DNA of 63,783 bases, the filler included, from Psammoneis japonica (lineage: Eukaryota), in assembly GCA_008632985.1 (NCBI GenBank). It is 4 parts of 4 records of this genome, joined end to end, with 100 filler letters (N's around TTAATTAATTAA, not from the genome) between each part and the next. Parts side by side here need not be neighbours in the genome. Positions count along the whole stretch, not along the records: positions 18,084 to 36,047 come from QPGO01000475.1; 3 more parts are not named here. The stretch is one strand, 5' to 3'. The position numbers and the translations under genes are program-made. Positions 1 to 63,783 of this stretch are shown here, piece after piece. Numbering within the stretch: position 1 is the first letter of the stretch; every line of letters begins with the position of its first letter. Under the pieces are notes generated by a model. The model saw only the letters and a program-made list of their open reading frames with translations, did no database searches and was not told where the DNA came from.

Positions 1-3000
1 GAATCATGACACAGCATCAAAGGCACCACAGTTTGGTTGCACCAGAGCGCCGAGTGCCATCCCAACCTCACTCCATCCTTGGACTCCATGGCAGCAGATG
101 AAATGCTGGAAGTGGTGCATTCTCTTTTCAGGAAGCCTTCATGGTGGAAAACCAGAGGACAGTTGGATGACTCCCATCAGCTTCAAGAAACTGTGAACAA
201 AACAAAATGAGAGGACAAGAGCCCAGGCAGAAAGAAGCTTGAGTGTCAGATGAGTGCTCTCCACACACTCTTCTTTGTGGGGAAGGGCAAGCTTCCACAA
301 GACAGTTGATTTGCCACAAGGACAAAATCATCATCCCAGTGTCACCTTGGTTTGGTTCTGCCATGGGTCCCCAAATTTCACCAGGATTGCCACCCCTTTG
401 TTTGCAGTGTTCTTCTGCAGGGAATGTGGGTTTCTGCAGAATCACCATGAGCACCCCTTTGTCACACACTGATGTGTGACACAGACAGACATGCATCAAA
501 ACTGGCACATTGGGAATCTGGCCCACGCTTCCCCTGTCCCCTGCACTCTCACTCTGTCATGAGCCATGAGCTGTGAGCCTGGGACATGGAAGAAAATGTG
601 CCAGTCAAATGATGATTGATTGCATTGTCCCATTGACACCACAGCCCTGCACTGTGAGCTTGTCACAGAAGCATGCCACAGCATTGGGGCAGAAACAACT
701 TGTGGTTGTTTCATTCATTTTCATTCAAGAATGGATGAGTGCAAAATCTTCACTTTTTTGGCTTGGCACTGACTTGTGTCATTGCTTGTCAAAGTCAAAT
801 CCCCTCCATTTGCACCTTCTTGTCTGCAAGCAATGGCGTGCAAACTTGTGCATGTTTTTGCTGTTTTCTCACAGTGGTTTTGTTTTTGTTTGAGAAGAAC
901 TCTTGTTTTGGCATTCATTGCAAAATGATTTTCTTTTTTGCAAGAAGCAAGCTCACCCATCATGGACTGCATTTTTTCTCAGTGCAGTGCAGGTTGTCAG
1001 TCCATGTGATGCCTTGGCATTGTTTGTTTGTTTCTGTGTCAGCTGTCAGCCATGGCAGGACCACAGTTCTGAGATGATTTGAGGTGAATGCAGTCTGGGG
1101 CCTCATTTTTGGTTGGCACATCAGGGCTTTGAGATTTTTTTTTATGTTTTTGCATGGCTGCAGCACTGGTTTCTTGCTGCTTGAGAAGATTTGAGTGCAC
1201 AGCCACTTGAGACACTCCAGCAGTGACACCAAGTCAAAGAGGTGAGCTCAGGTGACAAAATTGCCAAACTTCAGTTTGCAAACCTGCTCAATGGGGCTTG
1301 CACTTTTTGCAGATTGCCATGAAATGCACCATCTCCTGAAGATGAGACACAGCACAGCTCCCCTGGACCAAGTTGCCCAGTTGGACCACACCAATCCAAA
1401 CAGAGTTCTTGTTGCATTGTTCATCAACAAAAGCCAGTCATCATTTGCAGAGTGATTTCCAGTGCTTGGATTGCTGAGAGAAAACTCTGCACCACATTTG
1501 CAAAGTTTTGGCACCCACTCCACTTTTTTGGCTCTTGTGCAGAGAGTTGTTCTTGTTGACCTGTGCTGTTCTTGTTCATGGTGAACACCACCACCCTCAT
1601 GTGCATGACATGCTTCTCCCAGTCTCTGTTGCACAGCACCCAATCCACATCCTTGAGAGAGAGTGTGCGTTGTTTTGGTGCAGGCTGGATGGCTGGACAC
1701 ATGCATGGATGGATGGCTGTGGCTGAATCCACGAAGCACTGCTCGTGATGCTGAAAACACACCCTGCCCAAACCCAGTCATTGGTTTTTTGCTGTGGTCC
1801 ACTCGTTTTTTCTTCCCCCTCCCCTGAGCCCTTTCAGGCATTCTTCCTTCACACAAAATTGCTCTCATTTCCTGGGTGTTCCCCAAAAAAGGGCAAGGTG
1901 ACTCCCCCCTGCACCCTGGTCATTTTGGGGATTCCCCAAATGGGAAAAAACCAAACTGCCAGATGAGCATTGTTGCTGTGCAGCAGAAGCAGATGAGACT
2001 GGGTGGTGTCATCTCCAGTTGTGCCATCCTGGAGAGAGACACAAGCTGAAATGTCCATTGCTCAACACACCTCCGCTGGTGTGGTGTGTGAGCTGTGGTG
2101 CACTCCACATGCTCCAAGTGCAAAGCGTGTCAGCAGAGAAAACAAAAAAATGAAATCAGAAACATGGGAAGAAGTTGCCAAAATGGGTGCATCTGAAATT
2201 TGATGTTGCCCCGCTGGATGAAACCCCATGCACACAGTGGATGTGACAGAGGTGCATGTGCTGACTGTTTGGCATTGAGGGGGGGAACTCCTCCACTTCT
2301 TGTGGGGCAGATGTGACAGTTGACCCTGCAACAACAGGGCAGCTCAAGATTGCTGAAGCACTTGCTGAGTTTGCTGCCATTGTGTCGGTGGCACTGTCAA
2401 GCAAGCACAGCTCTGCAGATGTCCATGACCAAGAAAGACAATCTTTGACACCAGAGAAGCCAAATTCATGGCTGAATTTAACCAATGATGCAGGACAACT
2501 CTGCAGCCTTCTAAAGAAACCCGGAGTGCACATGTCAGACAGCCAGGAACATGTTTTGCTCATTTTCAGTGCAGGGTGCAGTGCCAAACAAAGATGACCC
2601 ATCTTGGAGGAGTGGCCCACTGCCTCATGATTCACCACACACACAAGCTGTGCACACAACACCACATGAGCAAGCCCAACGCAACTGGTGTTCAGCAGAG
2701 ATGCCACATCAAATGTCTCACACATTGAGCCAAGCAGAAATGTGCCAGAACAGAAGGCAGAGAGGATGAGCTGCCCAGATGAACAACAAGCAAGAAAACA
2801 CTGAGTGCAAGGAGTGCCAACTTGCTGTCAGATGTCAGACAACTGGCGCTTGTCAACCAGAAGGAACAAAGGTCCAAACAAGGAGCTGACAGTTGTGCAG
2901 CAGGCCCTGGCTGGCAGAGTTGCCCATGCAAATGACAATGGCACATTGTGGCACGTGCAAGATGGCATGCTGACAGACACAGCACACCACAAATCTGTGG

Positions 3001-3825
3001 AAGATTGTGCCCTGCCCTGTTGTCAGCAAGCAAAATGGCATCTGGCACACTCTGAGGCCCTTGTTGTTGTGGGGGGAGCATGCAGTGCATGCACTGTGCT
3101 GACAGCTGGCAGATGTGCCAGCAATGTCTTGCATCATGAGACTCTCAAAGCAGAAGGCATGCAGCTCAAAAGTGCTTTTGTGCAAGTCAGCAAGAGACTC
3201 ATGCTTGTTCCACTGAGTGGGTGTGTTTCAACCAAGGCTGAGTGTCAAAGACCCACATCATGAGGATTGCACATTGGACTGGCGGTCTTCCAAAATCATG
3301 CCTGGTGAATGAAAGCTCTGCACACAAGGTTTTGCCTGCTGTGCAGTGTTCACTGAAAACCAAAATGATGTTGGAGTGAAGCTTTTTGTTTGTAAATGAT
3401 GGCAGTTGCAGCACACACATGTGTGGTGCAAAGAGAGTGCAAAGCTCACATGGCCAAATGTTTTTTCGGCAACATGTGCGCCAACTCAGAAACAGCTCTC
3501 TTGGCTCTCACAATTGCCAGCCACAGCCGTTTTTGCAGCTTCTCAAAACCCATCTCCCAATTTGGTGCATGAGGCACAAAAAACAAGTTTGCAATGCTTC
3601 CCACCTGGATCTGTTGGACATGGGTTGGTGCAGAGCTGACACACAATGTGTGGTCAATGGCCGTGGTCCTTTGGTGCACGCCAAGTCACCACTCTGTGTC
3701 CTCAGACCAAAGCAAGAAAAAGCACATTCTCACACTGGCTGGTGACACCTGCACTCCTGGAAATGGACCAGCACAACAGCCGCTCAAAGTGGACAACGTC
3801 GACATGTGCAAGCAATGCAAGCGGT
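1..3825. other. TpA- and CpG-depleted decayed repeat/unknown DNA, no recognisable intact gene
   Basis: Only a handful of TA (e.g. ~1143, ~2480, ~2512, ~3393) and few CG in 3.8 kb. The ORF track is Tyr-free and Cys/His-rich. No family could be recognised. Confidence 0.7.
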
Positions 3826-4401
3826 TTAGGGCCTGTAACGTTATACAATTGTTGCTCGACACATGCAAAGTATAAGCAACTCGAAACTTTCGCTGGCATT
3901 ACATGGATGTTAAATCGAAATTTTTGGACAGTCCTTGTTTCACAACGGTAAAGCACGGTGAATCGTTCGCCGAATTGCCGCGCAAATCGCCAGCAAGACA
4001 CTGCTTTATGAGGCTCTCTATGACTTAGAAAGTAGATTCTTTCGGTAGAAGATCGTTGCTTATTCGTCAAGTAAGGTTATGTCTATTCTATCAGCATGTG
4101 AAATCAAGAGATATCGCCGTTGTTTCCATGCTTTTTAACACGGTGAAGTACGTACGTAATTTTGTACCAAGCGCTACTGCATGCTCAAATGCTGTGGTTT
4201 TGCTGACGAAAAGGTAAATATCCCGCTGGATACCGTACATCGCACATACGGTACATCGCACATCCACATCCCAACATCGCATCGCCACAAAGATGGTGGC
4301 AAAGTAACACTCGTAGGCGTCGCAAAGACGCACCCGAGGTGGGAGGAAGCTTTTGTATCAACCGGAGGAATAGCTCAAACTATAAAGTGTGTCTGGGAGA
4401 T

Positions 4402-5740
4402 ATGAAGAAACGAATGTTTCAGCAATTGGCGCGCCGTCGCAAGGAAGGAACGTTGCGCACCCTTCGTACGGTCGAAGAGTTGGAAGCATACGAGAAGCGT
4501 CCTAACGTTGACTTTTCCAGCAACGACTATCTTGGGTCTGGCACATTCTGCTCATCAACGAGATAAAGTCAAGAATTTAAATACTGAGTGGGAACGAAAG
4601 AAAGCAAGTCATCATCTTCTTGGAGCAACTGGTTCTCGCTTGCTGTCGGGGGATTCCCTCGAGTGTCGTCGTCTGGAACAGTATTTGGCCAAGGTACACC
4701 ACAGTGAGGGAGCTCTCATTTTCAACAGCGGTTATGATGCTAATTTGTCGATATTGTCTTCTGTACCAATGGAGGGTGACGTTGTAATCATGGACGAACT
4801 GGCACACAATAGTCTTGTCATGGGCGTCAGAATGAGCAGACTGGATCCGTCCAATTCACTGCATCTGTTTCGTCATAACAATGTCGAAAGTTTGCGATCC
4901 GTGCTGAAACAGTTCTCGTCGAGTCAACTACACCGGATCTTGGTCGTCGTAGAAAGCGTTTACAGCATGGATGGTGACGTATCACCGCTTGCCGACATTC
5001 TCGACTTGGCGCTTGAGTTTGGCGCAGAAGTAATGGTCGACGAAGCCCATGGTTTGGGTGTCTACGGACGCACCAATAAAACAGACATGACTCTCCCCGA
5101 ACATCAGAAAGCTTCACTAGACAATCCGAGTACATCAATGGTTGGAGGGACTGGAGTTCTGGCTGCGCTTGGATTGGAGACACATCCGGCGCTCCTGTGC
5201 AGTGTGTTTACTTTTGGAAAAGCTGCTGGCTGCCATGGGGCGGTAGTTTGCGGCGCGCGGGTCCTATTGGACTATTTGATCAATTATGCTCGCCCGTTGA
5301 TATATTCTACTGCCTTACCTGTTCATTCTCTGTTGTGCATTCAGTGCGCATATGAAACAATGTTGGCAAACGGCGACCCCTTGAGAGCAAACGTGTTTGG
5401 TCTAGTTAAAACGTTTAGGAGGGAGATAATGAAGATATTGCAACGCACGGGACCCAGTGAAGGCTCTGGTCAGACGGTTTTGCTATGGCCAAGTCCTTCG
5501 CCTATTCAGGCATTGGTTGTTCGTGGTAATGACAATTGCATGGAGTTCTGCCGCAGGATACGAACTAGATCGGACATTATTCTGTACCCGATTCGGAGTC
5601 CGACGGTGCCAAAAGGAGAAGAACGCATTCGCATCGTTTTGCATGCACATAATACAGAAGAGGAAGTTCTTGAATTGGTGAAGTTGATTCATGAAACGCT
5701 GAGCGACATGAATCTCATCAAACTAAATAGCCGTCTGTAG
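4402..5740 (+). CDS. bioF: 8-amino-7-oxononanoate synthase (KAPA synthase, PLP class II aminotransferase), apparent +1 frameshift at ~4534-4536
   Basis: The N-terminal piece MKKR...DFSSNDYLG (ATG 4402) joins LAHS... in the next frame (CTTGGGTCTG has one extra G). Motifs GATGSRLLSG, FNSGYDAN, DELAHNS, FRHN, VESVYSMDGD, VDEAHG, TFGKA (PLP lysine), IRSPTVPKGEERIRI. Confidence 0.9.
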
Positions 5741-6384
5741 GGATAATCAATCCCATCGGGAGAGGGCAGAGCATTCTCGATTGCGATCTGCGATACTGCT
5801 AATGTGCAATGTTGCAGTCTAGCATTCATTTCTTTTGGAACTAGAGTAGGACTCTCTAGAGTAGGGTACTGTAGGGCTCTCTCTAGAGTAGAGACGGACA
5901 CAAAAGGTGGCAAAAATCTTGGTAAAAATAAAAAAATGACAATGGCATGAAAATGGCAAAAATCACACCTTTTCCTGCCAATTTTTCATTCAATCCCATA
6001 TAAATATCCGTTACACCAATGATCGCCAAAAACTATTTATTCACTCTATGTACTCTAATAAAAGAAATAAAAATTTCATTGCAATGAGCATTCATTCTTT
6101 TACCTCTCATATAGAAAATATAAGCCTAAAAGGCTGTACAACATCAATTCATTACTATCACTAATTTAGAGACACCCCATCATGTGTTTCGTTCTGTCCT
6201 TGGCCGACTAAACTTTCTCCCTACGTAGGGATAGTACCAACTTCTACACGTTGGCGGGTCCTTCGAATTATTCACGTGGAGTTGTACGGCAACGTGCGGT
6301 GCGAGCGACCTCGCCAACATCGTTGCAAACAAAATCCACACAAAGAAGAATCGCACTCGATCGAAGCTGAAGCAACTCTGAACA

Positions 6385-8536
6385 ATGTAAGACAATAATT
6401 GGCAACGCCGCACCCGACGCCTCGTGGCTGAATGTGATATGATGGTCCGCTAGCGTCTATATTAAAGCTTGTTTTGGGGATGCGCGGGTTGGCGACAATT
6501 CTGTTTGAGCATCGTTATGGCGCCGCGCTGTGAGCAATGCGGGAATCGACTTCTCACGTTCTCTCGTTTTCTTCCGTACACAGGGTTTCGTTTCGCCGCA
6601 AGAAGAGCAAGAAGGAGGATGGTATCAAGGGAGAGGAGGGAAGGAAAAGCTTTAAGGAAAAGCCCGGCAAATCCGGTAAAGAGGAGGTAAGCCGCTTCGC
6701 CATCATTGTTTTCGGCGTGCGACGACTTGGTTTGCTGGCTGGATATCCACGACTGTTTGTTTATTATGTTCTTCATATTTGTCTTCGTCTACGTATTTTA
6801 TGCTATATATTGGGGTTCGTTTTTTTCGATTTTTTTACCGGAACGGTCAATTTGCATTCATTACATTCGAGTCCGTACATGTATATACGCGTCGCGTGAC
6901 AAAGCTCAAAATGAAATATTGTCGAACCATGCTCATTCTTCCGTTCCTTTTCTAACATTCACTACTACAGAAAGCACCCAAATCCGCACCTGCTCCGACG
7001 AAGCCCCCGACTCTCGATGACATTCCAGAGCTCGTTGAGACGATGACCAATGAGACTGGCGAAAAAAGCGCGGCCGCAACCAAGCGCATCTACGAACTAT
7101 GTGACGTTGGCCACAAGCAGAACCGTGTCCCGATGGTGTGCAGCGGCAAATGGGATGTTCTTACCCCCCTAGCAAACTGTTTGACCCAGGAGAGCGGCGA
7201 CGGTCGTCATTTGGCTTGCCTTGCTTTGAACAACCTCTCGATCCCTACGGAGAACAAGCGCGTTATGGCTCTTGGACCTGCTTCGGAGGCTGTTATTGGT
7301 GGATTGTGCAAAGTGATTGCCGAGGATAAGCAGGAGTCTTATTTGTGTTGCATCTGTCTCATGAATCTTTCGTTCCTTGAGGCCAGCATCACCACCATCT
7401 TGCAGCATTCCCCTGTTGCTGAAGGTGCTCGTGCTCTCCCCCCACTTGAGAACCCCAAGTCGCTTCTCCGTGTGCTTGAAAAGCTTCTCACGAACTCTCC
7501 CTCTGTGCCCAAATCTGGCTCTGGAAAGTCCGAGGGTGTTCGCTGGGCTTGTGGCTTGATCAAAAATCTCGCCAAGAGCGAGGAAAATGCGGCGCTTCTC
7601 GCGCAGACCGACATCCCCAAATGCGTCGTCGAGAACATTCGAGCGACGACTTCTCCTCCATCTCGGTGGACTTCCAATAGTCTGGAGGATTTCTCCCTTT
7701 TCGTTGTTTTGAACCTTGGCCAGTGGTCCGTTGCGAAGGATGCCCTTATCCAGGCCGATGCCGTGGAGGTCGTGAAGCCCATCATGTCGGAGGGTGACCT
7801 CCAAGGCCTGAAGGCTACCATGGCCTGCGCATTCCTCGATACGCCCTGGGATGCTTTCCCGGACGGTGGAAGTCCGGCCGCTAAGTCTGTAGCTGAGCTA
7901 ATGACGAACATCACTGAGAAGAAGGGCAAGGATGGTCAGTATGCCTATGGCGTCTTCAAGCTCTACACAGCGGCCAAGGCTTACCGTGATCTGGCAGTGG
8001 CTGCAGCCAAGGCCGATGACGGCTCCGGCGAATCCAACACTAAGTGTCTTGCGGTACCTTCTGCGGTCTCCCTCAATTTCCAGATTGTGTCCGACCTTGT
8101 CCTTTCAGCCATGGATGAAGCCGAAGGTGGTTCAAAGTATGTGCCCGACGCCATGTCTGCGGAGTACGCCGTTGGTGCTATTGAAGCGATGCTTCCCGCA
8201 ATCCTTGAGCCAGCTGAACCCGCCCGCACGTCTGTGGAAAGCGAAAAGGCAGCTGGTGAAGTGAGCCAGATGCTTCTTACTTACGCCGACATTGCTGGTA
8301 CATCCGCCGAGGCCAAGGATAGCGCAAAGAATGCTGCTGAGAAGATCCAGGAGTCTGCTAGCACGGCCAGGCCAATTCTGGAGATTAGCCACGACCTGTG
8401 GACTCAATACCGCAAACGCGAAGGTCAGCCCCTCGATCAGTTTATCTCGTCAGAACGTGGTATCGAGGTCGACGAGAGTGGCCCGCTCGACTTCTTGCCT
8501 TGCGCAAACAGCGACAGCAACTGCGTTATTCTCTAA
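6385..8536 (+). CDS. ARM/helical-repeat-like protein with basic N-terminus and C-terminal CAAX (CVIL); exons 6385-6386, 6584-6686, 6971-8536
   Basis: 497-aa ORF with ARM-like segments (ACLALNNLSIPTENK, WACGLIKNLAKSEENA). Intron 6687-6970 (GTAAGC...CTAAC...TACAG) is in phase 0. Intron 6387-6583 (GTAAGA...ACAG) splits the ATG. The protein ends CVIL-stop. Confidence 0.75.
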
Positions 8537-8934
8537 GCAGTTAGTCTTGCAGTGTTTTCGGACCAATCTTCTCTTCCGAAAGTTATATGTTCTAGTGGAT
8601 GGCTTTCGTTTGCGCTGAGACTCGCACATGAAAATTGATTTCACAAATTGTTTTGGTGTGTAGATGCTGGAAGTTGTGTTTCGATAATACGGTAAATATA
8701 GGTTCTTTTCATGTTTTGTCATTACGTTGTTCCCAGTAGGAATGCTCACCGGAAAATACCGAATACATCGATGTTATTTCAATATGTATGCAGTTATTTT
8801 ATGAAAGGGTTTTTGTTTGCATGCATCCAGGGACAGGCAAATACCTGGCAGCTATGTTGCTTAGCGCGCTAGACAGTCATTTATGAATATATAATGTGTA
8901 GGAGGAAGCATTTACGAGTGCATGTTTTGCAGTC

Positions 8935-11092
8935 TCAAGTTGAAACAGAAGAAACGGCAGGTGAATTTCGGTTCAGATCCAGCAGCAAGTCTGCGTCGCT
9001 CCTCTCCGCGCGTTGCTGCTTGTCCTTCTTTCTAGACTTGTCTCCAATGGACGCGCCTCTTTTCTTGCTTGCCTCGGATATGAGCGTTCGCTCGGTATCT
9101 GGTTTCACAAGTACATAGAAAGAGTCAAAAGCAACATTGAGGTTCTGTATCATGGCGGAATGAGGCTGCCTCTCGGTGTTTCTGGAACGTACCATTACTG
9201 CCATGCAGCGGTGACACTGGCCTCTCCTCGACAGAGGTGTCAATTTCCGTCAGAGGGACTGAAGTAACTTCAGGAACGCTTTTTGTAACAGGACGCGAAG
9301 CGCTTGGGGAACTTGCCAAACCACTTAATGCTTCAGCTGCCAGCTTTGAAGCCTTGTCGCTTATGCCGCCTTCAAATTCGACTGCTAAAGCATTTGGGAT
9401 CAGCGCAACCGCTTCTTTGGTAGATAGATTTGACGGAATTCTGCTGCGGACTCTACCTTTAGCAGATTCTTGGAGATCAACCGGGGAAGTCTTGCGCGTG
9501 CGGCCCAATAGCGATGATCTGCCACCGGCGATGCTCTCACGATTCCCTTGTTTTGACGTGACTCTCTTGAGGGTGGAATTCCAACGATTCTTGATGGCAT
9601 TGTCTGTCCTACCCGGTAGTAGTTTAGCGATTTCTGCCCACTTGTTGCCCAGCCTGTTGTGGGCCTCAATGATGATTTCATCCTCTGCCTCCGTCCATTC
9701 CCCTTTATTAATGTCCGGATTAAGATGGTTGTACCAACGTTCTCGACACTGCTTGCCGAGCCGCCCTTTGAGCTGCCGAGCAATGAAGGACCACTTCTTG
9801 TTGCCATGAATTTGAACAAGCTTCATGACTGTTGCATCCTCTTCGGTTGTCCAAGGTCCTTTCACTAGGCCAGGTTTCAGCACCTTCTGCCACCTGTGCA
9901 GGCACTGAACGTCTGTGCGTCTTGGTAGACTCGCAGCAATTCTCTTCCAGTTCTTGCCTGAGTGTTTAGCAACGGCCTGTCGCAAAAGCTCATCTTCGTG
10001 CTCCGTCCACTTGCCCATGGAAGCTCGGCGTTTACCAGAAGGTAGGGTGGATGGAGTAATTTCCTTGGGTTTCTCTACCGACGCGGCAAATCGTGCGGCG
10101 CCCACCGCAACTTGGTCTTCTTTCTTTGCCGGAGAACTTGGTGTACCTCCCGTACTATGGCTATCATCGCTCACCAACCGGTACTGGACGCCATCTTTAC
10201 CCATAGGATGCTGTCTAGCAGAAAAACCTTGAGACGGGGCCATATTGATTGCTCCAGGGGATGCGTCTTGGCCTGGAGACTCATTCGGAGGTCCAGGTCT
10301 AGGGAGGAGACGATGGTCGTGATGCGGATGGTATGGATGGTACGGCGGAAGACGAGCAAAAGGTGGCGGCGGATGAGCTTGATATGGGTGCGGCGGTGGG
10401 TAGAGGTTATGCCCTGGTGGTACTGGGGGTGAAGGAGGCTTGTTTCCCATTCGTCGTGGGCCATGCTTCAGAGCGTAGTGGGGAACTGAATGCTGCTGCA
10501 CCAGTGGAGGGCGTGGATGTCCTTGATGATGAAAATGTGGTGCTTGACCTTGTCCCAAGGGGTGAGGAGGCGGCGGACCACCGTGTTTCCAGAAACCAGG
10601 ATGTGAAGGGTCACCCTGCGGCGAGTACGGTGAAGATCCGTGGGACCAATATGGGCTGCCAGCTGACTGTGGCGTGTGCGGATGATGTTCATGTGGCTCA
10701 CCGTAGTGATGATAGTTCCCACGATAAGTATGATACTGTGCATAGTGGTCTTCGCGAGAAGGGGAGCCTGGCGATTGCTCTGAACGGGTGTACTCATTTG
10801 GATGATGCCTGTGACCAGATGGAGGACCAGGCTTAGTCGGTTCTTTGTCGTAGTTTTTCTTCTTTTCGTCGGATGACGTAATGCCACCTGCATTTCTTTC
10901 TCCTCCATTTGACGGATAATCTGTGTCCTTCCTGCTCAATTCGGAAGAATTATGTTTTTCTTTGTCCTCGATAGAACGCACGGCAGAAGATGCTATTGAC
11001 GCTAGTGCCCCTAAGGCATCGACGGGGGCGACACTGCTCGGCGCTTGTCCTGTTGGTTTTGATGCTCCATTTTCTCTGACAAGGGAGGGCAT
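8935..11092 (-). CDS. R1R2R3 (3R) MYB transcription factor; probable intron 9099-9192
   Basis: Three MYB repeats: [11 protein letters not shown]...[20 protein letters not shown]...[25 protein letters not shown]...[17 protein letters not shown]. Pro/His-rich N-terminus. ATG at 11092. Intron GTACGT...CCAG joins in frame to the terminal exon ...[13 protein letters not shown]...ST-stop. Confidence 0.9.
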
Positions 11093-11683
11093 TTTGTGCA
11101 GTGTCTCCGCGATACTCGTCGTAATAACTTTGTTCCTCTTTCTTGTGATCCTGTAGTTGTCCTTCTCAAAACAAAGTTGCCACCCGTTGTGAAGAGCCGG
11201 CGGCAACCAAAAAATTAAAATGTGAATGGGGTGATGGGTCAAAAATTGCGCTCTAAATAGAAGCCAGTAGGCGTTGAATCTTCTTATATAATTTATGTGT
11301 ATATAGACTTACTTAGGAATACAATTATGATTCTAATACTCTACAGTACTTCTGATGTATATTCCAACAGATTTGTTTGTATCGGTGTAAAAGACATCTA
11401 AATTTTGATTTGAAATACGTAACGGATCGAATATTAAAAAATATATGTACGTTGCTCGTAACGTCTCAATCCATCTGTATCAAGAAGTGTACTCTACGTC
11501 AGACAATACCAGGAATGATTTGCCTTCATGGACGAATGTTCTATTCGGGCAGAGGGCATGCACCTCATTTTTTCTGTCCGTCCACCGTTGCCGCTCCCCT
11601 CCACAAATAATTTCATACAAACGAAAAAGAGAAGAAAAACGAACGACAGAACGAAAACAAACTGCTTGTGTTGTCCTTGTTCC

Positions 11684-13289
11684 ATGTTGGATCGTCACTT
11701 TGGTATTACTGCGCACCCATACGGTGTCTTGCCGAGCGGAAACGCCCTACTAGACCCCATACAAGGGTCTTTGGAAAGCGGACATGAACAGCTAAGATTG
11801 CTCCTGTCGGATGAATTGTGGCAGCAGGTTCTGGGCTTTTGTGATGGGCCGACTTTGGGTCGACTCGTTCAGACTTGTCGGATTTTTTACGTTGCAGGTC
11901 ATCAACCTGAACTATGGCGTGACTTGGTGTTGCGAGATGTCAATAATAAAGGTGGTGAGCTTTTGCGGGTCGGTAAAACATGGAAAGATACATTTGTCTT
12001 GAGATTTGTGAAACCGAACGACAAGGTCTCGCCACATGTTCCAATCGCTGTTCCAGGAATTTACTCGGATTTCTTGTTCCGTTCGCATTTGTGTCGGTCT
12101 TTTGGAATCCCCACATCTTGGATGAAACCCTCAAACGACAAAAAGAGCGACGTGCCTCGAGTCACAAATTTGTCGGTTGATGAATTCGTTTCTGAATTCG
12201 AGAAACCGAATCGACCGGTCGTTCTCGCCGGAGTAGCAAAGTCGTGGGAGGCAGTCAAGAAATGGAAAAACGTCGAATATCTATTGGAATGCACAAAAGG
12301 CAGAACCTTTCGATCAACAAGCGGTGCGGCTCCGTTCCCTGCCAATTTCTCTGTCGAATCTTACATTCAGTATTGCCGATCAACGGATCTAGAGGAAGCA
12401 CCGCTCTATTTGTTTGATCGGACCGCCCTACTAGATGGTCCTTTGCGAAAAGATTATTACCCTGATATGCAACGGACTTGTCCGTACTTTGATCCAGAGA
12501 ACTGTGCGAAGAATGGAGGACATGACTTGTTTCAGCATCTGGGCGAAGGCAAACGCCCGGACCACACTTGGCTTATTATGGGACCAAAAAGGAGCGGGTC
12601 GGCGATGCACATCGATCCTAATGCCACAAATGCGTACAATATTGCCATTGTTGGCAGGAAACGATGGCTATTTTATCCTCCCGGAGTTGTTCCGCCCGGT
12701 GTGCACCCGTCGCCTTCTGGTGATGAGGTTGCCATGCCGATATCACTTGGTGAATGGCTTGTCAATTTTTGGGATGAACACGAGAAACGACGACGCACCA
12801 GCGGGGCTCTAGAGTGTACCGTTGAACCAGGCGATGTGGTGTTTGTGCCCTGTGGATGGTGGCACATGGTGATTAATCTTGACGACATTAACATCGCGGT
12901 AACGCACAACTATGTTTCCAAAAGCAACCTGCCGACTGTGCTGCGCTTTCTTGAAAAGAAGCAAGATCAAATAAGCGGTTGTCGAGATCGGGCTGAAAGC
13001 ATCAAACCCGAGCATCTTAGATCCGCATTCACCAAGGTGCTTCGCCAGAAACATCCTGAGTGGTTTGAGGAAGCTCAAGCGCTGGCAAAGCAGGGCTGGG
13101 AAGTGAAGGCGTGGACAGATGCCACCAATGATGACGAAGAGTGCCGAGATAAAATGCTAAAGCCGAAAAGCGAAAGCGACAGGCCTTACAGAACATCGAT
13201 CCAGCGTGATTGCAAAGGCGAAGACTACTAGTGCTGCGGGAAACGACCCAGAAAGCGCTTCGACAGGCTTTAGCTTCTCTTTCTTGTAG
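11684..13289 (+). CDS. F-box + JmjC-domain 2-oxoglutarate/Fe(II) oxygenase (JMJD6/JMJ22-like); ORF stops at 13231, probable true end 13289 after a frameshift
   Basis: F-box-like LSDELWQQVLGFC...ELWRDLVL. JmjC motifs EKPNRPVVL, PLYLFD, WLIMGPKRSGSAMHIDPNATNAYN, GRKRWLFYPP, PGDVVFVPCGWWHMVINL, AVTHNYV (HxD...H triad). The alternative frame ...VIAKAK...GFSFSFL-stop ends at 13289. Confidence 0.88.
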
Positions 13290-13359
13290 CGATAATTCGG
13301 TAATATCGCCAAATATTGTTCTTGTTTTTAACCGTGTATGTTATTGTTTTGGCTAGTCC

Positions 13360-15168
13360 TCACTTTTCTTTTGTCCTGTTTGCTCGATTGTGCAATACTC
13401 GTAGTTTGTCGTTGCTCGACAACACTATCCATTCTTTGCCGGGGTGTACTGCAAATGCGTGAGGCGATCCATATTTGCGAGGGAGTTTGATGGTTCCTTT
13501 CGTTGCAGTGTTAGCGTCCATAAACAACAGACGAGAATTTTCTTGAGGGCAAACGACATCCACAGCTAAGGACGTGTCCAGCAACACCCGCTTATCATGA
13601 TGAGGAAGAATGCGGACGTTCGTCTGGACTTGTCGCCAACAGATGAAATCATCCACACAATCAACAGGAGTGATATCCACTGGCAAGCTGTAAACCGTTT
13701 CTTCAGTCTCTACGACCTCTCCGTCCGCCCTTTGAAGGCGAGATTTGGGAGACGTGTGGATAACTGAAACAGTTGGCAAAGCCGTGTCCATCTGCGGATC
13801 TGACAGCTTCATGGACAAGAGCCACCCACATGCAGTCACCCACGTGACAGTAGTCGCCCATATCGGTATCGACAATTTGTCAGTCGCTTTTGATATCTTT
13901 GACTGAGAAACCGCTTGCTCAACATTAAACTTTTCAATGCCCATCCACGATCGAGGAGGTAGAGAAGCCGTCGGAAGTTCCAAACAACTGTACGTTTCCC
14001 ATTTGCCAACAACGGTGGGCGTGACTGCCGTCGAAAATGCCTTTCGAGTACAACGTTTCCAATTTAGCAACTGAATGCTTCCGTTTGCCCCGCCCAGGAG
14101 CACAAAGTTTGAAGAGAGAGGGGCAATCGCCGTAACTTTTTCGTGCGAATTGAACACCCACCTTGGTTGAGAGGCTGCGTCGACTTTCCACAGAACCAGC
14201 GCTCCACCCGAGTGCGACACTAGGAGGTGATTGTCCCTCAAAAATAGATAGCTCGATACCCCATTCGAAGGTGAAATCGACGCTGGTGCCTTCAACCCTT
14301 GCCATACGGAATGTGTCACCACGGTCGTTCCTGCTTCCGCAATCTTTGCAATGTCGTAAATACGAACCTCGGACGTCGACCTGTTTTTGAAAAGAAGACG
14401 GATAGTGAGAAGAAATGGAGTCATGGTCGATAGTTCACATTCGTAAATCGTACCGAAATGCCACTGCTAATTGATCTGGATCATGTGGATTCCAACAGAG
14501 GCAAGTTGCGGAATAGGGAGTTGAGAAAGTCCAAGAGGGAAGGACGCGACGTTGAAGTTTTTCTCCGCTTGATCTTGACTGTATCCGGCGGCTTCTCATA
14601 TCCTGTGCGACTACCACATCCCAATCATAAATCAATATCGATTTTTTCGTTGTAGCAACCGCCAACAGTGCCCCAATAGAATCCCAGGCAAGCAGGAGAC
14701 ACCGCCTACTGTCCTGGGACCCAACGATACAGTTGTGGGAACGGCCCAATTGTCGTTTGGTGTCTTGATTCTCTTCTCATATCTAATGACTGACATTGAA
14801 CGACGCATCAACTGCAATGCAATGTTCTTGGAAGTGAGACATAATATGGAGCGTCTAGCCAGCTGATTTCTGGAGTTCACGCAAGATCCCCAACCTCTGA
14901 AGAGCCGGATGTAGGAGATGGCGAAATCGACCGTAAGTTGCTTTTGGATGGCTGTTCAGGGCACTCAGACTGTGGCGCTATTGTGATAGTCTCGTCATCT
15001 TGACTTATGGTAGAAGTCTCTCTTGAAGAATAATCCGCGTCGCTGGGTACCCTCGTTTGTGTCTGTTTTTCTGCGTCTCTGTTTCTTCTCGGTCCGTGCA
15101 AAAATGGAATATACTTTATCCGCATCGTGTGATGAAGAGTCTTGACTGTCCATATCCTTTCGAAGCAT
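13360..15168 (-). CDS. WD40/beta-propeller-like protein with intron 14381-14453 and several apparent frameshifts in the 5' part
   Basis: WD-like segments AWDSIGALLAVATTKKSILIYDW, LCWNPHDPDQLAVAFR/STSEVRIYD, GALVLWKV, GSIQLLNW, FAVHPGKEWIVL. The GT-AG intron is phase-consistent. The reading frame jumps near 14690 and further upstream, so the start is uncertain. Confidence 0.6.
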
Positions 15169-16485
15169 CAGAAGAAATCGAACAATGAGGACTCTCTTCC
15201 AGAACGTGCGTGCTGTTTTGTTTTTGTTTTCGATGTGTCTGGATTTGCATTGAAGAAAATCGGGGGGGGGGGCGGCACGCCAAAAAATGGCGCGGTCCAC
15301 GAGCTCAAAAATGAAGTAAACAGCCAACAGAGCTCGCAGCCAACACCATGGCATATTGCATAGGCAGGATGGAACTGGAACGCTGTCACGCAATGACGGT
15401 GATTCCTCGTCTTTGCATATGCCGTTGCCCAGCAAAGGCTGGCACATTATTTGGTGATTATGTGGTTGTCTATGTGGCTCGTTTTGTACGGCCGTCTAAC
15501 GTGCGGGTTAATTCTTTATTCGCCCGTGGTCTAATGAGTGTGCGACGATTGATCATCGATGGCGCAACAGCAATAACCAAACGCTACCGGTAGTAAATTT
15601 CGATGCGGCTAAAGGAGGCGTTTATTAACGGACTGTGTGGTTGTAAATGGTGATTGAGTTCTTCAGCAATGATATTGTATGAGGACGAGACGGATTTGCT
15701 TCGACAACATTAGCTTCCTTCGTGTTCATGAGAGTCTGCGTCTTGTCATTTTTCGAGTACTCGAGATCTACGTGACACTTCACTCGGTGTAAAAGGCGGC
15801 GAATGTACTTTATGCTGGTCCATCGAATTTACAAGTCACTTGAGAAACGTGTGATACTATGTGCACGAGACACGAGATCCAACCAAAACTACCCGAGACC
15901 CGAGACTGAGTCAGGCGCTGACGAAAGGTAGACAAATCCTTGTTTGTTGTGATTCAAACCACTAGTTTTATGCCCGGTCAGTGATATACTTTGTTCCATC
16001 CGAGGATCGAGACGCTATACCCTTCTTGACTGCATCAGGTGCTCAGGGAAGGTCGTATTATAATCTGCATAAGTTTTCACAGCTCCATGTCCGTGTTGGC
16101 GCAGATGGTTGATAGCCAAGAGCAAAGGACCATTCGAATGACAAGAAGAAGGCGTGATTTCGCCCTACTGTATGCCACATTCCCGCTTTTGGTGCCAACA
16201 ATGGAAGCGAAGCCTTTCGGCGCTCAGAAGATCCGTCGATTGATCTCATTTTCCGGGATTCAAACTGTCGCTACGTGACGACACGTAGAACAGTACTGCA
16301 AACCTCTTTTTGTCCCAGAAAGCGCGGGACGCAAACCTGGCGGTGACCATGATCCCACACACGACCACTTGCAAGCGAATCTCGTGTTACTGCATTTGCC
16401 ACTCTTCTCCGTTCGGCCGACACAATCACAACCAAAGCATCAAACACAAAAGAGACTACAAAAACAACACTCAGCCAAGATTATC

Positions 16486-17983
16486 ATGTCGATGCTTACC
16501 CTTTTCTCGGCCCTCAATGCCACTCAGCATGCTGGATTTTGCGGATTCCCTTTGGATTTTATCTCGAGTGGCAATCCGTTTGAAGAACCTCGCGAAATCT
16601 GCAACGCCGCTGCTCAGAGCGACTCTGCTTGTAAGACGTCGACTTTCTTTGGTGCTTACCGGTGCAGATGGGAAAACGGTAAATGCACGTCTGATGCCGA
16701 CGAGACCGGCGAGGATCCAACGTGTCCTTCTATTTTCATCGAGGAAGATTGCGAGGTGGAGACGTGGTTTGGTTCACGATCGTGCAAGTGGTACGAGCTT
16801 ACCGCTGCTCCAAGTCAAGCGCCTTCGATGGCTCCGTCGATCTCTCCCGAATTCTGCGGATATCCACTGGACTTCCTAGGAGAGGACGAGGATCCTTTCA
16901 TTGAGCCTCGTCAGTACTGCAACAGCCTTGCTGGCTCCGAGAGTGATTGTGGAGCTTCCTTATTCTTTGGTGAATATCAATGTCGCTGGGAAGACCGTCG
17001 TTGCACTTCTGACGCCGATCAAACGGGCGAGGACGAGACGTGTCCTTCCATCAGGAACCCTACGAAATGCCGTGCGGCGACATGGTCGGGAGCTCGCTCC
17101 TGTGTTTGGTACGCCCCACACCCTCACCGACTCAAGAGCCTTCGTCAGCTCCATCGGCATCTCCGGAGTTCTGTGGATTTCCACTGGATGTCCTTAATGA
17201 CGAGGATCCGTTTCTCGAGCCACGGGAGTACTGCAACGGTTTCGCCAAGTCGGAGAGTGACTGTGATGCAACCGAGTTCTTTGGTGAATATCAGTGCCGG
17301 TGGGAAGATCGCCGTTGCACGTCGGACGCGGATGAAACGGGCGAGGATGAGACTTGTCCTTCCATCAGGAACCCTACGAAGTGCCGCAATGCCACGTGGT
17401 CGGGAACTCGCTCCTGTGTTTGGTACTCGCCCACGCCGTCGCCTACTCAAGAGCCTTCGTCAGCTCCATCGGCCTCTCCGGAATTCTGTGGATTTCCTCT
17501 GGACATCCTCGAGGAAAACGAGGATCCGTTTCAAGAGCCACGGGAGTACTGCAACAGTTTCGCCAAGTCGGAGAGTGACTGTGACGCAACCGAATTCTTT
17601 GGCGAATATCAGTGCCGGTGGGAAGATCGTCGTTGCACATCCGACGCGGATGAAACGGGCGAAGATGAGACTTGTCCTTCTATTAGGAACCCTACGAAGT
17701 GCCGTAATGCTACGTGGTCGGGAACTCGCTCCTGTGTTTGGTACTCGCCCACGCGGTCACCAACTCAAGAGCCTTCGTCAGCTCCATCGGCGTCTCAAGA
17801 GTTCTGCGGATTTCCTCTGGACATCCTCGAGGAAGACGAGGATCCGTTCCTCGAGCCTCGGCGTTACTGTAACAGTCTTGCCATGTCAGAGAGTGACTGC
17901 GGTGCAACTGACTTCTTTGGTGAATATCAGTGTCGCTGGGAAGATCGTCGTTGCACGTCGACGCCGATCAAACTGGTGAGGAC
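16486..17983 (+). CDS. Probable extracellular/cell-wall protein with at least 5 tandem ~105-aa 8-Cys acidic domains joined by P/S/T linkers; truncated by gap, -1 frameshift at ~17114
   Basis: Repeat starts (FCG) at 16537, 16852, 17169, 17484 and 17802 (spacing 315, 317, 315, 318 nt). Unit FCGFPLD..EPREYCN..SESDC..FFGEYQCRWEDRRCTSDAD..ETCPSIRNPTKC..TWSG.RSCVWY plus PTPSPTQEPSSAPSASPE. The start codon is uncertain. Confidence 0.75.
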
Positions 17984-18083
17984 NNNNNNNNNNNNNNNNN
18001 NNNNNNNNNNNNNNNNNNNNNNNNNNNTTAATTAATTAANNNNNNNNNNNNNNNNNNNNNNNNNNNNNNNNNNNNNNNNNNNN
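17984..18083. other. Artificial 100-nt contig linker N44-TTAATTAATTAA-N44 (also 36048-36147 and 53830-53929)
   Basis: The identical six-frame-stop spacer is embedded in N runs three times. Plain N gaps occur at 44437-44729, 48186-48760 and 62213-62773. Confidence 0.95.
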
Positions 18084-20269
18084 AAAGTCGTTGAGGACCA
18101 TGACTGGAAAATTGGAGAAAATCCCGAACTGGTCAAGTTCATTTGCTCCATCAACAATGACGAACACAAGGAAGTCCTGGCCTGCAACGACATCATGCAC
18201 CACATTGAGCAAGAAGACGAGGACACTGCCCTCTGGAAGTTCCAATGCATTGTGTCGCACAAAGGACCATTGCAACCCCATGATCCCTCTTGGAAAGGCT
18301 CAAGCCACAACGTCATGCTTGAATGGGAGAATGGGGAGATCACGTCTGAACCCCTTGCCATCATTGCCAAGGACAATCCTGTCACCTGCGCCATTCATGC
18401 ACGTGAGCATGGCCTCCTTGAAGCTGAAGGATGGAGGCATTTTTGCGAGACAGCCCTGCATCAGAAGAAGCCATTCCACATGGCCAACCAAGCCAAGTTG
18501 TGCTCCTTTCACACTGCGCCATGATGCAAGCACAGGCATGAAGTGCCACGGGACTGCAAGCATGCTTTGGCCCTCAATGAGCACAACGGCAACCGCAAGT
18601 GGGGAGATGCAACAGACCTTGAGATGACTCAGCTTGATGAGCACAAGGTCTTCCACGACTGCGGACATTGCAAAGATTCCAGCGCCCCGTTGGGACACAA
18701 GAAGATCTGGGTGCATCTTGTCTGCAATGTCAAACACTGCAAATGGCACAAAGCAAGGCTTGTTGCCGATTGACACCTCACAGACATGCCCATTGACAGT
18801 GTTTGTTCTGGAGTGGTGTCTCTTTGCGGCCTGCAAATGACGATCTTCCCAGCCAAACTCAATGAACTAGAGACTTGGGCCACCAACTTTGGGAACACCT
18901 GTCTCAAAGCTGCGACCAAGGAGAAACTGTGCATCACAGCAGGCCCCGAATTCGGCAAGCTAGAAGGACACATCCTTGTCATCCACAAGGCCTTGCACGG
19001 ACTCCGCAGCTCTGGCCTCAGATGGCATGAATGCTTTGCTGATTGCCTGCATGCCAAAGGCTTCTTCCCGTAAAAAGCTGAGCCCGACATCTGGCTGCGC
19101 AGGAATGGTGACCACTGCAAATGTGTGGCAGCACATGTGGACGACCCAGCCTTTGCCATGAAGGACCCCCAGGCTTTCACAGACACCCTCATGGAGAAAT
19201 GCAAGTTCAAGCTCAAAGGCACTGGACCATTGGAGCTCCATCTTGGTTGCAATTTCACCCGTGATCCAGATGGCACCCTGTGCCTTGCTCCCCGCAAGTG
19301 CATTGAGCACATGGTTGACAACTGCGTGTGCCTCCATGGGGAGAAGCCCTGCACTGATGTGCTTTCACCCCTTGACAAGGGAGACCACCCTGAGCTTGAC
19401 ACTTCCGAATTGCTCAAACCGGGTGGCATCCACCAACTTCAATCCTCAATTGGTTCCCTGCAATGGGCCGCACCCCTTGGTCACATTGACGTTGCTGCGG
19501 CTGTCATGTCTCTGTCTGGCTTCTGTGCAGTGCCCTGCCAGGGCCACCTGGACCGTGCCACACGTGTCTGCAGATTCCTCTCCAAGATGCGTCATGGTGC
19601 CCTCCAAGTGCACACTGAGAAGTCTGACTGTTCAGACCTTCCCAAGCCCATGCATGACTGGGCCCAGTCTGTGCATGGGGAGGCAGAAGAGCTGCTCCAC
19701 AAGATGCGCCTGAGCCACTTGGCAAGTTCGTCACCACAGCACACTGCATTGATGCAAACTTGTTTCATTGCATGCTTGCTGGATGCTCTGTCACCAGCAT
19801 CCTCCATTTCCTCAACAAGTTTCCGGCTGATTGGTTCTCTGAGAAACAAGCTGCAGTTGAGACTGCCACGTGTGGATCTGAGTTTGTCGCCACAAGGACG
19901 TGCGTTGAGCAGATTGTTGACCTGCGCATGACTTTGCGTTGCCTTGGCATCCCACTTGTGAAACATGTTGCATGTTTGGGGACAACAAGTCAGCTGTGGG
20001 CAGTGCCACCATCCGCCGCACTCCAAGTCACACAAGCAACACACCGCCCTCTTGTTCCATCGTGTGTGTGAGGCAATTGCCTCCGGTTTCCTTGAGTTTC
20101 ATTTCGTCAAAGGGTCTTGCAACCCAGCTGACATCCTCAGCAAGCATTGGGGTTGCTCCCAAGTCTGGAATCTCCTTTGTCCTCCAATGTTTTGGAACTT
20201 TGATCCCAAGGCTTTCAACCAATCTGACTTTGAATCCATTGCTGTTGACCCCTCAAGCAAACTGGGGAG
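18084..20269 (+). mobile_element. Decayed Ty1/copia (CoDi-like) pol: RT and RNase H
   Basis: WKFQCIVSHKGP...NVMLEWENGEITSEPL, KARLVAD, DSVCSGVVSL, AGPEFGKLEGHILVIHKALHGLRSSG, AAHVDD (=YVDD), SSIGSLQWA, WFSEKQAAVETATCGSEFVA, NPADILSKHWG. Stops and frameshifts are present. Confidence 0.92.
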
Positions 20270-20514
20270 TGACAGGATTTGAACAAGATTTTTGTTTGTC
20301 GCGCACAATTGTGTGTGCTCTTGGTTCCGCGCGTGTCACGCAATGTGGTTTGCTTTCAAGCCACATGGCTCACAAGAACAATGACAGCAGTGCCAAGATC
20401 ATGACACCAGTCTTTGAGCTCCTGCAACGGTCTCTGCATGGAGACTCATCTGCCATTTAGACAGCAGCAAGGAGTCATTGTTTTCTTCCACCCAGTCATC
20501 TTCAATTTCTGTCA
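20270..20514 (+). mobile_element. Putative 3' LTR (245 bp) of the copia element
   Basis: Follows a purine tract GGGGAG. Begins TGACAGGATTTGAA and ends TTCAATTTCTGTCA (TG...CA with a near-perfect 14-bp terminal inverted repeat). Confidence 0.65.
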
Positions 20515-21235
20515 CCAGGAAAACAGCCAGCTCTTTTAAGAAAAGCAACTTGTTTCAAGGAAAACAGCCAGTTCTTTCAAGGAAAACAACCAGTTGTCTT
20601 TGTTGATGTCAAGAAAGCCAGCCAGTTGCTTCAAGGAAAACAACCAGTTGTTTTTGTTGATGTCAAGGAAAACAGCCAGTTGCTTCAAGGAAAACAACAA
20701 GCTGCTTCAAGGAAAACAACTGGCTGTTTTTGTTGATGTCAAGAAAACTGACCAGTTGTTTCAAGGAAAATGACCTGCTGCACTTTGTTGATGTCAAGAA
20801 AAACAACTGGCTGTTTCAAGGAAAACAGCCAGTTCTTTCAAGAAAAACAACCAGCTCTTTCAAGGAAAACAACCAGCTGTTTTTGTTGATGTCAAGAAAT
20901 GCAGCCAGCTGTTTCAAGGAAAACAACCAGCTTCTTTTGTTGATGCCAAGGAAAACAACGAGTTGCCTTTGTTGATGTCAAGGAAAATGCACAGTTGTTT
21001 CATGGAAAACAGCAAGTTGCTTTTGTCAATGTCAAAAAAACCAGCCAGTTGTTTCAAGGAAAATGACCAGCTGATTTTGTTGATGCCAAAGAAAACAACA
21101 AGTTGCCTTTGTTGGTGTCAAGGAAAATGTGCAGTTGTTTCAAAAAAGAAAACAGCAAGTTGCTTTTGTCAATGTCAAGAAAACCAGCCAGTTGTTTCAA
21201 GGAAAACAACCAGCTGGTTTTGTTGCTGTCAAGGA
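20515..21235 (+). repeat. Degenerate minisatellite, 22-bp unit TTTCAAGGAAAACAACCAGTTG interspersed with a longer unit containing TTTGTTGATG
   Basis: Directly visible tandem units that share the TTTCAAGGAAAACA core with the 23-bp satellite. Confidence 0.85.
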
Positions 21236-21239
21236 CAGC

Positions 21240-21520
21240 TGTGGTTTTGACACTTGCACAGCATCCTCTCATGCTGATGCTCCAGAGGAGCAGGTGTCAG
21301 ATGCCTTTGCCTGGCGCCATCTCAAGAAGCCATCTGCATGGCCTGAATGGCACATGGGCAAGTTCAAGCAACTGGGCCAGTTCTGTGAATTGGACGTGTT
21401 TGCTGCCCCCATCAAGTTTCCCATGGGTGTCATTGTGCTTTGCCCACATTGGCAGCATGGCCTCAAGCATGATGGTGCAAGGCATTCCTGTCAATGTTTT
21501 TGTGGCTCCCTGTGCACAGT
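21240..21520 (+). mobile_element. Copia RT N-terminal fragment (second lineage)
   Basis: WRHLKKPSAWPEWHMGKFKQLGQF...VIVLCPHWQHGLKHDGARHSCQCFCGS resembles the copia RT start (W...E.KQL.QF...LRPHWQY..K.DG.RR.R.CCDGS). Confidence 0.6.
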
Positions 21521-23699
21521 GACCACACGATGTGGGCGCAAGCCCAGTGCTTGCTGACTGAGAACATGCACTCCAGAGAGGGGGCCAACGTCATTTGCCA
21601 TGAAAGTGATGTGTGGATGAAGAGAGGCACCCTCTGAGGCAGCCCCCAATGCTGGAAAGTGCCAAACAGCAAGCCACACTTCTGCTTGTGTGACAAATGC
21701 ATTCCAGAGAGGGGGCCAACATCAGTCACTGCAAAAGTGATGCAGACAATCAGAGGCAGCATTTGAGGCAGTTCAAGATGCTGGAAAGTGCAAACAGCAA
21801 GCATCACAGTGTGAACAAACCAAGCCAAGTTTGTTCCAGCGTCATTCTTGAATTGGTTGACGATGGACACAGACTCAAGAGGGACTCACTGCAGCACTGG
21901 AGCAACAACACTGGGCAACATTAACTTGAGCTTGGCATGAAAGTTCAAGAAGAGGGCATTTGTTGGGTGACAGACAACCCACCACTGGAGAATTCCTCCT
22001 GCATGGCTCTCAGCAACTCATCTGTCATGCTGATTGGGACGCCCTTGGAGCAACACAAATTCAACATGAGGACCATGGATGTTGTTTCGCTGTTGCAAAC
22101 TTTGGGAACCACAAGGTCCTTGTCTGCGGAGAGGTGTCCAACTTGATTGAGAACGGCAAAAGGGCCAGATTCAGCAACCGTGGTGGCAAAAACCTTGGTG
22201 TTGGAAACAAATTCTTTGTGGTCAGGAAACTGTCATTCTGAAACATCATTGGTGTGGGGAAGAACAGAGTTGTTGTGGGGACCACGCTGCTCTGGCACAG
22301 ATGAAAATGCACAATTGGATCGCAACGGCCGGGGATTGAGTCATGTGCAACCTTGTGGAGTTGGCCCGGCATTGGAGTCAGGCCCTGTGGCAAGAAATTC
22401 AATGGGAGGAGAGCCAAGGGCAGAAGAGGCAGCAACGTCCACATGTTCATCCGATTCTCCCAATTGGAGCTGTTTGCCATGAAGATGAGTTCTCAGGTGG
22501 TGTTGAAGAGACCAGTTGGGAGAAAACATTTGCCACACACAGGACAATCATTGCCAACAGCAAAGGGGAGCACCATTGTTCATGTTGCAATGCAAGCAGG
22601 ATGAAACTGAGTGGGACAAACCACGTGGTAAAAATGACATGTGGCGGGTGACAAGATTGTGTTGCACGGAATCAACTTGCGTGTGAGCGTGCGAGATTGT
22701 AGCTTGGTTTAATGCACAACGTGAGTTGTCTGCACACCGGCATGTGGTGCTTGCATCAAGCAGTTGACAATGCAAGACAAATCAGACTTTCCACAGTGAT
22801 GGAAATTTTGTCATGCTGGCGTGCATCTCAGATTGTTGCCCCACCAGACAATGAAGAAAGAGGACAGTGCAACACAGGGAAGATTGTCACCAGACTGATG
22901 CGCAGTGATTGTGAGAGCACAATGAGTGTCACATCCTTGCATCCACGATCAACTTGACTCAGTTTGCTTGGTGGGTCATTGTGGATGACTGATGGATGCT
23001 GTCGTCATGTCCCCCTTTCCAGAGAGTGGGCTCTCACAGCGCAAAAGTTGGAGGATGGGCACAGATTGTGTCCTCCCATGCTCTTGACAAGAAAAAATTT
23101 GAGGCTGTTCTGTTGCATGGTCTTCACCTCTGTCACAACCAGCAGAGCCACATCAGATGCCTCAGGGTTCCACAACACATGGAGCCTGAAACTTTGCATG
23201 TTTGAAGGGTGTCATGCTTGCTGCACCCCCACACCAGACACATCCACACTGCATTGCACAGAGTGCTGGATCCTTGTGATTGCACTCTTCTGGCCCTCCT
23301 GTGGTGACGGAATCAACCAGTGTGCAAGGGATCTAGAATTCTCCCAAGCTGACAACTCCTCAGTCACAGACTGGGCACAAAGCACCTGAGCTGACACTCA
23401 AAATGGAGTGCAAAACATCAGACTGAAAAGAAAATGAGTGCAATGCACCAAACATGTTTGCCAATCTGGCGACAAATCCGAAGCATGTCGAACATGCGAT
23501 GCGTCAAGAAGAAACTTTGGGCTTCTTGTTTGAGCCTCGTCCAATGAATGTCATCAATGTGACTTGACGCTTTGGGCCTTGAAGCCCCACACGCATCTGG
23601 CACAAGTCAAATGGTCCTGCCACAAAGTGCTCAGCCAAAGGGGAAGGAGCAGACCGCAGATGGCCAAACCAGGGTGTCATTCATTGCTGAAATTTCACC

Positions 23700-25060
23700 C
23701 ACCTTCTGAGGTCTAACTGGGAAAAGCCATGGGTCTCAACCATTGGCTCAAAGCTTGCAAACATCCAGCCAGAACCTGCCATTGACCAGGGATCTTGAGC
23801 TCCAATCTGAGTGCTGCTGTGCCCACCAATGCGCGTGATGCACACCTTGAGCAGTCGCATGACAATGGCTGGACTCCAGCCAATCCACTTGTGCCACAGA
23901 GAGCAGGAGTCACTTGAGCTTGAGGATGACAGGCAACAAAAACATCTTGGTGGTCAAGTTGGATGTGGGCTTGTGCAGCTTGGCTAAAAACTGCTTGGTG
24001 CTTGGATGAACTGCGCTGGGGACCAAAGTGGGGAGAGGCACTGCATTGGTTGCAGAGCCTTCCTCATCCAAGTCACCATCTGTGTCATCAACTGTTTCCA
24101 AATGTTTGATGTGACCTTGAGAGTCTGAATCCAAAGAATCTGTTTCAACTGGAGGTTCGCCGGACCACATGCTTTGCAATGGTTCAAACACAAAGTCCTC
24201 TCCTGCATCAGCCTTGGAGCAGCCACCTCATGGAACATTTCCAAGCCACTTTTCTAAAGGAGAACCAGCAATCTTAGAATGGAAATGAAAGAAACGAGTG
24301 CCAGTGCCATCAGCTGTCATGTGAAAAATCATTGCAGATGGCAACAGCATCATTTGCACAACATTCTCCTTGTGAAACCATCTGGGATGACCCAATCCTT
24401 GAACAAAAGGCAGCTTCTGAAGCTTGCAAGAAACAGGGAAGACCTTCTCAAGCACTCTGCATTGACCCTCAGGGCAAAAAAGCAGCTTGGCAGAGATGCC
24501 TTGTGACTTGTCTGACTTGACTTGCTTGCACACACATGCTGTGTCCCCTGAGTTAAACTCGCGGCATCCTCTGCCCCAATTTTTTAGCTCAACATGCCTG
24601 TGATGCCACTTGTCATTCAACACCACATTCAACAACTCATGCTGCTTGAATGGCAATGGAGCAGTCAACTCAAAATGCTCAAGAGCATGTTGTGGCACTG
24701 AGGCTGAGCCATGGATGGGCTGGGCTCGAATGTCCAATGGAAAAGGAAACTTGTGTCCAACAGCCACCAGTGACCTTGCAATGTCAGCAGCATCAACAGG
24801 CAACATGCTCCATGCATGTGCAGCAAAAAGAACACCAAGCTTCCAGAGTGTTGACGACTCTCTCTGTTTTGTTGAGAAACTGGTTGAAACTCTCGTTGCA
24901 AACAGTGCAATGATTGCACCATGTTCTGTTCCTCACTGCACTCCAATTCAAGCCAATCCTTTTTGGATCAGCGTGCCAGCACTTTTGCCACTGTTGCAGA
25001 TGCCGCCAAATCTCCAGCCGGATCTGAACCAAAAATGCTGCTGTTTCTGAGCAAAAAATT
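23700..25060 (-). mobile_element. Decayed Ty3/gypsy integrase and C-terminal region
   Basis: ESFNQFLNKTER, AAHAWSMLPVDAADIARSLVAVGHKFPFPLD, REFNSGD...KQVKSD...SAKLLF..EGQCRVLEK...SCKLQKLPF (GPY-type motif with Tyr->Cys). Confidence 0.65.
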
Positions 25061-28000
25061 TCCATCTTTCAAAATCAATCTTGTCTGGGGTGGCTGCTTG
25101 AGGAAGAGTGCCACATGGCAAACAATGTTCATCAAAGCAGCACCCAAGTGCAGATTCATCACTCACCCTTTCATTCCAGCCAATGCTGCATCTTGACTTT
25201 GCACCAAGATGGAAGATGGGAAATGGGGGGCATGGTGCCACAAATGAAATCAACCATGGAATTTTTTCATGCATGACAGGCTTGTGATCTGCATCTTCAA
25301 TGCCACAAAAATGCAACAAGACAGTGCACCTTGCACTCATTTTTGCCATTGCTGCACTCTTCTCCTCTCTTCTTTGCTTCTCTCTTGTTGTTGCAGCAGC
25401 AACGGGGTTGCTTTGCTCCCCCTCTCCCCCCCTCTTCTTCCGTCAGCACCCCCCCCTGTTTTCCCTGGTGGTTGAAGGGTTGACATCAGAGGCCCGCAGA
25501 AAAGGCCTTCAGTCACATGTCATTGAGCCCCACCATCTCATGGCATGCACGCACGCGCCTTGATTGGTGGGCTCCACTCCAGATTGAAATTGACGCTTGC
25601 TTTTGGAAAGACAACATTTTTGTTCATTCTCAATTTACAGATTAGAATGTCAGGCATTTGTTGTGCCACGACACATTTTATTTAATTGACATTTGTTGGC
25701 TTGTGTGCCAAAATGCCAAGTCACACGGCACTGTCATTCCCTCAACTGAGGACAATTGCACTTCGTTCCAGCTGAAAAATGTTCATTTTCATGTTGAACA
25801 AGGCACTTTTGCCAAAATTTCCGCATCTCCGTCTTCATGATGGATGTTGACAATTCTGCAAAATTTTCCACAATTTTCTGCTCTCCCCCAAAACCCCCTC
25901 CTCTCCGCCAAATCACAATCTTTCATTTGCACCGTTCCCTCGAGCGATCCTGTTTGGGGCATTTGTCCCTTCTGCTTGTGATCCACGGGTCCAATCCCCC
26001 ATGGTTTTGGTGAATCTGCGCAGAGCCGTGAAAGAAGCATGACAACAAGTCCGTGGTTTGTGCGTCCTCTGTTCATGCCGCGATGGCCCATGGCAGTGTT
26101 CCTCTCCTGCTGTTGCGACCATGGCCCATCGCAAAGTCACGCCCAAGCAAAAGCAATGTCTCTCTTCTGGCTCTGAATCATTCGGGGATGCCACCGAATG
26201 CACAACTTGCCCATCGCACCACTTTGTCATGTCTCCAGACCATGACGGCTCACTTGATGACATCATTCGACATCATCCAATGTGGAGGCAAACCTCTCTG
26301 ATGATGTCAATCTCAGCTCTGATGACTGCTCCAGTGGCAACAACTCATCTGCTCAAGGCAATGATCACGCCAGTGCACCGACTGCATCTGGAGACCTTGA
26401 CAGTTGTGCCAGTGATCTTTCTTTTCCAACGAAGACGATGTGGATGCCAATTCTTTAGACGGAAGCAATGTTTCTGTTCTTGACGACCATGCCAAAGTGT
26501 GCACAAATGATGTTGACGGCGCCTGCATGACAAAGCCCCAATTTAAAAAAATCATCGAGATGCAGCACCGCCGCCAGAAGTTCATCGAGACTCACAACTG
26601 GACACCCTCCGCTGATCTCATTGCCCTGCCCTTCATTTGTCACAACTGCCAGAATTGAGCCTCCCATTTCTTCATGGAAGTGTTGATGGTCAACAACATG
26701 GTTGCCCATTCTCTTGGCCACAAAGATGGCTTTCATTGTGTAAAAAGCCGTGGCTGGATTTGTTTTTGTCGCAAAGATGGGAGGCATGTTCTGGAGTGCC
26801 CCGCAAGCTGGCCGAAACCATTTCCAATCTTGCCCGATTTGGCAAACATCTCCGTGCAATCATTGACGATTTACACGAGATGACAGTGAGCGAACAAATT
26901 GGCAATGACCCATGCTTCCTTTGGCTCCACAGCTTCAGATCCGAGTTGGATTTTTTTGCGCAATGCCTGAGCATCGCTGCTGCCACAATGGACTGTTGCT
27001 TTCTCCCTCACGTCGATGAAGAGTTTGGCAATTTTCGATGCTGGTCGACCATCATTTTTTCCGGCTGCAAAAAAGAGGAAACAGTTCGTTCTGTTTTGCA
27101 ACAATGTTTTGACCCTGATGAGCACGGAACAGAAGTTGAAGGATGGGAAGGTTGCCAAGAAGATCCTCGCCGATCATCTGGAATGTGTCAAGGTTTGCGT
27201 CGACACTCGTGCCATGGCGAAAGGCATGGCACAAAAACACCAAGAGTTGGTTGAGCATGAGCTCCATTCCACCTTCAAGTGTTCCTGCAAGGACACGAAT
27301 CGTCTCAAGTTCCGCAACCTGGCAATTGTGCAATCATGTGTCCACGATCTCACGCATCCACACCTTTCCCGTGTGGCCAAGGCAAAGTTTGTTTCTTCCA
27401 CCAAGAGGAGGAAGAAGAGCAAGGATTCCTCCAGTGTGTCTGCTGGTTCTCTGGCACCTCTGCCCCCTTCATCCAAGAAAGAAACCAACCGGAATCCTGT
27501 TGCTCATCCAACCGGCACCATGGCCAATGCCCCACCGTCTGCCAAATGCCACATGAGTGCACTGGCCTCCCAGTTGCAACCTTCGGCTGACAACAAAGTC
27601 GAGGCGTTGTTGGATGGAGAGTCGTTGTTGTCGGGTGAATCATCAACTGAAGACCACCCCATCCAGAATGTTCCTGATGCAGGTGCTGTGGGTCCATCCA
27701 TGGGAGGAGTCACTTCTTTGGCATCTCCATCAAAGCCAAGCACATTGGCCAGCACCACAACTTCCTCGTCAATTGACGATCGGTTCCCCCGTGGTCATTG
27801 TTGCCGCTTTGCATCCCTTTCTGATGTCTCTGGGCATGCTCCTTGTGTTTGCATCATTTGTGATCTGGGTGATGATGATGATGACAACAAGCAATCTGCC
27901 AATTGTGAGTTAAACCTGCATCATTCTCCAGCTGACTGTCACTTGCTTGACGATCTACGACATCATCTCCACTCCTTTGTGACGACGCAACCACTTCCTT

Positions 28001-29076
28001 CTGCTGCAAATCATGACTGGGAGCTGGTGGTTGTCCCACCCAGAGCTCAACGTGTTCAGGATGATGCCGCCATTTTGCACTTGTCCTCCCGTCTTTGGCA
28101 GAAACACTTTGGATCTCTCCAAGTTGACGTTGGCATGATTGCCCGTTTTGTGCTTGAACATGGCCATTCCAATCCCAATCGTGATGGGAAGATCATGCGC
28201 TGCAAGAAAAACAATGTAGATCGGTCCAAGCAACCAGACAAATGGGACTGGATCGATTTTGGCTGCTGTGGTTGGTCTCACGATGTGCTCAAGAATGGCG
28301 AGAAAGTCCCATCACTGCAAGTTGGTTTTGGGATTTTTGAGAAAGAAAAAAACGTCGTCATCCGCAATCAGATCAAGTCCATGCTTGCGGATGTGCGCCA
28401 TTCCATGCAGAGGTGCTGTGGTGAGCTGGAGACAGAGCACTTTGGCAATCCTTGACCCCACAACAACACCGCAAGAACTGCAATGTGTGGGGCCACGCTT
28501 CGCACTGGGCTGGGTTGCAAAGCAGCAAGGAATGAGCTTGGCACTGTCCAAGTTAAGATCATGCCTGATGGTGTGCAGATTCATCCAGACGAGTTGGGGA
28601 ATGTCGTTTCTGTCAAGTTCCTTGCCAACAGCTGGAAACGCGCGGGCGAACATTTTGACCAGCATCTGACGTCACTGCCATTGAAGACAATGATGCTGAA
28701 GCATGTCACAGCCATAAATCGCGCATGCAAGGAGTTCTCTTTGTCGCGCAAGGGTCCTCATGGTCCACCAATGGATTTGAACCACCGCCATCCCAAGAAC
28801 ATGTTTCTTGATGATCATTGCCCACACAAGGAAAAGGCACTCGACAAGGCTGGTTTGACTGTCATGGACAGGTTGGAGTTTCCCACCTCCTGCATTCGGG
28901 ATTTGTGGTTGTCAACGGGGATCACCGTCCTGCTCCGACTCTGAGATGTGCTCGGAATCCACAAGGTTGTCAAGATGGCAATCATGGCTTCTTGTCAGAC
29001 TGGATTCCACCGGTGCTTCCACATTGGCATGGAGCACAGGGACGAGTTGACTGAACTCAGTTCCGATCCTGCACTT

Positions 29077-29460
29077 GACGCGTTCCAGCCCTAGGTGGGA
29101 CTCCGTGTGACATTGGGCCCGTAGAATTCTACGTGCGAGCTCACGAGAATTTAATCAATGGACACATTTGTCTTCAACATCAAATGAACGGCCAAGTTTG
29201 TGGCACAATTATGCTTCTTACCACTCGACGTTTTTGCAAATGCACCTGCCCTACGCGATTCTTAAGACATTGTAGAATCGCGCTGTAACAATAAATGTCA
29301 AAAGTTTTTGGACGGATCGCTCAATAAGTGTGCCGTAAAATGACACAAAATATCGAAAAAATCACGTAGAAATCTACGTGCGCGACATACGACGTGATTC
29401 AAAAAACTATCGATGTCACAGTTCAGCAGTGCGAGGTCCCACCTAGACCTGGAACACGTC
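29077..29460 (+). mobile_element. MITE / non-autonomous TIR element (384 bp), ~27-bp imperfect TIRs, 4-bp TSD ACTT
   Basis: Left end GACGCGTTCCAGCCCTAGGTGGGACTC. Right end (reverse complement) GACGTGTTCCAGGTCTAGGTGGGACCTC. ACTT at 29073-29076 and 29461-29464. Partial copies at 42560-42860, 53662-53829, 54178-54243 and 60447-60512. Confidence 0.8.
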
Positions 29461-30739
29461 ACTTGTCTGCTGTCAACTGGGCATGAAGCTGTTTGGCACT
29501 GCCACTGGAGACGCAGGAGTTGCTCCACGCCGTCTGAACCCCAGCGGCTGCAGTTTTGTTTTCTGCTTTGAAAGAACTGGAGTGGCCGGGGAAGACCTGG
29601 GTGATTTGGAAAATCAAGATGCAGCAGCAGAGGAAAACGAATGTTCTCAATCCCCAAATGATTTTGGCTCAGATGTTGACAAGTCGGTGGCACAACAAGA
29701 ATTGAGTTGTCCTGAGGACAAGAGAGGCATCCCTCCCAATGGTGCCGACAAACACTGTGACTCTGAATCACCGGACTTCGACGACATGAGGGAATCACCT
29801 CAAGAGAGCCCAGATCTCTCAGTGCAACCAAAGAAAACAAAGGTGTTGTTTTTGTGCATGACACAGACAAATGACATTGATTCTCTGTCATTCACAAATG
29901 TGCTTGACGACATCAACAACGACTTGTTCAGTGGAAATTCCAAACTGAGATCCGACGCGACAAGGATGCTTGCCTGTCGTGACACGGTGCTTGATGCAAC
30001 CAACCGCACCATTGATTGCGAATTTTGCACAGCTTCTCTGAGCAACGGTCACAACGCCCATCACCTCAACTGCAACGCATGCAGTCCTGCATTTTGCAAC
30101 GAGGTCATCACAAAGTTCGGAAGCAACTTTGAGGAAAATCAACTTGGATTGCTTTTGGCCACAAAAGGGTTGGTTGAGCGACAGATTCAACCCATGCTTC
30201 TTCTTCGGCAGGACATTGCCTGAACTGTCAAACGCAATGAAAGTTGGCTGGCGATGCCATCAGCATCCTTTTTGATGTTGAGACATTTCTTTCCCATGTC
30301 TTGCACAAGGAGTCCATTGTTGAAATGCACCACGCCCTTTTTCCGAAGGATGTGCGCGTCCTGTTGCACGAACCGCACCATTGCAGCTGTTTCGATGATG
30401 AACAGTGCAAACAAAAGCTGAGTCTAGATCATGCACACCAGGTGAACAAATGCCTGGCTGGTGTTGCAAACAGCAAAGTTGGCCAGTCGGTTCCAGAACC
30501 TTTTTGCCTTCAAGCCAAAGAGGTTTGGAAGTGGCTGAGCAACGAAAACCACCACATCAATCTTTGCAAATGGACAGCGCCACTTCAGCTGGCATTCATT
30601 GGACACAGAAATGGCACAAAACATGTTGAGATGGCAACTGCAGTGACAACCAATGAAAAGTTGGAAAGATGGTCAGACACAAAAACACATGAGGTGACGA
30701 GCCGGTTCCTCACAAAGAGCAGCTCCCCGCCAATGATTG

Positions 30740-32500
30740 AGCCACATTGATGCATGTCGAGTCAAACGATCGTCCCATTGACATGCCTCATCAAGTCGTG
30801 GTCGCAGCTTTTTGCAGGTGGAGAACAGACGTGTTGCGGGGCATGCAAATGCACACCTGTGTTGTCAAAGGCTGCCAATGAGACAGATGGAAGACGAGGC
30901 AGGAGATCATGCCTTCGTCCATCCAGAGTCAAATCCAAATTTATGTTGAAGTCGTGCAACCAAAACTCCATTGCGCAATGATCATTTCAACACTCCTCAG
31001 GGTGCATCGTGTGCAGATGCAAGAGAAGAGCCTCTGCGAGCTTCTGTTGCCACTTGAGGCAGCCATCCAATGGACTGTCCTTGCTGAGTGCTGCTGCAGC
31101 AGAGCCGGTCCATCCAAGTGCTGGCTTGTTGAGACAGGAAACAATCTCCACATTGATTGGAGAACAAGAAAGACCAAGCTGATTGGTTTGGCAGGATGTG
31201 TTTGCAACATTGTTGGCAGAACACATGCAGAAGCGATGCACTCAACCGGCGCCACCACCATTGGATGATTTCCGTCCACAGACAAAGTCTTGTGACTTCT
31301 GGTCACCAAACATTGGCCCTTGCACAAGTCGGACATGCATGCACCGGCGAACACCACCCAAGTTTGCCATCATGAGGGGAGGCTCTGCCTGCAATGCCTT
31401 CAAATCTTCCAAGAGAAAAGACAACATGTCATGGTGAGCCTGCATGTTTGATGAACACGGGGGCTTGCCCGATTGCATGTCTTTGTTCACATTCCCGTTC
31501 TCATCGAGTGCAGCAACCGCACCATCCTTGTCTGTGCTGGGCATGAACCCCAGGTGATGCCAGGCGCAATCATGCTCACGCACATGCCTCTTGGCAAGAA
31601 GAGTGCAGAACAACCAGGTTTCGAGGGGACACCTTTGACAGGCATCAGTCCCTGTCTGATCAGCGCATGAGGCGATTGGCAACAGCAAGTCCTTCTTGCA
31701 GTCAAAGTCACTGGGGAGGGCATTGCATGTGTCAGAGCACCATTTGTTGGACATGATCTCACCAAGATCACAATCGTTGATGGGAACGCACTTGTGGAAA
31801 CGTTCCTGCAGGGACTTGTTCGCGTTGAGATTGTGCTCGTTGTCAAACATCGAGTGGGCGAGCAAATCTCTCAACATGTCCAGCATGCGGAAGCGAGTGA
31901 CTTCCTGCCCACCAATGAGGCGAGTGTCAGGCTGGGGCAGAGAAACCTTCTCGTGGAGTTTCTTTGCCAACAAGTCACGCCCAAGACACTGGGAACAATC
32001 GAATTTCCGCTTCTTGCTGAACCGGCGCAACAGGGTGAGCAGCTGTCCATAGAATTTGTGAGTGGCGCCGGAATTGTCACACAGTGCAATCAGCTCCAAC
32101 AAGGCCTCCTCTGACAGTGCAAAGGTTGGCAGATCAGGTGCATCCCCGTGCAAGGCATCGGAGTTGGCATTGCTGGTGGTGGGGAGGACGCCAGGGGGTG
32201 GATCCTGGAGCAAAATGGATTCTTCACATGCATCCACCGGGGAAGAATGCAAAGAACCGGCAGGAGGAGTGCCAGGGAACATTTTGTAAAGAGAGGAATC
32301 GTCATCGTCACCCACGTTGTCATCACAATCCTCTTCCTCCTCCTCCTCCTCCTCCTTGGATTCTTCATTGGGGGGGGGCGTGGGCTGCAGATCGTTCGCG
32401 GGTGGGAAACTGTGTGAGTCATCATCTCCGTCAAGGCCCGTGCTGGGATTTGGTGCTTTGTCATTCTCAGGTGCAGAAACGGATGACTGACAAGCAATTT
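30740..32500 (-). mobile_element. Decayed Plavaka-like transposase
   Basis: LLELIALCDNSGA, MLRDLLAH, GEIMSNKWCSDTC (W-Y..T-Y), LLLPIASCADQTGTDACQRCPLE (Y.D.TG.D..QRYPLE), AWHHLGFMP, FGDQKSQDFVCGR, VHRFCMC. Confidence 0.7.
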
Positions 32501-33449
32501 GCTGCTTTCGGAACACAAGAACGGCGGCTTGCGACATCTGGCACAATCGAGTTGTGGCAGATGCACTGGGGTGGGCTGCATTGTGCAAGCGGTGGTTGCG
32601 ACGGTGGGAAACAGGCATGCCAAGCTAAGAGGGCCATTGGAAATGAGAAATGCAAAGATGCAGGACAAAACAATTGGGTGCTTGTTCACAACCATTTGTT
32701 GGCGTGCGTGTGTTGGATTGTTTTTTGAATCAAATTGTTGAGTGTGCACCCTGCTGACTTTTGAATGGGAGACACTTGGTGTGGTGGCAATGGCCGTTGG
32801 AGAGTTGGCCACAGGGAGGCAATTGGACATGAGGGCATGCACACATTCGGAAATTAAAGACGGCATTTTTTGAATTGGAGAGAGGATCTGTTTAAATTTC
32901 AATGCAAATGTCCAGCCAAACAAAGAAACATTGGTGAAAGACACTGTTCAGGTGAGCAGAAATTTGTGCTTGGAAATGGAGAAGGATTGCCGTCACCCAC
33001 ACATGGTCCACAAGACTGGCCACATCCATCAACGTGCTTGCAGCACGTGCACATGAGCACACACCAGAAATGAAAACACAGAGCAGCAGCAAGGACAATG
33101 GTGCATGTGGAGCAGGAGCTGAGCTCAACCGAGTGGATGGCGGATGAGGCAAAGGTGATGGAAGACACAGCGAAGGTGAGAGATCATGCAAAGGAAACAT
33201 TGTTCCTCAGTGTGACACTCACATTTGATGAAAAGGAAATGGAGGAAACGGGCATGCTCTGCTGAGATTATGAACAGAACTGCGGCCCCAAGATGATGCA
33301 TGGCCTGCTGAACAAATTGCCTGAGGCAGAGCAAAAAACATGCCTGCGCCACCTGTGGCTTGCGATGAAACAAAAAAAGATGCATCAGGAGTGGCCAGCA
33401 ATTGAGAGGTTGAATGCATGCCAGGCGCAGCAGGACAAGTTCCACGGTG

Positions 33450-34486
33450 AGTGATGACGGAGGGTGAAACAAGGACAGCAAATGCGATTGCTGACGTCGT
33501 GTTTCCTGCCGCAAATGAAGCTCTTTGTGCATGCTGCAATGAGAACAATTGCATCTTGCCATTGCCAGAAAGATTCCAAGATCGCTTGGGAAACCCGGTT
33601 TTGCAGATGGTGTTCCACGACCACATGCTGCGTCCGATTGTCAGAGACACACGCTGGAAAGAGTGCATTTCCAGGAACAAGAGGATGGGCACAGCGTGCG
33701 CTGAGGCGTTTGCCCACATGCTCCTCAAGAACAACTGCGATCCATGGCATGCCGAGTGCAAGAGCCAAAACAAGGACAGGACTTTGATGACGGATTGCAA
33801 CGTGGAGTTGGCTGATGATGGAGGAGGCAAGGACTTGTGTGAGATGATCATGCCAGACATTGCGACAGCCAAAGAGAGGGATGGCCAGGACCAGAGCAAG
33901 TTTGTGCTGCTCCAGAAAGATCCACAAGAAGAAGAGACATCGCAGGAGGAAGGTCCATCAGTGCAAGAACTGAAGCAGAAGTTCAAGAACACAAGGGAAG
34001 AGTCCGTCACAAAATGTGATGCCATGGCCAAGAAGACAAAGAGAAGAGCCAAATGCTGCACTGCAAGTGACGGCTCTGAAGAAGGCTGCAGAAGTGCTTG
34101 TTGCCGTCCAAAACGATGCGGGTGCATCCAGCAAAAAGAGAAAGGTTGTCAGGAACCTTGAGCATTTCACGGCGGCAAAGCCAAAAAACTTGGACGGAAA
34201 CGTGGGACCAAGGAAGTGCAAGACACCGAGGAAGAGCAAAGGGCGGTCACCAAAGGCTGACAAGTTCTTTGTTGACATGGTCAAGGAGATCAAGCAAGAT
34301 GTTGCAAGCGGACACCTGGGCCGGTGGGAAGAGCTCCACAGAGCCGTTGCAACCAAGCGAGATCAATGGGTGGCAGAAGAAGCGTGGGACGGCTCGGACA
34401 ATGAAGATGACAAACAGGTCAGTTGTGCTGAAGTGTGCGAACTGGAGTTGGCGGTGGTTTGGTCGAGAGCAACTCAGCAGCCATGA
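33450..34486 (+). mobile_element. Decayed accessory ORF of the type accompanying diatom Plavaka-like elements
   Basis: FHDHMLRPIV..TRWK...AEAFAHMLLKNNCDPW...LMTDC (EAFA.L.LKNNY..W), divergent from the transposase. A related ORF lies at 59145-59567 (WFCDHIL...DEALALSAMENCW...WGDNGIKR). Confidence 0.5.
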
Positions 34487-36267
34487 ATTGCAGTCGCAGC
34501 CATTTGAAGTCAATTGCAGCAGAGACATGCAATGAATGGATGGGACCATGGAAAACACTGTTTGAACACACCAGTCAACCCATTGACTTCAACCGTAAAA
34601 ATTGGAAACAAATCAAAACACGGCATTCGATCATCACCCAGTCGGCACCAACAAGAAAAGTCAAATCCAACAAAGCAACTGGTTGGCATCATCGACTGAT
34701 TGGGTGGCACCCCACTTGTTGGGGTTGACAACTGTTTTGGAAAGTCCACGGACATTTGTTGGTTGGCATGGACATTCATTTGTTTTCAATCATGGCCATT
34801 TGTGGCAAACAGTCGTGACTTGCGTTGAATCGCTTTGGTTCATCACAAGTGAGCACATGTGCGGGCTGTCAGTGTTTTGTCACCAACAATGTCCGTTGGC
34901 ATGACCACAAGACAATTCATGGAAACGGCCTCTGACGGAGTCACCATGAGAAAAATGCCATGATCATCATAGAAAATCTGGGACACCCGGCATTTTGTTG
35001 TGTTTCAAGACATGCCTGTTTGCACGAGACTCCTTTTGCAAGGATCACATGTCTTTGAGACATTTGATGTTTGTCGAAGACAATTTTTGAGAGACACACA
35101 CATTTGATGCACACACAATCAATGTTTGAAAATTCAGTGCATGCTCTTTTAATGCCAGCACACATTTCTGCGATGCGATTTAATTTGGCAACTCTCCATT
35201 TGTCGCAGAGAAAAATCTTTTTTTGTCTCCACTTTCTGTTGGCAGAGACAAATTTTGTTAGAGACAACCGGAAACAGATGGAGACAAGACAAATGGAGAT
35301 GGAGACAAAACAGATGGAGACAACAGAGACAAATCCAAATGTGCACAGTGCGCACACAGCACCCACGCAGATGCTGCGCCATGGAGCACATGACGATCTG
35401 CCTCCAGAGAGCAGAGAGAGAGCTGGCAGGCCTGCCGTGCTGCAGAGCAAAGGCTGGGCATCGCAAGACCTTGATCTGCTCTCCATTTGGCATTGAGCCA
35501 TGATGCACGTTGCTTCAAAATGGCGCTGACATGACAGTGGGAACTGCTCCAGGACGTGCTCCAGTCCCAGGTGACGCACAAAACGACAATCGATTTTGAG
35601 TGCAATTTGTGTGTCTTTTAGTGTGTGCAGCATTTTTGCACAAAATGCTCAGATGGATTGACTTTCACAGGCTTCCAGAGCATGAACATTTGAGCAGTTT
35701 CTTGAGGGGTGTTCAAGTCCTCATGGGGTGTGCACCACAAACTTCCTCAGCAGACTCAATGCTGATTGTGCATCAGTGGATGTGTGCTGAGATTTCTTTG
35801 CAGGCAGAAAACCCACCAAGCAGCATCGTAGAAAAAATTGTTCAGGTGACATCCAAATGACGGCAATGTTTTCGTAACTGGGGAGGGGTTCTTCAAATCT
35901 GAGAAAACCCGAATCCATTTTTAGCAGAATCAATGCAAATCTACACTTTTTGAGAATCTGCACCCATTTCTCCGGAATCCTTGAAAATCTGCACCCATTT
36001 TGAACCAAAATCTGTGGCACAGATTTTCTGTGATAATCACGGTGGCANNNNNNNNNNNNNNNNNNNNNNNNNNNNNNNNNNNNNNNNNNNNTTAATTAAT
36101 TAANNNNNNNNNNNNNNNNNNNNNNNNNNNNNNNNNNNNNNNNNNNNTTTAAAAAAAACAAACATTCTTTTCAAGGAGCGAGAATGGCGCAGAAGAAAAA
36201 AATGTCAAAAGTTGATCAATGCATGGCCTGACAACTGCGCTGTAAAATCACACAAAATTTCGCCACA

Positions 36268-36780
36268 CTCCAGTTTAGTTGAGTTCTTGAAGACAGCTTC
36301 ATTGTGGCAGAAAACATCAGTGGCCCCATCCATGGGGATTCTGAGCATCCAAAGCTTGCAGCGCAAGGCTTCGATTTGCTCCACTGCAGTCTTCACAGCC
36401 ACGAACTCCGACCCAAAAGCAGAGGACTCTGTGGCATTCTGCCGCTTGGAGCAATGCAAGATGGGTGCTCGTTGGACAAATGTCAGGATCCCAGTGTGGG
36501 ACCTGCGCATCACATGGCATCTGGAGTGATCAGCGTCGACAAAGCAAGCAGTGGTCACGCTGTTCCCGCGTGCCTCCGGCACATTCGGCTGCATTGGCTC
36601 AGCCGCGCCAGGGCGACATTCTTCCCAATCACACTTGGCAAAGCAACTCTCATCAAAGACGGGCTCAGTGTCGTCGAACACTGGTGCAGACTCAGAGCGA
36701 GCCTTCAAGCATGCAAAGATGTGGAGCACCTCGTCCAGGTGTCCAGCTCATGGTGCCGCCAAGCAGGAGGACATGAGGGG
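36268..36780 (-). mobile_element. Copia RNase H fragment, inverted duplicate of 45893-46410
   Basis: FVDADHSRC..RRSHTGIL, SKRQNATESSAFGSEFVA; near-identical to the 45944 ORF. Confidence 0.88.
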
Positions 36781-37365
36781 TGGACGCCCAGATTGTTCCG
36801 TTCATGTGGCCAGTCTCCCCCAATGTCATTGTGAGAGACACTGGCCTGAGCAGCAAAGCAGCGATGCAGCCGGACTTTGACGGTCCTTGGCACACACTGA
36901 CGCACGCGCGCTCTTCCTCATTTTGTGCCGTGGCATCAGCAGAAGGTTCCCATCCAAGGGATGTTTGTTTTCCTTGAAATGACACATTTGTTTTCCTTGA
37001 AACCACGTGCTTGTTTTCCTTGAAATGCAAATCCACACATTTTTGACATTTTGTGCACTCTGATGCGTGTGTTGTGCACAGCATCATCACACAGCATTTG
37101 TCCGACTCTCCCTCTCATCGCAGGATGGGTTGTCTCCATGTGGCGCATCTGCACAGCGGACTTGCAAATTTGACCATGCACTCCCTCTGTCAGGCAGGAT
37201 GGGTTGGTGCCATGTGGCGCATCCGGCCAAGGGAGGAGTGGGTTCGAAGCCCAGCCGCCCACCCCGGATGGGGTTGGAAAGGGGCAGGCCGAGAAAGAAA
37301 AGGAGGCTTTGATTTGAGGCCGATTCAAGCCAGCATCGTCGCACAGCATTTGTCCAACTGAACAT

Positions 37366-39540
37366 GTCTTTTCAAGGAAAACAAACATGTTTTCCTTGAA
37401 AAGACACGCTTGTTTTCCTTGAAACCACATGTTTGTTTTCCTTGAAACCACATGCTTGTTTTCCTTGAAACCACATGTTTGTTTTCCTTGAAAAGACATG
37501 TTTGTTTTCCTTGAAACCGCATGTTTGTTTTCCTTTAAACGACATGTTTGTTTTCCTTGAAACGACATGTTTGTTCTCCTTGAAAAGACATGTTTGTTTT
37601 CAAGACATGCCTGTTTTCCTTGAAACGACATGTTTGTTTTTGTTGAAAAGACACGCTTGTTTTCCCTGAAAAGACATGTTTGTTTTCCTTGAAACGACAC
37701 GATTGTTTTTCTTGAAACGACATGTTTGTTCTCCTTGAAACGACATGTTTGTTTTCTTTGAAAAGACATGTTTGTTTTCCTTGAAACCACATGTTTGTTT
37801 TCTTTGAAATGACACATTTGTTTTCCTTGAAAAGACATGTTTGTCTTCCTTGAAATGAAATGTTTGTTTTCCTTGAAACGACATGTTTGTTTCAATTGAA
37901 AAGACATGTTTGTTTTCCTTGAAACAACACGTTTGTTTTCTTTGAAACGACATGTTTGTTTTCCTTGAAACGACACATTTGTTTTCCTTGAAACGACATG
38001 AATGTTTTTCATGAAACAACATGTTTGTTTTCCTTGAAACGACATGTTTGTTTTTCTTGAAACCACGTGTTTGTTTTCTTTGAAAACAAACACGTCCAGA
38101 GCACTCAGCTGAAGAAACTCTGACACAAGAGCAACAGCTCTTTTCCTTTGATCTTGTTGACATGATCATGTGGAACCATGGAGATGCTGCCATGCACGCC
38201 ATCTCTCCTTGATGACCTGTGTTCTCCCTGGCTGGACCTTTCTCACCAAACAGTTGCTCGCCGCTGAACAGAGAGCAGTGCGGGTCACATTGTCAAATGT
38301 GGGCGCAGCTGAAACACAAATCAGCTCATCTTGTGTGGCCCGCAAGCTCTTGGTGGTGGCAGGTTTTGACCGCCAGACATCAAAAAAAGAGTTGCTCAAT
38401 TGATGGTGCTGCTCAAGCACTCCAGAGGTGTCACACATTTTCATCTGGGAGAGGATCAACCCCACAAATTGCTGCACATTGCAGTCTCATGGATCCAACT
38501 GAACTTGTGGACAGGCGCGAGCTTCTTGTGGGGTGCAGATGCTGTTCTCCTGCACATGGAATTGTGTTGGTTTGCTTCCGTCAGTGCGTTCTTGCACAGA
38601 ATTCAAGGCAAACTCATGTTGTTTTAGGAAAGACAGATGTGTCATTTCAAAAAAAATGTCAATTCAAGGAAAACAAACATGTTCTTTCAAGGAAAACAAG
38701 CGTGTCTTTTAAAGGAAAACAAACACGTCGTTTCAAAGAAAACAAACATGTTGTTCCAAAGAAAACAAGCGTGTCTTTTCAAGACAAACAAACACGTCAT
38801 TTCAAGGAAAACAAACATGTCTTTTCAAGGAAAACAAACATGTCGTTTCAAGGAAAACAAGCATGTGGTTTCAAGGAAAACAAACATGTCTTGAAAACAA
38901 ACATGTCTTTTCAGAGAAAACAAACGTGTCATTTCAAGAAAAACTGTGTCGTTTCAAGGAAAACAAGCACGTCTTTTCAAGGAAAACAAACATGTCTTTT
39001 CAAGGAAAACAAACATGTCTTTTCAAGGAAAACAAACATGTCGTTTCAAGGAAAACAAACATGTCTTTTCAAGGAAAACAAACATGTCGTTTCAAGGAAA
39101 AAAATGTGTCTTTTCAAGGAAAACAAACGTGTCATTTCAAGGAAAACAATCATGTGGTTTCAAGGAAAACAAACATGTCTTTTCAATGAAAACAAACATG
39201 TCTTGAAAACAAACATGTCTTTTTAAGGAAAACAAACATGTCTTTTCAAGGAAAACAAGCACGTTGTTTCAAGGAAACAAACATGTGTTTTCAAGGAAAC
39301 AATGTGTCTTTTCAGGGAAAACAAACACGTCTTTTCAAGGAAAACAAACACATCGTTTCAAGGAAAACAAACGTGTCGTTTCAAGGAAAAAAAATGTGTC
39401 TTTTCAAGGAAAACAAACGTGTTGTTTCAAGGAAAACGAACACGTGGTTTCAAGGAAAACAAACATGTCTTTCAATGAAAACAAAGATGTCCTGAAAACA
39501 AACATGTCTTTTTGGGGAAAACAAACATGTCAAGGACATG
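37366..39540. repeat. Two arrays of the 23-bp satellite TTTCAAGGAAAACAAACATGTCG in opposite orientation (37366-38090 minus, 38605-39540 plus)
   Basis: 23-nt period; the translation cycles every 23 aa (SFQGKQTCRFKENKHVVSRKTNM = 3 units). Confidence 0.95.
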
Positions 39541-39544
39541 TTCA

Positions 39545-40410
39545 GTTGGACAAATGCTGTGTGATGATGCTGTGCACAACACATGCCTGAATGTGTGTGC
39601 GGAGAAGGGGCTCAACAGCTGGCTGAGTGGCAACTTCTTTGCCTCTTGGGTTGTTGAGAACTCCTGCACTCGCCAGGACAGTGTGCAGTGTTCTGAGTGG
39701 TTGTGAGTCTTTGCGCTTCCTGAGGTTGCTGGCTTGAATCGGCCTCAAATCCAAGCCTCCTTTTCTTTCTCAGCCTGCCCCTTTCCAACCCCATCCGGGG
39801 TGGGCGGCTGGGCTTCGAGCCCGCTCCTCCCTTGGCCAGATGCGCCACATGGCACTGGCCCATCCTGCCCAACATGGGGAGTGCATGGTCAAATTCGTGA
39901 GTCCTCCGTGCGGATGCGCCACATGGCGACAACCCATCCTGCAACGAGAGGGAGAGTTGGACAAATGCTGTGTGACGATGCTGTGCACAACACACGCCCA
40001 AATGTGTGCGCGGAGAAGGGACTCAACAGCCAGCCGAGTGGCAACTTCTTTGCCTCTTGGGTTGTTGAGAACCTCCTGCACTCGCCAGGACAGTGTGCAG
40101 CATTCTGAGTGGTTGTGAGTCTTTGCGCTTCCTGAGGTCGCTGGCTCAAATTGGCCTCAAATCCAAGCCTCCTTTTCTTTCTCGGCCTGCCCCTTTCCAA
40201 CCCCATCCGGGGTGGGCGGCTGGGCTTCGAACCCACTCCTCCCTTGGCCGGATGCGCCACATGGCACCAACCCATCCTGCCTGACAGAGGGAGTGCATGG
40301 TCAAATTCGCAAGTCCACTGTGCAGATGCGCCACATGGCACAACCCATCCTGCAATGAGAGGGAGAGTTGGACAAATGCTGTGTGATGATGCTGTGCACA
40401 ACACACGCAT
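39545..40410 (+). repeat. 411-bp tandem unit (about 2.1 copies); further copies at 50310-51160, partial at 45228-45610 and 48761-48985, inverted at 37065-37360
   Basis: GTTGGACAAATGCTGTG recurs at 39545, 39956 and 40367, and at 50310, 50721 and 51116. Confidence 0.9.
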
Positions 40411-41547
40411 CAGAGTGCACGAAATGTTAAAAATGTGTGGATTTGCATGATGACAATTTGTCAAAATGTTGCAAAAAATTGTTGTCGCACAATGACAGGC
40501 CAACCTCTGGTTGCAAGTTTGCTGTGCCAATGTCACAACAACTTGTTGAGAATCATGTGTGCCATTTTTCACTGTGTCCACATCGCCATTTCTGCCTCCA
40601 CCTTGTTGCCATGTGCCAATCTGTGATTGCATTGCCACACAATCCTTGGTTTGTCAATTTTTGCAAACAGGGGTGTGATCACAGAACCGCTTGCGTGCCT
40701 GCTTGTTCCTTCATTTGCTGCCGGCGACAGTGTCTGGGCTGGGCGGATCCCATGTCGGCACAATCGGGATGTCTTTCTTTTCATTCTTGTCATGGCTTGA
40801 CTTTTTCCTGCCTTGCTTTTTCCTCTTGACTGCCGCCTTGAGTTTCTTTTCTTTTTCCTTTCCCTCTTCCTTGGTGACAACGCCTGCACAGACAAAGCAT
40901 CACCGTCATCTTCTTGTGAGATGCGCGCAACTCTCGAGTCACACACATTGGTCACCCAACTTGCGGGCCATTGCCTCCGCCCCAACAGCCGAACACACCG
41001 TGTTTCTGAGATTGTCAACTTGCCTTTTTGCCACCTTTTTTGCCCATTCCTCCCAAGTTCCTGACCAATTTGAAGTGTCCATGTTGCCACCAGCAATCTG
41101 TTTCTTGACAAACATTGAGACGCTCCCATTGCTTGCCAATTCTGACGGGCTGAGAAACTTCACCTGTGGAAAGAGATCATTTCCAGCCACCTTCTCCTCT
41201 TCTGGTTTCAGCGCACCATGCGCTGCCTGCGTGCCCGTTCTCTTCAACACTGCCTGAAGTCTCGGGCTGCAGTGCATCCTTGCTCCGAAGAGTGTGCGCC
41301 AATGAGGAATGTCCCCATTTGCGTGGCTGCTGCCATGTGGGTTGATCCAGCCAATGGACAGCCACGCCCACTGCCAGCCCACGAGGCTGTGTTTTTCAGG
41401 GAAAGAATGACTGACACCCTGCTGTGCCCCAGCCAACTGTGAGCAAGTGAGCTGACTGTCCACGACACCCCTCGCCAGTTTGATCCCAACAGCGCGCACT
41501 CTGTTGTTTTCCTTGACTTGAAAATCAGGGTGCATTTGCGTGCGCAA

Positions 41548-42048
41548 GGTGTTGCTTTGGTCTTTGACTCACACGAGCTGACTCAGGAGGACATGGAGAA
41601 CCTCCCCCGGCTGGAACTGATGCCATCCCTTGGATGGGAACCTTCTGCTGATGCCATGGCGCAAAAGGAGGAAGAGCGCGCATGCGTCAGTGTGTGCCAA
41701 GGACCGTCAAAGTCCGGTGGACAGCTGACAATGATGAGTGCAACCAGGTGCATTGCTTCGGCTTGTTCGTGTCAGACATCCCATCACAATGAGAGCGTCA
41801 TTGTGGGTGCAAATGACGATGATTCTCTGCATCGCTGCTTGGCTGCTCAGGCCAGTGCATCTCACAATGACACTGGGGGAGACCGGCCACATGAACGGAA
41901 CAATCTGGACGTCCACCTGGATTGTGCCAAGTGGAAAGGGGTGCGTGCACTGTTGACCTTGAGTCGTGCATCGACTGTCACGCCGGAGATGCTCTCCAAG
42001 AGGTGGAACATTGGTCTGACGGCTGCCAAGAACACCCTCAGAGTGACG
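41548..42048 (+). mobile_element. Copia (CoDi-like) pre-integrase fragment
   Basis: LPRLELMPSLGWEPS and VTPEMLSKRWNIGLTAAKNTLRVT. Confidence 0.7.
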
Positions 42049-42859
42049 CCCAGGCAGGGTCCGCAACTTCAAGATCATGGGTTGAGTGAGCACTGGGTGC
42101 ACGCTCACGGACAGAAGTGTTCGCGAGCCGGAGGAGCGCTTGGGCACCCAGATCAGAAAGTGCCAGTTGTCTGACTTGGAAAGCAAGGCACGCTGGGCCA
42201 TGTCCTCTGACCTTTGAGTCAAATGGGCATTGGCTGATGTTGAGTTGGAGCTCAAGCAAATTGACAGGTGTCTTCCGACAAATGCGTCGACGCCCTTGAG
42301 CTTGGGAAACAGGCCTGAACTGGATGGCTTGCCTGAGTTAAATGCCAAAACGGCCAACTGTCATCAAGGCTTTCTTGGCGTGCTCCAAGTTGTTTGTTTT
42401 TCTTGAAAAGACATGTTTGTTTTTGTCAAAAAGACATGTTTGTTTTCCTTGAAACAACGCGTTTGTTTTCCTTCCTTGAAAAGACATGTTTGTTTTCCTT
42501 GAAAAGACACGTTTGTTTTCTTTGAAACAACATGTTTGTTTTCCTTTAAACACATGTTTGACGCGTTCCAGGTCCAGGTGGGACTCGCACTGCTGAACTG
42601 TGACATCGACAGTTTTTTGAATCACGTCGCATGTCGCGCACGTAGATTTCTACGTGATTTTTTTGACATTTTGTGTCATTTTACGGTGCACTTGTTGAGC
42701 GATCCATCCAACAACTTTTGACATTTTTTGTTACAGCGCGATTCTACAATGTCTTAAGAATCGTGCAGGGCAGGTGCATTTGCAAAAACGTTGAGTGGCA
42801 AGAGGCATGATTGTGCCACAAACTTTGCCGTTTGTTTGATGTTGAAGACAAACACATTG

Positions 42860-44205
42860 AAAGACCGATCTGAACCGTCCAATCTGGTGGCTGTTTGTTT
42901 TCTTCCTGACATTGTCGCAGAATGCCAGAATCGCGCAGGTGTCCGGATTGCAAAAGATTCCACATGTGCGAGCATCTGCCGTTGAAAACCTGTCTCCAAC
43001 CAACATCCAATTGAGCTCACCAAAGTTCCTTGCATCGACAGTCCACATTGTCGAAGCACGTCATTTCGTCATCAAACCAGGCTTGAAGCATGTCCAGGAG
43101 GAAGTCTCGGAGAGCAGGCACAGCGTCGATCTTGTGCAGCAGCATCAAAGACCCTGCAGGAACTTCCTTCTCCACTGTTCGTTGTTTGGACACCAAAGCA
43201 TGTGGTCCCTGTCTTCCATCGGATGCTCACATGTGATGCATTGGTGCGGTCGAACTGGGTTGTGTTGATTTGCGATCTTGTCAGTCGGCAGCAAGTCATG
43301 GACCAGTTTGACTGTGTCAACATGCTGTTGTGAGTGACGTTTCACCAGAACCGCGCGAGCATTCCAGTCGACAAGGTCAACCACTGAAGGATCCCATTTG
43401 TTCCGTTCGACAACATGTTGCATCAATTCAGGAGCAGCAGCAGCGCACCGAATTTGTTTCTTGTAATTCGTCGTGATTGCACCCCCGTCGATCTCCAGAT
43501 GCAAGTGGCAATGTGGCAGGTGCTTGACCTGATTCGTGTCGTGCAGGCAATGTCCTTGGCAAGCTCCTGCCAATTTGTCCGCTCGGATGTTAACTCTGGC
43601 ATTTAACGGCAATGAGTGGACGGGAGATTGCCTGTCTTGATGTCCTTTTACCCATCGCACTGGAGGCAGAGCGAGATCGGCTGCATCCGACAGTTGCGTC
43701 AAAGCTTGCTGGGTGTGGAGGATCTCATTCAAAATGTCCCAATCCGGAGCGACAGCGTTGGCCCCATGGCAGCGAATGTGAAAGTCGTGTTGTTCGCATG
43801 CGTCGTTCTCGGGATCACTCACCGGCAGGATGGGAGTCAATTCAGACAAACAGTCAACCAGTGCTTTGTCATCGCAATGAATCACTGCATCCAAAGGAAC
43901 GGCAATGCGGCAGCATTTGCACAGCCGGCAGATGAATCTTGCAATGGATGGAATGCCGCAAGCTTCTGCGTGGTGAGAGGACGGAGTCTTCCCAAAAACT
44001 GGCCCTGCACAATCCACTGGTGGTGCACCATCCATGGCAATGGTCCACCCAAAGGTGGCTCCTTCTTGGACCGATCCATCACTGCCTGTGGTGAGATGAG
44101 ATGAAAGAAAGTGTCGAACCACTGTTCGTGGAGAAACATGAAAGACCAAGTCTTCAAATGGCACAGATTCCCACTTGTCGAGTCCCTGAAGATGCGACAG
44201 AAAGG
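42860..44205 (-). mobile_element. Decayed non-LTR retrotransposon 3' part: RNase H and CCHC knuckle
   Basis: GSDGSV...ATFGW, PSSHHAEACG (SSYRAE.YG), HCDDKALV, WVKGHQD, NIRADKLA, CITC...EDRDHMLWC, IGWRQVFNGR. Confidence 0.85.
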
Positions 44206-45220
44206 AATGTTTGTTTTCCTTGAAACGACACGTTTGTTTTCCTTGAAGAGACATGTTTGTTTTCTTTGAAATGACGTGTTTGTTTTTCTTGAAAATGCAC
44301 GTTTGTTTTCCTTGAAAAGACATGATTGTTTTCCTTGAAACCACATGTTTGTTTTCCCTGAAATGACGCATTTGTTTTCCTTGAAAAGACACGTTTGTTT
44401 TCTTTAAAAAACATGTTTGTTTTCCTTGAAAAGACANNNNNNNNNNNNNNNNNNNNNNNNNNNNNNNNNNNNNNNNNNNNNNNNNNNNNNNNNNNNNNNN
44501 NNNNNNNNNNNNNNNNNNNNNNNNNNNNNNNNNNNNNNNNNNNNNNNNNNNNNNNNNNNNNNNNNNNNNNNNNNNNNNNNNNNNNNNNNNNNNNNNNNNN
44601 NNNNNNNNNNNNNNNNNNNNNNNNNNNNNNNNNNNNNNNNNNNNNNNNNNNNNNNNNNNNNNNNNNNNNNNNNNNNNNNNNNNNNNNNNNNNNNNNNNNN
44701 NNNNNNNNNNNNNNNNNNNNNNNNNNNNNATTTCAAGGAAAACAAACATGTCTTTTCAAGGAAAACAAACGTGTCATTTCAAAGAAAACAAACATGTGGT
44801 TTCAAGGAAAACAAACATGTCTTTTCAAGGAAAACAAACATGTCGTTTCAAGGAAAACAAACATGTCGTTTCAAGAAAAACAATCGTGTCATTTCAAGGA
44901 AAACAAACATGTCTTTTCAGGGAAAACAAGCGTGTCTTTTCAATGAAAACAAACATGTCGTTTCAAGGAAAACAGGCATGTCTTGAAAACAAACATGTCT
45001 TTTCAAGGAGAACAAACATGTCGTTTCAAGGAAAACAAACATGTTGTTTCAAGGAAAACAAACATGTGGTTTCAAGGAAAACAAACATGTCTTTTCAAGG
45101 AAAACAAACATGTGGTTTCAAGGAAAACAAACACGTGGTTTCAAGGAAAACAAACATGTGGTTTCAAGGAAAACAAGCATGTCTTTTCAAGGAAAACATG
45201 TTTGTTTTCCTTGAAAAGAC
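44206..45220. repeat. 23-bp satellite arrays (44206-44436 minus, 44730-45220 plus, separated by a gap); short array also at 42390-42558
   Basis: Same TTTCAAGGAAAACAAACATGTC unit. Confidence 0.95.
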
Positions 45221-45892
45221 GTGTTCAGTTGGACAAATGCTGTGCGATGATGCTGTGCACAACACATGCCTGAATGTGTGCTGCGCTTCCTGAGGTTGCT
45301 GGCTCAAGTGGTTGTGAGTCTTTGCGCTTCCTGAGGTCGCTGGCTCAAATTGGCCTCAAATCGAAGCCTCCTTTTCTTTCTCGGCCTGCCCCTTTCCAAC
45401 CCCATCCGGGTTGGGCGGCTGGGCTTCGAACCCACTCCTCCCTTGGCCGGATGCGCCACATGGCACCAACCCATCCTGCCTGACAGAGGGAGTGCATGGT
45501 CAAATTTGCAAGTCCGCTGTGCAGATGCGCCACATGGAGACAACCCATCCTGCGATGAGAGGGAGAGTTGGGCAAATGCTGTGTGATGATGCTGTGCACA
45601 ACACACGCATCAGAGTGCACGAAATGTCAAAAATGTGTGGATTTGCATTTCAAGGAAAACAAGCACGTGGTTTCAAGGAAAACAAACGTGTCATTTCATG
45701 GAAAACAAACATCCCTTGGATGGGAACCTTCTGCTGATGCCATGGCGCAAAATGAGGAAGAGCGCGCGTGCGTCAGTGTGTGCCAAGGACCGTCAAAGTC
45801 CGGCTGCATCGCTGCTTGGCTGCTCAGGCCAGTGTCTCTCACAATGACATTGGGGGAGACCGGCCACATGAACGGAACAATCTGGACGTCCA

Positions 45893-46579
45893 CCCCTCAT
45901 GTCCTCCTGCTTGGCGGCACCATGAGTTGGACACCTGGACGAGGTGCTCCACATCTTTGCATGCTTGAAGGCTCGCTCTGAGTCTGCGCCAGTTTTCGAC
46001 GACACTGAGCCCGTCTTTGATGAGAGTCGCTTTGCCAAGTGTGATTGGGAAGAATGTCACCCTGGCGCAGCTGAGCCAATGCAGCCGAATGTGCCGGAGG
46101 CACGCGGGAACAGCGTGACCACTGCTTGCTTTGTCGACGCTGACCACGCCGGGTGCCGTGTGACGCGCAGGTCCCACACTGGGATCCTGACATTTGTCCA
46201 ACGAGCACCCATCTTGCATTGCTCCAAGCGGCAGAATGCCACGGAGTCCTCTGCTTTTGGGTCGGAGTTCGTGGCTGTGAAGACTGCTGTGGAGCAAATC
46301 GAAGCCTTGCGCTGCAAGCTTCGGATGCTCAGAATCCCCATGGATGGGGCCACTGATGTTTTCTGTGACAATGAAGCTGTCTTCAAGAACTCAACTAAAC
46401 CGGAGTCCACTTTGAAGAAGAAGCACAATGCAGCTGCCTGTCACAGGACTCGCGAGGCACAAGCCGCTGGAACAGCGCGCATTGCTTGGGAAGACGGGCG
46501 CACGAATCTGGCAGACGTGCTGACCAAGTTGTTGCCTGGACCGAAGCTCCAGGAAATCACAAGTCATGTCCTGTGGTGA
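45893..46579 (+). mobile_element. Copia (CoDi-like) RNase H domain, complete to stop
   Basis: GHLDEVLHIFACLK, FVDADHAGCRVTRRSHTG, SKRQN..ESSAFGSEFVA, FCDNEAV, PESTLKKKHNAAACHRTRE, NLADVLTK. Purine tract AAGGGGG at ~46723. Confidence 0.92.
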
Positions 46580-46912
46580 GCCCCAAAAGGGGACAAACCA
46601 AACGGGTTTGCCGCGCAGGTGCGGCACTTCCCACCCCCAAAATGTGGCTGCTGCCCTGGAGTGGGGCAGCGTCAGGTTGCATTTGTCTGTCGATCTGACC
46701 CAAGCGGAGCCAGCGTCAGTTCAAGGGGGCTGAATGAATGCTGATGTGCTGTCACAAACACAGGCAGTTTGTGTGCCATTGGCGATTGGTTCACTGTTGC
46801 TCAGTCACGGCCCAGCAGCACAACATCCCACAATTCTAGAACCTGTTGATGCTGTTCAACGATCTCTGTCTTGTCTTGCACCCAATTCTCAGCTGTCATG
46901 GCAGTGTTTGGT

Positions 46913-48185
46913 CAGTTTCAAGGAAAACAAACATGTGTTTTCAAAGAAAACAAACACGTGGTTTCAAGGAAAACAAACATGTTGTTTCAGGGAAAACAAA
47001 CATGTCTTTTCAAGAAAAAAAAACATGTCTTTTCAAGGAAAACAAACATGTTTTTTCAAAGAAAACAAACATGTCTTTTCAAGGAAAACAAATGTGTCAT
47101 TTCAGGGAAAACAAACATGTGGTTTCAGGGAAAACAATCATGTCTTTTCAAGGAAAACAAATGTGCATTTCAAGAAAAACAAACATGTCATTTCAAGAAA
47201 ACAACATGTCTCTTCAAGGAAAACAAATGTGTCATTTCAAGGAAAACAAACATGTGGTTTCAAGGAAAACAAACATGTTGTTTAAAGAAAAACAAACATG
47301 TCATTTCAAGGAAAACAAACATGAAAACAAACGTGTCGTTTCAAGGAAAACAAACGTGTCTTTTCAAGAAAAACAAACATGTCGTTTCAAGGAAAACAAA
47401 TGTGTCCTTTCAAGGAAAACAAACGTGTCCTTTCAGGGAAAACAAACATGTGCTTTCACAAAAAACAAACATGTTTTTTCCAGAAAAACAAACATGTCTT
47501 TTCAAGAAAAACAAACATGTTGTTTCAAAGAAAACAAACATGTCTTTTCAAGGAAAACAAACATGTGGTTTCAAGGAAAACAAACATGTGGTTTCAAGGA
47601 AAACAAACATGTCGTTTCAAGGAATAAAAACATGTGTTTTCAAGGAAAACAAACATGTGTTTTCAAGAAAAACAAACATGTGGTTTCAAAGAAACCAAAC
47701 ATGTCGTTTCAGGGAAAACAAACATGTCGTTTCAAGGAAAACAAACATGTCGTTTCACGGAAAACAAACATGTCTTTTCAAGAAAAACAAACATGCAATT
47801 TCAAGGAAAACAAACATGTTGTTTCAAAGAAAACAAACACGTCTTTTCAAGGAAAACAAACGTGTCATTTCAAGGAAAACAAACGCATCGTTTCAGGGAA
47901 AACAAACATGTGGTTTCACAAAAAACAAACATGTCACAAACATGTGGTTTCAAGGAAAACAAACATGTTGTTTAAAGAAAAACAAACATGTCATTTCAAG
48001 GAAAACAAACATGAAAACAAACGTGTCGTTTCAAGGAAAACAAACGTGTCTTTTCAAGAAAAACAAACATGTCGTTTCAAGGAAAACAAATGTGTCCTTT
48101 CAAGGAAAACAAACGTGTCCTTTCAGGGAATAAAAACATGTGTTTTCAAGGAAAACAAACATGTGTTTTCAAGAAAAACAAACAT
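46913..48185 (+). repeat. 23-bp satellite array running into a gap
   Basis: Same unit, with an internal higher-order duplication (~47251-47440 vs ~47941-48125). Confidence 0.95.
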
Positions 48186-49429
48186 NNNNNNNNNNNNNNN
48201 NNNNNNNNNNNNNNNNNNNNNNNNNNNNNNNNNNNNNNNNNNNNNNNNNNNNNNNNNNNNNNNNNNNNNNNNNNNNNNNNNNNNNNNNNNNNNNNNNNNN
48301 NNNNNNNNNNNNNNNNNNNNNNNNNNNNNNNNNNNNNNNNNNNNNNNNNNNNNNNNNNNNNNNNNNNNNNNNNNNNNNNNNNNNNNNNNNNNNNNNNNNN
48401 NNNNNNNNNNNNNNNNNNNNNNNNNNNNNNNNNNNNNNNNNNNNNNNNNNNNNNNNNNNNNNNNNNNNNNNNNNNNNNNNNNNNNNNNNNNNNNNNNNNN
48501 NNNNNNNNNNNNNNNNNNNNNNNNNNNNNNNNNNNNNNNNNNNNNNNNNNNNNNNNNNNNNNNNNNNNNNNNNNNNNNNNNNNNNNNNNNNNNNNNNNNN
48601 NNNNNNNNNNNNNNNNNNNNNNNNNNNNNNNNNNNNNNNNNNNNNNNNNNNNNNNNNNNNNNNNNNNNNNNNNNNNNNNNNNNNNNNNNNNNNNNNNNNN
48701 NNNNNNNNNNNNNNNNNNNNNNNNNNNNNNNNNNNNNNNNNNNNNNNNNNNNNNNNNNNNGCCCCTTTCCAACCCCATCCGGGGTGGGCGGCTGGGCTTC
48801 GAACCCAAAATTCTTCCTTTGGCCGGATGCGCCGCATGGCACCAACCCATCCTGCCTGACAGAGGGAGTGCATGGTCAAATTTGCAAGTCTGCTGTGCAG
48901 ATGCGCCACATGGCAAGAACCCATCCTGTGATGAGAGGGAGAGTTGGGCAAATGCTGTGTGATGATGCTGTGCACAACACACGCATCAGAGTGCACGAAA
49001 TGTTAAAAATGTGTGGATTTGCATGATGACAATTTGTCAAAATGTTGCAAAAAATTGTTGTTGCACAATGACAGGCCAACCTCTGGGTGCAAGTTTGCTG
49101 CGCCAATGTCGCGACAACTTGTTGAGAATCATGTGTGCCATTTTTCACTGTGCCCACATCGCCATTTCTGCCTCCACCTTGTTGCCATGTGCCAGTCCAT
49201 GATTGCATTGCCGCGCAATCCTTGGTTTGTCAATTTTTGCAAACAGGGGTGTGATCACAGAACCACTTGCACGCCTGCTTGTTCCTTCGTTTGCTGCCGG
49301 CGACAGTGTCTGGGCCAAGCAGATCCCATGTCGGCACAATCGGGATGTCTTTCTTTTCATTCTTGCCGCGGCTTGACTTTTTCCTGCCTTGCTTTTTCCT
49401 CTTGACTGCCGCCTTGAGTTTCTTTTCTC

Positions 49430-50306
49430 ATTTCAAGAAAAACAAACATGTGGTTTTAAGGAAAACAAACATGTCATTTCAAGGAAAACAAACATGTCTT
49501 TTCAAGGAAAACAAACATGTCATTTCAAGGAAAACAAACATGTGTTTTCAAGGAAAACAAACATGTGGTTTCAAGGAAAACAGACATGTCGTTTCAGGGA
49601 AAACAAACATGTCATTTCAAAGAAAACAAACATGTCTTTTCAAGGAAAACAAACATGTCATTTCAAGGAAAACAAACATGTCATTTCAAGGAAATCAAAC
49701 ATGCGTTTTCAAGCAAAACAAACATGTGGTTTCAAAGAAACCAAACATGTCGTTTCAGGGAAAACAAACATGTCGTTTCAAGGAAAACAAACATGTCTTT
49801 TCAAGGAAAACAAACATGTTTTTTCAAGGAAAACAAGCATGTCTTTTCAAGGAAAACAAATGTGTTGTTTCAGGGAAAACAAACATGTGGTTTCAGAGAA
49901 AACAAACACGTCTTTTCAAGGAAAACAAACATGTTGTTTCAAAAAAACAAACATGTCGTTTCAAAGAAAACAAACATGTCTTTTCAAGGAAAACAAACGT
50001 GTCATTTCAAGGAAAACAAACATGTGGTTTCAAGGAAAACAAACATGTTGTTTAAAGAAAAACAAACATGTCGTTTCAAGGAAAACAAACATGTCTTTTC
50101 AAGGAAAACAAACGTGTCGTTTCAAGGAAAACGAACATGTGGTTTCAAGGAAAACAAATGTGTCGTTTGAAGAAAAACAAACACATCGTTTCAAGGAAAA
50201 CAAACGTGTCGTTTCAAGGAAAACAAACATGTTGTTTCAAGGAAAACAAACGTGTCATTTCAAGGAAAACAAACATGTCTTTTCAGAGAAAACAAACATG
50301 TCTTTT
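49430..50306 (+). repeat. 23-bp satellite array
   Basis: Same unit. Confidence 0.95.
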
Positions 50307-50309
50307 CCA

Positions 50310-52770
50310 GTTGGACAAATGCTGTGTGACGATGCTGTGCACAAACATGCCTGAATGTGTGTGCGGAGAAGGGGCTCAACAGCTGGCCGAGTGGCAACTT
50401 CTTTGCCTCTTGGGTTGTTGAGAACCTCCTGCACTCGCCAGGACAGTGTGCAGTGTTCTGAGTGGTTGTGAGTCTTTGTGCTTCCTGAGGTCGCTGGCTT
50501 GAATCGGCCTCAAATCCAAGCCTCCTTTTCTTTCTCAGCCCGCCCCTTTCCAACCCCATCCAGGGTGGGCGGCTGGGCTTCGAGCCCACTCCTCCCTTGG
50601 CCGGATGCGCCACATGGCGCTGGCCCATCCTGCCCAACATGGGGAGTGCATGGCCAAATTCGTGAGTCCTCCGTGCGGATGCACCACATGGTGACAACCC
50701 ATCCTGCGACGAGAGGGAGAGTTGGACAAATGCTGTGTGACGATGATGCGCGCAACACACACCCAAATGTGTGCGCGGAGAAGGGACTCAACAGCCAGCC
50801 GAGTGGCAACTTCTTTGCCTCTTGGGTTGTTGAGAACCTCTTGCACTCGCCAGGGCAGTGTGCAGCGTTCTGAGTGGTTGTGAGTCTTTGCGCTTCCTGA
50901 GGTCGCTGGCTCGAATCGGCCTCAAATCCAAGCCTCCTTTTCTTTCTCGGCCTGCCCCTTTCCAACCCCATCCGGGGTGGGCGGCTGGGCTTCGAGCCCA
51001 CTCCTCCCTTGGCCGGATGCGCCACATGGCACCAACCCATCCTGCCTGACAGAGGGAGTGCATGGTCAAATTCGCAAGTCCGCTGTGCAGATGCACCACA
51101 TGGCAACAACCCAGAGTTGGACAAATGCTGTGCGATGATGCTGTGCACAACACACGCATCAGAGTGCACGAAATGTCAAAAATGTGTGGATTTGCATGAT
51201 GGCAATTTGTCAAAATGTTGCAAAAAATTGTTGTCGCACAATGACAGGCCAACCTCTGGTTGCAAGTTTGCTGTGCCAATGTCACGACAACTTGTTGAGA
51301 ATCATGTGCGCCATTTTTCACTGTGCCCACATCGCCATTTCTGCCTCCACCTTGTTGCCATGTGCCAACCCATGATTGCATTGCCGCGCAATCCTTCGTT
51401 TGTCAATTTTTGCAAACAGGGGTGTGATCACAGAACCACTTGCATGCCTGCTTGTTCCTTCGTTTGCTGCCAGCGACAGTGTCTGGGCCAAGCGGATCCC
51501 ATGTCGGCACAATCGGGATGTCTTTCTTTTCGTTCTTGTCGCGGCTTGACTTTTTCCTGCCTTGCTTTTTCCTCTTGACTGCCGCCTTGAGTTTCTTTTC
51601 TTTTTCCTTTCCCTCTTCCTTGGCGACAACGCCTGCACAGACAAAGCATCACCGTCATCTTCTTGCGAGATGCACGCAACTCTCGAGTCACACACATTGG
51701 TCACCCAACTTGCGGGCCATTGCCTCCGCCCCAACAGCCGAACACACCGTGTTTCTGAGATTGTCAACTTGCCTTTTTGCCGCCTCTTTTGCCCATTCCT
51801 CCCAAGTTCCTGACCAATTTGAAGTGTCCATGTTGCCACCAGCAATCTGTTTCTTGACAAACATTGAGACGCTCCCATTGCTTGCCAATTCTGACGGACT
51901 GAGAAACTTCACCTGTGGAAAGAGATCATTTCCAGCCACCTTCTCCACTTCTGGTTTCAGCGCACCATGCGCTGCCTGCGCGCCCATTCTCTTCTTCATC
52001 TTCAACGCTGCCTGAAGTCTCAGGCTCATTGGCTCAACAGTCTCATTTTTCTTTCTCTTCTTTGCCGGTGGTGCTGGAGACGACATCTTGATCTTTTCAC
52101 AGCAGGCCTGCTCCAGCTCCAGGTGCTCCGCGCGGGTTCGATTCCCATCATTTGGAAATTTGTGCATTTGGCGCAATTGACTTTTTCCAAATCCGTTTTT
52201 TGGCAAATCAAAGGGTGAGTGTGCACTTCACATGCATTTTTGGGTGTGCACTCACCTTTCGATTTTCGAAACGATCAAAATTGAAGGAGTCAATTGTGCC
52301 AAACTGCGCAGAAAATCGGCCTCTCGCGTGATGAAAAGCAGAGCACCTGGAGCTGGAACAGGCCAGCAACAATGAGAGGAGCATTGCTGTTTGACAGTGC
52401 AGCCGTCATTTCGGTCGTGTTGAGACAGCCAGCCACTCCATTTTTTCTCCACAACATTGAACAAATTGTTGTCAGCAACCACGCTGCTGCAGTGCATCCT
52501 TGCTCCGAAGAGTGCGCTCCAATGAGGAATGTCCCCATTTGCGTGGCTGCTGCCATGTGGGTTGATCCAGCCAATGGAAAGCCACGCCCACTGCCAGCCC
52601 ACGAGGCTGTGTTTTTCATTGAAAGAATGACTGACACCCTGCTGTGCCCCAGCCAACTGTGAGCAAGTGAGCTGACTGTCCACAACACCCCTCGTCAGTT
52701 TGACCCCAACAGCGCGCACTCTGTTGTTTTCCCTGACTTGAAAATCAGGGTGCTTTTGCGTGCGCAAGGT
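50310..52770 (+). repeat. Direct segmental duplicate of 39545-41550 with an extra ~460 bp (about 52020-52485)
   Basis: Colinear near-identical sequence and ORF translations (e.g. 40569..41129 vs 51318..51878). A more diverged inverted relative lies at ~58745-60035. Confidence 0.88.
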
Positions 52771-52827
52771 GAGTTGAGTGCCAGAGCGGGACTTGGGCCT
52801 GTCTGCAGAGAAGACTTCAATGTCAAG

Positions 52828-53510
52828 GTCAAACAAACATGTCTTGAAAACAAACATGTCTTTTCAAGGAAAACAAACATGTCGTTTCAAGGAAAACAAA
52901 CACGTCGCTTCAAGGGAAAAAAATGTCTTTTCAAGGAAAACAAACATGGCATTTCAAGGAAAACAAACATGTGGTTTCAATGAAAACAACCATGTCTTTT
53001 CTGGGAAAACAAGTGTGTCGTTTCAAGGAAAACAAGCACGTCTTTTCAAGGAAAACAAACACTTCATTTCAAGGAAAACAAACATGTCTTTTCAAGGAAA
53101 ACAAACGTGTTGTTTCAAGGAAAACAAACGTGTTGTTTCAAGGAAAACAAACATGTCTTTTCAAGGAAAACAAACGTGTCATTTCAAAGAAAACAAACAT
53201 GTGGTTTCAAGGAAAACAAACATGTCTTTTCAAGGAAAACAAATGTGTCATTTCAAGAAAAACAATCGCGTCATTTCAAGGAAAACAAACATGTCTTTTC
53301 AGGGAAAACAAACGTTTCTTTTCAATGAAAACAAACATGTCGTTTCAAAGAAAACAAACATGTCTTGAAAACAAACATGTCTTTTCAAGGAAAACAAACA
53401 TGTCGTTTCAAGGAAAACAAACATGTCGTTTCAAGGGGGAAAAAATGTCTTTTCAAGGACAACAAACATGTTGTTTCAAGGAAAACAAACATGTGTTTTC
53501 AAGGAAAACG
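52828..53510 (+). repeat. 23-bp satellite array
   Basis: Same unit. Confidence 0.95.
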
Positions 53511-54379
53511 TCAGACTGGACATTGGATGTTTGCCGCTCAAGACAGCACAGAGCCAACAGAGACAAAATTTGCCAGGGGCCCCACTCAAGATGGCGCCTG
53601 CCACTCCAGACTGGATGTTGAGCACTCGAGACACTGAAGCTCACCACTTGAGACGATGACAGACGCGCTCCAGGTCCAGGTGGGACCTCGCACTGCTGAA
53701 CTGTGACATCGACAGTTTTTTGAATCACGTCGCATGTTGCGCACGCAGATTTCTGCGTGATTTTTTTGACATTTTTTGTCATTTTATGGTGCACTCATTG
53801 AGCGATCCGTCCAACAACTTTTGACATTTNNNNNNNNNNNNNNNNNNNNNNNNNNNNNNNNNNNNNNNNNNNNTTAATTAATTAANNNNNNNNNNNNNNN
53901 NNNNNNNNNNNNNNNNNNNNNNNNNNNNNCTGTGCTGCTCTTTTCTTTGGAAAGCCCAGGCTTGCCCACTTCATCTCCTGATTCCTCGTTGATCGGATCG
54001 AACTGCTCCTGCACATTGCGGGCTCTTTCCACCTTTTTGCGCTGCAAAGCAGCCCATTCCCAGGTGCACAAACTTGCTCAACACACAAAATGAGATTGTT
54101 GGACAGCAAGTCATGTGGGGAGAAAACCACCTGCAGTTCTCTTGGATTGCAGCTTGGTCAACCACACAAAGACATTTGACGGGTTCCAGCCCTGGGCAGG
54201 ACTCCATGTGACATTGGGCCCGTAGAATTCTGCATGCGAGCTCCACAGCAAACTTGTGCTGCAATGAAAACGCAAATGATTGCAGCCAGAAAAAGAGGCA
54301 ATTTTACGAGCGTGTCTCCTCCTTCATGCTTGGAGCACATCATTGACAGTTTGCCCAGGCATGTTCTTCAGATGGTCAA

Positions 54380-55400
54380 AGCTTTTTCAAACAAGTCAAG
54401 AAGGTTGTCACAACCTTTTCAAACAAGTCAAAATGGTTGTCACAACTTTTTCAAACAAGCCAAAAAGGCTGTCATGACTTTTTCAAACAAGTCAAGAAGT
54501 TGTCACAACTTTTCCAAGCAAGTCAAAAAGGTCGTCACAACTTTTTCAAATGAGTCAAAAAAGTTGTCACAACTTTTTCAAAGGAGTCAAAAAGAACTTT
54601 TACAATGAGTCAAAAAGGTTGTCACGACTTTTTCAAACAAGTCAAAAAAAGGTTGTCACAACTTTTTCAAACAAGTCAAAAAGGTTGTCACAACTTTTGC
54701 AAACAAGTCAAAAAGGTTGTCACAACTTTTGCAAACAAGTTAAAAAGGTTGTTGCAACTTTTTCAAACAAGTCAAAAGGTTGTCACAACTTTTCCAAACA
54801 AGTCAAAAAGGTTGTCACAACTTTTGCAAACAAGTTAAAAAGGTTGTTGCAACTTTTTCAAACAAGTCAAAAAGGTTGTCACAACTTTTCCAAACAAGTC
54901 AAAAAGGTTGTCACAACTTTTGCAAACAAGTCAAAAAGGTTGTCACAACTTTTGCAAACAAGTTAAAAGGGTTGTTGCAACTTTTTCAAACAAGTCAAAA
55001 AGGTTGTCACAACTTTTTCAAACAAGTCAAAAAGGCTTTTGCCTTTTTTTCAAACAAGTCAAAAAGGTTTTTGCAGCATTTGCAAACAAGTCAAAAATGT
55101 TGTTGCAATTTTTTCAAACAAGTCAAAAAGGTCATCAAAACCTTTTCAAACAAGTCAAAAAGGTTGTGACAACTTTCAAACAAGCCAAAAAGTTTGTCAC
55201 AATTTTTTCAAACAAGTCAAAAAGGTTGTTGCAACTTTTTCAAACAAGTCAAAAAGGTTGTCGCAACTTTTGCAAACAAGTCAAAAAGGTTGTTGCAACT
55301 TTTGCAAACAAGTCAAAAAGGTTGTCACAACTTTTTGAAACAAGTCAAATGGGTTGTCACAACTTTTTTACAAGCAAATGAGTCAAAAAGGTTGTCAGAA
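54380..55400 (+). repeat. 32-bp satellite AAACAAGTCAAAAAGGTTGTCACAACTTTTTC
   Basis: 32-nt period (e.g. 54669, 54701), about 30 copies. Each unit has an imperfect internal dyad AAAAGGTTG-TCA-CAACTTTT. Confidence 0.95.
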
Positions 55401-58400
55401 AGGTTCTTGCACAGCCAAATTTTCAGCTGGGGCAAAAGAAAGGCTGTGTGCCTGGCTTCAAGCATTTCTGCACAGCCGTCCTCCAGCCTCTGGGTTGGAG
55501 TGGACCAGCCCACACATTTCTGGTGCAGCGCCAGAGCGCGGCAGAGAAGAGGCATGCAGGGCTGGTGAAGTCATGGGCGCCACTGCCAACAGTTGATGCC
55601 ATCATCTGTCCTTGGCAGCTGGCACTCTGTGCTCCAATGGCTTTCACCTTTTGAGCTCCCTGCCACTGCAAGATCTCTCTTTCTGCCAAAAAGGAGCTCT
55701 GCTCTGCTTCTCTTCACTGTGTGGCGTGCTGGATTCTTGCTTCTTTTGAGCCCCTGTCTGATCCTGCTCATCTCACTCCTTCATGACAGCATGACTCCAA
55801 GCCCCTTTGGAAGCTGCCGCAGCTTTTTGAAGCCCTCGTCCTTGAACCCCATCCCTTGGTGCTCCAAATTTTGCCCTGCCACAGCCTCCTGCCTGGCTCT
55901 TTCCATCGTGGCTCCATTTGCCAGCTCCACCAAGAAGCCTGCTCCCATGCATTGCCCCTTTCTGCCTCCCCCTGACTTTTCTGCTTCTTTCTGCTGTTTC
56001 TCTGCCCAAGTTTGTGCTGATGAGGACAGCTTCCACTCTGCCTGCTCCAAGCTCACCTCTGTTTTTCCAGCAGCCGCTGTCACCCCTGGGTGCCTCCCCA
56101 ACATCCTCAAGCTCTGTCCATCCCGCCTGCGCCCCTCTGATGCTCCCACAGCTCCCTCAACTTGATCTGCTTCCTCCCTCCATGATGGGCCCATTGAGCT
56201 CTCCACCAAAGCTCTCCTTTCTGCCCACTCCAAGTGCAAACCTGGCACCACTGCTGGCGTCTTTGTCGACTCCACTGATCTCTTCAAGCCCCATGTGCTC
56301 CACTCTGCCAGGTCCCCTGTGGGAGACTCCCAGCATCCCCGCCTCTCCTCCTTCCATGAGTTTGTCCTTCTTCTCCTTTGTGGCTCCACCCCCTTCTCCA
56401 GCCTTCCCTTGTTCACCTCAAGTTGCTTTGTTGCCCTCCACAACAATGCTGTCAATCTGGAAAAACTCCTCCCCATTGGCGCTGGGGCAATTTTGGTTTT
56501 GACAGCCAGAGCAAAAAAAGACATCTGTCTGCTCAGTGCGCTGGTCCACTCTGACAATCTTGTGGCCTGGATTGCAGCTGCAGTGGCATCTTCCATTCAA
56601 ACACAACATGGCACTCTTTTTCTCCATGCTGTTGAAGCAATCGATGAAACAGCCACAAGCTTTTCATGCTCCACATTGCTGTTGCAGACTCCCACACTCA
56701 ATTTGCAACATCTTGAACATGCGCTCACTGCACTGCCATCGGACACATCAGTGCGCGAGTCTTGCCTCCATCAAAAAACAAGCAATCAATCCCAGCACAT
56801 GACACCCAGATCTCCGCTCAATTGACCAAGAACTCCAGGAGTGCATTCCAGGCCACTCTTTCACCTCTCCAGGCTCTTGCGTTGATGATGCTCATGCTTT
56901 TCTTCCCAACTCCATTCTCCACGCATGGCATTGCCCCCAACCTCTGCAAAACCAAGATCCCAGCATCCACCACCGGCATCAGCCCTGCTCCTGCTCTCTC
57001 TCCTCCCTGCACCAACTCTCTCCGTGCTGCTCTCTCCTGTCTTGACCCTGCAAACAATCCCTCCTGCAATCCCAAGATTTTGCCAGCTCCTTCCTCTCTG
57101 ACATTTCCTCCACTCTGTCTCACAAAGCTGTCACGACAAGCAAAACCCAGAGTCAACTCTTCAAACACTGCTTCATCCCCTCCTCTGCCCACCTCCTTGG
57201 CGCAGACTTCTGCTGCAACTTTGACCCCAACAACTCCTCCAATCCTTTCCTCTGGACTTCACTGTTTCAAGGTTTCCTTCTCGCTGTCATTCTTGCTGCT
57301 TTCTCCACTGTGCCGCCTCCCATGCTGCTCCTTTCCCCAATCATTCCGTGGCCACAACCTTCCTCCCGGCATTGCTTGGCAGCCTTGGCCTTCAAGATCC
57401 AACAGCCGCTGCAATCACATTGCTTGTGGTGCCCCTGCTTTGCTTGTTCCACTTTGCGTCCGGCCTGTTCCAGCTCCAGGTGCTCCGCGCGGGTTCGATT
57501 CCCATCATTTGGCAATTTGTGCATTTGGCGCAATTGACTTTTTCACAATCCGTTTTTTGCCAAATGGAAGGGTGAGTGCACACTTCACATGTGTTTTTGG
57601 GTGTGCACTTGCCTTTCGATTTTCAAAACGATCAAAATTGAAGGAGTTGATTGCGCCAAACTGCGCAGAAAATCGGCCTTTCGAGTGATGAAAAGCAGAG
57701 CACCTGGAGCTGGAACAGGCTGTCCCATGGCATCAAGCCACCATCAGGCATTGCAGCTGCTCTTCCACACTGCTTTTGACTTTCTCTGTCCTCTTCATGA
57801 TGGTTTCACGTGCACAGACGAGGACCCTGTGCGCAGGTTCTGGTGCTGATCTGATTTGCACCAAGACTGCGCGTGCATTTCCACACAGTGATGACATCTC
57901 ACAAATCTCGGAACAAAGCAGCAGTGAAAAAAACCACTCACATGCTGAACCAATGCAATGGCACTTCCATCAGTGCAGTTGCTGCGGCACTGCTGTCAAG
58001 GGTCAAAACAAAACAAAAGGAAGAAAGGTGCCGGCAGAGCACAAAGAAATTGTGCCATCTTTGAAGCTCTCTTGTTCTTCTGACTTCACTGCCTTTGCCC
58101 TTCTTGAAACTGTTGTGTGAGACTTGTCATGCTCAGGTTTCACAGCCTGCTTGCACCGCTTGCAACCTTCAACCTTTGCATGAGCAAAGATGAGTTGTCT
58201 TCAATTTTGTGATTTCAAAGCTGACAGCGATGTTTTGTTCATGCCTTGGGATGAGCTGGATCTGGGATCAGATCTTGGGTTTGCAGCTCTTGGGCAACTG
58301 AGTGACATGTTGGCGAGTGTCTCCAATGGCAGGCTGTTCACAAAAAACTTTTGCCACACCCAGGACAGAGAAGAGGGTTTCCATCCATTGCCAATCAGAC

Positions 58401-60619
58401 AACATTGACAGGGCCTTCATCCAGACTCATGCTCACTGTCCTTGTCTTGTGGGCGAGAAGGAAAAAGAAGAACAACATGAAAAAAATGGCAGGAAATTGG
58501 CAAACATTGCATTGTCTTCCAGATTTGAATGACTCTCATGGGCATGACGTGTCTGTGTTTTGATTTTTTTGTCTCGCACTCACAATGGACATTGCACTTT
58601 TGAATTGCTGTCGAAATTCAGGATGTCATCTCCGTTGAAAATTGATGACAGCCACATCAAAAAGCAAGCATGACTTTTTGTTGTTGCACACACACACACA
58701 TTTTCAAATTTCAGTGTTGCTCACAACAACCCGCGCAATGTCACAGAGAAAAATGGAGTGGCTGGCTGTCTCAACACAACCCAAATGATGGCTGCACTCT
58801 TGAACAGCAACACTCCTCTCATTGTTGCCGTGAAAAGATCAAGATGTTGTCCCCAGCACCGCTGGCAAAGAAGAGAAAGACAAATGAGGCCATCAAGCCA
58901 ATGAGCTCAAGGCTTCAGGCAGTGTTGAAGAGAACAGGTGTGCAGGCAGTGCATGGTGCCATGAAATCAGAAGCAGAGAAGGTTGCTGGAAACAATCTCT
59001 TTCCACAGGTGAAGTTTCTCAGTCTGTCAGAATTGGCAAGCTGGAGGGAAAGGAAAAAGAAAAGAAACTCAAGGCGGCAAGGAGGAAAAAGAAAAGCAGG
59101 AAAAGTCAAACCGTGACAAGAGCAAAGAAGAAGAAATCCCGTTTGTGCCAACATGGGATCCATTCATCCCAGACACTGTCGCCGGCGGCAAACAAAGGGA
59201 CACGCAGGCATGCAAGTGGTTCTGTGATCACATCCTGCCTCAAACAAAGCAAAAGCAGGCACGGAGCAGTGCCGTCAAAACTGGGAACGCACAGGTCTCA
59301 CATTTGTTTGTCATCGGTGATGAAGCTTTGGCGCTGTCAGCCATGGAGAATTGCTGGCAGGTGTGGGCATGCAGGAATGAGGAGGAGGCGGTGAAAGAAT
59401 TGGGTGAAGAAATGGACCCCGAAGAAACAAGGCCTGCACTTTGGCGCACAAAGCCAAAGGAACAACGAGTGTCTTGGGGAGACAACGGGATCAAGCGGCC
59501 CAACAATTTGTGCCAAGAGGTGACGAAAGATGGAGACTCCAAGGAGGGCAAGGAATTTGAAAAGTGACAAGGATCAGGAGGAAGGCGCAAAAGGCAAAAC
59601 AAATGATGGAAGAGACGAGTCCGATGGAGACAAGTCCGACAATGATCATCAGCTTGGTTTGAGAGAGTTGCAGCAAGAAAGTGCGCATGTGGTTGACATG
59701 GCACTCGGTCACTGCACCATGAACGTAGCAAGAAATTGACTTGACAGATGAAATGCTTTTCTTGTTTAAAACAAAGTTCGCACAAATTGACAAACCAAGG
59801 ATTGTGCTGCAATGCAGCCACGCATTGGCATGTGGCGATGAGGTGGAGCCAGATGTGGTGATGTGGATGCAGTGAAAAATGGCACACATGATTGTCAACA
59901 AATTGTTGCAACGCAGGTGCAGCAAACTTGCAGCCAGAGGCAGGCCTGTTGCTGCATGATGACAATTTGTTGAAGCACATTTAAAAAACACCATTGTGTG
60001 AATCTGCACATTGTTGACATTTCGTGCACTCTGATGCTTGCCCTCAACCTCCGCAAAACCAAGATCCCAACATCTGCCGCTGGTGCTCCCCGTGCCAACT
60101 CTCTCTGTGCTGCTCTTTCCTTGGGAAAGCCCAGGCTTGCCCACATCATCTCCTGATTCCTCGTTGATCAGATCGAACTGCTCCTGCACATTGCGGGCTC
60201 TTTCCTCCTTTTTGTGCTGCAAAGCAGCCCATTCCCAGGTGTGCAAACTTGTTCAACACACAAAATGAGATTGTTGGACAGCAAGTCATGTGGGGAGAAA
60301 CCCACCTGCAGCACAAACAAATGACACTTGTCAACTTCACGGCAAACAAACAACAACCTGCACATTTTTTGCCAGCTCTCTCTCTCTTGGAACATGCCTG
60401 ACCAGTTCTCTTGGATTGCAGCTTGGTCAACCAAACAAAGATGTTTGATGGGTTCTAGCCCTGGGCGGGACTCCGTGTGACATTGAGCCCGCAGAATTCT
60501 GCATGCGAGCTCCACAGCAAATTTGTGCTGCAACGAAAATGCAAATGATTGCAGCCAGAAAAAGAGGCAATTTTACGAGCATGTCTCCTCCTTCATGCTT
60601 GCCCAGGCATGTTCTTCAG

Positions 60620-62130
60620 ACATCAAAGAATTTGTTCTGGTGAATGTTGAAAAAAGAAAGCCTTTGGCTTCGCAAAACAGGAAGCATGGAACAATTTTGC
60701 AGAACATGACATGCAGAAATGCACGTGCGCAACACGCGCTTGCTGCAGTGAGATTTTGCAGGTGCGAGTCCTTCGGGCATCGGATCTCATCTGATCACCG
60801 CACCCACTTTGTTGGCTTCAATGCCGTTGCATTGTTTGGCAACCCTGCCGTTGATTCACCTCGTGCGGAATGCCGTGACTTGCTGCTGAACTCTCCGAAG
60901 CATGTCACCACCTGCCTTGAGACTGTGGCGCCCCTTCCACAAAGTCAAAACGTCAGAGAATGCACCGAATCACTGACACAGCTCAAGACGCCTGACCACA
61001 AATTGGCAGAGAGACTTGATCGAGACATGCTGCAGCTCTTCTCAGCATCCACCAAATGTTGTCGCAAGTGCAAAGAGCCGGAATGGTCTGTCAAATTGGC
61101 CAACTTACGACAACAGATCTTCGCATTGTCCAGGATGATGTCCATGTTCCGCAATGAAGTGAGTGTGGTTCCCACAAATCTGCGCGCCAAATTTGACCTC
61201 AAAGATTCCTTCATTCTTCCATTGACATCACAGGAGTGTGCCGCTGCACTTTGGAAAGCTCAGTCAGAGTGCCATCAAGTCACACGAGAGAGTCAGAAAC
61301 ACTGTGAAGAAGAAAGAGATGCACGGATCGCAGAACTCGAGCTAGAATGTGTGAAACAGTCAAAGGCAAAAGCCCGGATGCTGCAAAACCAACGCTGCGC
61401 TGAAGAAACCAAACGAGTCTTTTGGAAAATCAATGCATGCAAAAAGTCAGAAGACTCCAGCATGCGAGCCATTCAAATTCCAGCAGATCCTCGAGATGAT
61501 CCAAAGACATGTGAGAATTGGACGACGACAGATGCTCCAGACGATGTCGAACCCGCACTTCAGCACCGCAGTCAATGCCATTTGGGGCAGGCACATGGAA
61601 CTCCTCCTGCGGTTCCTCCCTTGTCAGTGGATCTCGGGTGTGAAGGAGATGCCATCATGGCTGACCTGACCTTGGACGGTGAACACGAAACGGAACAACT
61701 GAGCCGGGCTGCATCATTGCTGATCCAGCATCTCTGACGACGCACACCCCCAGCAGCCCCTGGCGCCCTTTCTCCTGAAGCCCTGCGGTCAAAGACTGCA
61801 TTGTGGTCTGAATCCACCTCTGCATCATTGAAATCGGGGACTCATTTGGGGCACTGGAAAGCCATGCATGCTCCTCATTCTCATGCATCTGATTGCGACA
61901 ACGATGGGAATCCATCCAAGCGGAAAGAACTGCTGGATTCGGCTCAACAGACTTTTGTGGCAATGCGGCTCAACTTGATTGATTGCGCTCTGAAGTGGGG
62001 CCACTCGTGTGATTGCACTTCTTGCTGCAACAGGAACACTCCAGCAATTGTCGGATTGTGTGCGAAGAGCAATGGTGTGCACGAAAGAGCAGTCAAAGTC
62101 AACAGACGTGTTCCAGCCGCACGTGAACCA
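60620..62130 (+). mobile_element. Decayed non-LTR retrotransposon ORF2 fragment (end of endonuclease through pre-RT region)
   Basis: FGHRISSDHR (APE-type SDHR), ALFGN, EWSVKLA, HLGQAHGTP..VPPLS, WSESTSASLKSGTHLGHWKA (E.TSTSPSG.HLGHYKA). Confidence 0.8.
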
Positions 62131-62132
62131 AA

Positions 62133-62212
62133 GGGCCAGGGTTGGGGTTAGGGTCAGGGCCAGGGTTGGGGTCAGGGGTTGGGGTCAGGGTCAGGGGTTG
62201 GGGTTGGGGTTG
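62133..62212 (+). repeat. Proximal degenerate telomeric repeats
   Basis: 13 units: 6 TTGGGG-type, 4 TCAGGG, 2 CCAGGG, 1 TTAGGG. Confidence 0.9.

Positions 62213-63783: not shown

What the first reader, a model, noticed from the sequence alone, without database searches (positions are those of the whole stretch)
18084..62212. Repeat-restricted TpA erasure: candidate RIP-like genome defence converting TA to TG/CA (A:T->G:C)
Seen: over ~44 kb of transposon and satellite DNA (and at 1-3825) TA is nearly absent on both strands, while the gene island and intergenic DNA at 3.83-17.98 kb use TA normally. Unrelated element classes (copia, gypsy, LINE, Plavaka-like, MITE, satellites) are all affected, so this is a property of the host compartment and not of one element's polymerase. 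AA/TT runs are abundant, so it is not general AT loss or GC-biased conversion. Established: fungal RIP is C->T at CpA and creates TpA, which is the opposite direction. Inference: a host process targets adenine in TpA within repeats or heterochromatin. Candidates are a TadA/ADAT-like DNA adenine deaminase, deamination of a modified adenine, or an error-prone Pol-eta-like polymerase (known A->G at TA/WA) recruited to methylated DNA. I do not know of a published description, and a literature check is needed.
Basis: partly seen in the sequence, partly recalled or inferred. Interest (0 to 1): 0.95.

Follow-up and report, generated by a model that had tools for sequence, protein, structure and literature searches.

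The report
TA dinucleotides erased from diatom repeats
In this diatom's transposon-rich, near-telomere DNA almost every TA step has been mutated to TG or CA while neighbouring genes are untouched, which looks like a second natural case of a TA-specific "editing" defence so far reported only in one preprint on an unrelated alga.

Summary
TA observed/expected is 0.02 in 1-3825 and 0.04 in 18084-62212, against 0.60 in the gene island. TG and CA are 1.6-1.9 times expected. The window is four pieces joined by artificial spacers, so only the edge at about 3826 is native.

The direction TA->TG/CA is shown by four ancestral-state tests:
- A copia reverse transcriptase keeps 0 of 19 conserved tyrosines (9 Cys TGY, 7 His CAY).
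- A transposon (MITE) family has one intact and two partly converted copies.
- 11 of 12 inner telomere units are no longer TTAGGG (5 TTGGGG, 4 TCAGGG, 2 CCAGGG).
- Duplicated copies differ by TG/CA doublets.

Both strands are hit equally. TTAA is largely spared. CpG decays in the same DNA but about four times more slowly.

The host is a diatom. A 2026 bioRxiv preprint measured this same TpA-only A:T->G:C hypermutation in integrated viruses of Bigelowiella natans, so the kind is no longer undescribed. I found no description in diatoms.

The enzyme is unknown. A DNA adenine deaminase acting at 5'-TA is my best guess. Gypsy and Plavaka elements were not verified, and the satellites probably never contained TA.

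The parts
1..3825 (.). TA-free, strongly CpG-depleted repeat DNA of unclassified origin, directly abutting genes
   Evidence: 4 TA where 250 are expected; CpG o/e 0.11. No Pfam hit in any of its ORFs. Contigs of run X1 reproduce it, and 40 of the 76 contigs laid on piece 1 are only 90-95% alike, which suggests diverged copies elsewhere in the genome.
3826..3900 (.). Native sharp edge of the TA-free state
   Evidence: Last TA before the edge is at 3393. TA then occurs at 3827, 3836, 3842, 3844, 3871, 3873 and 3900. X1 record 4 (3606-4161, 3 other letters) bridges the edge.
3826..17983 (.). Gene island used as internal control (aminotransferase, conserved diatom protein, Myb, JmjC/F-box and others)
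   Evidence: TA o/e 0.60 and CpG o/e 1.03. Pfam hits. Diatom homologues.
18084..20459 (+). Ty1/copia-type pol remnant (RVT_2), fully converted
   Evidence: RVT_2 E 2e-12, 47.7 bits against a cut-off of 31.6. 982 homologues, and all 120 listed carry PF07727. 0 of 19 conserved Tyr kept: 9 Cys, 7 His, 1 Trp, 1 Leu, 1 Phe. Tyr 0.0%, Cys 6.0%, His 7.9%, against homologue medians of 4.5, 1.1 and 3.7.
29092..29446 (+). MITE copy with inverted ends (CTAGGTGGGAC...GTCCCACCTAG) that still has normal TA and CpG inside TA-free DNA
   Evidence: The sequence shows 19 TA in about 355 bases. It is the reference copy of alignment A1.
42570..42852 (-). Partly converted MITE copy
   Evidence: Against the 29-kb copy, 8 of 15 TA sites read TG or CA, 6 are kept and 1 reads AA. 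4 of 19 CpG sites read TG or CA.
53672..53829 (-). More converted MITE copy, cut by the piece end
   Evidence: 7 of 8 TA sites are converted and 3 of 12 CpG sites are converted. One TA site reads CA in the 42-kb copy and TG here.
43148..44434 (-). C-terminal remnant of a LINE-like (non-LTR) retroelement protein
   Evidence: 1571 homologues at E<=0.001. 2 of the 6 long ones scanned carry an N-terminal Exo_endo_phos domain. 0 of 3 conserved Tyr kept: Cys, His, Val. There is no direct Pfam hit.
31245..32624 (-). ORF with a weak, unconfirmed Plavaka-transposase likeness
   Evidence: E 4.8e-4, 19.9 bits, below the cut-off of 26.3. No hit in a longer read-through.
37388..39531 (.). 23-bp satellite arrays; further arrays at 44200-45198, 46915-48185, 49431-50307 and 52846-53509
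   Evidence: In 69 monomers of 23 bp the variable steps are CA/CG/TG mixtures, which is CpG decay, and no step points to a lost TA.
54375..55368 (.). 32-bp satellite
   Evidence: 13 monomers were examined. One step reads CA 8, TG 4, CG 1, so the ancestor was probably CG.
62142..62212 (+). Inner, degenerate telomere repeats converted at their TA
   Evidence: Of 12 hexamer units, 5 are TTGGGG, 4 TCAGGG, 2 CCAGGG and 1 TTAGGG. 62213-62773 reads N.
62774..63783 (+). Canonical TTAGGG telomere tract, not converted
   Evidence: 150 TTA(G)n units, 7 TTTA, 3 TT, 2 TA, 1 ATTA, and no TCA units.

Best explanation
The window comes from a diatom nuclear genome. Its mobile and subtelomeric DNA has undergone a host-driven, DNA-level hypermutation that changes the dinucleotide TpA to TpG or CpA (A:T->G:C). 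The other 15 dinucleotides are left alone, apart from ordinary decay of (probably methylated) CpG.

How the process behaves:
- It works after an element has inserted, copy by copy and in several rounds, until almost no TA is left.
- It hits both strands equally.
- It stops within a few bases of the neighbouring genes.
- It removes TA about four times faster per site than CpG is lost.
- It is strongly slowed in the context TTAA.

Its effect is to destroy the reading frames of transposons: every tyrosine codon is lost, and TAA and TAG disappear.

Shown: the signature, its direction, the post-insertion timing, strand symmetry, the context bias and the sharp edge.

Inferred: that it is a defence aimed at silenced or repeated DNA, and that it is the same kind of process measured in real time in Bigelowiella natans.

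Guessed: the enzyme. My commitment is a deaminase-fold enzyme of the TadA/ADAT2 kind that deaminates adenine preceded by T in DNA, giving inosine, which is read as G. The natural tRNA substrate of such enzymes is A34 preceded by the invariant U33 (recalled knowledge). I give this about 0.45 of the probability mass within the overall reading.
For: Depletion: TA o/e is 0.02 and 0.04 against 0.60 in genes, and TG/CA is 1.6-1.9 times expected.

Direction:
- Copia RT against 80 homologues: 0 of 19 conserved Tyr columns are kept (9 TGY, 7 CAY, 1 TGG, 2 other), whereas 227 of the other 282 conserved columns are kept. Fisher p = 4e-13.
- LINE-like ORF: 0 of 3 conserved Tyr kept.
- MITE family: 8 of 15 and 7 of 8 TA sites are converted in two copies relative to an intact copy. 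The same site reads CA in one copy and TG in the other.
- Inner telomere repeats: 11 of 12 units are no longer TTAGGG. 9 of these are TTGGGG or TCAGGG and 2 are CCAGGG. The distal tract holds 150 canonical units and no TCA unit.
- CA/TG is the commonest doublet difference between in-window duplicates, 14 of 34 doublets.
- TG->CA doublets appear at 634/635, 653/654 and 1666/1667 between the window and X1 contigs.

DNA level, both strands: TG 3853 against CA 3841. Runs test z = 1.29. The 300-bp dispersion is 1.04 times binomial.

Context: 34 of 98 residual TA sites are TTAA, against 18 of 548 in genes (p = 3e-18). There are no survivors in ATAT, GTAC or ATAC/GTAT.

Not a native trait of the element family: copia homologues have median Tyr 4.5%, and 8 metagenome copia loci have TA o/e 0.47-0.70.

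Not a simple read or assembly error: X1 contigs at word depth about 60 reproduce the TA-free DNA and bridge the edge. TA is read normally in the embedded MITE.

Precedent: in B. natans mutation-accumulation lines, 230 of 231 mutations in two integrated viral regions were A->G or T->C. All of these GC-biased mutations fell on TpA, at about 6e-7 per site per generation. That genome also holds 124 clusters of TpA-poor, CpA+TpG-rich windows enriched in transposon domains.
Against: - No de novo mutation was observed here. Everything is inferred from end states.
- No genome is held for this window. Neither a genome-wide map nor a search for the enzyme was possible.
- The trigger is unknown. One MITE copy sits unmutated inside TA-free DNA. 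A purely regional, constitutive process should have hit it, unless the insertion is very recent, the element is too short to be recognised, or the process is episodic.
- The satellites give no evidence of TA loss.
- 2 of the 12 inner telomere units read CCAGGG, which a strict TA-only rule does not explain.
- Run X1 has no library type on record and may be the data the assembly was made from, so it is not independent proof.
- Adenine as the target, rather than thymine, cannot be told from a palindromic dinucleotide.
Confidence: 0.7

Rival explanations
1. Thymine, not adenine, is the target. An oxygenase or other modifying enzyme (TET/JBP-like) converts T followed by A in silenced DNA to a derivative such as 5-hydroxymethyl- or 5-formyl-uracil. 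This derivative mispairs with G at replication and gives T->C.
For: TA is its own complement, so T->C on one strand gives exactly the same TG/CA outcomes and the same strand symmetry. From recalled knowledge, modified thymines in other protists (base J, 5hmU) are enriched at TpA and in telomeric and repeat DNA. The inner telomere repeats are affected here.
Against: No such enzyme or base is shown for this organism. No tool here could test it. The modified thymines I know of are mostly read as T and are only weakly mutagenic (recalled), whereas conversion here is nearly complete.
Confidence: 0.12
2. Error-prone repair or translesion synthesis recruited to heterochromatin (Pol-eta-like A->G at WA motifs) causes the changes.
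Against: WA includes AA, yet AA/TT is enriched (o/e about 1.4), not depleted, and AT is near normal at 0.80. Specificity is absolute for TA. Context classes such as ATAT and GTAC have no survivors at all, which is hard to reach by polymerase error.
Confidence: 0.06
3. Editing happens on RNA (ADAR- or ADAT-like A-to-I with U at -1) and is fixed by reverse transcription of edited retroelement transcripts.
For: A 5' U preference is typical of A-to-I editing enzymes (cited in the preprint's discussion). Two of the affected elements are retroelements.
Against: On the copia sense strand, A->G outcomes (10 TGN codons) and T->C outcomes (7 CAY codons) are about equal, and TG 3853 is close to CA 3841 overall. 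RNA editing of the template strand would give only one of the two. A TIR-bounded MITE and telomere repeats, which do not pass through cDNA, are converted. Copies differ after insertion.
Confidence: 0.03
4. Artefact: a base-calling, polishing or library effect, or a modified base misread, writes TA as TG/CA in this compartment.
For: The library type of the only DNA holder is not on record, and it may be the assembly's own data.
Against: - Contigs built from exact 31-letter words at depth about 60 reproduce the TA-free DNA (27 of 76 laid contigs are 99% or more alike) and bridge the edge.
- TA is read normally in a MITE embedded in the TA-free DNA and 1 base beyond the edge.
- The changes are fixed as either TG or CA per site and per copy.
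- The same DNA shows ordinary CpG decay and frameshifts, as old transposons do.
Confidence: 0.04
5. The elements are natively TA-poor, or were selected to lose TA (for example to avoid a TA-cutting nuclease), without any directed mutation.
For: The 23-bp satellite monomer seems never to have held TA. Word avoidance is known in phages (earlier notes of this scan, unrelated genomes).
Against: The losses destroy conserved tyrosines and the reading frames, so they are not selected for element function. Relatives have normal Tyr and TA. Family members in one genome range from intact to converted. TTAGGG repeats of known ancestry are converted.
Confidence: 0.03

Closest known systems
TpA-specific hypermutation of integrated viral DNA in Bigelowiella natans (Mettrop et al., bioRxiv 10.64898/2026.01.13.699255; I read the abstract, Results and Discussion)
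   Same: Only A->G and T->C, only at TpA, giving TpG/CpA. Confined to foreign or mobile DNA while the rest of the nucleus is normal. The long-term trace is TpA-poor, CpA+TpG-rich blocks enriched in transposon domains. The process is not constitutive there (11 of 15 lines), which fits the unmutated MITE here.
   Different: - Another lineage: a diatom, against a chlorarachniophyte.
- The targets seen here are transposons and subtelomeric repeats, not a giant-virus or virophage insert.
- Conversion here is near saturation (o/e 0.02-0.04). The B. natans NCLDV region has Rho 0.45 and the virophage region is not depleted.
- Here there is no direct rate measurement.
- TTAA sparing, strand-run analysis and co-occurring CpG decay are not mentioned in that text. 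A search of the main text found 0 occurrences of 'TTAA', 'context' and 'flanking'.
Repeat-induced point mutation (RIP) of ascomycete fungi
   Same: Post-insertion transition hypermutation that riddles repeated or mobile DNA, acts copy by copy, has sharp borders and is accompanied by cytosine methylation. The outcome is dead transposons.
   Different: RIP is C->T, mainly at CpA, and creates TpA. Here TpA is destroyed and G+C rises. RIP needs duplicated DNA and a RID-type enzyme in the pre-meiotic dikaryon. Neither repeat dependence nor life-cycle stage is known here.
Decay of methylated CpG (5-methylcytosine deamination), known on diatom repeats (methylation mainly at CpG: PMC5124317, passages read)
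   Same: Also yields TpG/CpA and is present in the same DNA. 14 of 21 conserved Arg columns read His, Cys, Trp or Gln. 102 single differences between duplicates are CG against TG or CA.
   Different: It cannot remove TpA, and it is about 4 times slower per site than the TA loss in the MITE copies.
A-to-I editing by ADAR or ADAT2/3 and APOBEC-type hypermutation of retroelements
   Same: Deaminase logic with a fixed 5' neighbour (U/T before the edited A). Used against repeats and viruses.
   Different: Those act on RNA or on single-stranded cDNA and leave strand-asymmetric tracts. Here both DNA strands are hit equally and non-retro elements are affected.

Membership tests
TpA->TpG/CpA hypermutation of foreign DNA (B. 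natans type) | Changes are A->G/T->C and fall on TpA | tested here: met
   Ancestral-state tests. Tyr codons: 16 of 19 read TGY or CAY, plus 1 TGG. MITE TA sites: 15 of 23 read TG or CA. Telomere units: 9 of 12 read TTGGGG or TCAGGG.
TpA->TpG/CpA hypermutation of foreign DNA (B. natans type) | TpA depletion coupled to CpA+TpG enrichment in clustered blocks | tested here: met
   TA o/e 0.02-0.04 with TG/CA 1.6-1.9 over 3.8 kb plus 44 kb.
TpA->TpG/CpA hypermutation of foreign DNA (B. natans type) | Restricted to foreign or mobile DNA, with host genes spared | tested here: met
   The edge at 3826 lies inside one contiguous piece, and genes have o/e 0.60. Affected DNA holds copia, LINE-like and MITE remnants. 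This was tested only within this window.
TpA->TpG/CpA hypermutation of foreign DNA (B. natans type) | Directly measured, greatly raised de novo rate | not testable with these tools
   Needs mutation-accumulation or pedigree resequencing. The only indirect figure is that TA is lost about 4 times faster than CpG in MITE copies.
Fungal RIP | C->T at CpA that raises TpA | tested here: not met
   TpA is nearly absent and CpA is enriched. The direction is the opposite.
Fungal RIP | Dependence on sequence duplication above a length threshold | tested here: inconclusive
   1-3825 and 22-36 kb have no partner inside the window, but X1 contigs 90-95% alike suggest copies elsewhere. The unmutated element is short at about 355 bp. 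No genome was available to count copies.
RNA-level A-to-I editing fixed by retrotransposition | Changes on the transcribed strand only, in retroelements only | tested here: not met
   TG 3853 against CA 3841. Copia sense strand: 10 TGN against 7 CAY. MITE and telomere repeats are converted.
Pol-eta-type WA mutagenesis | A->G at both TA and AA | tested here: not met
   AA/TT o/e is about 1.4.
Ty1/copia retrotransposon (element at 18084-20459) | RVT_2 reverse transcriptase domain above Pfam's cut-off | tested here: met
   E 2e-12, 47.7 bits against 31.6. All 120 listed homologues carry PF07727.
Plavaka/KDZ DNA transposon (ORF 31245-32624) | Plavaka transposase domain above Pfam's cut-off | tested here: not met
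   19.9 bits against a cut-off of 26.3. No hit in the 760-residue read-through.

The most novel reading that the evidence does not exclude
A TpA-specific DNA-editing genome defence (A:T->G:C) is an old, shared system of SAR-clade algae, present in diatoms as well as chlorarachniophytes. It drives silenced transposons, viral inserts and even interstitial telomere repeats to complete loss of TA. Its context fingerprint (ATAT and GTAC fastest, TTAA nearly immune) points to one sequence-reading enzyme that could be identified and might serve as a natural double-strand-context adenine editor.
Probability: 0.45. Interest if true: 0.88.

Novelty: new member of a known kind. Interest (0 to 1): 0.72.

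Why it matters
RIP was long the only known case of a cell deliberately mutating its own repeats. A TA-specific, GC-raising counterpart has so far been seen only in one preprint on one alga.

A second, saturated case in a diatom, a major marine primary producer from another lineage, would matter in three ways:
- It would suggest the system is widespread.
- It gives a natural end-point data set for reading the enzyme's context rules. TTAA sparing is new here.
- It warns annotators. TA-free DNA loses two of the three stop codons and fills with long false ORFs: 159 ORFs of 110 codons or more lie in about 48 kb here.

If the enzyme is a DNA adenine deaminase, it would be the first natural one used in eukaryotic genome defence.

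Tried and rejected
- Whole genome: none is held, so there is no genome-wide TA map and no search for deaminases.
- Pfam on ORFs of TA-free DNA: 133 of the 159 ORFs of 110 aa or more were scanned (26 in satellite arrays were left out). This gave one weak Plavaka hit and two chance-level hits.
- Pfam on shorter ORFs: 150 of the 284 ORFs of 60-109 aa gave no hit, not even for the copia RT pieces. Fragment scans are therefore insensitive, and I did not run the other 134.
I replaced it with three targeted frames.
- No tRNA gene and no Rfam family was found.
- Satellites as a test of TA loss: they show only CpG decay.
- Atlas search of the JmjC protein gave no useful taxonomy.
- Earlier notes of this scan: nothing on this genome and no look-alike. 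Word hits concern phages only.
- Metagenome search for the Tyr-poor copia homologue P0217: its own contig was not recovered, and the 8 relatives found have normal TA.
- No RNA holder is listed for the stretch. Run X2 has no cover on 1-4200. This is a blank, not evidence of silence.
- Literature (searches; one search failed on syntax): no description of TA erasure in diatoms. Only the B. natans preprint describes the kind.
- Rejected readings: GC-biased conversion (AA/TT and AT are not depleted), CpG decay alone, and Pol-eta WA errors.

Full report
**What the window is.** The 63,783 bases are not one contiguous stretch. Three identical spacers (44 N, TTAATTAATTAA, 44 N) at 17984-18083, 36048-36147 and 53830-53929 join four pieces: 1-17983, 18084-36047, 36148-53829 and 53930-63783. 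Further N runs lie at 44437-44729, 48186-48760 and 62213-62773.

Piece 4 ends in a TTAGGG telomere at 62774-63783. Pieces 2, 3 and 4 share a MITE family, and pieces 3 and 4 are rich in satellites.

The host is a diatom. An aminotransferase (4508-5740) has only diatoms among its named best hits, at 49-55% identity; the best unnamed hit is 63%. A conserved protein of unknown function (7043-8536) is 79-86% identical to proteins named from Striatella, Attheya, Odontella, Fistulifera, Mayamaea, Trieres, Nitzschia and Entomoneis; the best unnamed hit is 93%. No protein of the window is in the collection at 100% identity, so the organism is not Bigelowiella natans. No whole genome is held for it.

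Counts:

| Region | TA observed | TA expected from base composition | o/e |
|---|---|---|---|
| 1-3825 | 4 | 250 | 0.02 |
| 18084-62212 | 119 | 2909 | 0.04 |
| Gene island 3826-17983 | 548 | 918 | 0.60 |

Of the 119 TA in 18084-62212, 6 lie in the artificial spacers and 19 in one unmutated MITE. That leaves 94 native residual sites.

43 of the 44 one-kb windows from 18001 to 61001 are at o/e 0.14 or less. The exception (0.28) holds the MITE. All 14 gene windows lie between 0.39 and 0.79.

TG and CA are 1.62-1.92 times expected in the TA-poor DNA and 1.06-1.17 in genes. AA/TT (about 1.4) and AT (0.80) are not depleted, and G+C is the same in both compartments (47-49%). General A+T loss and GC-biased conversion are therefore excluded. 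CpG is also low in the TA-poor DNA (0.11 and 0.52, against 1.03).

The native edge is at about 3826. It is sharp: the last TA before it is at 3393, and 7 TA follow in the 75 bases from 3827.

**Is it an artefact?** One public run (coded X1, 2019, library type not on record) holds the stretch as contigs built from exact 31-letter words at depth about 60.
- 27 of the 76 contigs laid on piece 1 are 99% or more alike.
- They cover 1-3825, and one (3606-4161, 3 other letters) bridges the edge.
- TA is read normally one base beyond the edge and in a 355-bp element embedded in the TA-free DNA.
- Each site is fixed as TG or as CA.

X1 may be the assembly's own data, so this is not fully independent. 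A base-calling or polishing artefact is nevertheless unlikely (I give it 0.04).

**Direction of change: four tests with a known or inferable ancestor.**

(1) Copia element. The frame 18084-20459 is a copia-type pol remnant (RVT_2, E 2e-12, above Pfam's cut-off). I aligned it to 80 homologues and examined 301 columns where at least 70% of homologues agree.
- 19 conserved Tyr columns: none is Tyr in the window. They read 9 Cys (TGY), 7 His (CAY), 1 Trp (TGG), 1 Leu and 1 Phe.
- 227 of the other 282 columns are unchanged (p = 4e-13). Examples: His 12 of 12, Trp 8 of 8, Asn 6 of 6.
- The translated remnant has Tyr 0.0%, Cys 6.0% and His 7.9%. Medians over the 120 listed homologues are 4.5, 1.1 and 3.7.
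- The same alignment shows CpG decay. Of 21 conserved Arg columns, 7 are kept and 14 read His, Cys, Trp or Gln.

(2) LINE-like remnant (43148-44434, minus strand). It has 1571 homologues, and 2 of the 6 long ones scanned have an N-terminal Exo_endo_phos endonuclease. It keeps 0 of 3 conserved Tyr: Cys, His and Val.

(3) MITE family with inverted ends CTAGGTGGGAC...GTCCCACCTAG. One copy (29092-29446) has 19 TA and many CpG. Two other copies are partly converted.

| Copy | TA sites converted to TG/CA | CpG sites converted |
|---|---|---|
| 42570-42852 | 8 of 15 (6 kept, 1 reads AA) | 4 of 19 |
| 53672-53829 | 7 of 8 | 3 of 12 |

One TA site reads CA in one copy and TG in the other. The two converted copies share several changes, so they are not fully independent.

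(4) Telomere repeats, whose ancestor is known. Of the 12 units next to the masked stretch (62142-62212), 5 are TTGGGG, 4 TCAGGG, 2 CCAGGG and only 1 TTAGGG. The distal tract has 150 TTA(G)n units and no TCA unit.

Two further observations support this.
- Among five pairs of in-window duplicates, CA/TG is the commonest doublet difference (14 of 34 doublets; next is AC/GT with 6). Most single differences are CpG against TpG/CpA: 102 of the 203 singles counted.
- Three TG->CA doublets are among the 40 differences listed between the window and X1 contigs.

**What is and is not affected.**
- Converted: a copia retroelement, a LINE-like retroelement, MITE copies, interstitial telomere repeats, and many kilobases of unclassifiable DNA. 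That DNA gave no Pfam hit in 133 ORFs of 110 aa or more, nor in 150 of 284 shorter ORFs. These fragment scans also missed the copia RT, so they are insensitive.
- Not verified: gypsy (nothing found) and Plavaka (19.9 bits against a cut-off of 26.3; nothing in a longer read-through).
- Not informative: the 23-bp satellite (69 monomers of 23 bp examined) and the 32-bp satellite (13 monomers). They vary at CA/CG/TG steps, which is CpG decay, and their monomers probably never held TA.
- Not affected: the genes, the distal telomere and the MITE copy at 29 kb.
- Not a family trait: eight metagenome copia loci (relatives of homologue P0217, 76-82% identical to it) have TA o/e 0.47-0.70.

**Properties of the process.**
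- *Both strands equally.* In non-satellite TA-free DNA there are 3853 TG and 3841 CA. The order of TG and CA along the strand is random (3904 runs against 3847 expected, z = 1.29). Imbalance per 300 bp is binomial (1.04; genes 1.99). On the copia sense strand, 10 TGN and 7 CAY outcomes alternate. This argues against editing of one RNA strand, against transcription-coupled damage, and against long one-strand tracts, unless many overlapping rounds erased them.
- *Context.* Of the 98 residual TA sites, 34 are TTAA, against 18 of 548 in genes (odds ratio 15.6, p = 3e-18). The 34 sites are scattered over all pieces. ATAT, GTAC and ATAC/GTAT have no survivors, although the gene island holds 120, 104 and 61 (both strands counted). 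In the half-converted MITE copy, the TA sites in ATA/TAT contexts are the ones already gone, and GTA and TTAA sites remain. TTGA/TCAA are still enriched 1.83-fold, so TTAA is slow but not immune.
- *Rate.* Pooling the two MITE copies, 15 of 23 TA sites are lost against 7 of 31 CpG sites. This is a per-site rate ratio of about 4 (rough, because the copies share ancestry). Blocks with CpG o/e still at 0.5-0.8 are already at TA o/e 0.03.
- *Gradual and possibly episodic.* Copies are found at 0%, about 55% and about 90% conversion.
- *Sharp border.* There is no leakage into flanking unique DNA.

**Mechanism.**

Shown: a DNA-level, TpA-specific A:T->G:C process acts on mobile and subtelomeric DNA after insertion.

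Inferred: it is a host defence aimed at silenced or repeated DNA. The same DNA has the CpG deficit expected of cytosine methylation, which in diatoms sits mainly at CpG (PMC5124317, passages read).

Guessed: the enzyme. I favour a deaminase of the TadA/ADAT2 kind working on DNA. Its natural target, A34 of tRNA, always follows U33 (recalled), so a T-before-A rule is its native specificity. The B. natans authors name an ADAT2 homologue as a candidate.

Rivals:
- A thymine-modifying route gives the same outcome, because TA is palindromic. It cannot be excluded from sequence.
- Pol-eta-like WA errors are disfavoured because AA is untouched.
- RNA editing plus reverse transcription is disfavoured by strand symmetry and by the converted MITE and telomere repeats.
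- Native composition or selection is disfavoured because conserved tyrosines are destroyed.

**What is known.** Full-text searches found one relevant paper: Mettrop et al., bioRxiv 10.64898/2026.01.13.699255. I read the abstract, Results and Discussion.

In mutation-accumulation lines of the chlorarachniophyte B. natans:
- 231 of 302 nuclear mutations fell in an integrated giant-virus region and a virophage region.
- 230 of these 231 were A->G or T->C, and all of these GC-biased mutations were at TpA.
- The rate was about 6e-7 per site per generation, roughly 1000 times the background.
- This occurred in 11 of 15 lines only.

The genome also has 124 clusters of TpA-poor, CpA+TpG-rich windows and a set of TpA-free predicted genes enriched in transposase and reverse-transcriptase domains.

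That is the same signature as here, so the kind is no longer undescribed. A word search of its main text found no mention of TTAA, flanking context or telomeres. I found nothing on diatoms.

**Verdict.** The list of element classes is only partly right, and the claim that no description exists has been overtaken. This is a new member, in a diatom and at saturation, of a kind of genome defence known from one preprint. The new details are TTAA sparing, strict strand symmetry, conversion of interstitial telomere repeats, coexistence with slower CpG decay, and an unmutated short element inside converted DNA.

Limits: there is one composite window, no genome, no de novo events, no enzyme, and one DNA run of unknown library type.

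Noticed in passing
17984-18083, 36048-36147, 53830-53929: The window is four pieces joined by N44-TTAATTAATTAA-N44 spacers. The TA counted at 18029-18037, 36093-36101 and 53875-53883 is artificial. Adjacency across these points means nothing.
   Followed up: yes
29092-29446; also 42570-42852, 53672-53829, 54186-54243, 60457-60512: A MITE family of about 355 bp with inverted ends CTAGGTGGGAC/GTCCCACCTAG. Its copies are at different stages of TA conversion, and the intact copy sits inside fully converted DNA. This may mean a recent insertion, a length threshold or episodic activity.
   Followed up: partly
62142-62212: Two of the 12 inner telomere units read CCAGGG. This needs a T->C outside a TA step and is not explained by a strict TA-only rule.
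   Followed up: no
TA-free DNA as a whole (1-3825, 18084-62212): With TAA and TAG erased, only TGA stops remain. 159 stop-to-stop ORFs of 110 codons or more occur in about 48 kb, and almost none has a family match. Gene predictors will call false genes here.
   Followed up: partly
7043-8536 (+), upstream exons near 6584-6684: A protein of unknown function is very strongly conserved among diatoms (79-93% identity over 497 aa; some hits carry PF24768). Contigs of run X2 join across two GT..AG intervals (6386->6584 and 6684->6969), so X2 looks like spliced RNA although it is not on record as RNA.
   Followed up: no
16810-17982: A 318-bp tandem repeat (3.7 copies, 84% matches) lies inside the long ORF 16369-17979 and is cut by the end of piece 1. 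It is a repeat-containing gene with normal TA.
   Followed up: no
37388-39531, 44200-45198, 46915-48185, 49431-50307, 52846-53509: A 23-bp satellite occurs in many arrays. Monomer variation (CA/CG/TG at two steps) suggests an ancestral unit with a CGCG core that is decaying by CpG loss.
   Followed up: partly
protein P0217 (JGI metagenome, 821 aa): This copia homologue has only 0.9% Tyr with raised Cys (3.4%) and His (4.9%). It may be a partly TA-converted copy in another organism. Its own contig was not recovered, and 8 relatives have normal TA.
   Followed up: partly
1-3825 against X1 contigs: Contigs laid on the TA-free part differ from the window far more than those on the genes: for example 24 other letters in 827 bases, against 8 in 11,439. 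Most differences are transitions. I could not tell whether these are alleles or paralogues.
   Followed up: no

What the first reader, a model, noticed from the sequence alone, without database searches (positions are those of the whole stretch)
18084..20269. Conserved tyrosines of copia pol replaced by Cys or His, giving the direction of mutation
Seen: HVDD at the RT active site, KALHGL, DSVCSGVV, ETATCGSEF and GSSHNV. The second copia has HIFACLK, ALRCKLR and AACHRTRE, and the LINE has SSHHAEACG. Established: these positions are YVDD, KALYGL, SVYSGVV, TYGSEF, FAYLK, LRYKLR and AYHR in functional elements. TAY->TGY (Cys) and TAY->CAY (His) are the two outcomes of A->G on either strand of TpA. 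Because every Tyr codon contains TA, the process necessarily destroys the YxDD motif of any reverse transcriptase, making it an efficient inactivation route.
Basis: partly seen in the sequence, partly recalled or inferred. Interest (0 to 1): 0.85.

Follow-up and report, generated by a model that had tools for sequence, protein, structure and literature searches.

The report
TpA-erasing hypermutation of a diatom retrotransposon
A dead copia-type retrotransposon in a diatom has lost every tyrosine codon because nearly all TA dinucleotides in the surrounding repeat DNA were turned into TG or CA, a signature so far reported only in one 2026 preprint on an unrelated alga.

Summary
Window 18084-20282 (+) is a degenerate Ty1/copia pol (RVT_2). 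At 19 columns where at least 90% of 84 intact relatives have Tyr, the window keeps 0: Cys 11, His 6, Leu 1, Phe 1. Other conserved residues are kept at 249 of 288 columns.

The cause extends far beyond this element. In 46.8 kb of repeat DNA on all four joined contigs, TpA observed/expected is 0.037 and CpG 0.48. The TpG+CpA excess roughly equals the two deficits. An adjoining 14 kb gene block is normal, and the switch at about 3827 is sharp.

The direction TA>TG/CA is shown in three independent ways: the Tyr columns, decayed telomere repeats next to an intact telomere, and graded copies of a small repeat.

Related elements in metagenome contigs show the same process at an earlier stage and without Arg/CpG loss. 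They indicate a T-A-Y target.

The host is a diatom. TpA-only hypermutation is in print only for Bigelowiella natans (bioRxiv 10.64898/2026.01.13.699255). I therefore file this as a new member of a very recently described kind. An enzymatic adenine deamination of DNA is inferred, not shown.

The parts
18084..20282 (+). Degenerate Ty1/copia pol remnant (region before RT, RT, RNase H, C-terminus), cut at its 5' side by the contig start. TA obs/exp 0.02, CG 0.37.
   Evidence: Pfam RVT_2 E 9.5e-13. 782-bit ungapped match to a profile of 84 intact relatives. Dinucleotide ratios.
18522..18524 (+). In-frame TGA. Two further in-frame stops lie at 18771-18773 (TGA) and 19071-19073 (TAA).
19689..20022 (+). 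Three frame changes, at about 19689-19691, 19952-19954 and 20019-20022. Positions are approximate.
   Evidence: hmmsearch of the three frames; junction codons
19134..19145 (+). RT active-site motif reading HVDD (CAT for the Tyr codon). The column is Tyr in 83 of 84 relatives.
1..3826 (.). TpA-depleted block at the start of contig 1. It ends sharply: there is no TA between 3394 and 3826, and density is normal from 3827.
3827..17983 (.). Normal-composition gene block (TA 0.60, CG 1.03) with aminotransferase, Myb, and JmjC/F-box genes as long uninterrupted ORFs.
18084..36047 (.). Contig 2, TpA-depleted throughout apart from a 29.1-29.45 kb island.
36148..53829 (.). Contig 3, TpA-depleted. It holds two fragments of a second copia family (45899-46636 +, 36277-36774 -) that contain no Tyr, plus large internal duplications.
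53930..62212 (.). Contig 4, TpA-depleted up to the subtelomere.
62136..62212 (+). Decayed telomere-type repeats reading TTGGGG, TCAGGG and CCAGGG, with one TTAGGG left. This shows TA>TG and TA>CA in place.
62774..63783 (+). Intact (TTAGGG)n telomere tract.
29167..29461 (+). Least-mutated copy of a small repeat with about 27-bp inverted ends. Copies at 42559-42852 (-) and 53669-53829 (-) have TG or CA where this copy has TA.

Best explanation
The element is a long-dead Ty1/copia retrotransposon of a diatom. It lies in repeat-rich, partly subtelomeric DNA that has undergone a DNA-level, region- or element-limited hypermutation. That process converts TpA to TpG or CpA, which is an A:T>G:C transition at the A of either strand, until almost no TpA is left.

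Every Tyr codon is T-A-Y, which is the preferred target. Deamination on the sense strand gives Cys (TGY). Deamination on the antisense strand gives His (CAY). A second, separable process, CpG>TpG/CpA, is most simply explained as deamination of 5-methylcytosine in methylated repeats. It changed Arg to Cys, His, Gln or Trp and continued after the TpA loss.

Shown: the direction, the TpA specificity, action on both strands, action on non-retroelement sequence, the sharp boundary, and the separability from CpG decay. Inferred: that the agent is an adenine deaminase acting on DNA at 5'-(not T)-T-A-Y-3' in silenced or foreign DNA, with inosine read as G at replication, and that it serves as a genome defence.
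For: Tyr 0/19 kept, against 249/288 for other conserved residues.

Of 71 changed residues at columns conserved at 90% or more: TA>TG 14, TA>CA 9, CG>CA 20, CG>TG 7, other transitions 4, transversions 8, multi-nucleotide 9.

Across the window, the depleted DNA (46,784 nt) has TA 116 observed against 3152 expected, CG 1295 against 2699, TG 4657 against 2754, and CA 4945 against 3089. The normal block has TA 0.596 and CG 1.03. Using the normal block as baseline, about 1760 TA and about 1490 CG are missing, and about 3100 TG+CA are gained.

Sequence that is not a retroelement is also affected. Telomere-type repeats read TTGGGG or TCAGGG beside an intact TTAGGG tract. Among copies of a small repeat, 8 of 21 and 7 of 14 differences are TA in the least-mutated copy against TG/CA in the other, with 0 in the reverse direction. 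One site reads TA, CA and TG in the three copies.

Both strands are hit: Cys 17 and His 9.

The mutated states are inherited. Duplicates at 91-97% identity differ mostly at CG<>CA/TG sites and only rarely show TG against CA (11 in 2.6 kb).

Controls: 80 related metagenome loci have a mean TA ratio of 0.67 (minimum 0.31), against 0.02 here.

Three partly mutated relatives show transitions at 27/87, 27/87 and 28/87 A/T positions within ancestral TA, against 11/341, 12/341 and 11/341 at other A/T positions. Their Arg columns are kept at 18/20, 19/24 and 16/21.

Context on the mutated strand, 3' neighbour: T 37/83, C 28/78, G 4/41, A 6/30. Base before the T: G 31/78, A 27/83, C 12/41, T 5/30.

The 91 TA that survive in the window are in exactly the disfavoured contexts: TTAA 32, TTAG/CTAA 17, GTAA/TTAC 17, CTAG 7, and ATAT, GTAC and ATAC/GTAT 0.

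The same TpA-only A>G/T>C spectrum was measured directly in mutation-accumulation lines of B. natans (bioRxiv 10.64898/2026.01.13.699255; Results and Discussion read).
Against: No enzyme, no inosine and no ongoing mutation was observed here.

A>G on one strand cannot be told from T>C on the other by sequence alone.

The copy of the small repeat at 29.1-29.45 kb keeps 18 TA although it sits inside fully depleted DNA. The process is therefore not simply acting continuously on the whole region.

The large duplications arose after the TpA loss, so much of the signal is old.

The substitution classes were assigned with priority to TA/CG explanations. Ancestral codons were inferred from relatives only 51-59% identical in protein.

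The link between Cys/His outcome and the preceding base is only suggestive. With a pyrimidine before the codon the outcome is Cys 11, His 2; with a purine it is Cys 6, His 7 (Fisher p = 0.10).

A second environmental family gives a weaker signal: best copies 10/85 and 10/56 at TA, against 23/489 and 12/294 elsewhere.

Raw reads could not be examined.
Confidence: 0.62

Rival explanations
1. A thymine-based route. The T of R-T-A is enzymatically modified (for example oxidised to 5-hydroxymethyluracil by a TET/JBP-type enzyme) and mispairs with G, giving T>C. The sequence outcome is identical to A>G on the other strand.
For: Sequence data cannot separate the two routes. The motif T-A-Y on one strand is R-T-A on the other. 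From recall: hydroxymethyluracil at TpA is known in dinoflagellates.
Against: I did not test for such a modification or enzyme in diatoms. The B. natans authors favour adenine deamination and name an ADAT2-like candidate. Modified T normally still pairs with A.
Confidence: 0.12
2. No dedicated system. A context-dependent mutational or repair bias of heterochromatin (for example poor repair of deaminated adenine) slowly erased TpA in old, unconstrained repeat DNA.
For: The affected DNA is dead repeat DNA. Much of the TpA loss predates later duplications. CpG decay in the same blocks is ordinary.
Against: About 96% loss of one dinucleotide occurs alongside only 4 'other' transitions among 62 single-nucleotide changes at conserved columns. 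There is a strict 5' T and a 3' pyrimidine preference. The boundary is sharp, within about 30-50 bp. In B. natans the rate in affected regions is about 1000-fold elevated and is switched on only in some lines.
Confidence: 0.15
3. RNA editing (ADAR- or ADAT-type A-to-I on transcripts) fixed into DNA by reverse transcription of the retrotransposon.
For: A>G preceded by U is the classical 5' preference of ADARs (passage in PMC11120146).
Against: Both strands are affected (Cys 17, His 9). Telomere-type repeats, a small inverted-repeat element and satellites are affected too. The 5' neighbour is strictly T, whereas ADARs accept A equally. A 3' G is the least favoured neighbour here (4/41) but forms the ADAR2 hot spot UAG (passages in PMC10661471 and PMC11120146).
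Confidence: 0.03
4. A sequencing or assembly artefact caused by a base modification at TpA in this DNA.
For: I could not inspect reads. The contigs are small unplaced pieces with gaps.
Against: Duplicated segments share the same TG or CA state at nearly all sites. Yet identical contexts (telomere repeats, copies of the small repeat) show both outcomes, which indicates copied DNA sequence. The element also carries stops, frameshifts and transversions. Metagenome contigs under several different record-name prefixes show the same signature.
Confidence: 0.03

Closest known systems
TpA-specific hypermutation of integrated viral DNA in Bigelowiella natans (Mettrop et al., bioRxiv 10.64898/2026.01.13.699255, 2026; abstract, Results and Discussion read)
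   Same: Changes are exclusively TpA>TpG / TpA>CpA on both strands. The effect is confined to particular regions of foreign or selfish DNA. The long-term footprint is TpA depletion with CpA+TpG enrichment. RT and DDE domains are enriched among low-TpA genes.
   Different: The host here is a diatom (Stramenopiles), not a chlorarachniophyte (Rhizaria). The targets seen are retrotransposons, a small inverted-repeat element, satellites and subtelomeric telomere-type repeats, not giant-virus or virophage inserts. Depletion is near saturation (0.037, against 0.45 for their NCLDV region). CpG decay accompanies it. The main text of the preprint does not mention CpG, tyrosine, telomeres, diatoms or flanking-base preference; its figures and supplements were not visible to me.
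Repeat-induced point mutation (RIP) of fungi
   Same: A DNA-level, both-strand, transition-only hypermutation that ruins repeated or selfish DNA and ends sharply at its edges.
   Different: RIP is C>T, mostly at CpA, and creates TpA and stop codons (abstracts of PMC2621366 and PMC3318451 in the listings, plus recall). Here TpA is destroyed, TAA and TAG disappear (3.7 against 32.7 per kb) and no stops are made. Dependence on duplication was not tested.
ADAR hypermutation; ADAT2/3 and TadA adenine deaminases
   Same: A>G with a 5' U/T.
   Different: ADARs accept a 5' A and favour a 3' G. Here the 5' base is strictly T and the 3' base is preferably a pyrimidine. From recall, this resembles the U-A-C of the TadA tRNA substrate and of TadA-derived base editors. 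The substrate here must be DNA.
CpG decay of methylated transposons (5-methylcytosine deamination)
   Same: The Arg>Cys/His/Gln/Trp changes and the CG ratio of 0.07-0.8 in the same blocks. It is still ongoing between duplicates.
   Different: It accounts for only about half of the changes and none of the Tyr loss. Partly mutated relatives lose TpA without losing Arg/CpG.
CoDi-type Ty1/copia elements of diatoms (Maumus et al. 2009, PMC2806351; searched for terms only)
   Same: RVT_2 pol with 51-59% identity to many full-length marine elements.
   Different: This copy is dead and TpA-free. That paper contains none of the terms TpA, dinucleotide, RIP, degenerate or point mutation.

Membership tests
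Ty1/copia retrotransposon pol | RVT_2 reverse transcriptase domain | tested here: met
   PF07727 E 9.5e-13, 48.7 bits against a cut-off of 31.6
Ty1/copia retrotransposon pol | Collinear RT, RNase H and C-terminal region homologous to full-length elements | tested here: met
   Ungapped alignment to profile columns 82-791 of 795 across four frame segments
Ty1/copia retrotransposon pol | Intact YxDD catalytic motif and open reading frame (a functional element) | tested here: not met
   Reads HVDD. Three in-frame stops and three frame changes. 0 Tyr in 710 codons.
Ty1/copia retrotransposon pol | Gag, protease, integrase and LTRs | not tested
   The 5' part is cut off by the contig start at 18084. 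LTRs were not searched for.
TpA-specific hypermutation (B. natans type) | Mutations fall on TpA and are A>G / T>C | tested here: met
   Tyr>Cys/His at 17 of 19 columns. TA in one copy against TG/CA in another at 8 of 21 and 7 of 14 differences, with 0 in the reverse direction. 27-28 of 87 at TA against 11-12 of 341 elsewhere in relatives.
TpA-specific hypermutation (B. natans type) | Both strands affected (TpG and CpA outcomes) | tested here: met
   Cys 17, His 9. TTGGGG and TCAGGG repeats.
TpA-specific hypermutation (B. natans type) | Confined to particular regions of foreign or selfish DNA, while neighbouring genes are normal | tested here: met
   Ratio 0.037 against 0.596, with a sharp switch at about 3827. 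Ordinary genes only in the normal block.
TpA-specific hypermutation (B. natans type) | Greatly elevated current mutation rate in the affected regions | not testable with these tools
   Needs mutation-accumulation or population data.
Fungal RIP | C>T at CpA (or TpCpG), giving TpA enrichment and new stop codons | tested here: not met
   TpA is lost, not gained. His, Gln and Trp columns are unchanged (17/17, 6/6, 13/13). TAA+TAG 3.7 per kb against 32.7.
ADAR-type editing | 5' U or A accepted, 3' G favoured, dsRNA substrate | tested here: not met
   A not preceded by T mutates at 3-4 of 196. A 3' G is least favoured, 4/41. Non-transcribed-type repeats are affected. ADAR preferences come from passages.
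APOBEC-type editing | Strand-biased C>T / G>A outside CpG | tested here: not met
   Only 2 non-CpG C>T or G>A changes among 62 single-nucleotide changes

The most novel reading that the evidence does not exclude
Diatoms, and probably a wider set of SAR protists, possess a 'reverse RIP'. In this reading, a DNA adenine deaminase of ADAT2/TadA-like specificity (target 5'-T-A-Y) is directed to silenced transposons, satellites and subtelomeres. It erases TpA until every Tyr codon and every TAA/TAG is gone. The partly mutated copia families in environmental contigs would be snapshots of it at work.
Probability: 0.4. Interest if true: 0.85.

Novelty: new member of a known kind. Interest (0 to 1): 0.7.

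Why it matters
If the process is the same as in B. natans, it is not a peculiarity of one chlorarachniophyte's viral inserts. It would be a broader protist way of disabling selfish DNA, acting on retrotransposons in diatoms, a major phytoplankton group with genetic tools.

The data here add three testable handles. The first is a flanking-base rule (T-A-Y, with T disfavoured before the T), which points away from ADAR-like enzymes. The second is the separability from CpG methylation decay. The third is natural reporters: Tyr codons, subtelomeric telomere repeats, and graded copies of a small repeat.

There is also a practical consequence. TpA-free DNA has almost no TAA or TAG, so it yields long spurious ORFs in all six frames and can mislead gene callers and homology searches.

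Tried and rejected
- No whole genome is held for this window, so I could not look for sister copies or deaminase genes.
- The search of earlier findings returned nothing by place, sequence or words.
- The protein atlas gave no useful taxon for the aminotransferase.
- I first suspected the window was B. natans itself. I rejected this because the genes in 4.4-13.2 kb are long uninterrupted ORFs, and all 10 organism-named relatives among the best 120 hits of the aminotransferase are diatoms.
- No close (over 60% protein identity) relative of the element was found in the protein collection or in metagenome contigs. Nucleotide-level polarisation was done on the small repeat in the window and on two environmental families instead.
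- Literature: searches for diatom + TpA, hypermutation + A-to-G, TpA/TpG/CpA + hypermutation, TpA-depleted phrases, diatom + hypermutation + deaminase, and diatom + mutation accumulation found only the B. natans preprint for this signature. Term searches inside PMC2806351, PMC8147415, PMC4504042 and PMC6604790 found no mention of it.
- RNA editing, RIP, APOBEC-type editing and artefact explanations were considered and rejected, as set out under rival explanations and the membership test.
Full report
WHAT IS THERE

The window is four contigs joined by 44 N + TTAATTAATTAA + 44 N linkers, at 17984-18083, 36048-36147 and 53830-53929. The finding lies at the start of contig 2.

Translation of 18084-20282 (+) gives a Ty1/copia pol. 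Pfam RVT_2 matches with E 9.5e-13. A search of longer proteins found 890 relatives among 2579 candidates, and the best 120 listed are mostly 51-59% identical full-length polyproteins of about 1900 aa.

I built a profile from 84 of those 120. These were all that are at least 1700 aa, minus P0001 and P0002, which are internally duplicated; 34 shorter ones were left out. The window copy aligns to profile columns 82-791 without gaps, but in four frame segments. It has three in-frame stops (18522, 18771, 19071) and three frame changes. It is a dead element.

| Residue | Window copy | Intact relatives (mean) |
|---|---|---|
| Tyr | 0 of 710 codons | 4.63% (minimum 2.82%) |
| Cys | 6.2% | 1.11% |
| His | 7.18% | 3.83% |
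| Arg | 3.1% | 5.87% |

At the 19 columns where at least 90% of the 84 relatives have Tyr, none is kept: Cys 11, His 6, Leu 1, Phe 1. At the 31 columns with at least 50% Tyr: Cys 17, His 9, Phe 3, Trp 1, Leu 1. Conserved residues other than Tyr and Arg are kept at 249 of 288 columns, giving Fisher p = 1e-15 for Tyr.

The relatives do not carry Cys or His there. The YVDD Tyr is Y in 83 of 84, and five other Tyr columns are Y in 84 of 84. Trp, His, Gln and Asn columns are all unchanged, so nothing flows back towards TA.

Arg is kept at only 10 of 23 conserved columns. The rest are His 4, Cys 4, Gln 3 and Trp 2, which are the products of CpG transitions (p = 6e-6).

I assigned each of the 71 changed residues at columns conserved at 90% or more to the simplest nucleotide change:

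| Class | Count |
|---|---|
| TA>TG | 14 |
| TA>CA | 9 |
| CG>CA | 20 |
| CG>TG | 7 |
| Other transitions | 4 |
| Transversions | 8 |
| Two or more nucleotides | 9 |

Caveat: the assignment gives priority to TA/CG explanations and uses present-day neighbouring bases.

IT IS NOT A PROPERTY OF THIS ELEMENT BUT OF THE DNA AROUND IT

In 46,784 nt of contig 1 (1-3800) and contigs 2-4, the counts are:

| Dinucleotide | Observed | Expected | Ratio |
|---|---|---|---|
| TA | 116 | 3152 | 0.037 |
| CG | 1295 | 2699 | 0.48 |
| TG | 4657 | 2754 | 1.69 |
| CA | 4945 | 3089 | 1.60 |

The 14,154 nt block from 3830 to 17983 is ordinary: TA 0.596, CG 1.03. Taking that block as baseline, about 1760 TA and about 1490 CG are missing, and about 3100 TG+CA are gained. 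The books therefore roughly balance.

The normal block holds ordinary genes (aminotransferase, Myb, JmjC/F-box) as long uninterrupted ORFs. The depleted DNA has no credible domain hits apart from the copia pieces and a weak transposase hit.

The switch in contig 1 is sharp. There is no TA from 3394 to 3826, and density is normal from 3827.

As a control, 80 related pol loci from metagenome contigs have a mean TA ratio of 0.67 and a minimum of 0.31, against 0.02 for this element.

DIRECTION AND DNA-LEVEL ACTION SHOWN INSIDE THE WINDOW

(i) Contig 4 ends in an intact (TTAGGG)n tract (62774-63783). Just inside it, at 62136-62212, the repeats read TTGGGG, TCAGGG and CCAGGG with one TTAGGG left. 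Both outcomes of TA therefore occur in a sequence that is not a retroelement.

(ii) A small repeat with about 27-bp inverted ends occurs at 29167-29461, 42559-42852 (-) and 53669-53829 (-), with 18, 7 and 1 TA in the stretches compared. Between the first and second copies, 8 of 21 differences are TA in the first against TG/CA in the second, with none in the reverse direction. Between the first and third copies the figure is 7 of 14, again with none in reverse. One site reads TA, CA and TG in the three copies.

(iii) Large duplicates within the window (91-97% identity) differ mostly by CG<>CA/TG and rarely show TG against CA (11 in 2.6 kb). The TG/CA states are therefore inherited DNA sequence. 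TpA loss preceded these duplications, and CpG decay continued afterwards.

These points argue against RNA editing fixed by reverse transcription and against a read-out artefact.

THE SAME PROCESS CAUGHT MIDWAY IN RELATIVES

Among the 80 metagenome loci, one family (L069, L034, L050, L060/61, L062, L039; 81-92% nucleotide identity) contains three copies that have lost most conserved Tyr but kept Arg:

| Copy | Conserved Tyr kept | Arg kept |
|---|---|---|
| L069 | 1/13 | 18/20 |
| L050 | 3/19 | 19/24 |
| L034 | 4/16 | 16/21 |

In each copy the lost Tyr are mostly Cys or His.

Ancestral states were defined where at least three of four less-mutated copies agree. On that basis, transitions hit 27/87, 27/87 and 28/87 A/T positions inside TA, against 11/341, 12/341 and 11/341 other A/T positions. 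CpG positions change at 4/60, 7/60 and 3/60, no more than in the reference copies. The TpA process is therefore separable from CpG decay.

Caveats: the search patterns were taken from the mutated peptide, which favours finding mutated copies. The reference copies define the ancestor, so their own differences are understated. A second family shows the same tendency more weakly: best copies 10/85 and 10/56 at TA, against 23/489 and 12/294 elsewhere.

FLANKING-BASE RULE

Oriented on the strand whose A changed:

| Position | T | C | G | A |
|---|---|---|---|---|
| 3' neighbour of the A | 37/83 | 28/78 | 4/41 | 6/30 |
| Base before the T | 5/30 | 12/41 | 31/78 | 27/83 |

The target is therefore about 5'-(not T)-T-A-Y.

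Independently, the 91 TA that survive in the window's depleted DNA (islands and linkers excluded) sit in exactly the poor contexts on both strands: TTAA 32, TTAG/CTAA 17, GTAA/TTAC 17, CTAG 7. ATAT, GTAC and ATAC/GTAT have no survivors, although they are the commonest contexts in the normal block (60, 52 and 59 of 539).

The rule also predicts the Cys:His split, because Tyr codons are T-A-Y on the sense strand. The antisense A is well placed only if the preceding base is a purine. Observed: after a pyrimidine, Cys 11 and His 2; after a purine, Cys 6 and His 7. This is suggestive only (Fisher p = 0.10).

ADARs accept a 5' A as well as U, and have UAG as a hot spot (passages in PMC11120146 and PMC10661471). 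That does not fit. From recall, the U-A-C of the TadA tRNA substrate and of TadA-derived base editors fits better.

HOST

The best 120 relatives of the window's aminotransferase include 10 that carry an organism name. All are diatoms, and the best identity is 63%. The telomere repeat is TTAGGG and the genes are intron-poor. The window is therefore from a diatom, not from B. natans. I did not determine the species.

WHAT IS KNOWN

A 2026 preprint (bioRxiv 10.64898/2026.01.13.699255; abstract, Results and Discussion read) reports mutation-accumulation lines of B. natans. In these, two integrated viral regions mutate about 1000 times faster than the rest of the genome, almost only A>G/T>C and only at TpA. 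It also reports 124 TpA-depleted clusters, RT and DDE domains enriched among low-TpA genes, and an ADAT2-like candidate enzyme.

Its main text does not mention diatoms, CpG, tyrosine, telomeres or flanking bases. I could not see its figures or supplements, which may hold a sequence logo.

My other literature searches and term searches in four diatom papers found no report of this signature in diatoms. The library covers only open PMC papers and bioRxiv.

MECHANISM AND VERDICT

- Shown: a DNA-level, both-strand, TpA-specific A:T>G:C process. It has a sharp boundary, acts on several kinds of repeat, runs to near saturation, and is accompanied by but separable from CpG decay.
- Inferred: enzymatic adenine deamination of DNA at T-A-Y in silenced selfish DNA, serving as a genome defence.
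- Not excluded: a thymine-modification route giving the same sequence outcome, or a heterochromatin-specific repair bias without a dedicated system.

The case is best filed as a new member, in a different eukaryotic lineage and on different targets, of a kind described once and very recently.

Noticed in passing
62136-62212 and 62774-63783: Contig 4 ends in an intact (TTAGGG)n telomere. The repeats just inside it have decayed to TTGGGG, TCAGGG and CCAGGG, so the hypermutated zone runs right up to the telomere.
   Followed up: yes
29076-29461; 42559-42852 (-); 53669-53829 (-); short matches at 54176-54243 and 60452-60512: A small repeat with about 27-bp inverted ends (MITE-like) is present in several copies with graded TpA loss (18, 7 and 1 TA). 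The 29.1-kb copy is nearly unmutated although it sits inside fully depleted DNA.
   Followed up: partly
L069, L034, L050 (family with L060, L061, L062, L039); L046, L066 (second family): Metagenome contigs carry related copia elements that are partly TpA-hypermutated (Tyr>Cys/His) with Arg/CpG intact. This suggests the process is active in other environmental protists.
   Followed up: partly
17984-18083, 36048-36147, 53830-53929: Linkers of 44 N + TTAATTAATTAA + 44 N show that the window is four separate contigs (about 18.0, 18.0, 17.7 and 9.9 kb) joined end to end. Adjacency across the linkers is not real.
   Followed up: yes
whole depleted DNA, e.g. 18084-24000: Loss of TAA and TAG (3.7 against 32.7 per kb on both strands; TGA 46 against 33) leaves long open frames in all six frames. 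This gives many spurious ORFs, for example 154 ORFs of at least 40 aa in 9 kb.
   Followed up: partly
3820-3830: The sharp edge of the depleted block in contig 1 coincides with a GGTTTAGGG telomere-like word, about 580 bp upstream of the aminotransferase ORF.
   Followed up: no
16279-17976 (+): In the normal block, a gene-like ORF of 566 aa is built of about 105-aa Cys-rich tandem modules (CRWEDRRCTSDADETGEDETCPSI...). It has no Pfam hit and is cut by the contig end.
   Followed up: no
38600-39530, 46900-48185, 49430-50310, 52780-53510, 54375-55400: Long tandem or satellite arrays are shared between places in contigs 3 and 4. Their translations give weak or borderline hits to repeat-type Pfam families (LbR_Ice_bind 33.4 bits against a cut-off of 30), which I take as composition artefacts.
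   Followed up: no
31245-32624 (-): A weak Plavaka-type transposase match (E 4.8e-4, below the cut-off) in depleted DNA, possibly a hypermutated DNA transposon.
   Followed up: no
36267-37856 vs 46406-44730 (inverted); 38685-41268 vs 49431-52026: Large duplications at 91-97% identity within contig 3. Their differences are mainly CpG transitions, which dates CpG decay as later than the TpA loss.
   Followed up: yes

What the first reader, a model, noticed from the sequence alone, without database searches (positions are those of the whole stretch)
18860..26900. Surviving TpA sites are mostly YTAR, suggesting a TAY target preference
Seen by eye: the rare survivors are mostly CTAG, TTAG, TTAA or CTAA (e.g. 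ACTAGA ~18868, CTAGAA ~18961 and ~23334, TTTAGA ~20458, TTTAAG ~20536, TCTAAC ~23714, CTAAAG ~24254, TTAGAA ~24275, GTTAAA ~24554), with some GTAR. RTAY (GTAC, ATAT, GTAT, ATAC) is essentially absent. YTAR reads TAR on both strands. Inference: T-A-Y is the preferred substrate. Established: the natural TadA target is U-A-C-G in tRNA, and TadA-derived DNA editors favour a 5' T, which would fit a deaminase-type mechanism.
Basis: partly seen in the sequence, partly recalled or inferred. Interest (0 to 1): 0.7.

Follow-up and report, generated by a model that had tools for sequence, protein, structure and literature searches.

The report
Flanking-base rule of TpA-erasing hypermutation
In the repeat DNA of this diatom-like alga, where almost every TA step has been rewritten to TG or CA, the few TA steps left sit almost only where a purine follows the A on both strands, which suggests the unknown mutator works about three times faster on T-A-pyrimidine.

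Summary
In 18860-26900 there are 24 TpA: 17 YTAR, 7 mixed (RTAR or YTAY) and 0 RTAY.

I removed six TTAA that belong to artificial scaffold linkers and one unmutated 390-bp MITE. The window's hypermutated DNA then holds 97 TpA in 45,986 nt: 57 YTAR, 40 mixed, 0 RTAY. The gene island holds 88, 280 and 171 (p = 4e-20).

Three checks that do not use the survivors point the same way.
- **Products:** YTGY exceeds RTGR.
- **Tyrosine codons:** conserved Tyr codons preceded by a pyrimidine became Cys 16 times and His 6 times. Those preceded by a purine became Cys 13 and His 16.
- **MITE copies:** 8 of 10 hits fell on the TAY strand.

A model in which each strand's half-site adds its own rate, with TAY about 3-fold faster than TAR, fits both the survivors and the strand choice.

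The link to TadA's UACG target is not supported beyond T-A-C. The enzyme is unknown.

This scan noted the TpA erasure on other DNA of this genome, and one 2026 preprint reports it in Bigelowiella.

The parts
18860..26900 (.). The finding's region: hypermutated repeat DNA with 24 surviving TpA (17 YTAR, 7 mixed, 0 RTAY)
1..3500 (.). Hypermutated tract (TA o/e 0.0-0.15). There is a sharp edge: TpA at 3393, none up to 3827, then normal density including RTAY
4001..17980 (.). Gene island used as the unmutated baseline (TA o/e 0.60; 539 TpA: YTAR 88, mixed 280, RTAY 171)
18084..62212 (.). Hypermutated repeat DNA (TA o/e about 0.03, CG o/e about 0.5, TG/CA o/e 1.6-1.7), interrupted by linkers, N runs and one unmutated MITE
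18084..20204 (+). Ty1/copia-type pol fragment. At 28 codons where 47 full-length homologues mostly have Tyr, none is still Tyr: 13 are Cys (TGY), 10 are His (CAY) and 5 are other residues
26419..27819 (+). Mobile-element ORF with one homologue (P0121). Its Tyr positions read Cys 5, His 7, Phe 1
30999..32237 (-). Plavaka-like transposase relic (a weak Pfam hit below the curated cut-off; 3 homologues). Seven positions where homologues have Tyr now read Cys 3, His 1, Tyr 1, Phe 1, Met 1
29075..29460 (+). Unmutated MITE of about 390 bp with 20 TpA in all context classes, including both RTAY of the repeat DNA. It serves as the 'before' state
42559..42852 (-). Partly mutated MITE copy: both RTAY converted, 5 of 10 asymmetric sites converted, TTAA kept, CTAG converted
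53662..53829 (-). More strongly mutated partial MITE copy
54173..54243 (+). MITE-end relic (CTAG to CTGG, CTAC to CTGC, GTAG kept)
60445..60512 (+). MITE-end relic (GTAG to GCAG, CTAC to CTGC)
60487..62010 (+). Retroelement polyprotein relic (531 homologues). Six conserved Tyr positions read Cys 4, His 2
62130..62212 (+). Degenerate telomere units next to the telomere, hand-counted from the printed sequence: TTGGGG 6, TCAGGG 4, CCAGGG 2, TTAGGG 1. TTAG, a YTAR site, is erased here too, on either strand
62774..63783 (+). Intact TTAGGG telomere repeats, not mutated
36048..36147 (.). Artificial 100-bp scaffold linker (N44, TTAATTAATTAA, N44). The same linker is at 17984-18083 and 53830-53929. Its TTAA sites must be left out of counts

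Best explanation
The repeat DNA of this window has been hit by a mutator that turns TpA into TpG or CpA. This is the process already noted elsewhere in this genome and reported once in Bigelowiella natans. TpA is its own reverse complement, so every site offers two targets, one A on each strand. The mutator reads at least one further base: an A followed by a pyrimidine (5'-T-A-Y-3', equal to 5'-R-T-A-3' on the other strand) is converted about three times faster than an A followed by a purine. The lifetime of a site depends on the sum of its two half-site rates. RTAY has two fast half-sites and is extinct. YTAY/RTAR has one and is rare. YTAR has none and supplies most of what remains. Shown here: the survivor bias, the direction of the conversions, and the strand choice at asymmetric sites. 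Inferred: that one enzyme reads a T-A-Y trinucleotide on a single strand. My best guess for the chemistry is DNA adenine deamination (A to inosine, read as G), but this is not shown.
For: Survivors. Of 97 TpA, 57 are YTAR, 40 mixed and 0 RTAY, against 88 / 280 / 171 in genes. The bias holds outside satellites and MITE relics (42 / 27 / 0 of 69).

Products. Both-strand 4-mer counts give YTGY 2856 against RTGR 1870 (ratio 1.53) in repeat DNA, and 560 against 480 (1.17) in genes. Both product classes come from the same ancestral site class. The ratio is 1.28-1.90 in 9 of 10 sub-regions and does not track CpG loss. The block-bootstrap excess is 11.2 per kb (CI 3.7-20.0; Mann-Whitney p = 0.008). 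CpG decay seen in two post-mutation duplicates runs the other way (YTGY 9, RTGR 19).

Clean ancestral TA sites. At codons where homologues mostly have Tyr, those preceded by Y read Cys 16 and His 6, and those preceded by R read Cys 13 and His 16.

MITE before and after. 8 of 10 events at asymmetric sites fell on the TAY strand. Both RTAY sites were converted in both copies that cover them.

Quantitative fit. A Poisson half-site model gives Y/R exposure of 3.25 (likelihood ratio against a context-blind model 2dLL = 119, p = 1e-27). This predicts 76% strand choice; 24 of 32 (75%) was observed.

Ongoing action. After two large duplications, only 1 of 19 non-CpG transitions sits at a TA/CA/TG step, although 45% of non-CpG G/C sites are in TG or CA. 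Four TG-versus-CA double differences exist. This fits newly made TA being erased again.
Against: The Tyr test alone is not significant (Fisher p = 0.086; 16 of 22 against 0.5, p = 0.052).

One of ten sub-regions (26000-29050) shows no product asymmetry (ratio 0.98). One of four asymmetric 4-mer pairs (ATAG/CTAT) shows none.

The ancestral baseline is the gene island, not the elements' own unmutated sequence.

The finer ranking from survivors (exposure T 3.25 > C 2.20 > G 1.47 > A 0.30) is not borne out by strand choice. Tyr codons preceded by C (other strand TAG) gave Cys 9 and His 3. Those preceded by T (other strand TAA) gave Cys 7 and His 3. These two splits are my hand tally of the codon lists printed. 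Telomere-adjacent TTAG units split 6: 6.

CTAG was converted in all 4 MITE copies that cover it.

The half-site model predicts about 5 surviving RTAY where none is seen, so the model is approximate.

Some 'survivors' in satellites may be newly made (TTTCAAGG units beside TTTTAAGG).

Nothing here identifies the enzyme or the base it attacks.
Confidence: 0.7

Rival explanations
1. The same flanking rule holds, but the enzyme acts on the thymine. A TET/JBP-type hydroxylase or other T-modifying activity marks T in 5'-R-T-A-3' of repeats, and the modified base is later read or repaired as C. The pattern on DNA would be identical.
For: T-A-Y on one strand is R-T-A on the other, so none of my tests separates the two readings. 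In dinoflagellates 5-hydroxymethyluracil preferentially replaces T in TA and TC dinucleotides and is enriched at repeat elements (passages of PMC11572971).
Against: I saw no evidence that 5hmU causes T-to-C transitions at this scale. No such enzyme or modified base is known to me in diatoms (recalled, not searched). The only published account of TpA hypermutation favours an ADAT2-like deaminase, and that too is a proposal.
Confidence: 0.2
2. The mutator is blind to flanking bases. The TpA seen today are mostly newly created by ordinary C-to-T or G-to-A changes at CA/TG, and their context reflects where such changes happen, for example TCA to TTA in A/T-rich satellites.
For: Several TTAA sites lie in satellite units whose consensus has TCAAGG. 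74 of 93 distinct survivors contain TTA or TAA.
Against: The source 4-mers for RTAY (RTGY, 2469) are as common as those for YTAR (YTGR, 2254), yet RTAY is 0 and YTAR is 57. The bias persists outside satellites. This rival does not explain the product asymmetry, the Cys-over-His excess, or the MITE strand choice. TA-creating differences are rare after duplication.
Confidence: 0.07
3. The ancestral repeats simply had few RTAY sites, so nothing needs explaining.
For: The true ancestral composition of most repeats in the window is unknown.
Against: Twenty-nine Tyr positions preceded by a purine (RTAY by definition) existed, and all 29 are converted. The unmutated MITE carries ATAT and ATAC, both converted in both copies. 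RTAY is the commonest class in the genes (171 of 539).
Confidence: 0.02
4. ADAR-like editing of double-stranded transposon RNA, fixed in the genome by reverse transcription.
For: ADARs favour a 5' U (review table, PMC10661471; Mettrop et al. discussion).
Against: The ADAR hot spot is UAG. Here TAG half-sites survive better than TAY (42 against 29 + 11 of 186 half-sites at the 93 distinct survivors; in genes 230 against 301 + 321). A MITE, satellites and telomere-adjacent TTAGGG units, none of which needs an RNA copy, are mutated on both strands.
Confidence: 0.01

Closest known systems
TpA-restricted hypermutation of integrated giant-virus and virophage DNA in Bigelowiella natans (Mettrop et al., bioRxiv 10.64898/2026.01.13.699255; I read the abstract, outline, section 7 and found passages)
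   Same: Only A-to-G and T-to-C changes, only at TpA, giving TpG and CpA. Confined to foreign or repeat DNA. TpA-poor, TpG/CpA-rich reverse transcriptase and transposase genes.
   Different: A different lineage: diatom-like here, judged from earlier scan notes and one named homologue from Cylindrotheca. Here the evidence is the end state in transposons, satellites and subtelomere, not live mutations. The main text of the preprint has no occurrence of 'context', 'flanking', 'trinucleotide' or 'tetranucleotide', so the T-A-Y rule is not described there. Its supplementary Table S2, which lists the mutations, could not be opened.
TadA / ADAT2-ADAT3 tRNA adenosine deaminases and TadA-derived DNA adenine base editors
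   Same: The target A (position 34) is deaminated to inosine. The review table gives 5'ACG as the motif (PMC10661471). A TadA-8e A48E editor prefers a 'YAC' context (PMC13109818). That the base before A34 is U33 is my recollection. T-A-C fits this.
   Different: Here TAT is erased at least as well as TAC. TACG is not favoured among erased sites as far as the survivors show. No deaminase gene could be examined. The natural enzymes act on tRNA, not chromosomal DNA.
Repeat-induced point mutation (RIP) of Neurospora and other fungi
   Same: A repeat-directed, dinucleotide-specific transition mutator with a flanking preference, which leaves a skewed dinucleotide signature and ruins transposon genes.
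   Different: RIP turns CpA into TpA (C to T) and so creates TpA. Here TpA is destroyed (A:T to G:C). Whether duplication is the trigger here is unknown.
5-hydroxymethyluracil placed by TET/JBP enzymes at repeats in dinoflagellates (PMC11572971, passages)
   Same: A modification aimed at T in TA (and TC) dinucleotides and enriched at repeat elements.
   Different: It is an epigenetic mark, not a reported source of T-to-C mutation. It is not known in diatoms to my knowledge.

Membership tests
TpA-restricted A:T-to-G:C hypermutation (as in Bigelowiella natans) | Changes fall on TpA and give TpG or CpA | tested here: met
   TA o/e is 0.03 with TG/CA o/e 1.6-1.7 in repeat DNA. At positions where homologues have Tyr, 29 read Cys (TGY) and 22 read His (CAY), 51 in all; 1 is still Tyr. 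In MITE copies, every TpA of the unmutated reference that changed became TG or CA, except one T-to-A.
TpA-restricted A:T-to-G:C hypermutation (as in Bigelowiella natans) | Confined to foreign or repeat DNA, with host genes spared | tested here: met
   Gene island TA o/e is 0.60 against 0.03 in repeats. The edge near 3400-3827 is sharp. The other edge at 18 kb lies on an artificial scaffold join.
TpA-restricted A:T-to-G:C hypermutation (as in Bigelowiella natans) | Mutations arise de novo at a very high rate in living lines | not testable with these tools
   This needs mutation-accumulation or resequencing data. There is only an indirect hint of continuing action.
TadA/ADAT2-type adenine deaminase signature | Pyrimidine (U/T) 5' of the target A | tested here: met
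   The target is TpA by definition of the signature.
TadA/ADAT2-type adenine deaminase signature | C at +1 (A-C-G of tRNA-Arg; 'YAC' of TadA-8e A48E) | tested here: inconclusive
   A pyrimidine at +1 is favoured about 3-fold. But by survivors T is at least as good as C: at the 93 distinct survivors, half-sites are C 29 and T 11, against genic 301 and 321.
TadA/ADAT2-type adenine deaminase signature | G at +2 (U-A-C-G) | tested here: not met
   Among 29 surviving TAC half-sites, 13 are TACG against 3.6 expected. So TACG is not preferentially erased. The caveat is that many of these lie in young, CpG-retaining MITE relics.
TadA/ADAT2-type adenine deaminase signature | A deaminase gene of this family with DNA activity in the genome | not testable with these tools
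   No whole genome is held for this window.
ADAR-type editing | 3' G preferred (UAG hot spot) and double-stranded RNA as substrate | tested here: not met
   TAG survives better than TAY. A DNA transposon relic, satellites and telomere-adjacent repeats are mutated. The hot-spot motif comes from PMC10661471.
Fungal RIP | C-to-T at CpA, which enriches TpA | tested here: not met
   TpA is depleted about 30-fold and CpA/TpG are enriched, which is the opposite direction.

The most novel reading that the evidence does not exclude
The T-A-Y half-site rule, with additive action on the two strands, is the footprint of an enzyme that reads single-stranded DNA and descends from the tRNA wobble-adenosine deaminases (U33-A34-N35). 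It would have been recruited in diatoms, and perhaps more widely in the SAR lineages, as a heritable genome defence that still patrols repeat DNA and re-erases any new TpA. It would be a natural DNA adenine editor.
Probability: 0.3. Interest if true: 0.85.

Novelty: new variant of a known kind. Interest (0 to 1): 0.6.

Why it matters
A flanking-base rule is the first handle on the enzyme behind TpA erasure.

- It gives a testable substrate motif (TAT/TAC against TAA/TAG) for any candidate deaminase or thymine-modifying enzyme.
- It lets the de novo mutations of the Bigelowiella experiment be compared with the diatom end state, to ask whether the same system is at work.
- It explains why the residue of TpA in such genomes is TTAA/CTAG-like.
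- It predicts which codons are lost first and how: Tyr goes to Cys more often than to His after a pyrimidine.
- If the enzyme is an adenine deaminase acting on chromosomal DNA, it would be a natural counterpart of laboratory adenine base editors.

Tried and rejected
- **Whole genome:** none is held, so I could not make genome-wide element alignments or search for a deaminase.
- **Laying public contigs on 21300-36040 at 80% likeness:** 6,776 contigs of run X1 were laid, but the listing shows only 40 of 3,226 variant places. I could not extract context-resolved counts from it.
- **Metagenome scan with a 20-base MITE word free of TA and CG:** it gave 5 loci, and all were unrelated chance matches on alignment.
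- **Pfam scan of 49 long ORFs of the repeat DNA:** it gave one weak hit, Plavaka, below the curated cut-off.
- **Two large duplicates (39535-41245 / 50325-51994 and 36267-37947 / 44731-46406):** they differ mostly at CpG (64 of 100 differences) and at only 1 TA-type site. They were copied after the erasure and say nothing about TA context.
- **Self-BLAST:** it found 0 matches between the gene island and the repeat DNA, so there is no gene/pseudocopy pair here.
- **ORF 26971-28452:** only one homologue was found, so its Tyr positions rest on a single sequence.
- **Literature searches for earlier descriptions:** they found only the Bigelowiella preprint.
- **Earlier notes of this scan:** none mention flanking context.


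Full report
**What the window is.** The window is eukaryotic and ends in a TTAGGG telomere (62774-63783). A gene island at 4001-17980 has ordinary dinucleotide content (TA o/e 0.60, CG 1.03). Nearly everything else (1-3500 and 18084-62212) has TA o/e of about 0.03, CG of about 0.5 and TG/CA of 1.6-1.7. The repeat DNA holds several mobile-element relics:
- a Ty1/copia pol fragment (18084-20204) that matches 47 full-length polyproteins, one of them named from the diatom Cylindrotheca;
- a Plavaka-like transposase relic;
- another retroelement relic;
- satellites;
- a MITE family.

Earlier notes of this scan describe the same TpA-to-TpG/CpA erasure on other pieces of this genome and call the organism a diatom. 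They led me to the one paper on such a process, Mettrop et al. 2026 on Bigelowiella natans. None of those notes deals with the bases flanking TpA. The preprint's main text does not contain the words context, flanking, trinucleotide or tetranucleotide.

**The observation.** The region 18860-26900 has 24 TpA: 17 YTAR, 4 RTAR, 3 YTAY and 0 RTAY. This is far from a first-order Markov expectation of 7.6 / 5.9 / 5.9 / 4.6, with P = 9e-5 for the YTAR excess and 0.006 for no RTAY. It is further still from the gene island's proportions (4e-9 and 1e-4).

Two artefacts had to be removed before widening the count.
- Three exact 100-bp blocks of 44 N, TTAATTAATTAA and 44 N (17984-18083, 36048-36147, 53830-53929) are scaffold linkers. 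From memory, this twelve-base word is the usual six-frame stop spacer. They contribute six false TTAA.
- The stretch 29075-29460 is an unmutated MITE with 20 TpA, including the only two RTAY of the repeat DNA.

What remains is 97 TpA in 45,986 nt: 57 YTAR, 40 mixed, 0 RTAY. The genes have 88 / 280 / 171 (p = 3.6e-20). Outside satellites and MITE relics the counts are 42 / 27 / 0. Scaled to genic density, YTAR is down about 5-fold, mixed sites about 23-fold and RTAY more than 190-fold.

**Is it a target preference?** Survivors alone cannot separate slow destruction from biased re-creation or a skewed starting composition. I used three lines of evidence that do not rest on the survivors.

*Line 1: products.* An asymmetric site YTAY (RTAR on the other strand) becomes YTGY if the A of the TAY strand is hit, and YCAY (RTGR on the other strand) if the A of the TAR strand is hit. 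Both products have the same purine/pyrimidine pattern, so tract composition cannot bias the comparison.
- Repeat DNA has YTGY 2856 against RTGR 1870 (ratio 1.53). Genes have 560 against 480 (ratio 1.17).
- The ratio is 1.28-1.90 in 9 of 10 sub-regions and 0.98 in 26000-29050. It is no larger where CpG loss is heavier.
- Excluding satellites, YTGY exceeds RTGR in 34 of 35 1-kb blocks (11 of 13 genic blocks). The excess over genes is 11.2 per kb (bootstrap 95% CI 3.7-20.0; Mann-Whitney p = 0.008).
- CpG decay also makes TG and CA, but it is not the cause. In two duplicates that diverged after the erasure, CpG-decay products were RTGR 19 against YTGY 9.

*Line 2: tyrosine codons.* TAY codons at positions where homologues have Tyr are certain ancestral TpA sites whose top strand is T-A-Y.
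- Pooling the copia fragment, its RNase H relic (counted once for two later duplicates), the P0121-like ORF, the transposase relic and the second retroelement, codons preceded by a pyrimidine became Cys (TGY) 16 times and His (CAY) 6 times.
- Codons preceded by a purine, where both strands read TAY, became Cys 13 times and His 16 times.
- The direction is as predicted, but the test alone is weak (Fisher p = 0.086; 16 of 22 against one half, p = 0.052).

*Line 3: the MITE.* I compared the unmutated copy with four partial mutated copies, counting changes shared by two copies once.
- Eight events at asymmetric sites fell on the TAY strand and two on the TAR strand (TTAT to TCAT in the 42-kb copy, ATAA to ATGA in the 53-kb copy).
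- Both RTAY sites were converted in both copies that cover them.
- TTAA was kept in the one copy that covers it.
- CTAG was converted in all four copies that cover it.

Tyr and MITE together give 24 of 32 hits on the TAY strand (75%, CI 57-89%, p = 0.007).

**A quantitative picture.** I fitted a Poisson model in which each site's loss is the sum of two half-site exposures, with gene-island counts as the ancestral estimate. It gives an R exposure of 0.78 and a Y exposure of 2.54, a ratio of 3.25. The likelihood ratio against a context-blind model is 2dLL = 119. A ratio of about 3 predicts about 76% strand choice, which matches the independent 75%.

The model is approximate. It predicts about five surviving RTAY where none is seen.

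A four-letter version fits the survivors better still (exposure T 3.25, C 2.20, G 1.47, A 0.30; 2dLL = 56). That finer ranking rests on survivors and on a doubtful baseline, since TTAA is rare in genes. Strand choice does not bear it out:
- Tyr codons preceded by C (other strand TAG) gave Cys 9 and His 3, and those preceded by T (other strand TAA) gave Cys 7 and His 3. This split is my hand tally of the codon lists printed.
- Telomere-adjacent TTAGGG relics, hand-counted from the sequence printed, split 6 TTGGGG against 6 TCAGGG or CCAGGG.

Survivors also show an A two bases after the target A far more often than expected: TAAA 75 against 43, and TAGA 28 against 12. I record this but could not test it independently.

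**Is the process still running?** Two large duplicates differ at 64 CpG-type sites out of 100 differences, but at only one TA-type site. So the erasure preceded the duplication and CpG decay has continued. Among 19 later non-CpG transitions, only one sits at a TA/CA/TG step, although 45% of non-CpG G/C positions lie in TG or CA. There are also four TG-versus-CA double differences. This is what one expects if newly made TpA are erased again. The standing TpA would then be a balance of creation and context-dependent destruction. That strengthens reading the YTAR bias as slow destruction, but the numbers are small.

**Mechanism.** Shown:
- the direction of change (TA to TG or CA);
- the restriction to non-genic DNA, with a sharp edge at about 3400-3827;
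- action on retroelements, a DNA-transposon relic, satellites and subtelomeric telomere units alike;
- a roughly 3-fold preference for the half-site T-A-Y.

Inferred: one enzyme reads three (perhaps four) consecutive bases on one strand, each strand being attacked independently. This is the manner of single-strand nucleic-acid deaminases.

The review table lists 5'ACG for TadA/ADAT2 at anticodon position 34 (PMC10661471), and a TadA-8e A48E editor prefers YAC (PMC13109818). But here TAT is erased at least as well as TAC. TACG is, if anything, enriched among survivors (13 of 29 against 3.6 expected), though this is confounded by young MITE relics that also keep their CpG.

ADAR-type editing is contradicted. 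Its hot spot is UAG, yet TAG survives better than TAY, and elements that need no RNA copy are mutated.

A thymine-directed route cannot be excluded, because T-A-Y is R-T-A on the other strand. In dinoflagellates 5-hydroxymethyluracil prefers TA and TC and is enriched at repeats (PMC11572971). No genome is held, so no candidate gene could be examined.

**Verdict.** The inference of a T-A-Y preference is supported at moderate strength by independent evidence within one 64-kb window. The link to a TadA-like deaminase remains a hypothesis. The underlying hypermutation has been seen before, by this scan on other DNA of this genome and in one preprint on another alga. The flanking-base rule and the half-site additivity appear to be new: the searches found nothing, and the preprint's supplements could not be read.

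Noticed in passing
window 17984-18083, 36048-36147, 53830-53929: Three identical 100-bp blocks (44 N, TTAATTAATTAA, 44 N) look like artificial scaffold linkers. The window is therefore four joined contigs, and the gene-to-repeat switch at 18 kb sits on a join, not on a natural boundary.
   Followed up: partly
window 29075-29460: An unmutated MITE of about 390 bp (20 TpA, CpG kept) sits inside fully hypermutated DNA. Summed contig depth in its bins is about 50-100 times that of neighbouring bins, and up to 74 contigs cover one place. This suggests, but does not measure, a very high copy number. It would be the best family for genome-wide before/after analysis.
   Followed up: partly
window 62130-62212: Telomere-adjacent units are TTGGGG, TCAGGG and CCAGGG with one TTAGGG left. 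The TpA mutator has rewritten internal telomere repeats, while the terminal array (62774-63783) is intact.
   Followed up: partly
window 39535-41245 vs 50325-51994, and 36267-37947 vs 44731-46406 (reverse): Large duplicates (89-91% alike) differ mainly at CpG (64 of 100 differences) and almost never at TpA. TpA erasure was complete before they were copied, and CpG decay is the slower, continuing process.
   Followed up: yes
window 3393-3827: A sharp natural edge of the hypermutated tract: one TpA at 3393, none for 430 bases, then normal density with all context classes from 3827 onward.
   Followed up: partly
all surviving TpA of the repeat DNA: The base two positions after the A is A far more often than expected (TAAA 75 against 43.2 expected; TAGA 28 against 12.4). 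Most surviving TAC are TACG (13 of 29 against 3.6). The resistant site looks like T-Y-T-A-R-A.
   Followed up: partly
window 19074-19928 (+): Pfam's RVT_2 model finds nothing in this hypermutated copia ORF at E <= 0.001, although phmmer matches it at 50-60% identity to proteins that carry PF07727. The erasure of Tyr and other TA-bearing codons can hide such relics from profile scans.
   Followed up: no
window 20517-21235, 38600-39530, 46915-48185, 49428-50320, 54375-55400: There are related satellite arrays with a 22-bp basic unit (larger 54- to 153-bp periods in the one array scanned, 20517-21235), rich in TCAAGGAAAAC. Units vary at CAGCTG/CAGTTG, a C/T change outside CpG and TpA.
   Followed up: no

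What the first reader, a model, noticed from the sequence alone, without database searches (positions are those of the whole stretch)
29077..53829. Three MITE copies form a mutation series; one TA is resolved both ways
Seen: the copy at 29077-29460 keeps many TA, the copy at 42560 fewer, and the copy at 53662 almost none. In a common orientation: CACTTATTGAG (TA at 29325) vs CACTTGTTGAG (42693) vs CACTCATTGAG (53796). GTCTAGG->GTCCAGG; CGATAGT->CGACAGT; TCGTATG->TCGCATG; CACGTAGATTTCTACGTG is kept at 42.6 kb but is CACGCAGATTTCTGCGTG at 53.7 kb; GGTAAG->GGCAAG; CATAAT->CATGAT. Most differences fall on TA sites. Inference: TA is ancestral, and conversion is progressive, independent per copy, post-insertional and acts on both DNA strands, which argues against RNA editing.
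Basis: seen in the sequence. Interest (0 to 1): 0.88.

Follow-up and report, generated by a model that had tools for sequence, protein, structure and literature searches.

The report
Repeat DNA losing its TA dinucleotides
Copies of a small mobile element, and the whole repeat-rich chromosome end around them, are turning every TA into CA or TG while the neighbouring genes keep theirs, which looks like a targeted DNA-mutating process so far reported in only one other protist.

Summary
In the 168 columns shared by all three copies, TA counts are 8, 3 and 1, and every quoted motif is present.

The direction TA->CA/TG is supported by three tests:
- Contigs of a public run show a very abundant family. 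In it TA coexists with both CA and TG at single sites, and TA is the commonest state where copy 1 itself has CA or TG.
- A transposase remnant nearby has Cys or His at 4 of 5 columns where 62 homologues have Tyr. Against its closest homologue, 9 Tyr align with 7 Cys, 1 His and 1 Leu.
- Copy 1 also keeps more CpG.

The effect is regional. All 24 two-kb bins of repeat DNA have TA observed/expected of 0.00-0.17. The seven gene-island bins have 0.44-0.73, with a sharp border near 3827.

RTA/TAY sites are converted and TTAA survives.

"Independent per copy" holds only in part, because copies 2 and 3 share five conversions.

The closest known case is TpA hypermutation of integrated viruses in Bigelowiella natans (2026 preprint). 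The best named protein relatives here are diatoms. The enzyme is unknown.

The parts
29077..29460 (.). Copy 1 of the MITE-like element. It is full length with 19 TA (one private, at 29292) and is flanked by a 4-bp direct repeat ACTT.
   Evidence: Loose ends of contigs fall at 29077 and 29460 (table 7).
29076..29101 (.). Left terminal inverted repeat. Its partner is at 29436-29461.
   Evidence: 26 nt, 88% complementary.
42560..42852 (.). Copy 2, in the opposite orientation and lacking the far end. It has 6 TA in 293 bp.
53662..53829 (.). Copy 3, in the opposite orientation and cut by an assembly gap. It has 1 TA in 168 bp.
54173..54243 (.). End of a related element family that shares about 70 bp with the left end of copy 1.
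   Evidence: 89% over 71 bp.
60445..60512 (.). Second end of the same related family. It lies in a duplicated flank.
   Evidence: 87% over 68 bp.
1..3826 (.). Compartment depleted in TA and CpG, to the left of the gene island. TA o/e is 0.01-0.10 and CG o/e is 0.07-0.25.
   Evidence: TA positions jump from 3393 to a dense series starting at 3827.
3827..17983 (.). Gene island with ordinary dinucleotides (TA o/e 0.44-0.73, CG about 1). It holds intron-free ORFs for an aminotransferase, a Myb protein and a JmjC/F-box protein.
18084..62100 (.). TA-depleted repeat compartment. TA o/e is 0.00-0.17 and CA+TG o/e is 1.52-1.81. It holds the satellites, the element copies and a transposase remnant.
31116..32624 (-). 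Remnant of the N-terminal part of a Plavaka/KDZ-like transposase. It is nearly free of Tyr and was used as the outgroup test.
53830..53929 (.). Synthetic assembly linker (N44 + TTAATTAATTAA + N44) that truncates copy 3. The same linker is at 17984-18083 and 36048-36147.
62774..63783 (+). Telomere repeat (TTAGGG)n at the end of the window.
   Evidence: period 6, 165.7 copies.

Best explanation
A region-targeted, context-specific mutational process converts T:A pairs inside 5'-TA-3' into C:G pairs. On either strand this gives CA or TG. It acts throughout the repeat-rich subtelomeric compartment and spares the adjacent gene island.

New element insertions arrive TA-rich from active, unmutated sources (copy 1). 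They then erode (copy 2, then copy 3) until almost no TA is left. Copies that are already partly eroded are also propagated, which produces shared conversions.

The process prefers RTA, which is the same as TAY on the other strand, and leaves TTAA. It runs alongside ordinary CpG->TpG/CpA decay in the same compartment, which suggests silenced, methylated chromatin as the target.

The consequences are shown in the sequence: there are almost no TAA/TAG stops and almost no Tyr codons, and transposase Tyr becomes Cys or His and Ile becomes Met. That the process disables mobile elements is my inference from these changes, and it would make this a counterpart of fungal RIP working in the opposite chemical direction.

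Shown: the direction, the dinucleotide and flank specificity, the regional limits, and the progressive series.

Inferred: the enzyme. My preferred guess, at about 0.35-0.4, is deamination of adenine in TAY on DNA by a TadA/ADAT2-like deaminase, as proposed for Bigelowiella natans. From recall, the natural TadA substrate is U-A-C. Oxidised thymine (5hmU/5fU) mispairing is the main alternative.
For: (1) Regional signature. All 24 two-kb bins outside the gene island and the telomere have TA o/e <= 0.17 and CA+TG o/e >= 1.52. The 7 gene-island bins have 0.44-0.73 and 1.04-1.17. The border lies within 450 bp, near 3827.

(2) The series. TA counts are 8/3/1 and CA+TG counts are 23/30/32 in the shared columns. 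TA is always in the less eroded copy (8/8, 7/7, 2/2).

(3) Family pile-up. 3186 contig pieces of run X1 were laid.
- At 29351/2, C is 12% and G is 61%, with TA the remainder.
- At copy 1's CA at 29204/5, T is 76% and G is 31%, so TA is at least 45%.
- At 29156/7, TA is at least 28%.
- At 29186, the family has A in 84% where copy 1 has TG.
- TA is the only state one step from both CA and TG, apart from CG. These numbers bound CG to be low.

(4) Outgroup test.
- At 5 columns where Tyr is the consensus of 62 homologues, the remnant has C, C, C, H and Y. At other conserved columns C or H appears in 8 of 145 (Fisher P = 1e-4).
- Against P0121 (69% identical), 9 Tyr align with 7 Cys, 1 His and 1 Leu, and 3 Ile align with Met as ATG.

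(5) Copy 1 keeps CG at 4 sites where copy 2 has TG/CA, and the reverse holds at 1 site. By an independent clock, copy 1 is the less decayed copy.

(6) Sequence context.
- Of the residual TA, 32 of 89 are TTAA. That compares with 17 of 539 in the genes, and with 8.8% expected if the residual TA were fresh mutations.
- ATAT, GTAC and ATAC/GTAT together number 0 of 89, against 26% expected.
- All 10 listed conversions in the pile-up lie in the 16 favourable half-sites and none in the 20 others (P = 3e-5).

(7) The same TpA->CpA/TpG spectrum was measured de novo in B. natans mutation-accumulation lines (bioRxiv 10.64898/2026.01.13.699255; Results and Discussion read).
Against: - Only three partial copies lie in the window, and no whole genome is held, so no rooted tree of copies could be built.
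- The pile-up comes from contigs of what may be the same sample as the assembly. It is depth-weighted, shows no haplotypes, and hides 27 of its 67 variable places.
- The lower bounds on TA assume that no unlisted variants occur at those sites.
- The zero counts in the half-site test mean 'not among the 40 best-supported rows'.
- The Tyr test rests on one remnant (5 columns, 9 Tyr).
- TA can also arise. Copy 1 has a private TA made by a transversion (29292). The related end at 60445 has TA where every other copy has CA.
- Two of 11 conversions among the three copies are in disfavoured contexts.
- Copy 1 sits unmutated inside the depleted compartment. The process must therefore be slow, episodic, or not purely positional.
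- Nothing here identifies the enzyme, the modified base, or the targeting signal.
Confidence: 0.78

Rival explanations
1. Same process and direction, but the chemistry acts on thymine rather than adenine. T in RTA would be oxidised (5-hydroxymethyl- or 5-formyl-uracil, by a TET/JBP-like enzyme) in silenced chromatin and would mispair with G, giving T->C.
For: The preference can equally be read as R before the T. The palindromic target makes adenine and thymine chemistry indistinguishable from sequence alone. From recall, some protists carry abundant 5hmU that is enriched at TpA.
Against: No modified-base data are available and no candidate gene could be searched for. From recall, the TAY reading matches the U-A-C substrate of TadA-type deaminases.
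Confidence: 0.25
2. A RIP-like process runs in the opposite direction. Repeats suffer C->T at CpA (CA/TG->TA), so the TA-rich copy 1 would be the most mutated copy.
For: RIP is the classic repeat-targeted mutator and acts on the same dinucleotide pair. One related copy has TA where the others have CA.
Against: - Repeat DNA here is almost free of TA (o/e 0.00-0.17), not enriched in it.
- Single sites carry TA, CA and TG together.
- Conserved Tyr codons have become Cys or His.
- Copy 1 also keeps more CpG.
Confidence: 0.02
3. There is no special mutator. The TA-poor DNA either has a foreign origin with its own composition, or TA is removed by selection (for example against stops or unstable RNA).
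For: TA is mildly under-represented in most genomes. The compartment borders coincide with repeat content.
Against: - Depletion is strongest in non-coding satellites and dead elements and weakest in genes and their promoters, where o/e is 0.8-0.9 at 3750-4500.
- A graded series within one element family, and Tyr->Cys/His in a dead transposase, show in-place change.
Confidence: 0.05
4. GC-biased gene conversion near the telomere drives AT->GC changes.
For: The location is subtelomeric, and the net direction at TA sites is AT->GC.
Against: - G+C is the same in both compartments: 0.41-0.53 against 0.47-0.53.
- The change is confined to TA with a flank rule.
- CpG is lost at the same time, which is GC->AT.
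Confidence: 0.02
5. The pattern is an assembly or sequencing artefact.
For: The assembly has gaps and synthetic linkers. The run that was laid may be the assembly's own data.
Against: - Contigs built independently by Logan reproduce the flanks, with one differing letter.
- No known chemistry removes TA only in some regions, with a border of under 450 bp and a flank rule.
Confidence: 0.02

Closest known systems
TpA hypermutation of integrated NCLDV and virophage DNA in Bigelowiella natans (bioRxiv 10.64898/2026.01.13.699255; abstract, Results and Discussion read)
   Same: - The changes are TpA->CpA/TpG transitions on both strands.
- They are confined to particular regions while the rest of the genome is ordinary.
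[quoted passage not shown]
   Different: - That work measured the rate directly in mutation-accumulation lines. Here only the accumulated result is seen.
- There the targets were two viral insertions with Rho TpA 0.45 or higher. Here a whole 44-kb subtelomeric repeat compartment, a very abundant small element and satellites are at 0.00-0.17.
- The RTA/TAY rule with TTAA spared, and the coupling to CpG loss, are not mentioned in that paper's main text. Its supplements could not be read.
- The organism differs. The best named protein relatives here are diatoms, and no B. natans match appeared among the 120 rows listed.
Repeat-induced point mutation (RIP) of fungi
   Same: Mutational erosion of repeated and mobile DNA leaves genes intact. 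It creates two compartments with different dinucleotide content and ruins transposase reading frames.
   Different: - RIP is C->T, mostly at CpA, and creates TpA. Here TpA is destroyed.
- A trigger by repeat homology is not shown here. Copy 1 has 389 laid pieces that are >=99% alike, yet it is unmutated.
Methyl-CpG deamination decay
   Same: A self-complementary dinucleotide is converted to TG/CA on either strand in silenced DNA. This decay also occurs in the same compartment (CG o/e 0.07-0.81).
   Different: - The target is TA, not CG, and the direction is AT->GC.
- Loss per site is faster for TA. Between copies 1 and 2, 9 of 30 TA positions changed against 4 of 40 CG positions.
Deaminase editing of mobile elements and viruses in animals (APOBEC on DNA, ADAR on double-stranded RNA); recalled knowledge
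   Same: A context-specific transition hypermutation is aimed at parasitic sequences.
   Different: - APOBEC gives C->T.
- ADAR acts on RNA and, from recall, prefers G after the edited A. Here TAG is only intermediate, and TAT and TAC are preferred.

Membership tests
MITE (small non-autonomous element with terminal inverted repeats) | Terminal inverted repeats | tested here: met
   26 nt, 88% complementary, at 29076-29101 / 29436-29461.
MITE (small non-autonomous element with terminal inverted repeats) | Target-site duplication | tested here: inconclusive
   ACTT flanks copy 1 on both sides. Both ends are present for only one copy, so the length and motif cannot be confirmed.
MITE (small non-autonomous element with terminal inverted repeats) | Short, non-coding, high copy number | tested here: met
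   The element is 384 bp and no Pfam family matched the ORF that overlaps it. 3186 contig pieces were laid. Summed depth over the element is 1e5-5.6e5 against 440-870 in the flanks. The tool warns that this is not a copy number.
MITE (small non-autonomous element with terminal inverted repeats) | An autonomous partner with the same ends | not tested
   No whole genome is held. A second family shares the first 70 bp.
TpA->CpA/TpG regional hypermutation (B. natans type) | Changes are transitions at TpA, giving CpA or TpG | tested here: met
   CpG changes and a few other changes occur as well.
TpA->CpA/TpG regional hypermutation (B. natans type) | [quoted passage not shown] | tested here: met
   24 of 24 depleted bins pass and 0 of 7 gene-island bins pass.
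TpA->CpA/TpG regional hypermutation (B. natans type) | Elevated de novo mutation rate measured in real time | not testable with these tools
   This needs mutation-accumulation or pedigree sequencing.
TpA->CpA/TpG regional hypermutation (B. natans type) | Targets are of foreign (viral) origin | tested here: inconclusive
   The targets here are transposon remnants, a small mobile element and satellites. No viral domain was found in the 93 ORFs scanned, out of 110 listed.
Fungal RIP | C->T at CpA, leaving an excess of TpA in repeats | tested here: not met
   TA o/e in the repeats is 0.00-0.17, and the direction is the opposite.
Plavaka / KDZ transposase (ORF 31245-32624, minus strand) | Match to the Pfam model above its curated cut-off | tested here: not met
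   PF18759 scores 19.9 bits against a cut-off of 26.3. However, 375 homologues reach E <= 0.001 and 30 reach <= 1e-30. Of the 150 best hits, 41 are 1000 aa or longer. I call it Plavaka-like, not a proven member.

The most novel reading that the evidence does not exclude
This is a chromatin-targeted DNA-editing defence that erases TA dinucleotides (5'-TAY-3' / 5'-RTA-3', with TTAA immune) from mobile and repeated DNA until none remain. It operates in a lineage whose best named protein relatives are diatoms. Together with the Bigelowiella case, this would make TpA editing a widespread genome-defence system of SAR protists, equivalent to RIP. It is probably run by a DNA-acting adenine deaminase. 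Practical side effects would be Tyr-free, stop-free pseudo-ORFs that mislead gene callers, and a built-in clock for dating insertions.
Probability: 0.45. Interest if true: 0.9.

Novelty: new member of a known kind. Interest (0 to 1): 0.8.

Why it matters
Apart from one 2026 preprint on a chlorarachniophyte, the four literature searches that bear on this found no description of TpA-specific AT->GC hypermutation of parasitic DNA.

This window adds four things:
- It shows the end state of such a process in a different organism: tens of kilobases with essentially no TA next to normal genes.
- It shows that transposons and satellites are targets, not only viral inserts.
- It gives a flank rule, which is a concrete handle for matching candidate enzymes and can be checked against the published mutation list.
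- It offers a natural time series (fresh, half-eroded and exhausted copies of one family) for estimating rates.

It also explains why such regions yield long spurious ORFs, and why their 'proteins' lack tyrosine.

Tried and rejected
- Two scans of metagenome contigs with conserved parts of the element found 0 matches.
- Four look-ups of earlier findings returned nothing.
- Runs X2 and X3 added almost nothing: 1 and 13 pieces.
- Pfam on 93 of the 110 ORFs of >=130 aa in the depleted DNA gave only the weak Plavaka hit and one chance-level hit. I left out the 17 ORFs that lie in satellite arrays.
- tblastn with 41 full-length homologues found only the N-terminal third of the transposase (31041-32369), so the Tyr test could not be extended.
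- Rfam and tRNA scans found nothing.
- The feature-based atlas search put the aminotransferase nearest to fungal clusters. The HMMER search gave diatoms as the best named hits, at 49-55% identity. I trust the HMMER result but regard the lineage as unsettled.
- Cluster look-ups gave no organism names.
- I looked for TG-versus-CA strand asymmetry along the window and found no domain pattern.
- The idea that the window is B. natans itself was rejected. Genes here are intron-free ORFs, and none of the 120 rows listed was an identical or a B. natans match.
Full report
**What is there**

The window is eukaryotic and ends in a telomere, (TTAGGG)n at 62774-63783. It contains synthetic assembly linkers (N44-TTAATTAATTAA-N44) at three places. 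One of them, at 53830-53929, cuts copy 3.

Over the whole window TA is at 0.20 of expectation, CA and TG are at 1.50, and CG is at 0.60. That average hides two compartments.
- The seven 2-kb bins from 4001 to 18000 carry intron-free ORFs for an aminotransferase, a Myb protein and a JmjC/F-box protein. They have TA o/e 0.44-0.73, CA+TG 1.04-1.17 and CG 0.89-1.12.
- All 24 other bins up to 62000 have TA o/e 0.00-0.17, CA+TG 1.52-1.93 and CG 0.07-0.81.

The left border is sharp. TA positions run 3393, then 3827, and from there about one every 12 bp. The right border falls in the gap at 17984-18083.

The depleted part holds 23-bp and 32-bp satellite arrays, the element copies and one recognisable transposase remnant.

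**The element**

Copy 1 (29077-29460) has 26-nt terminal inverted repeats, an ACTT direct repeat on both flanks, and internal palindromes. Copy 2 (42560 to about 42852) lacks the far end, and copy 3 (53662-53829) is cut by the gap. Two further loci (54173-54243 and 60445-60512) share only the first 70 bp or so and belong to a related family.

When contigs of a public run were laid on copy 1 at >=80% likeness, 3186 pieces matched. Of these, 389 were >=99% alike. Summed depth over the element was 1e5-5.6e5, against 440-870 in the flanks. The tool warns that this is not a copy number. Still, the family is clearly very abundant, and copy 1 belongs to a young, nearly identical subfamily.

Two contigs join the flanks while skipping the element (29064->29463 and 29029->29465, table 5). 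Paralogous copies of the flank therefore exist without the insertion.

In the 168 shared columns the counts for copies 1, 2 and 3 are:
- TA: 8, 3, 1
- CG: 13, 12, 11
- CA+TG: 23, 30, 32

Between copies 1 and 2 there are 294 aligned positions and 22 differences.
- Eight are TA against CA/TG, with TA in copy 1 every time.
- Five are at CpG.
- Four are two CA-against-TG doublets.
- Two are other transitions and three are transversions.

Copies 1 and 3 show 16 differences, seven of them at TA. Copies 2 and 3 show nine, two of them at TA.

TA sites are thus the largest class rather than strictly 'most'. The excess is not chance. P = 3e-4 for eight of 19 transitions landing on TA positions, and P = 7e-4 for all eight having TA in copy 1. 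TA positions changed in 9 of 30 cases against 8 of 223 for positions outside TA and CG (P = 2e-5).

**Direction**

Three sequences cannot root themselves, so I used three other tests.

First, the family pile-up.
- At copy 1's TA at 29351/2, 12% of depth reads C at the T and 61% reads G at the A.
- At copy 1's CA at 29204/5, 76% reads T and only 31% reads G. At least 45% of the family therefore has TA there.
- At 29156/7 the bound is at least 28%.
- At 29186, 84% has A where copy 1 has TG.

A site that carries TA, CA and TG together must have started as TA. Starting from CG is the only other one-step option, and these numbers exclude CG as the main state. Copy 1 has therefore itself lost some TA.

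Of the 39 listed variable rows inside the element, 29 involve the TA, CA/TG and CG interplay. Of all 67 variable places, 54 are transitions.

Second, an outgroup test. The ORF at 31245-32624 on the minus strand is a Plavaka/KDZ-like transposase remnant. Its Pfam score is below the cut-off, but 375 homologues reach E <= 0.001.
- At the five columns where 62 aligned homologues have Tyr as consensus, the remnant has Cys, Cys, Cys, His and Tyr. At other conserved columns it has Cys or His in 8 of 145 (P = 1e-4).
- Against its closest homologue (P0121, 69% identical, Tyr 4.0%), nine Tyr align with seven Cys, one His and one Leu, and none is kept. Three Ile align with Met encoded as ATG.
- TAY->TGY/CAY and ATA->ATG are exactly the single steps the hypothesis predicts.

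Third, a CpG clock. Copy 1 keeps CG at four sites where copy 2 has TG or CA, and the reverse is true at one site. By the well-understood CpG clock, copy 1 is the less decayed copy.

A RIP-like reading (CA->TA) is contradicted by all three tests, and by the near absence of TA in the repeats.

**Timing**

Copy 1 carries 19 TA in 384 bp. The nearest TA outside it are at 28715 and 30425. The surrounding depleted DNA predicts 0.75 TA in 384 bp (P = 2e-20). The element therefore entered DNA that was already depleted and has hardly been touched since.

The conversions in copy 3's palindrome are private to that copy, and so is the both-ways site.

Copies 2 and 3, however, share five conversions resolved the same way. 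The same alleles make up 37-83% of family depth. Part of the 'series' is therefore descent from source copies that were already mutated. The claim of independence per copy is only partly right.

**Sequence context (new here)**

Among 89 residual TA in the depleted DNA, 32 are TTAA. The gene island has 17 of 539. If the residual TA were fresh mutations from CA/TG, 8.8% would be expected (P = 2e-12).

ATAT, GTAC and ATAC/GTAT together count 0 of 89, against 26% expected.

In the pile-up, all seven listed A>G conversions at TA have a pyrimidine after the A, and all three T>C conversions have a purine before the T. That is 10 of 16 favourable half-sites against 0 of 20 others (P = 3e-5). The caveat is that 27 weakly supported rows were not shown.

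Among the three copies, 8 of 11 conversions fit the rule, one is intermediate and two do not fit. The target is best written as 5'-RTA-3', which is 5'-TAY-3' on the other strand.

**Mechanism**

Shown:
- The process is a transition at TA, on either strand, with a flank preference.
- It is limited to a repeat compartment that also loses CpG.
- Per site it is faster than CpG decay.

Inferred:
- Targeting goes through silenced, methylated chromatin.
- The chemistry is unknown. I favour adenine deamination on DNA in TAY by a TadA/ADAT2-like enzyme, at about 0.35-0.4. The B. natans authors propose the same. From recall, the natural substrate of TadA is U-A-C, whereas ADAR prefers G after the A, which does not fit.
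- Oxidised thymine mispairing, read as RTA, is the main alternative at about 0.25. Sequence alone cannot separate the two.

**Comparison and novelty**

The only description I found is the 2026 preprint on Bigelowiella natans (abstract, Results and Discussion read, term search). In that work:
- 231 of 302 de novo nuclear mutations fell in two integrated viral regions.
- 230 of those 231 were A->G or T->C, and all of these fell on TpA.
- The genome held 124 TpA-depleted, CpA+TpG-enriched clusters.

All 24 depleted bins here pass that paper's thresholds.

This window is not B. natans. Its genes are uninterrupted ORFs. The aminotransferase has no identical or B. natans match among the 120 rows listed, and its best named relatives are diatoms at 49-55% identity (the best unnamed hit is 63%).

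I therefore file it as a new member of a very recently described kind. It has a much more extreme end state, different targets (a small mobile element, a transposase remnant, satellites and a subtelomere), and a flank rule that the preprint's main text does not mention. The preprint's supplements, which list each mutation, could not be read. They would show whether the same rule holds there.

**Limits**

There is no whole genome, no rooted tree of copies and no direct rate. The laid run may be the assembly's own data. The lineage and the enzyme are unsettled.

Noticed in passing
window 18084-62100, all six frames: Because TAA and TAG are almost absent, the depleted DNA gives many long stop-free ORFs. 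There are 110 of >=130 aa, and their translations hold 0.0-0.4% Tyr against 1.2-2.9% in the gene island. Gene callers would report spurious, tyrosine-free proteins here.
   Followed up: partly
P0156 and P0124 (public homologues of the transposase remnant): Two of the 62 aligned homologues from other public assemblies also have about 0.4-0.6% Tyr. At the conserved Tyr columns P0156 has H, C, H, C and P0124 has H at two columns. The same erosion seems to occur in copies outside this window.
   Followed up: partly
window 53742-53759 versus 42639-42656: In copy 3 the two TA of an internal palindrome changed in a compensating way: CA in the left arm and TG in the right arm. The inverted repeat stays perfect. 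The related end at 60445 shows the same pattern. A 50% chance per case means this is not significant on its own.
   Followed up: no
window 62774-63783 and 62132-62212: A (TTAGGG)n telomere tract lies at the end of the window, preceded by degenerate G-rich repeats and a 561-N gap. The telomere repeat keeps its TA (TA o/e 2.5 in the last bin), as expected for telomerase-templated DNA.
   Followed up: partly
window 36964-53509: Arrays of a 23-bp satellite, up to 39 copies each, lie in both orientations and alternate with other repeats. The satellite consensus has no TA. Rare TTAA variants look like fresh G->A changes in TTGAAA.
   Followed up: no
window 1-4000 versus 26001-54000: CpG depletion varies widely inside the depleted compartment, from o/e 0.07 at the left end to 0.5-0.8 in the middle. 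TA depletion is uniformly near zero. The two decays appear to have different rates or histories.
   Followed up: no
window 29029-29465 (table 5): Contigs from paralogous copies of the flank join across the insertion site without the element, with 10 or 22 unrelated letters in between. The flank itself is a multi-copy repeat.
   Followed up: partly
window 17984-18083, 36048-36147, 53830-53929: Synthetic linkers (N44 + TTAATTAATTAA + N44) mark scaffold joins. Their TA must be left out of any dinucleotide count. The right border of the gene island coincides with one of them, so its true sharpness is unknown.
   Followed up: yes
window 16810-17982: A 318-bp tandem repeat (3.7 copies, 84% matches) lies inside a long ORF at the edge of the gene island. 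Its TA o/e is 0.36-0.49, slightly lower than in the other genes.
   Followed up: no
window 1248-1919 and 2156-2827, minus strand: Two 223-aa stop-free ORFs of equal length lie about 900 bp apart in the left depleted block. They are probably two units of a repeat. Neither matched a Pfam family.
   Followed up: no
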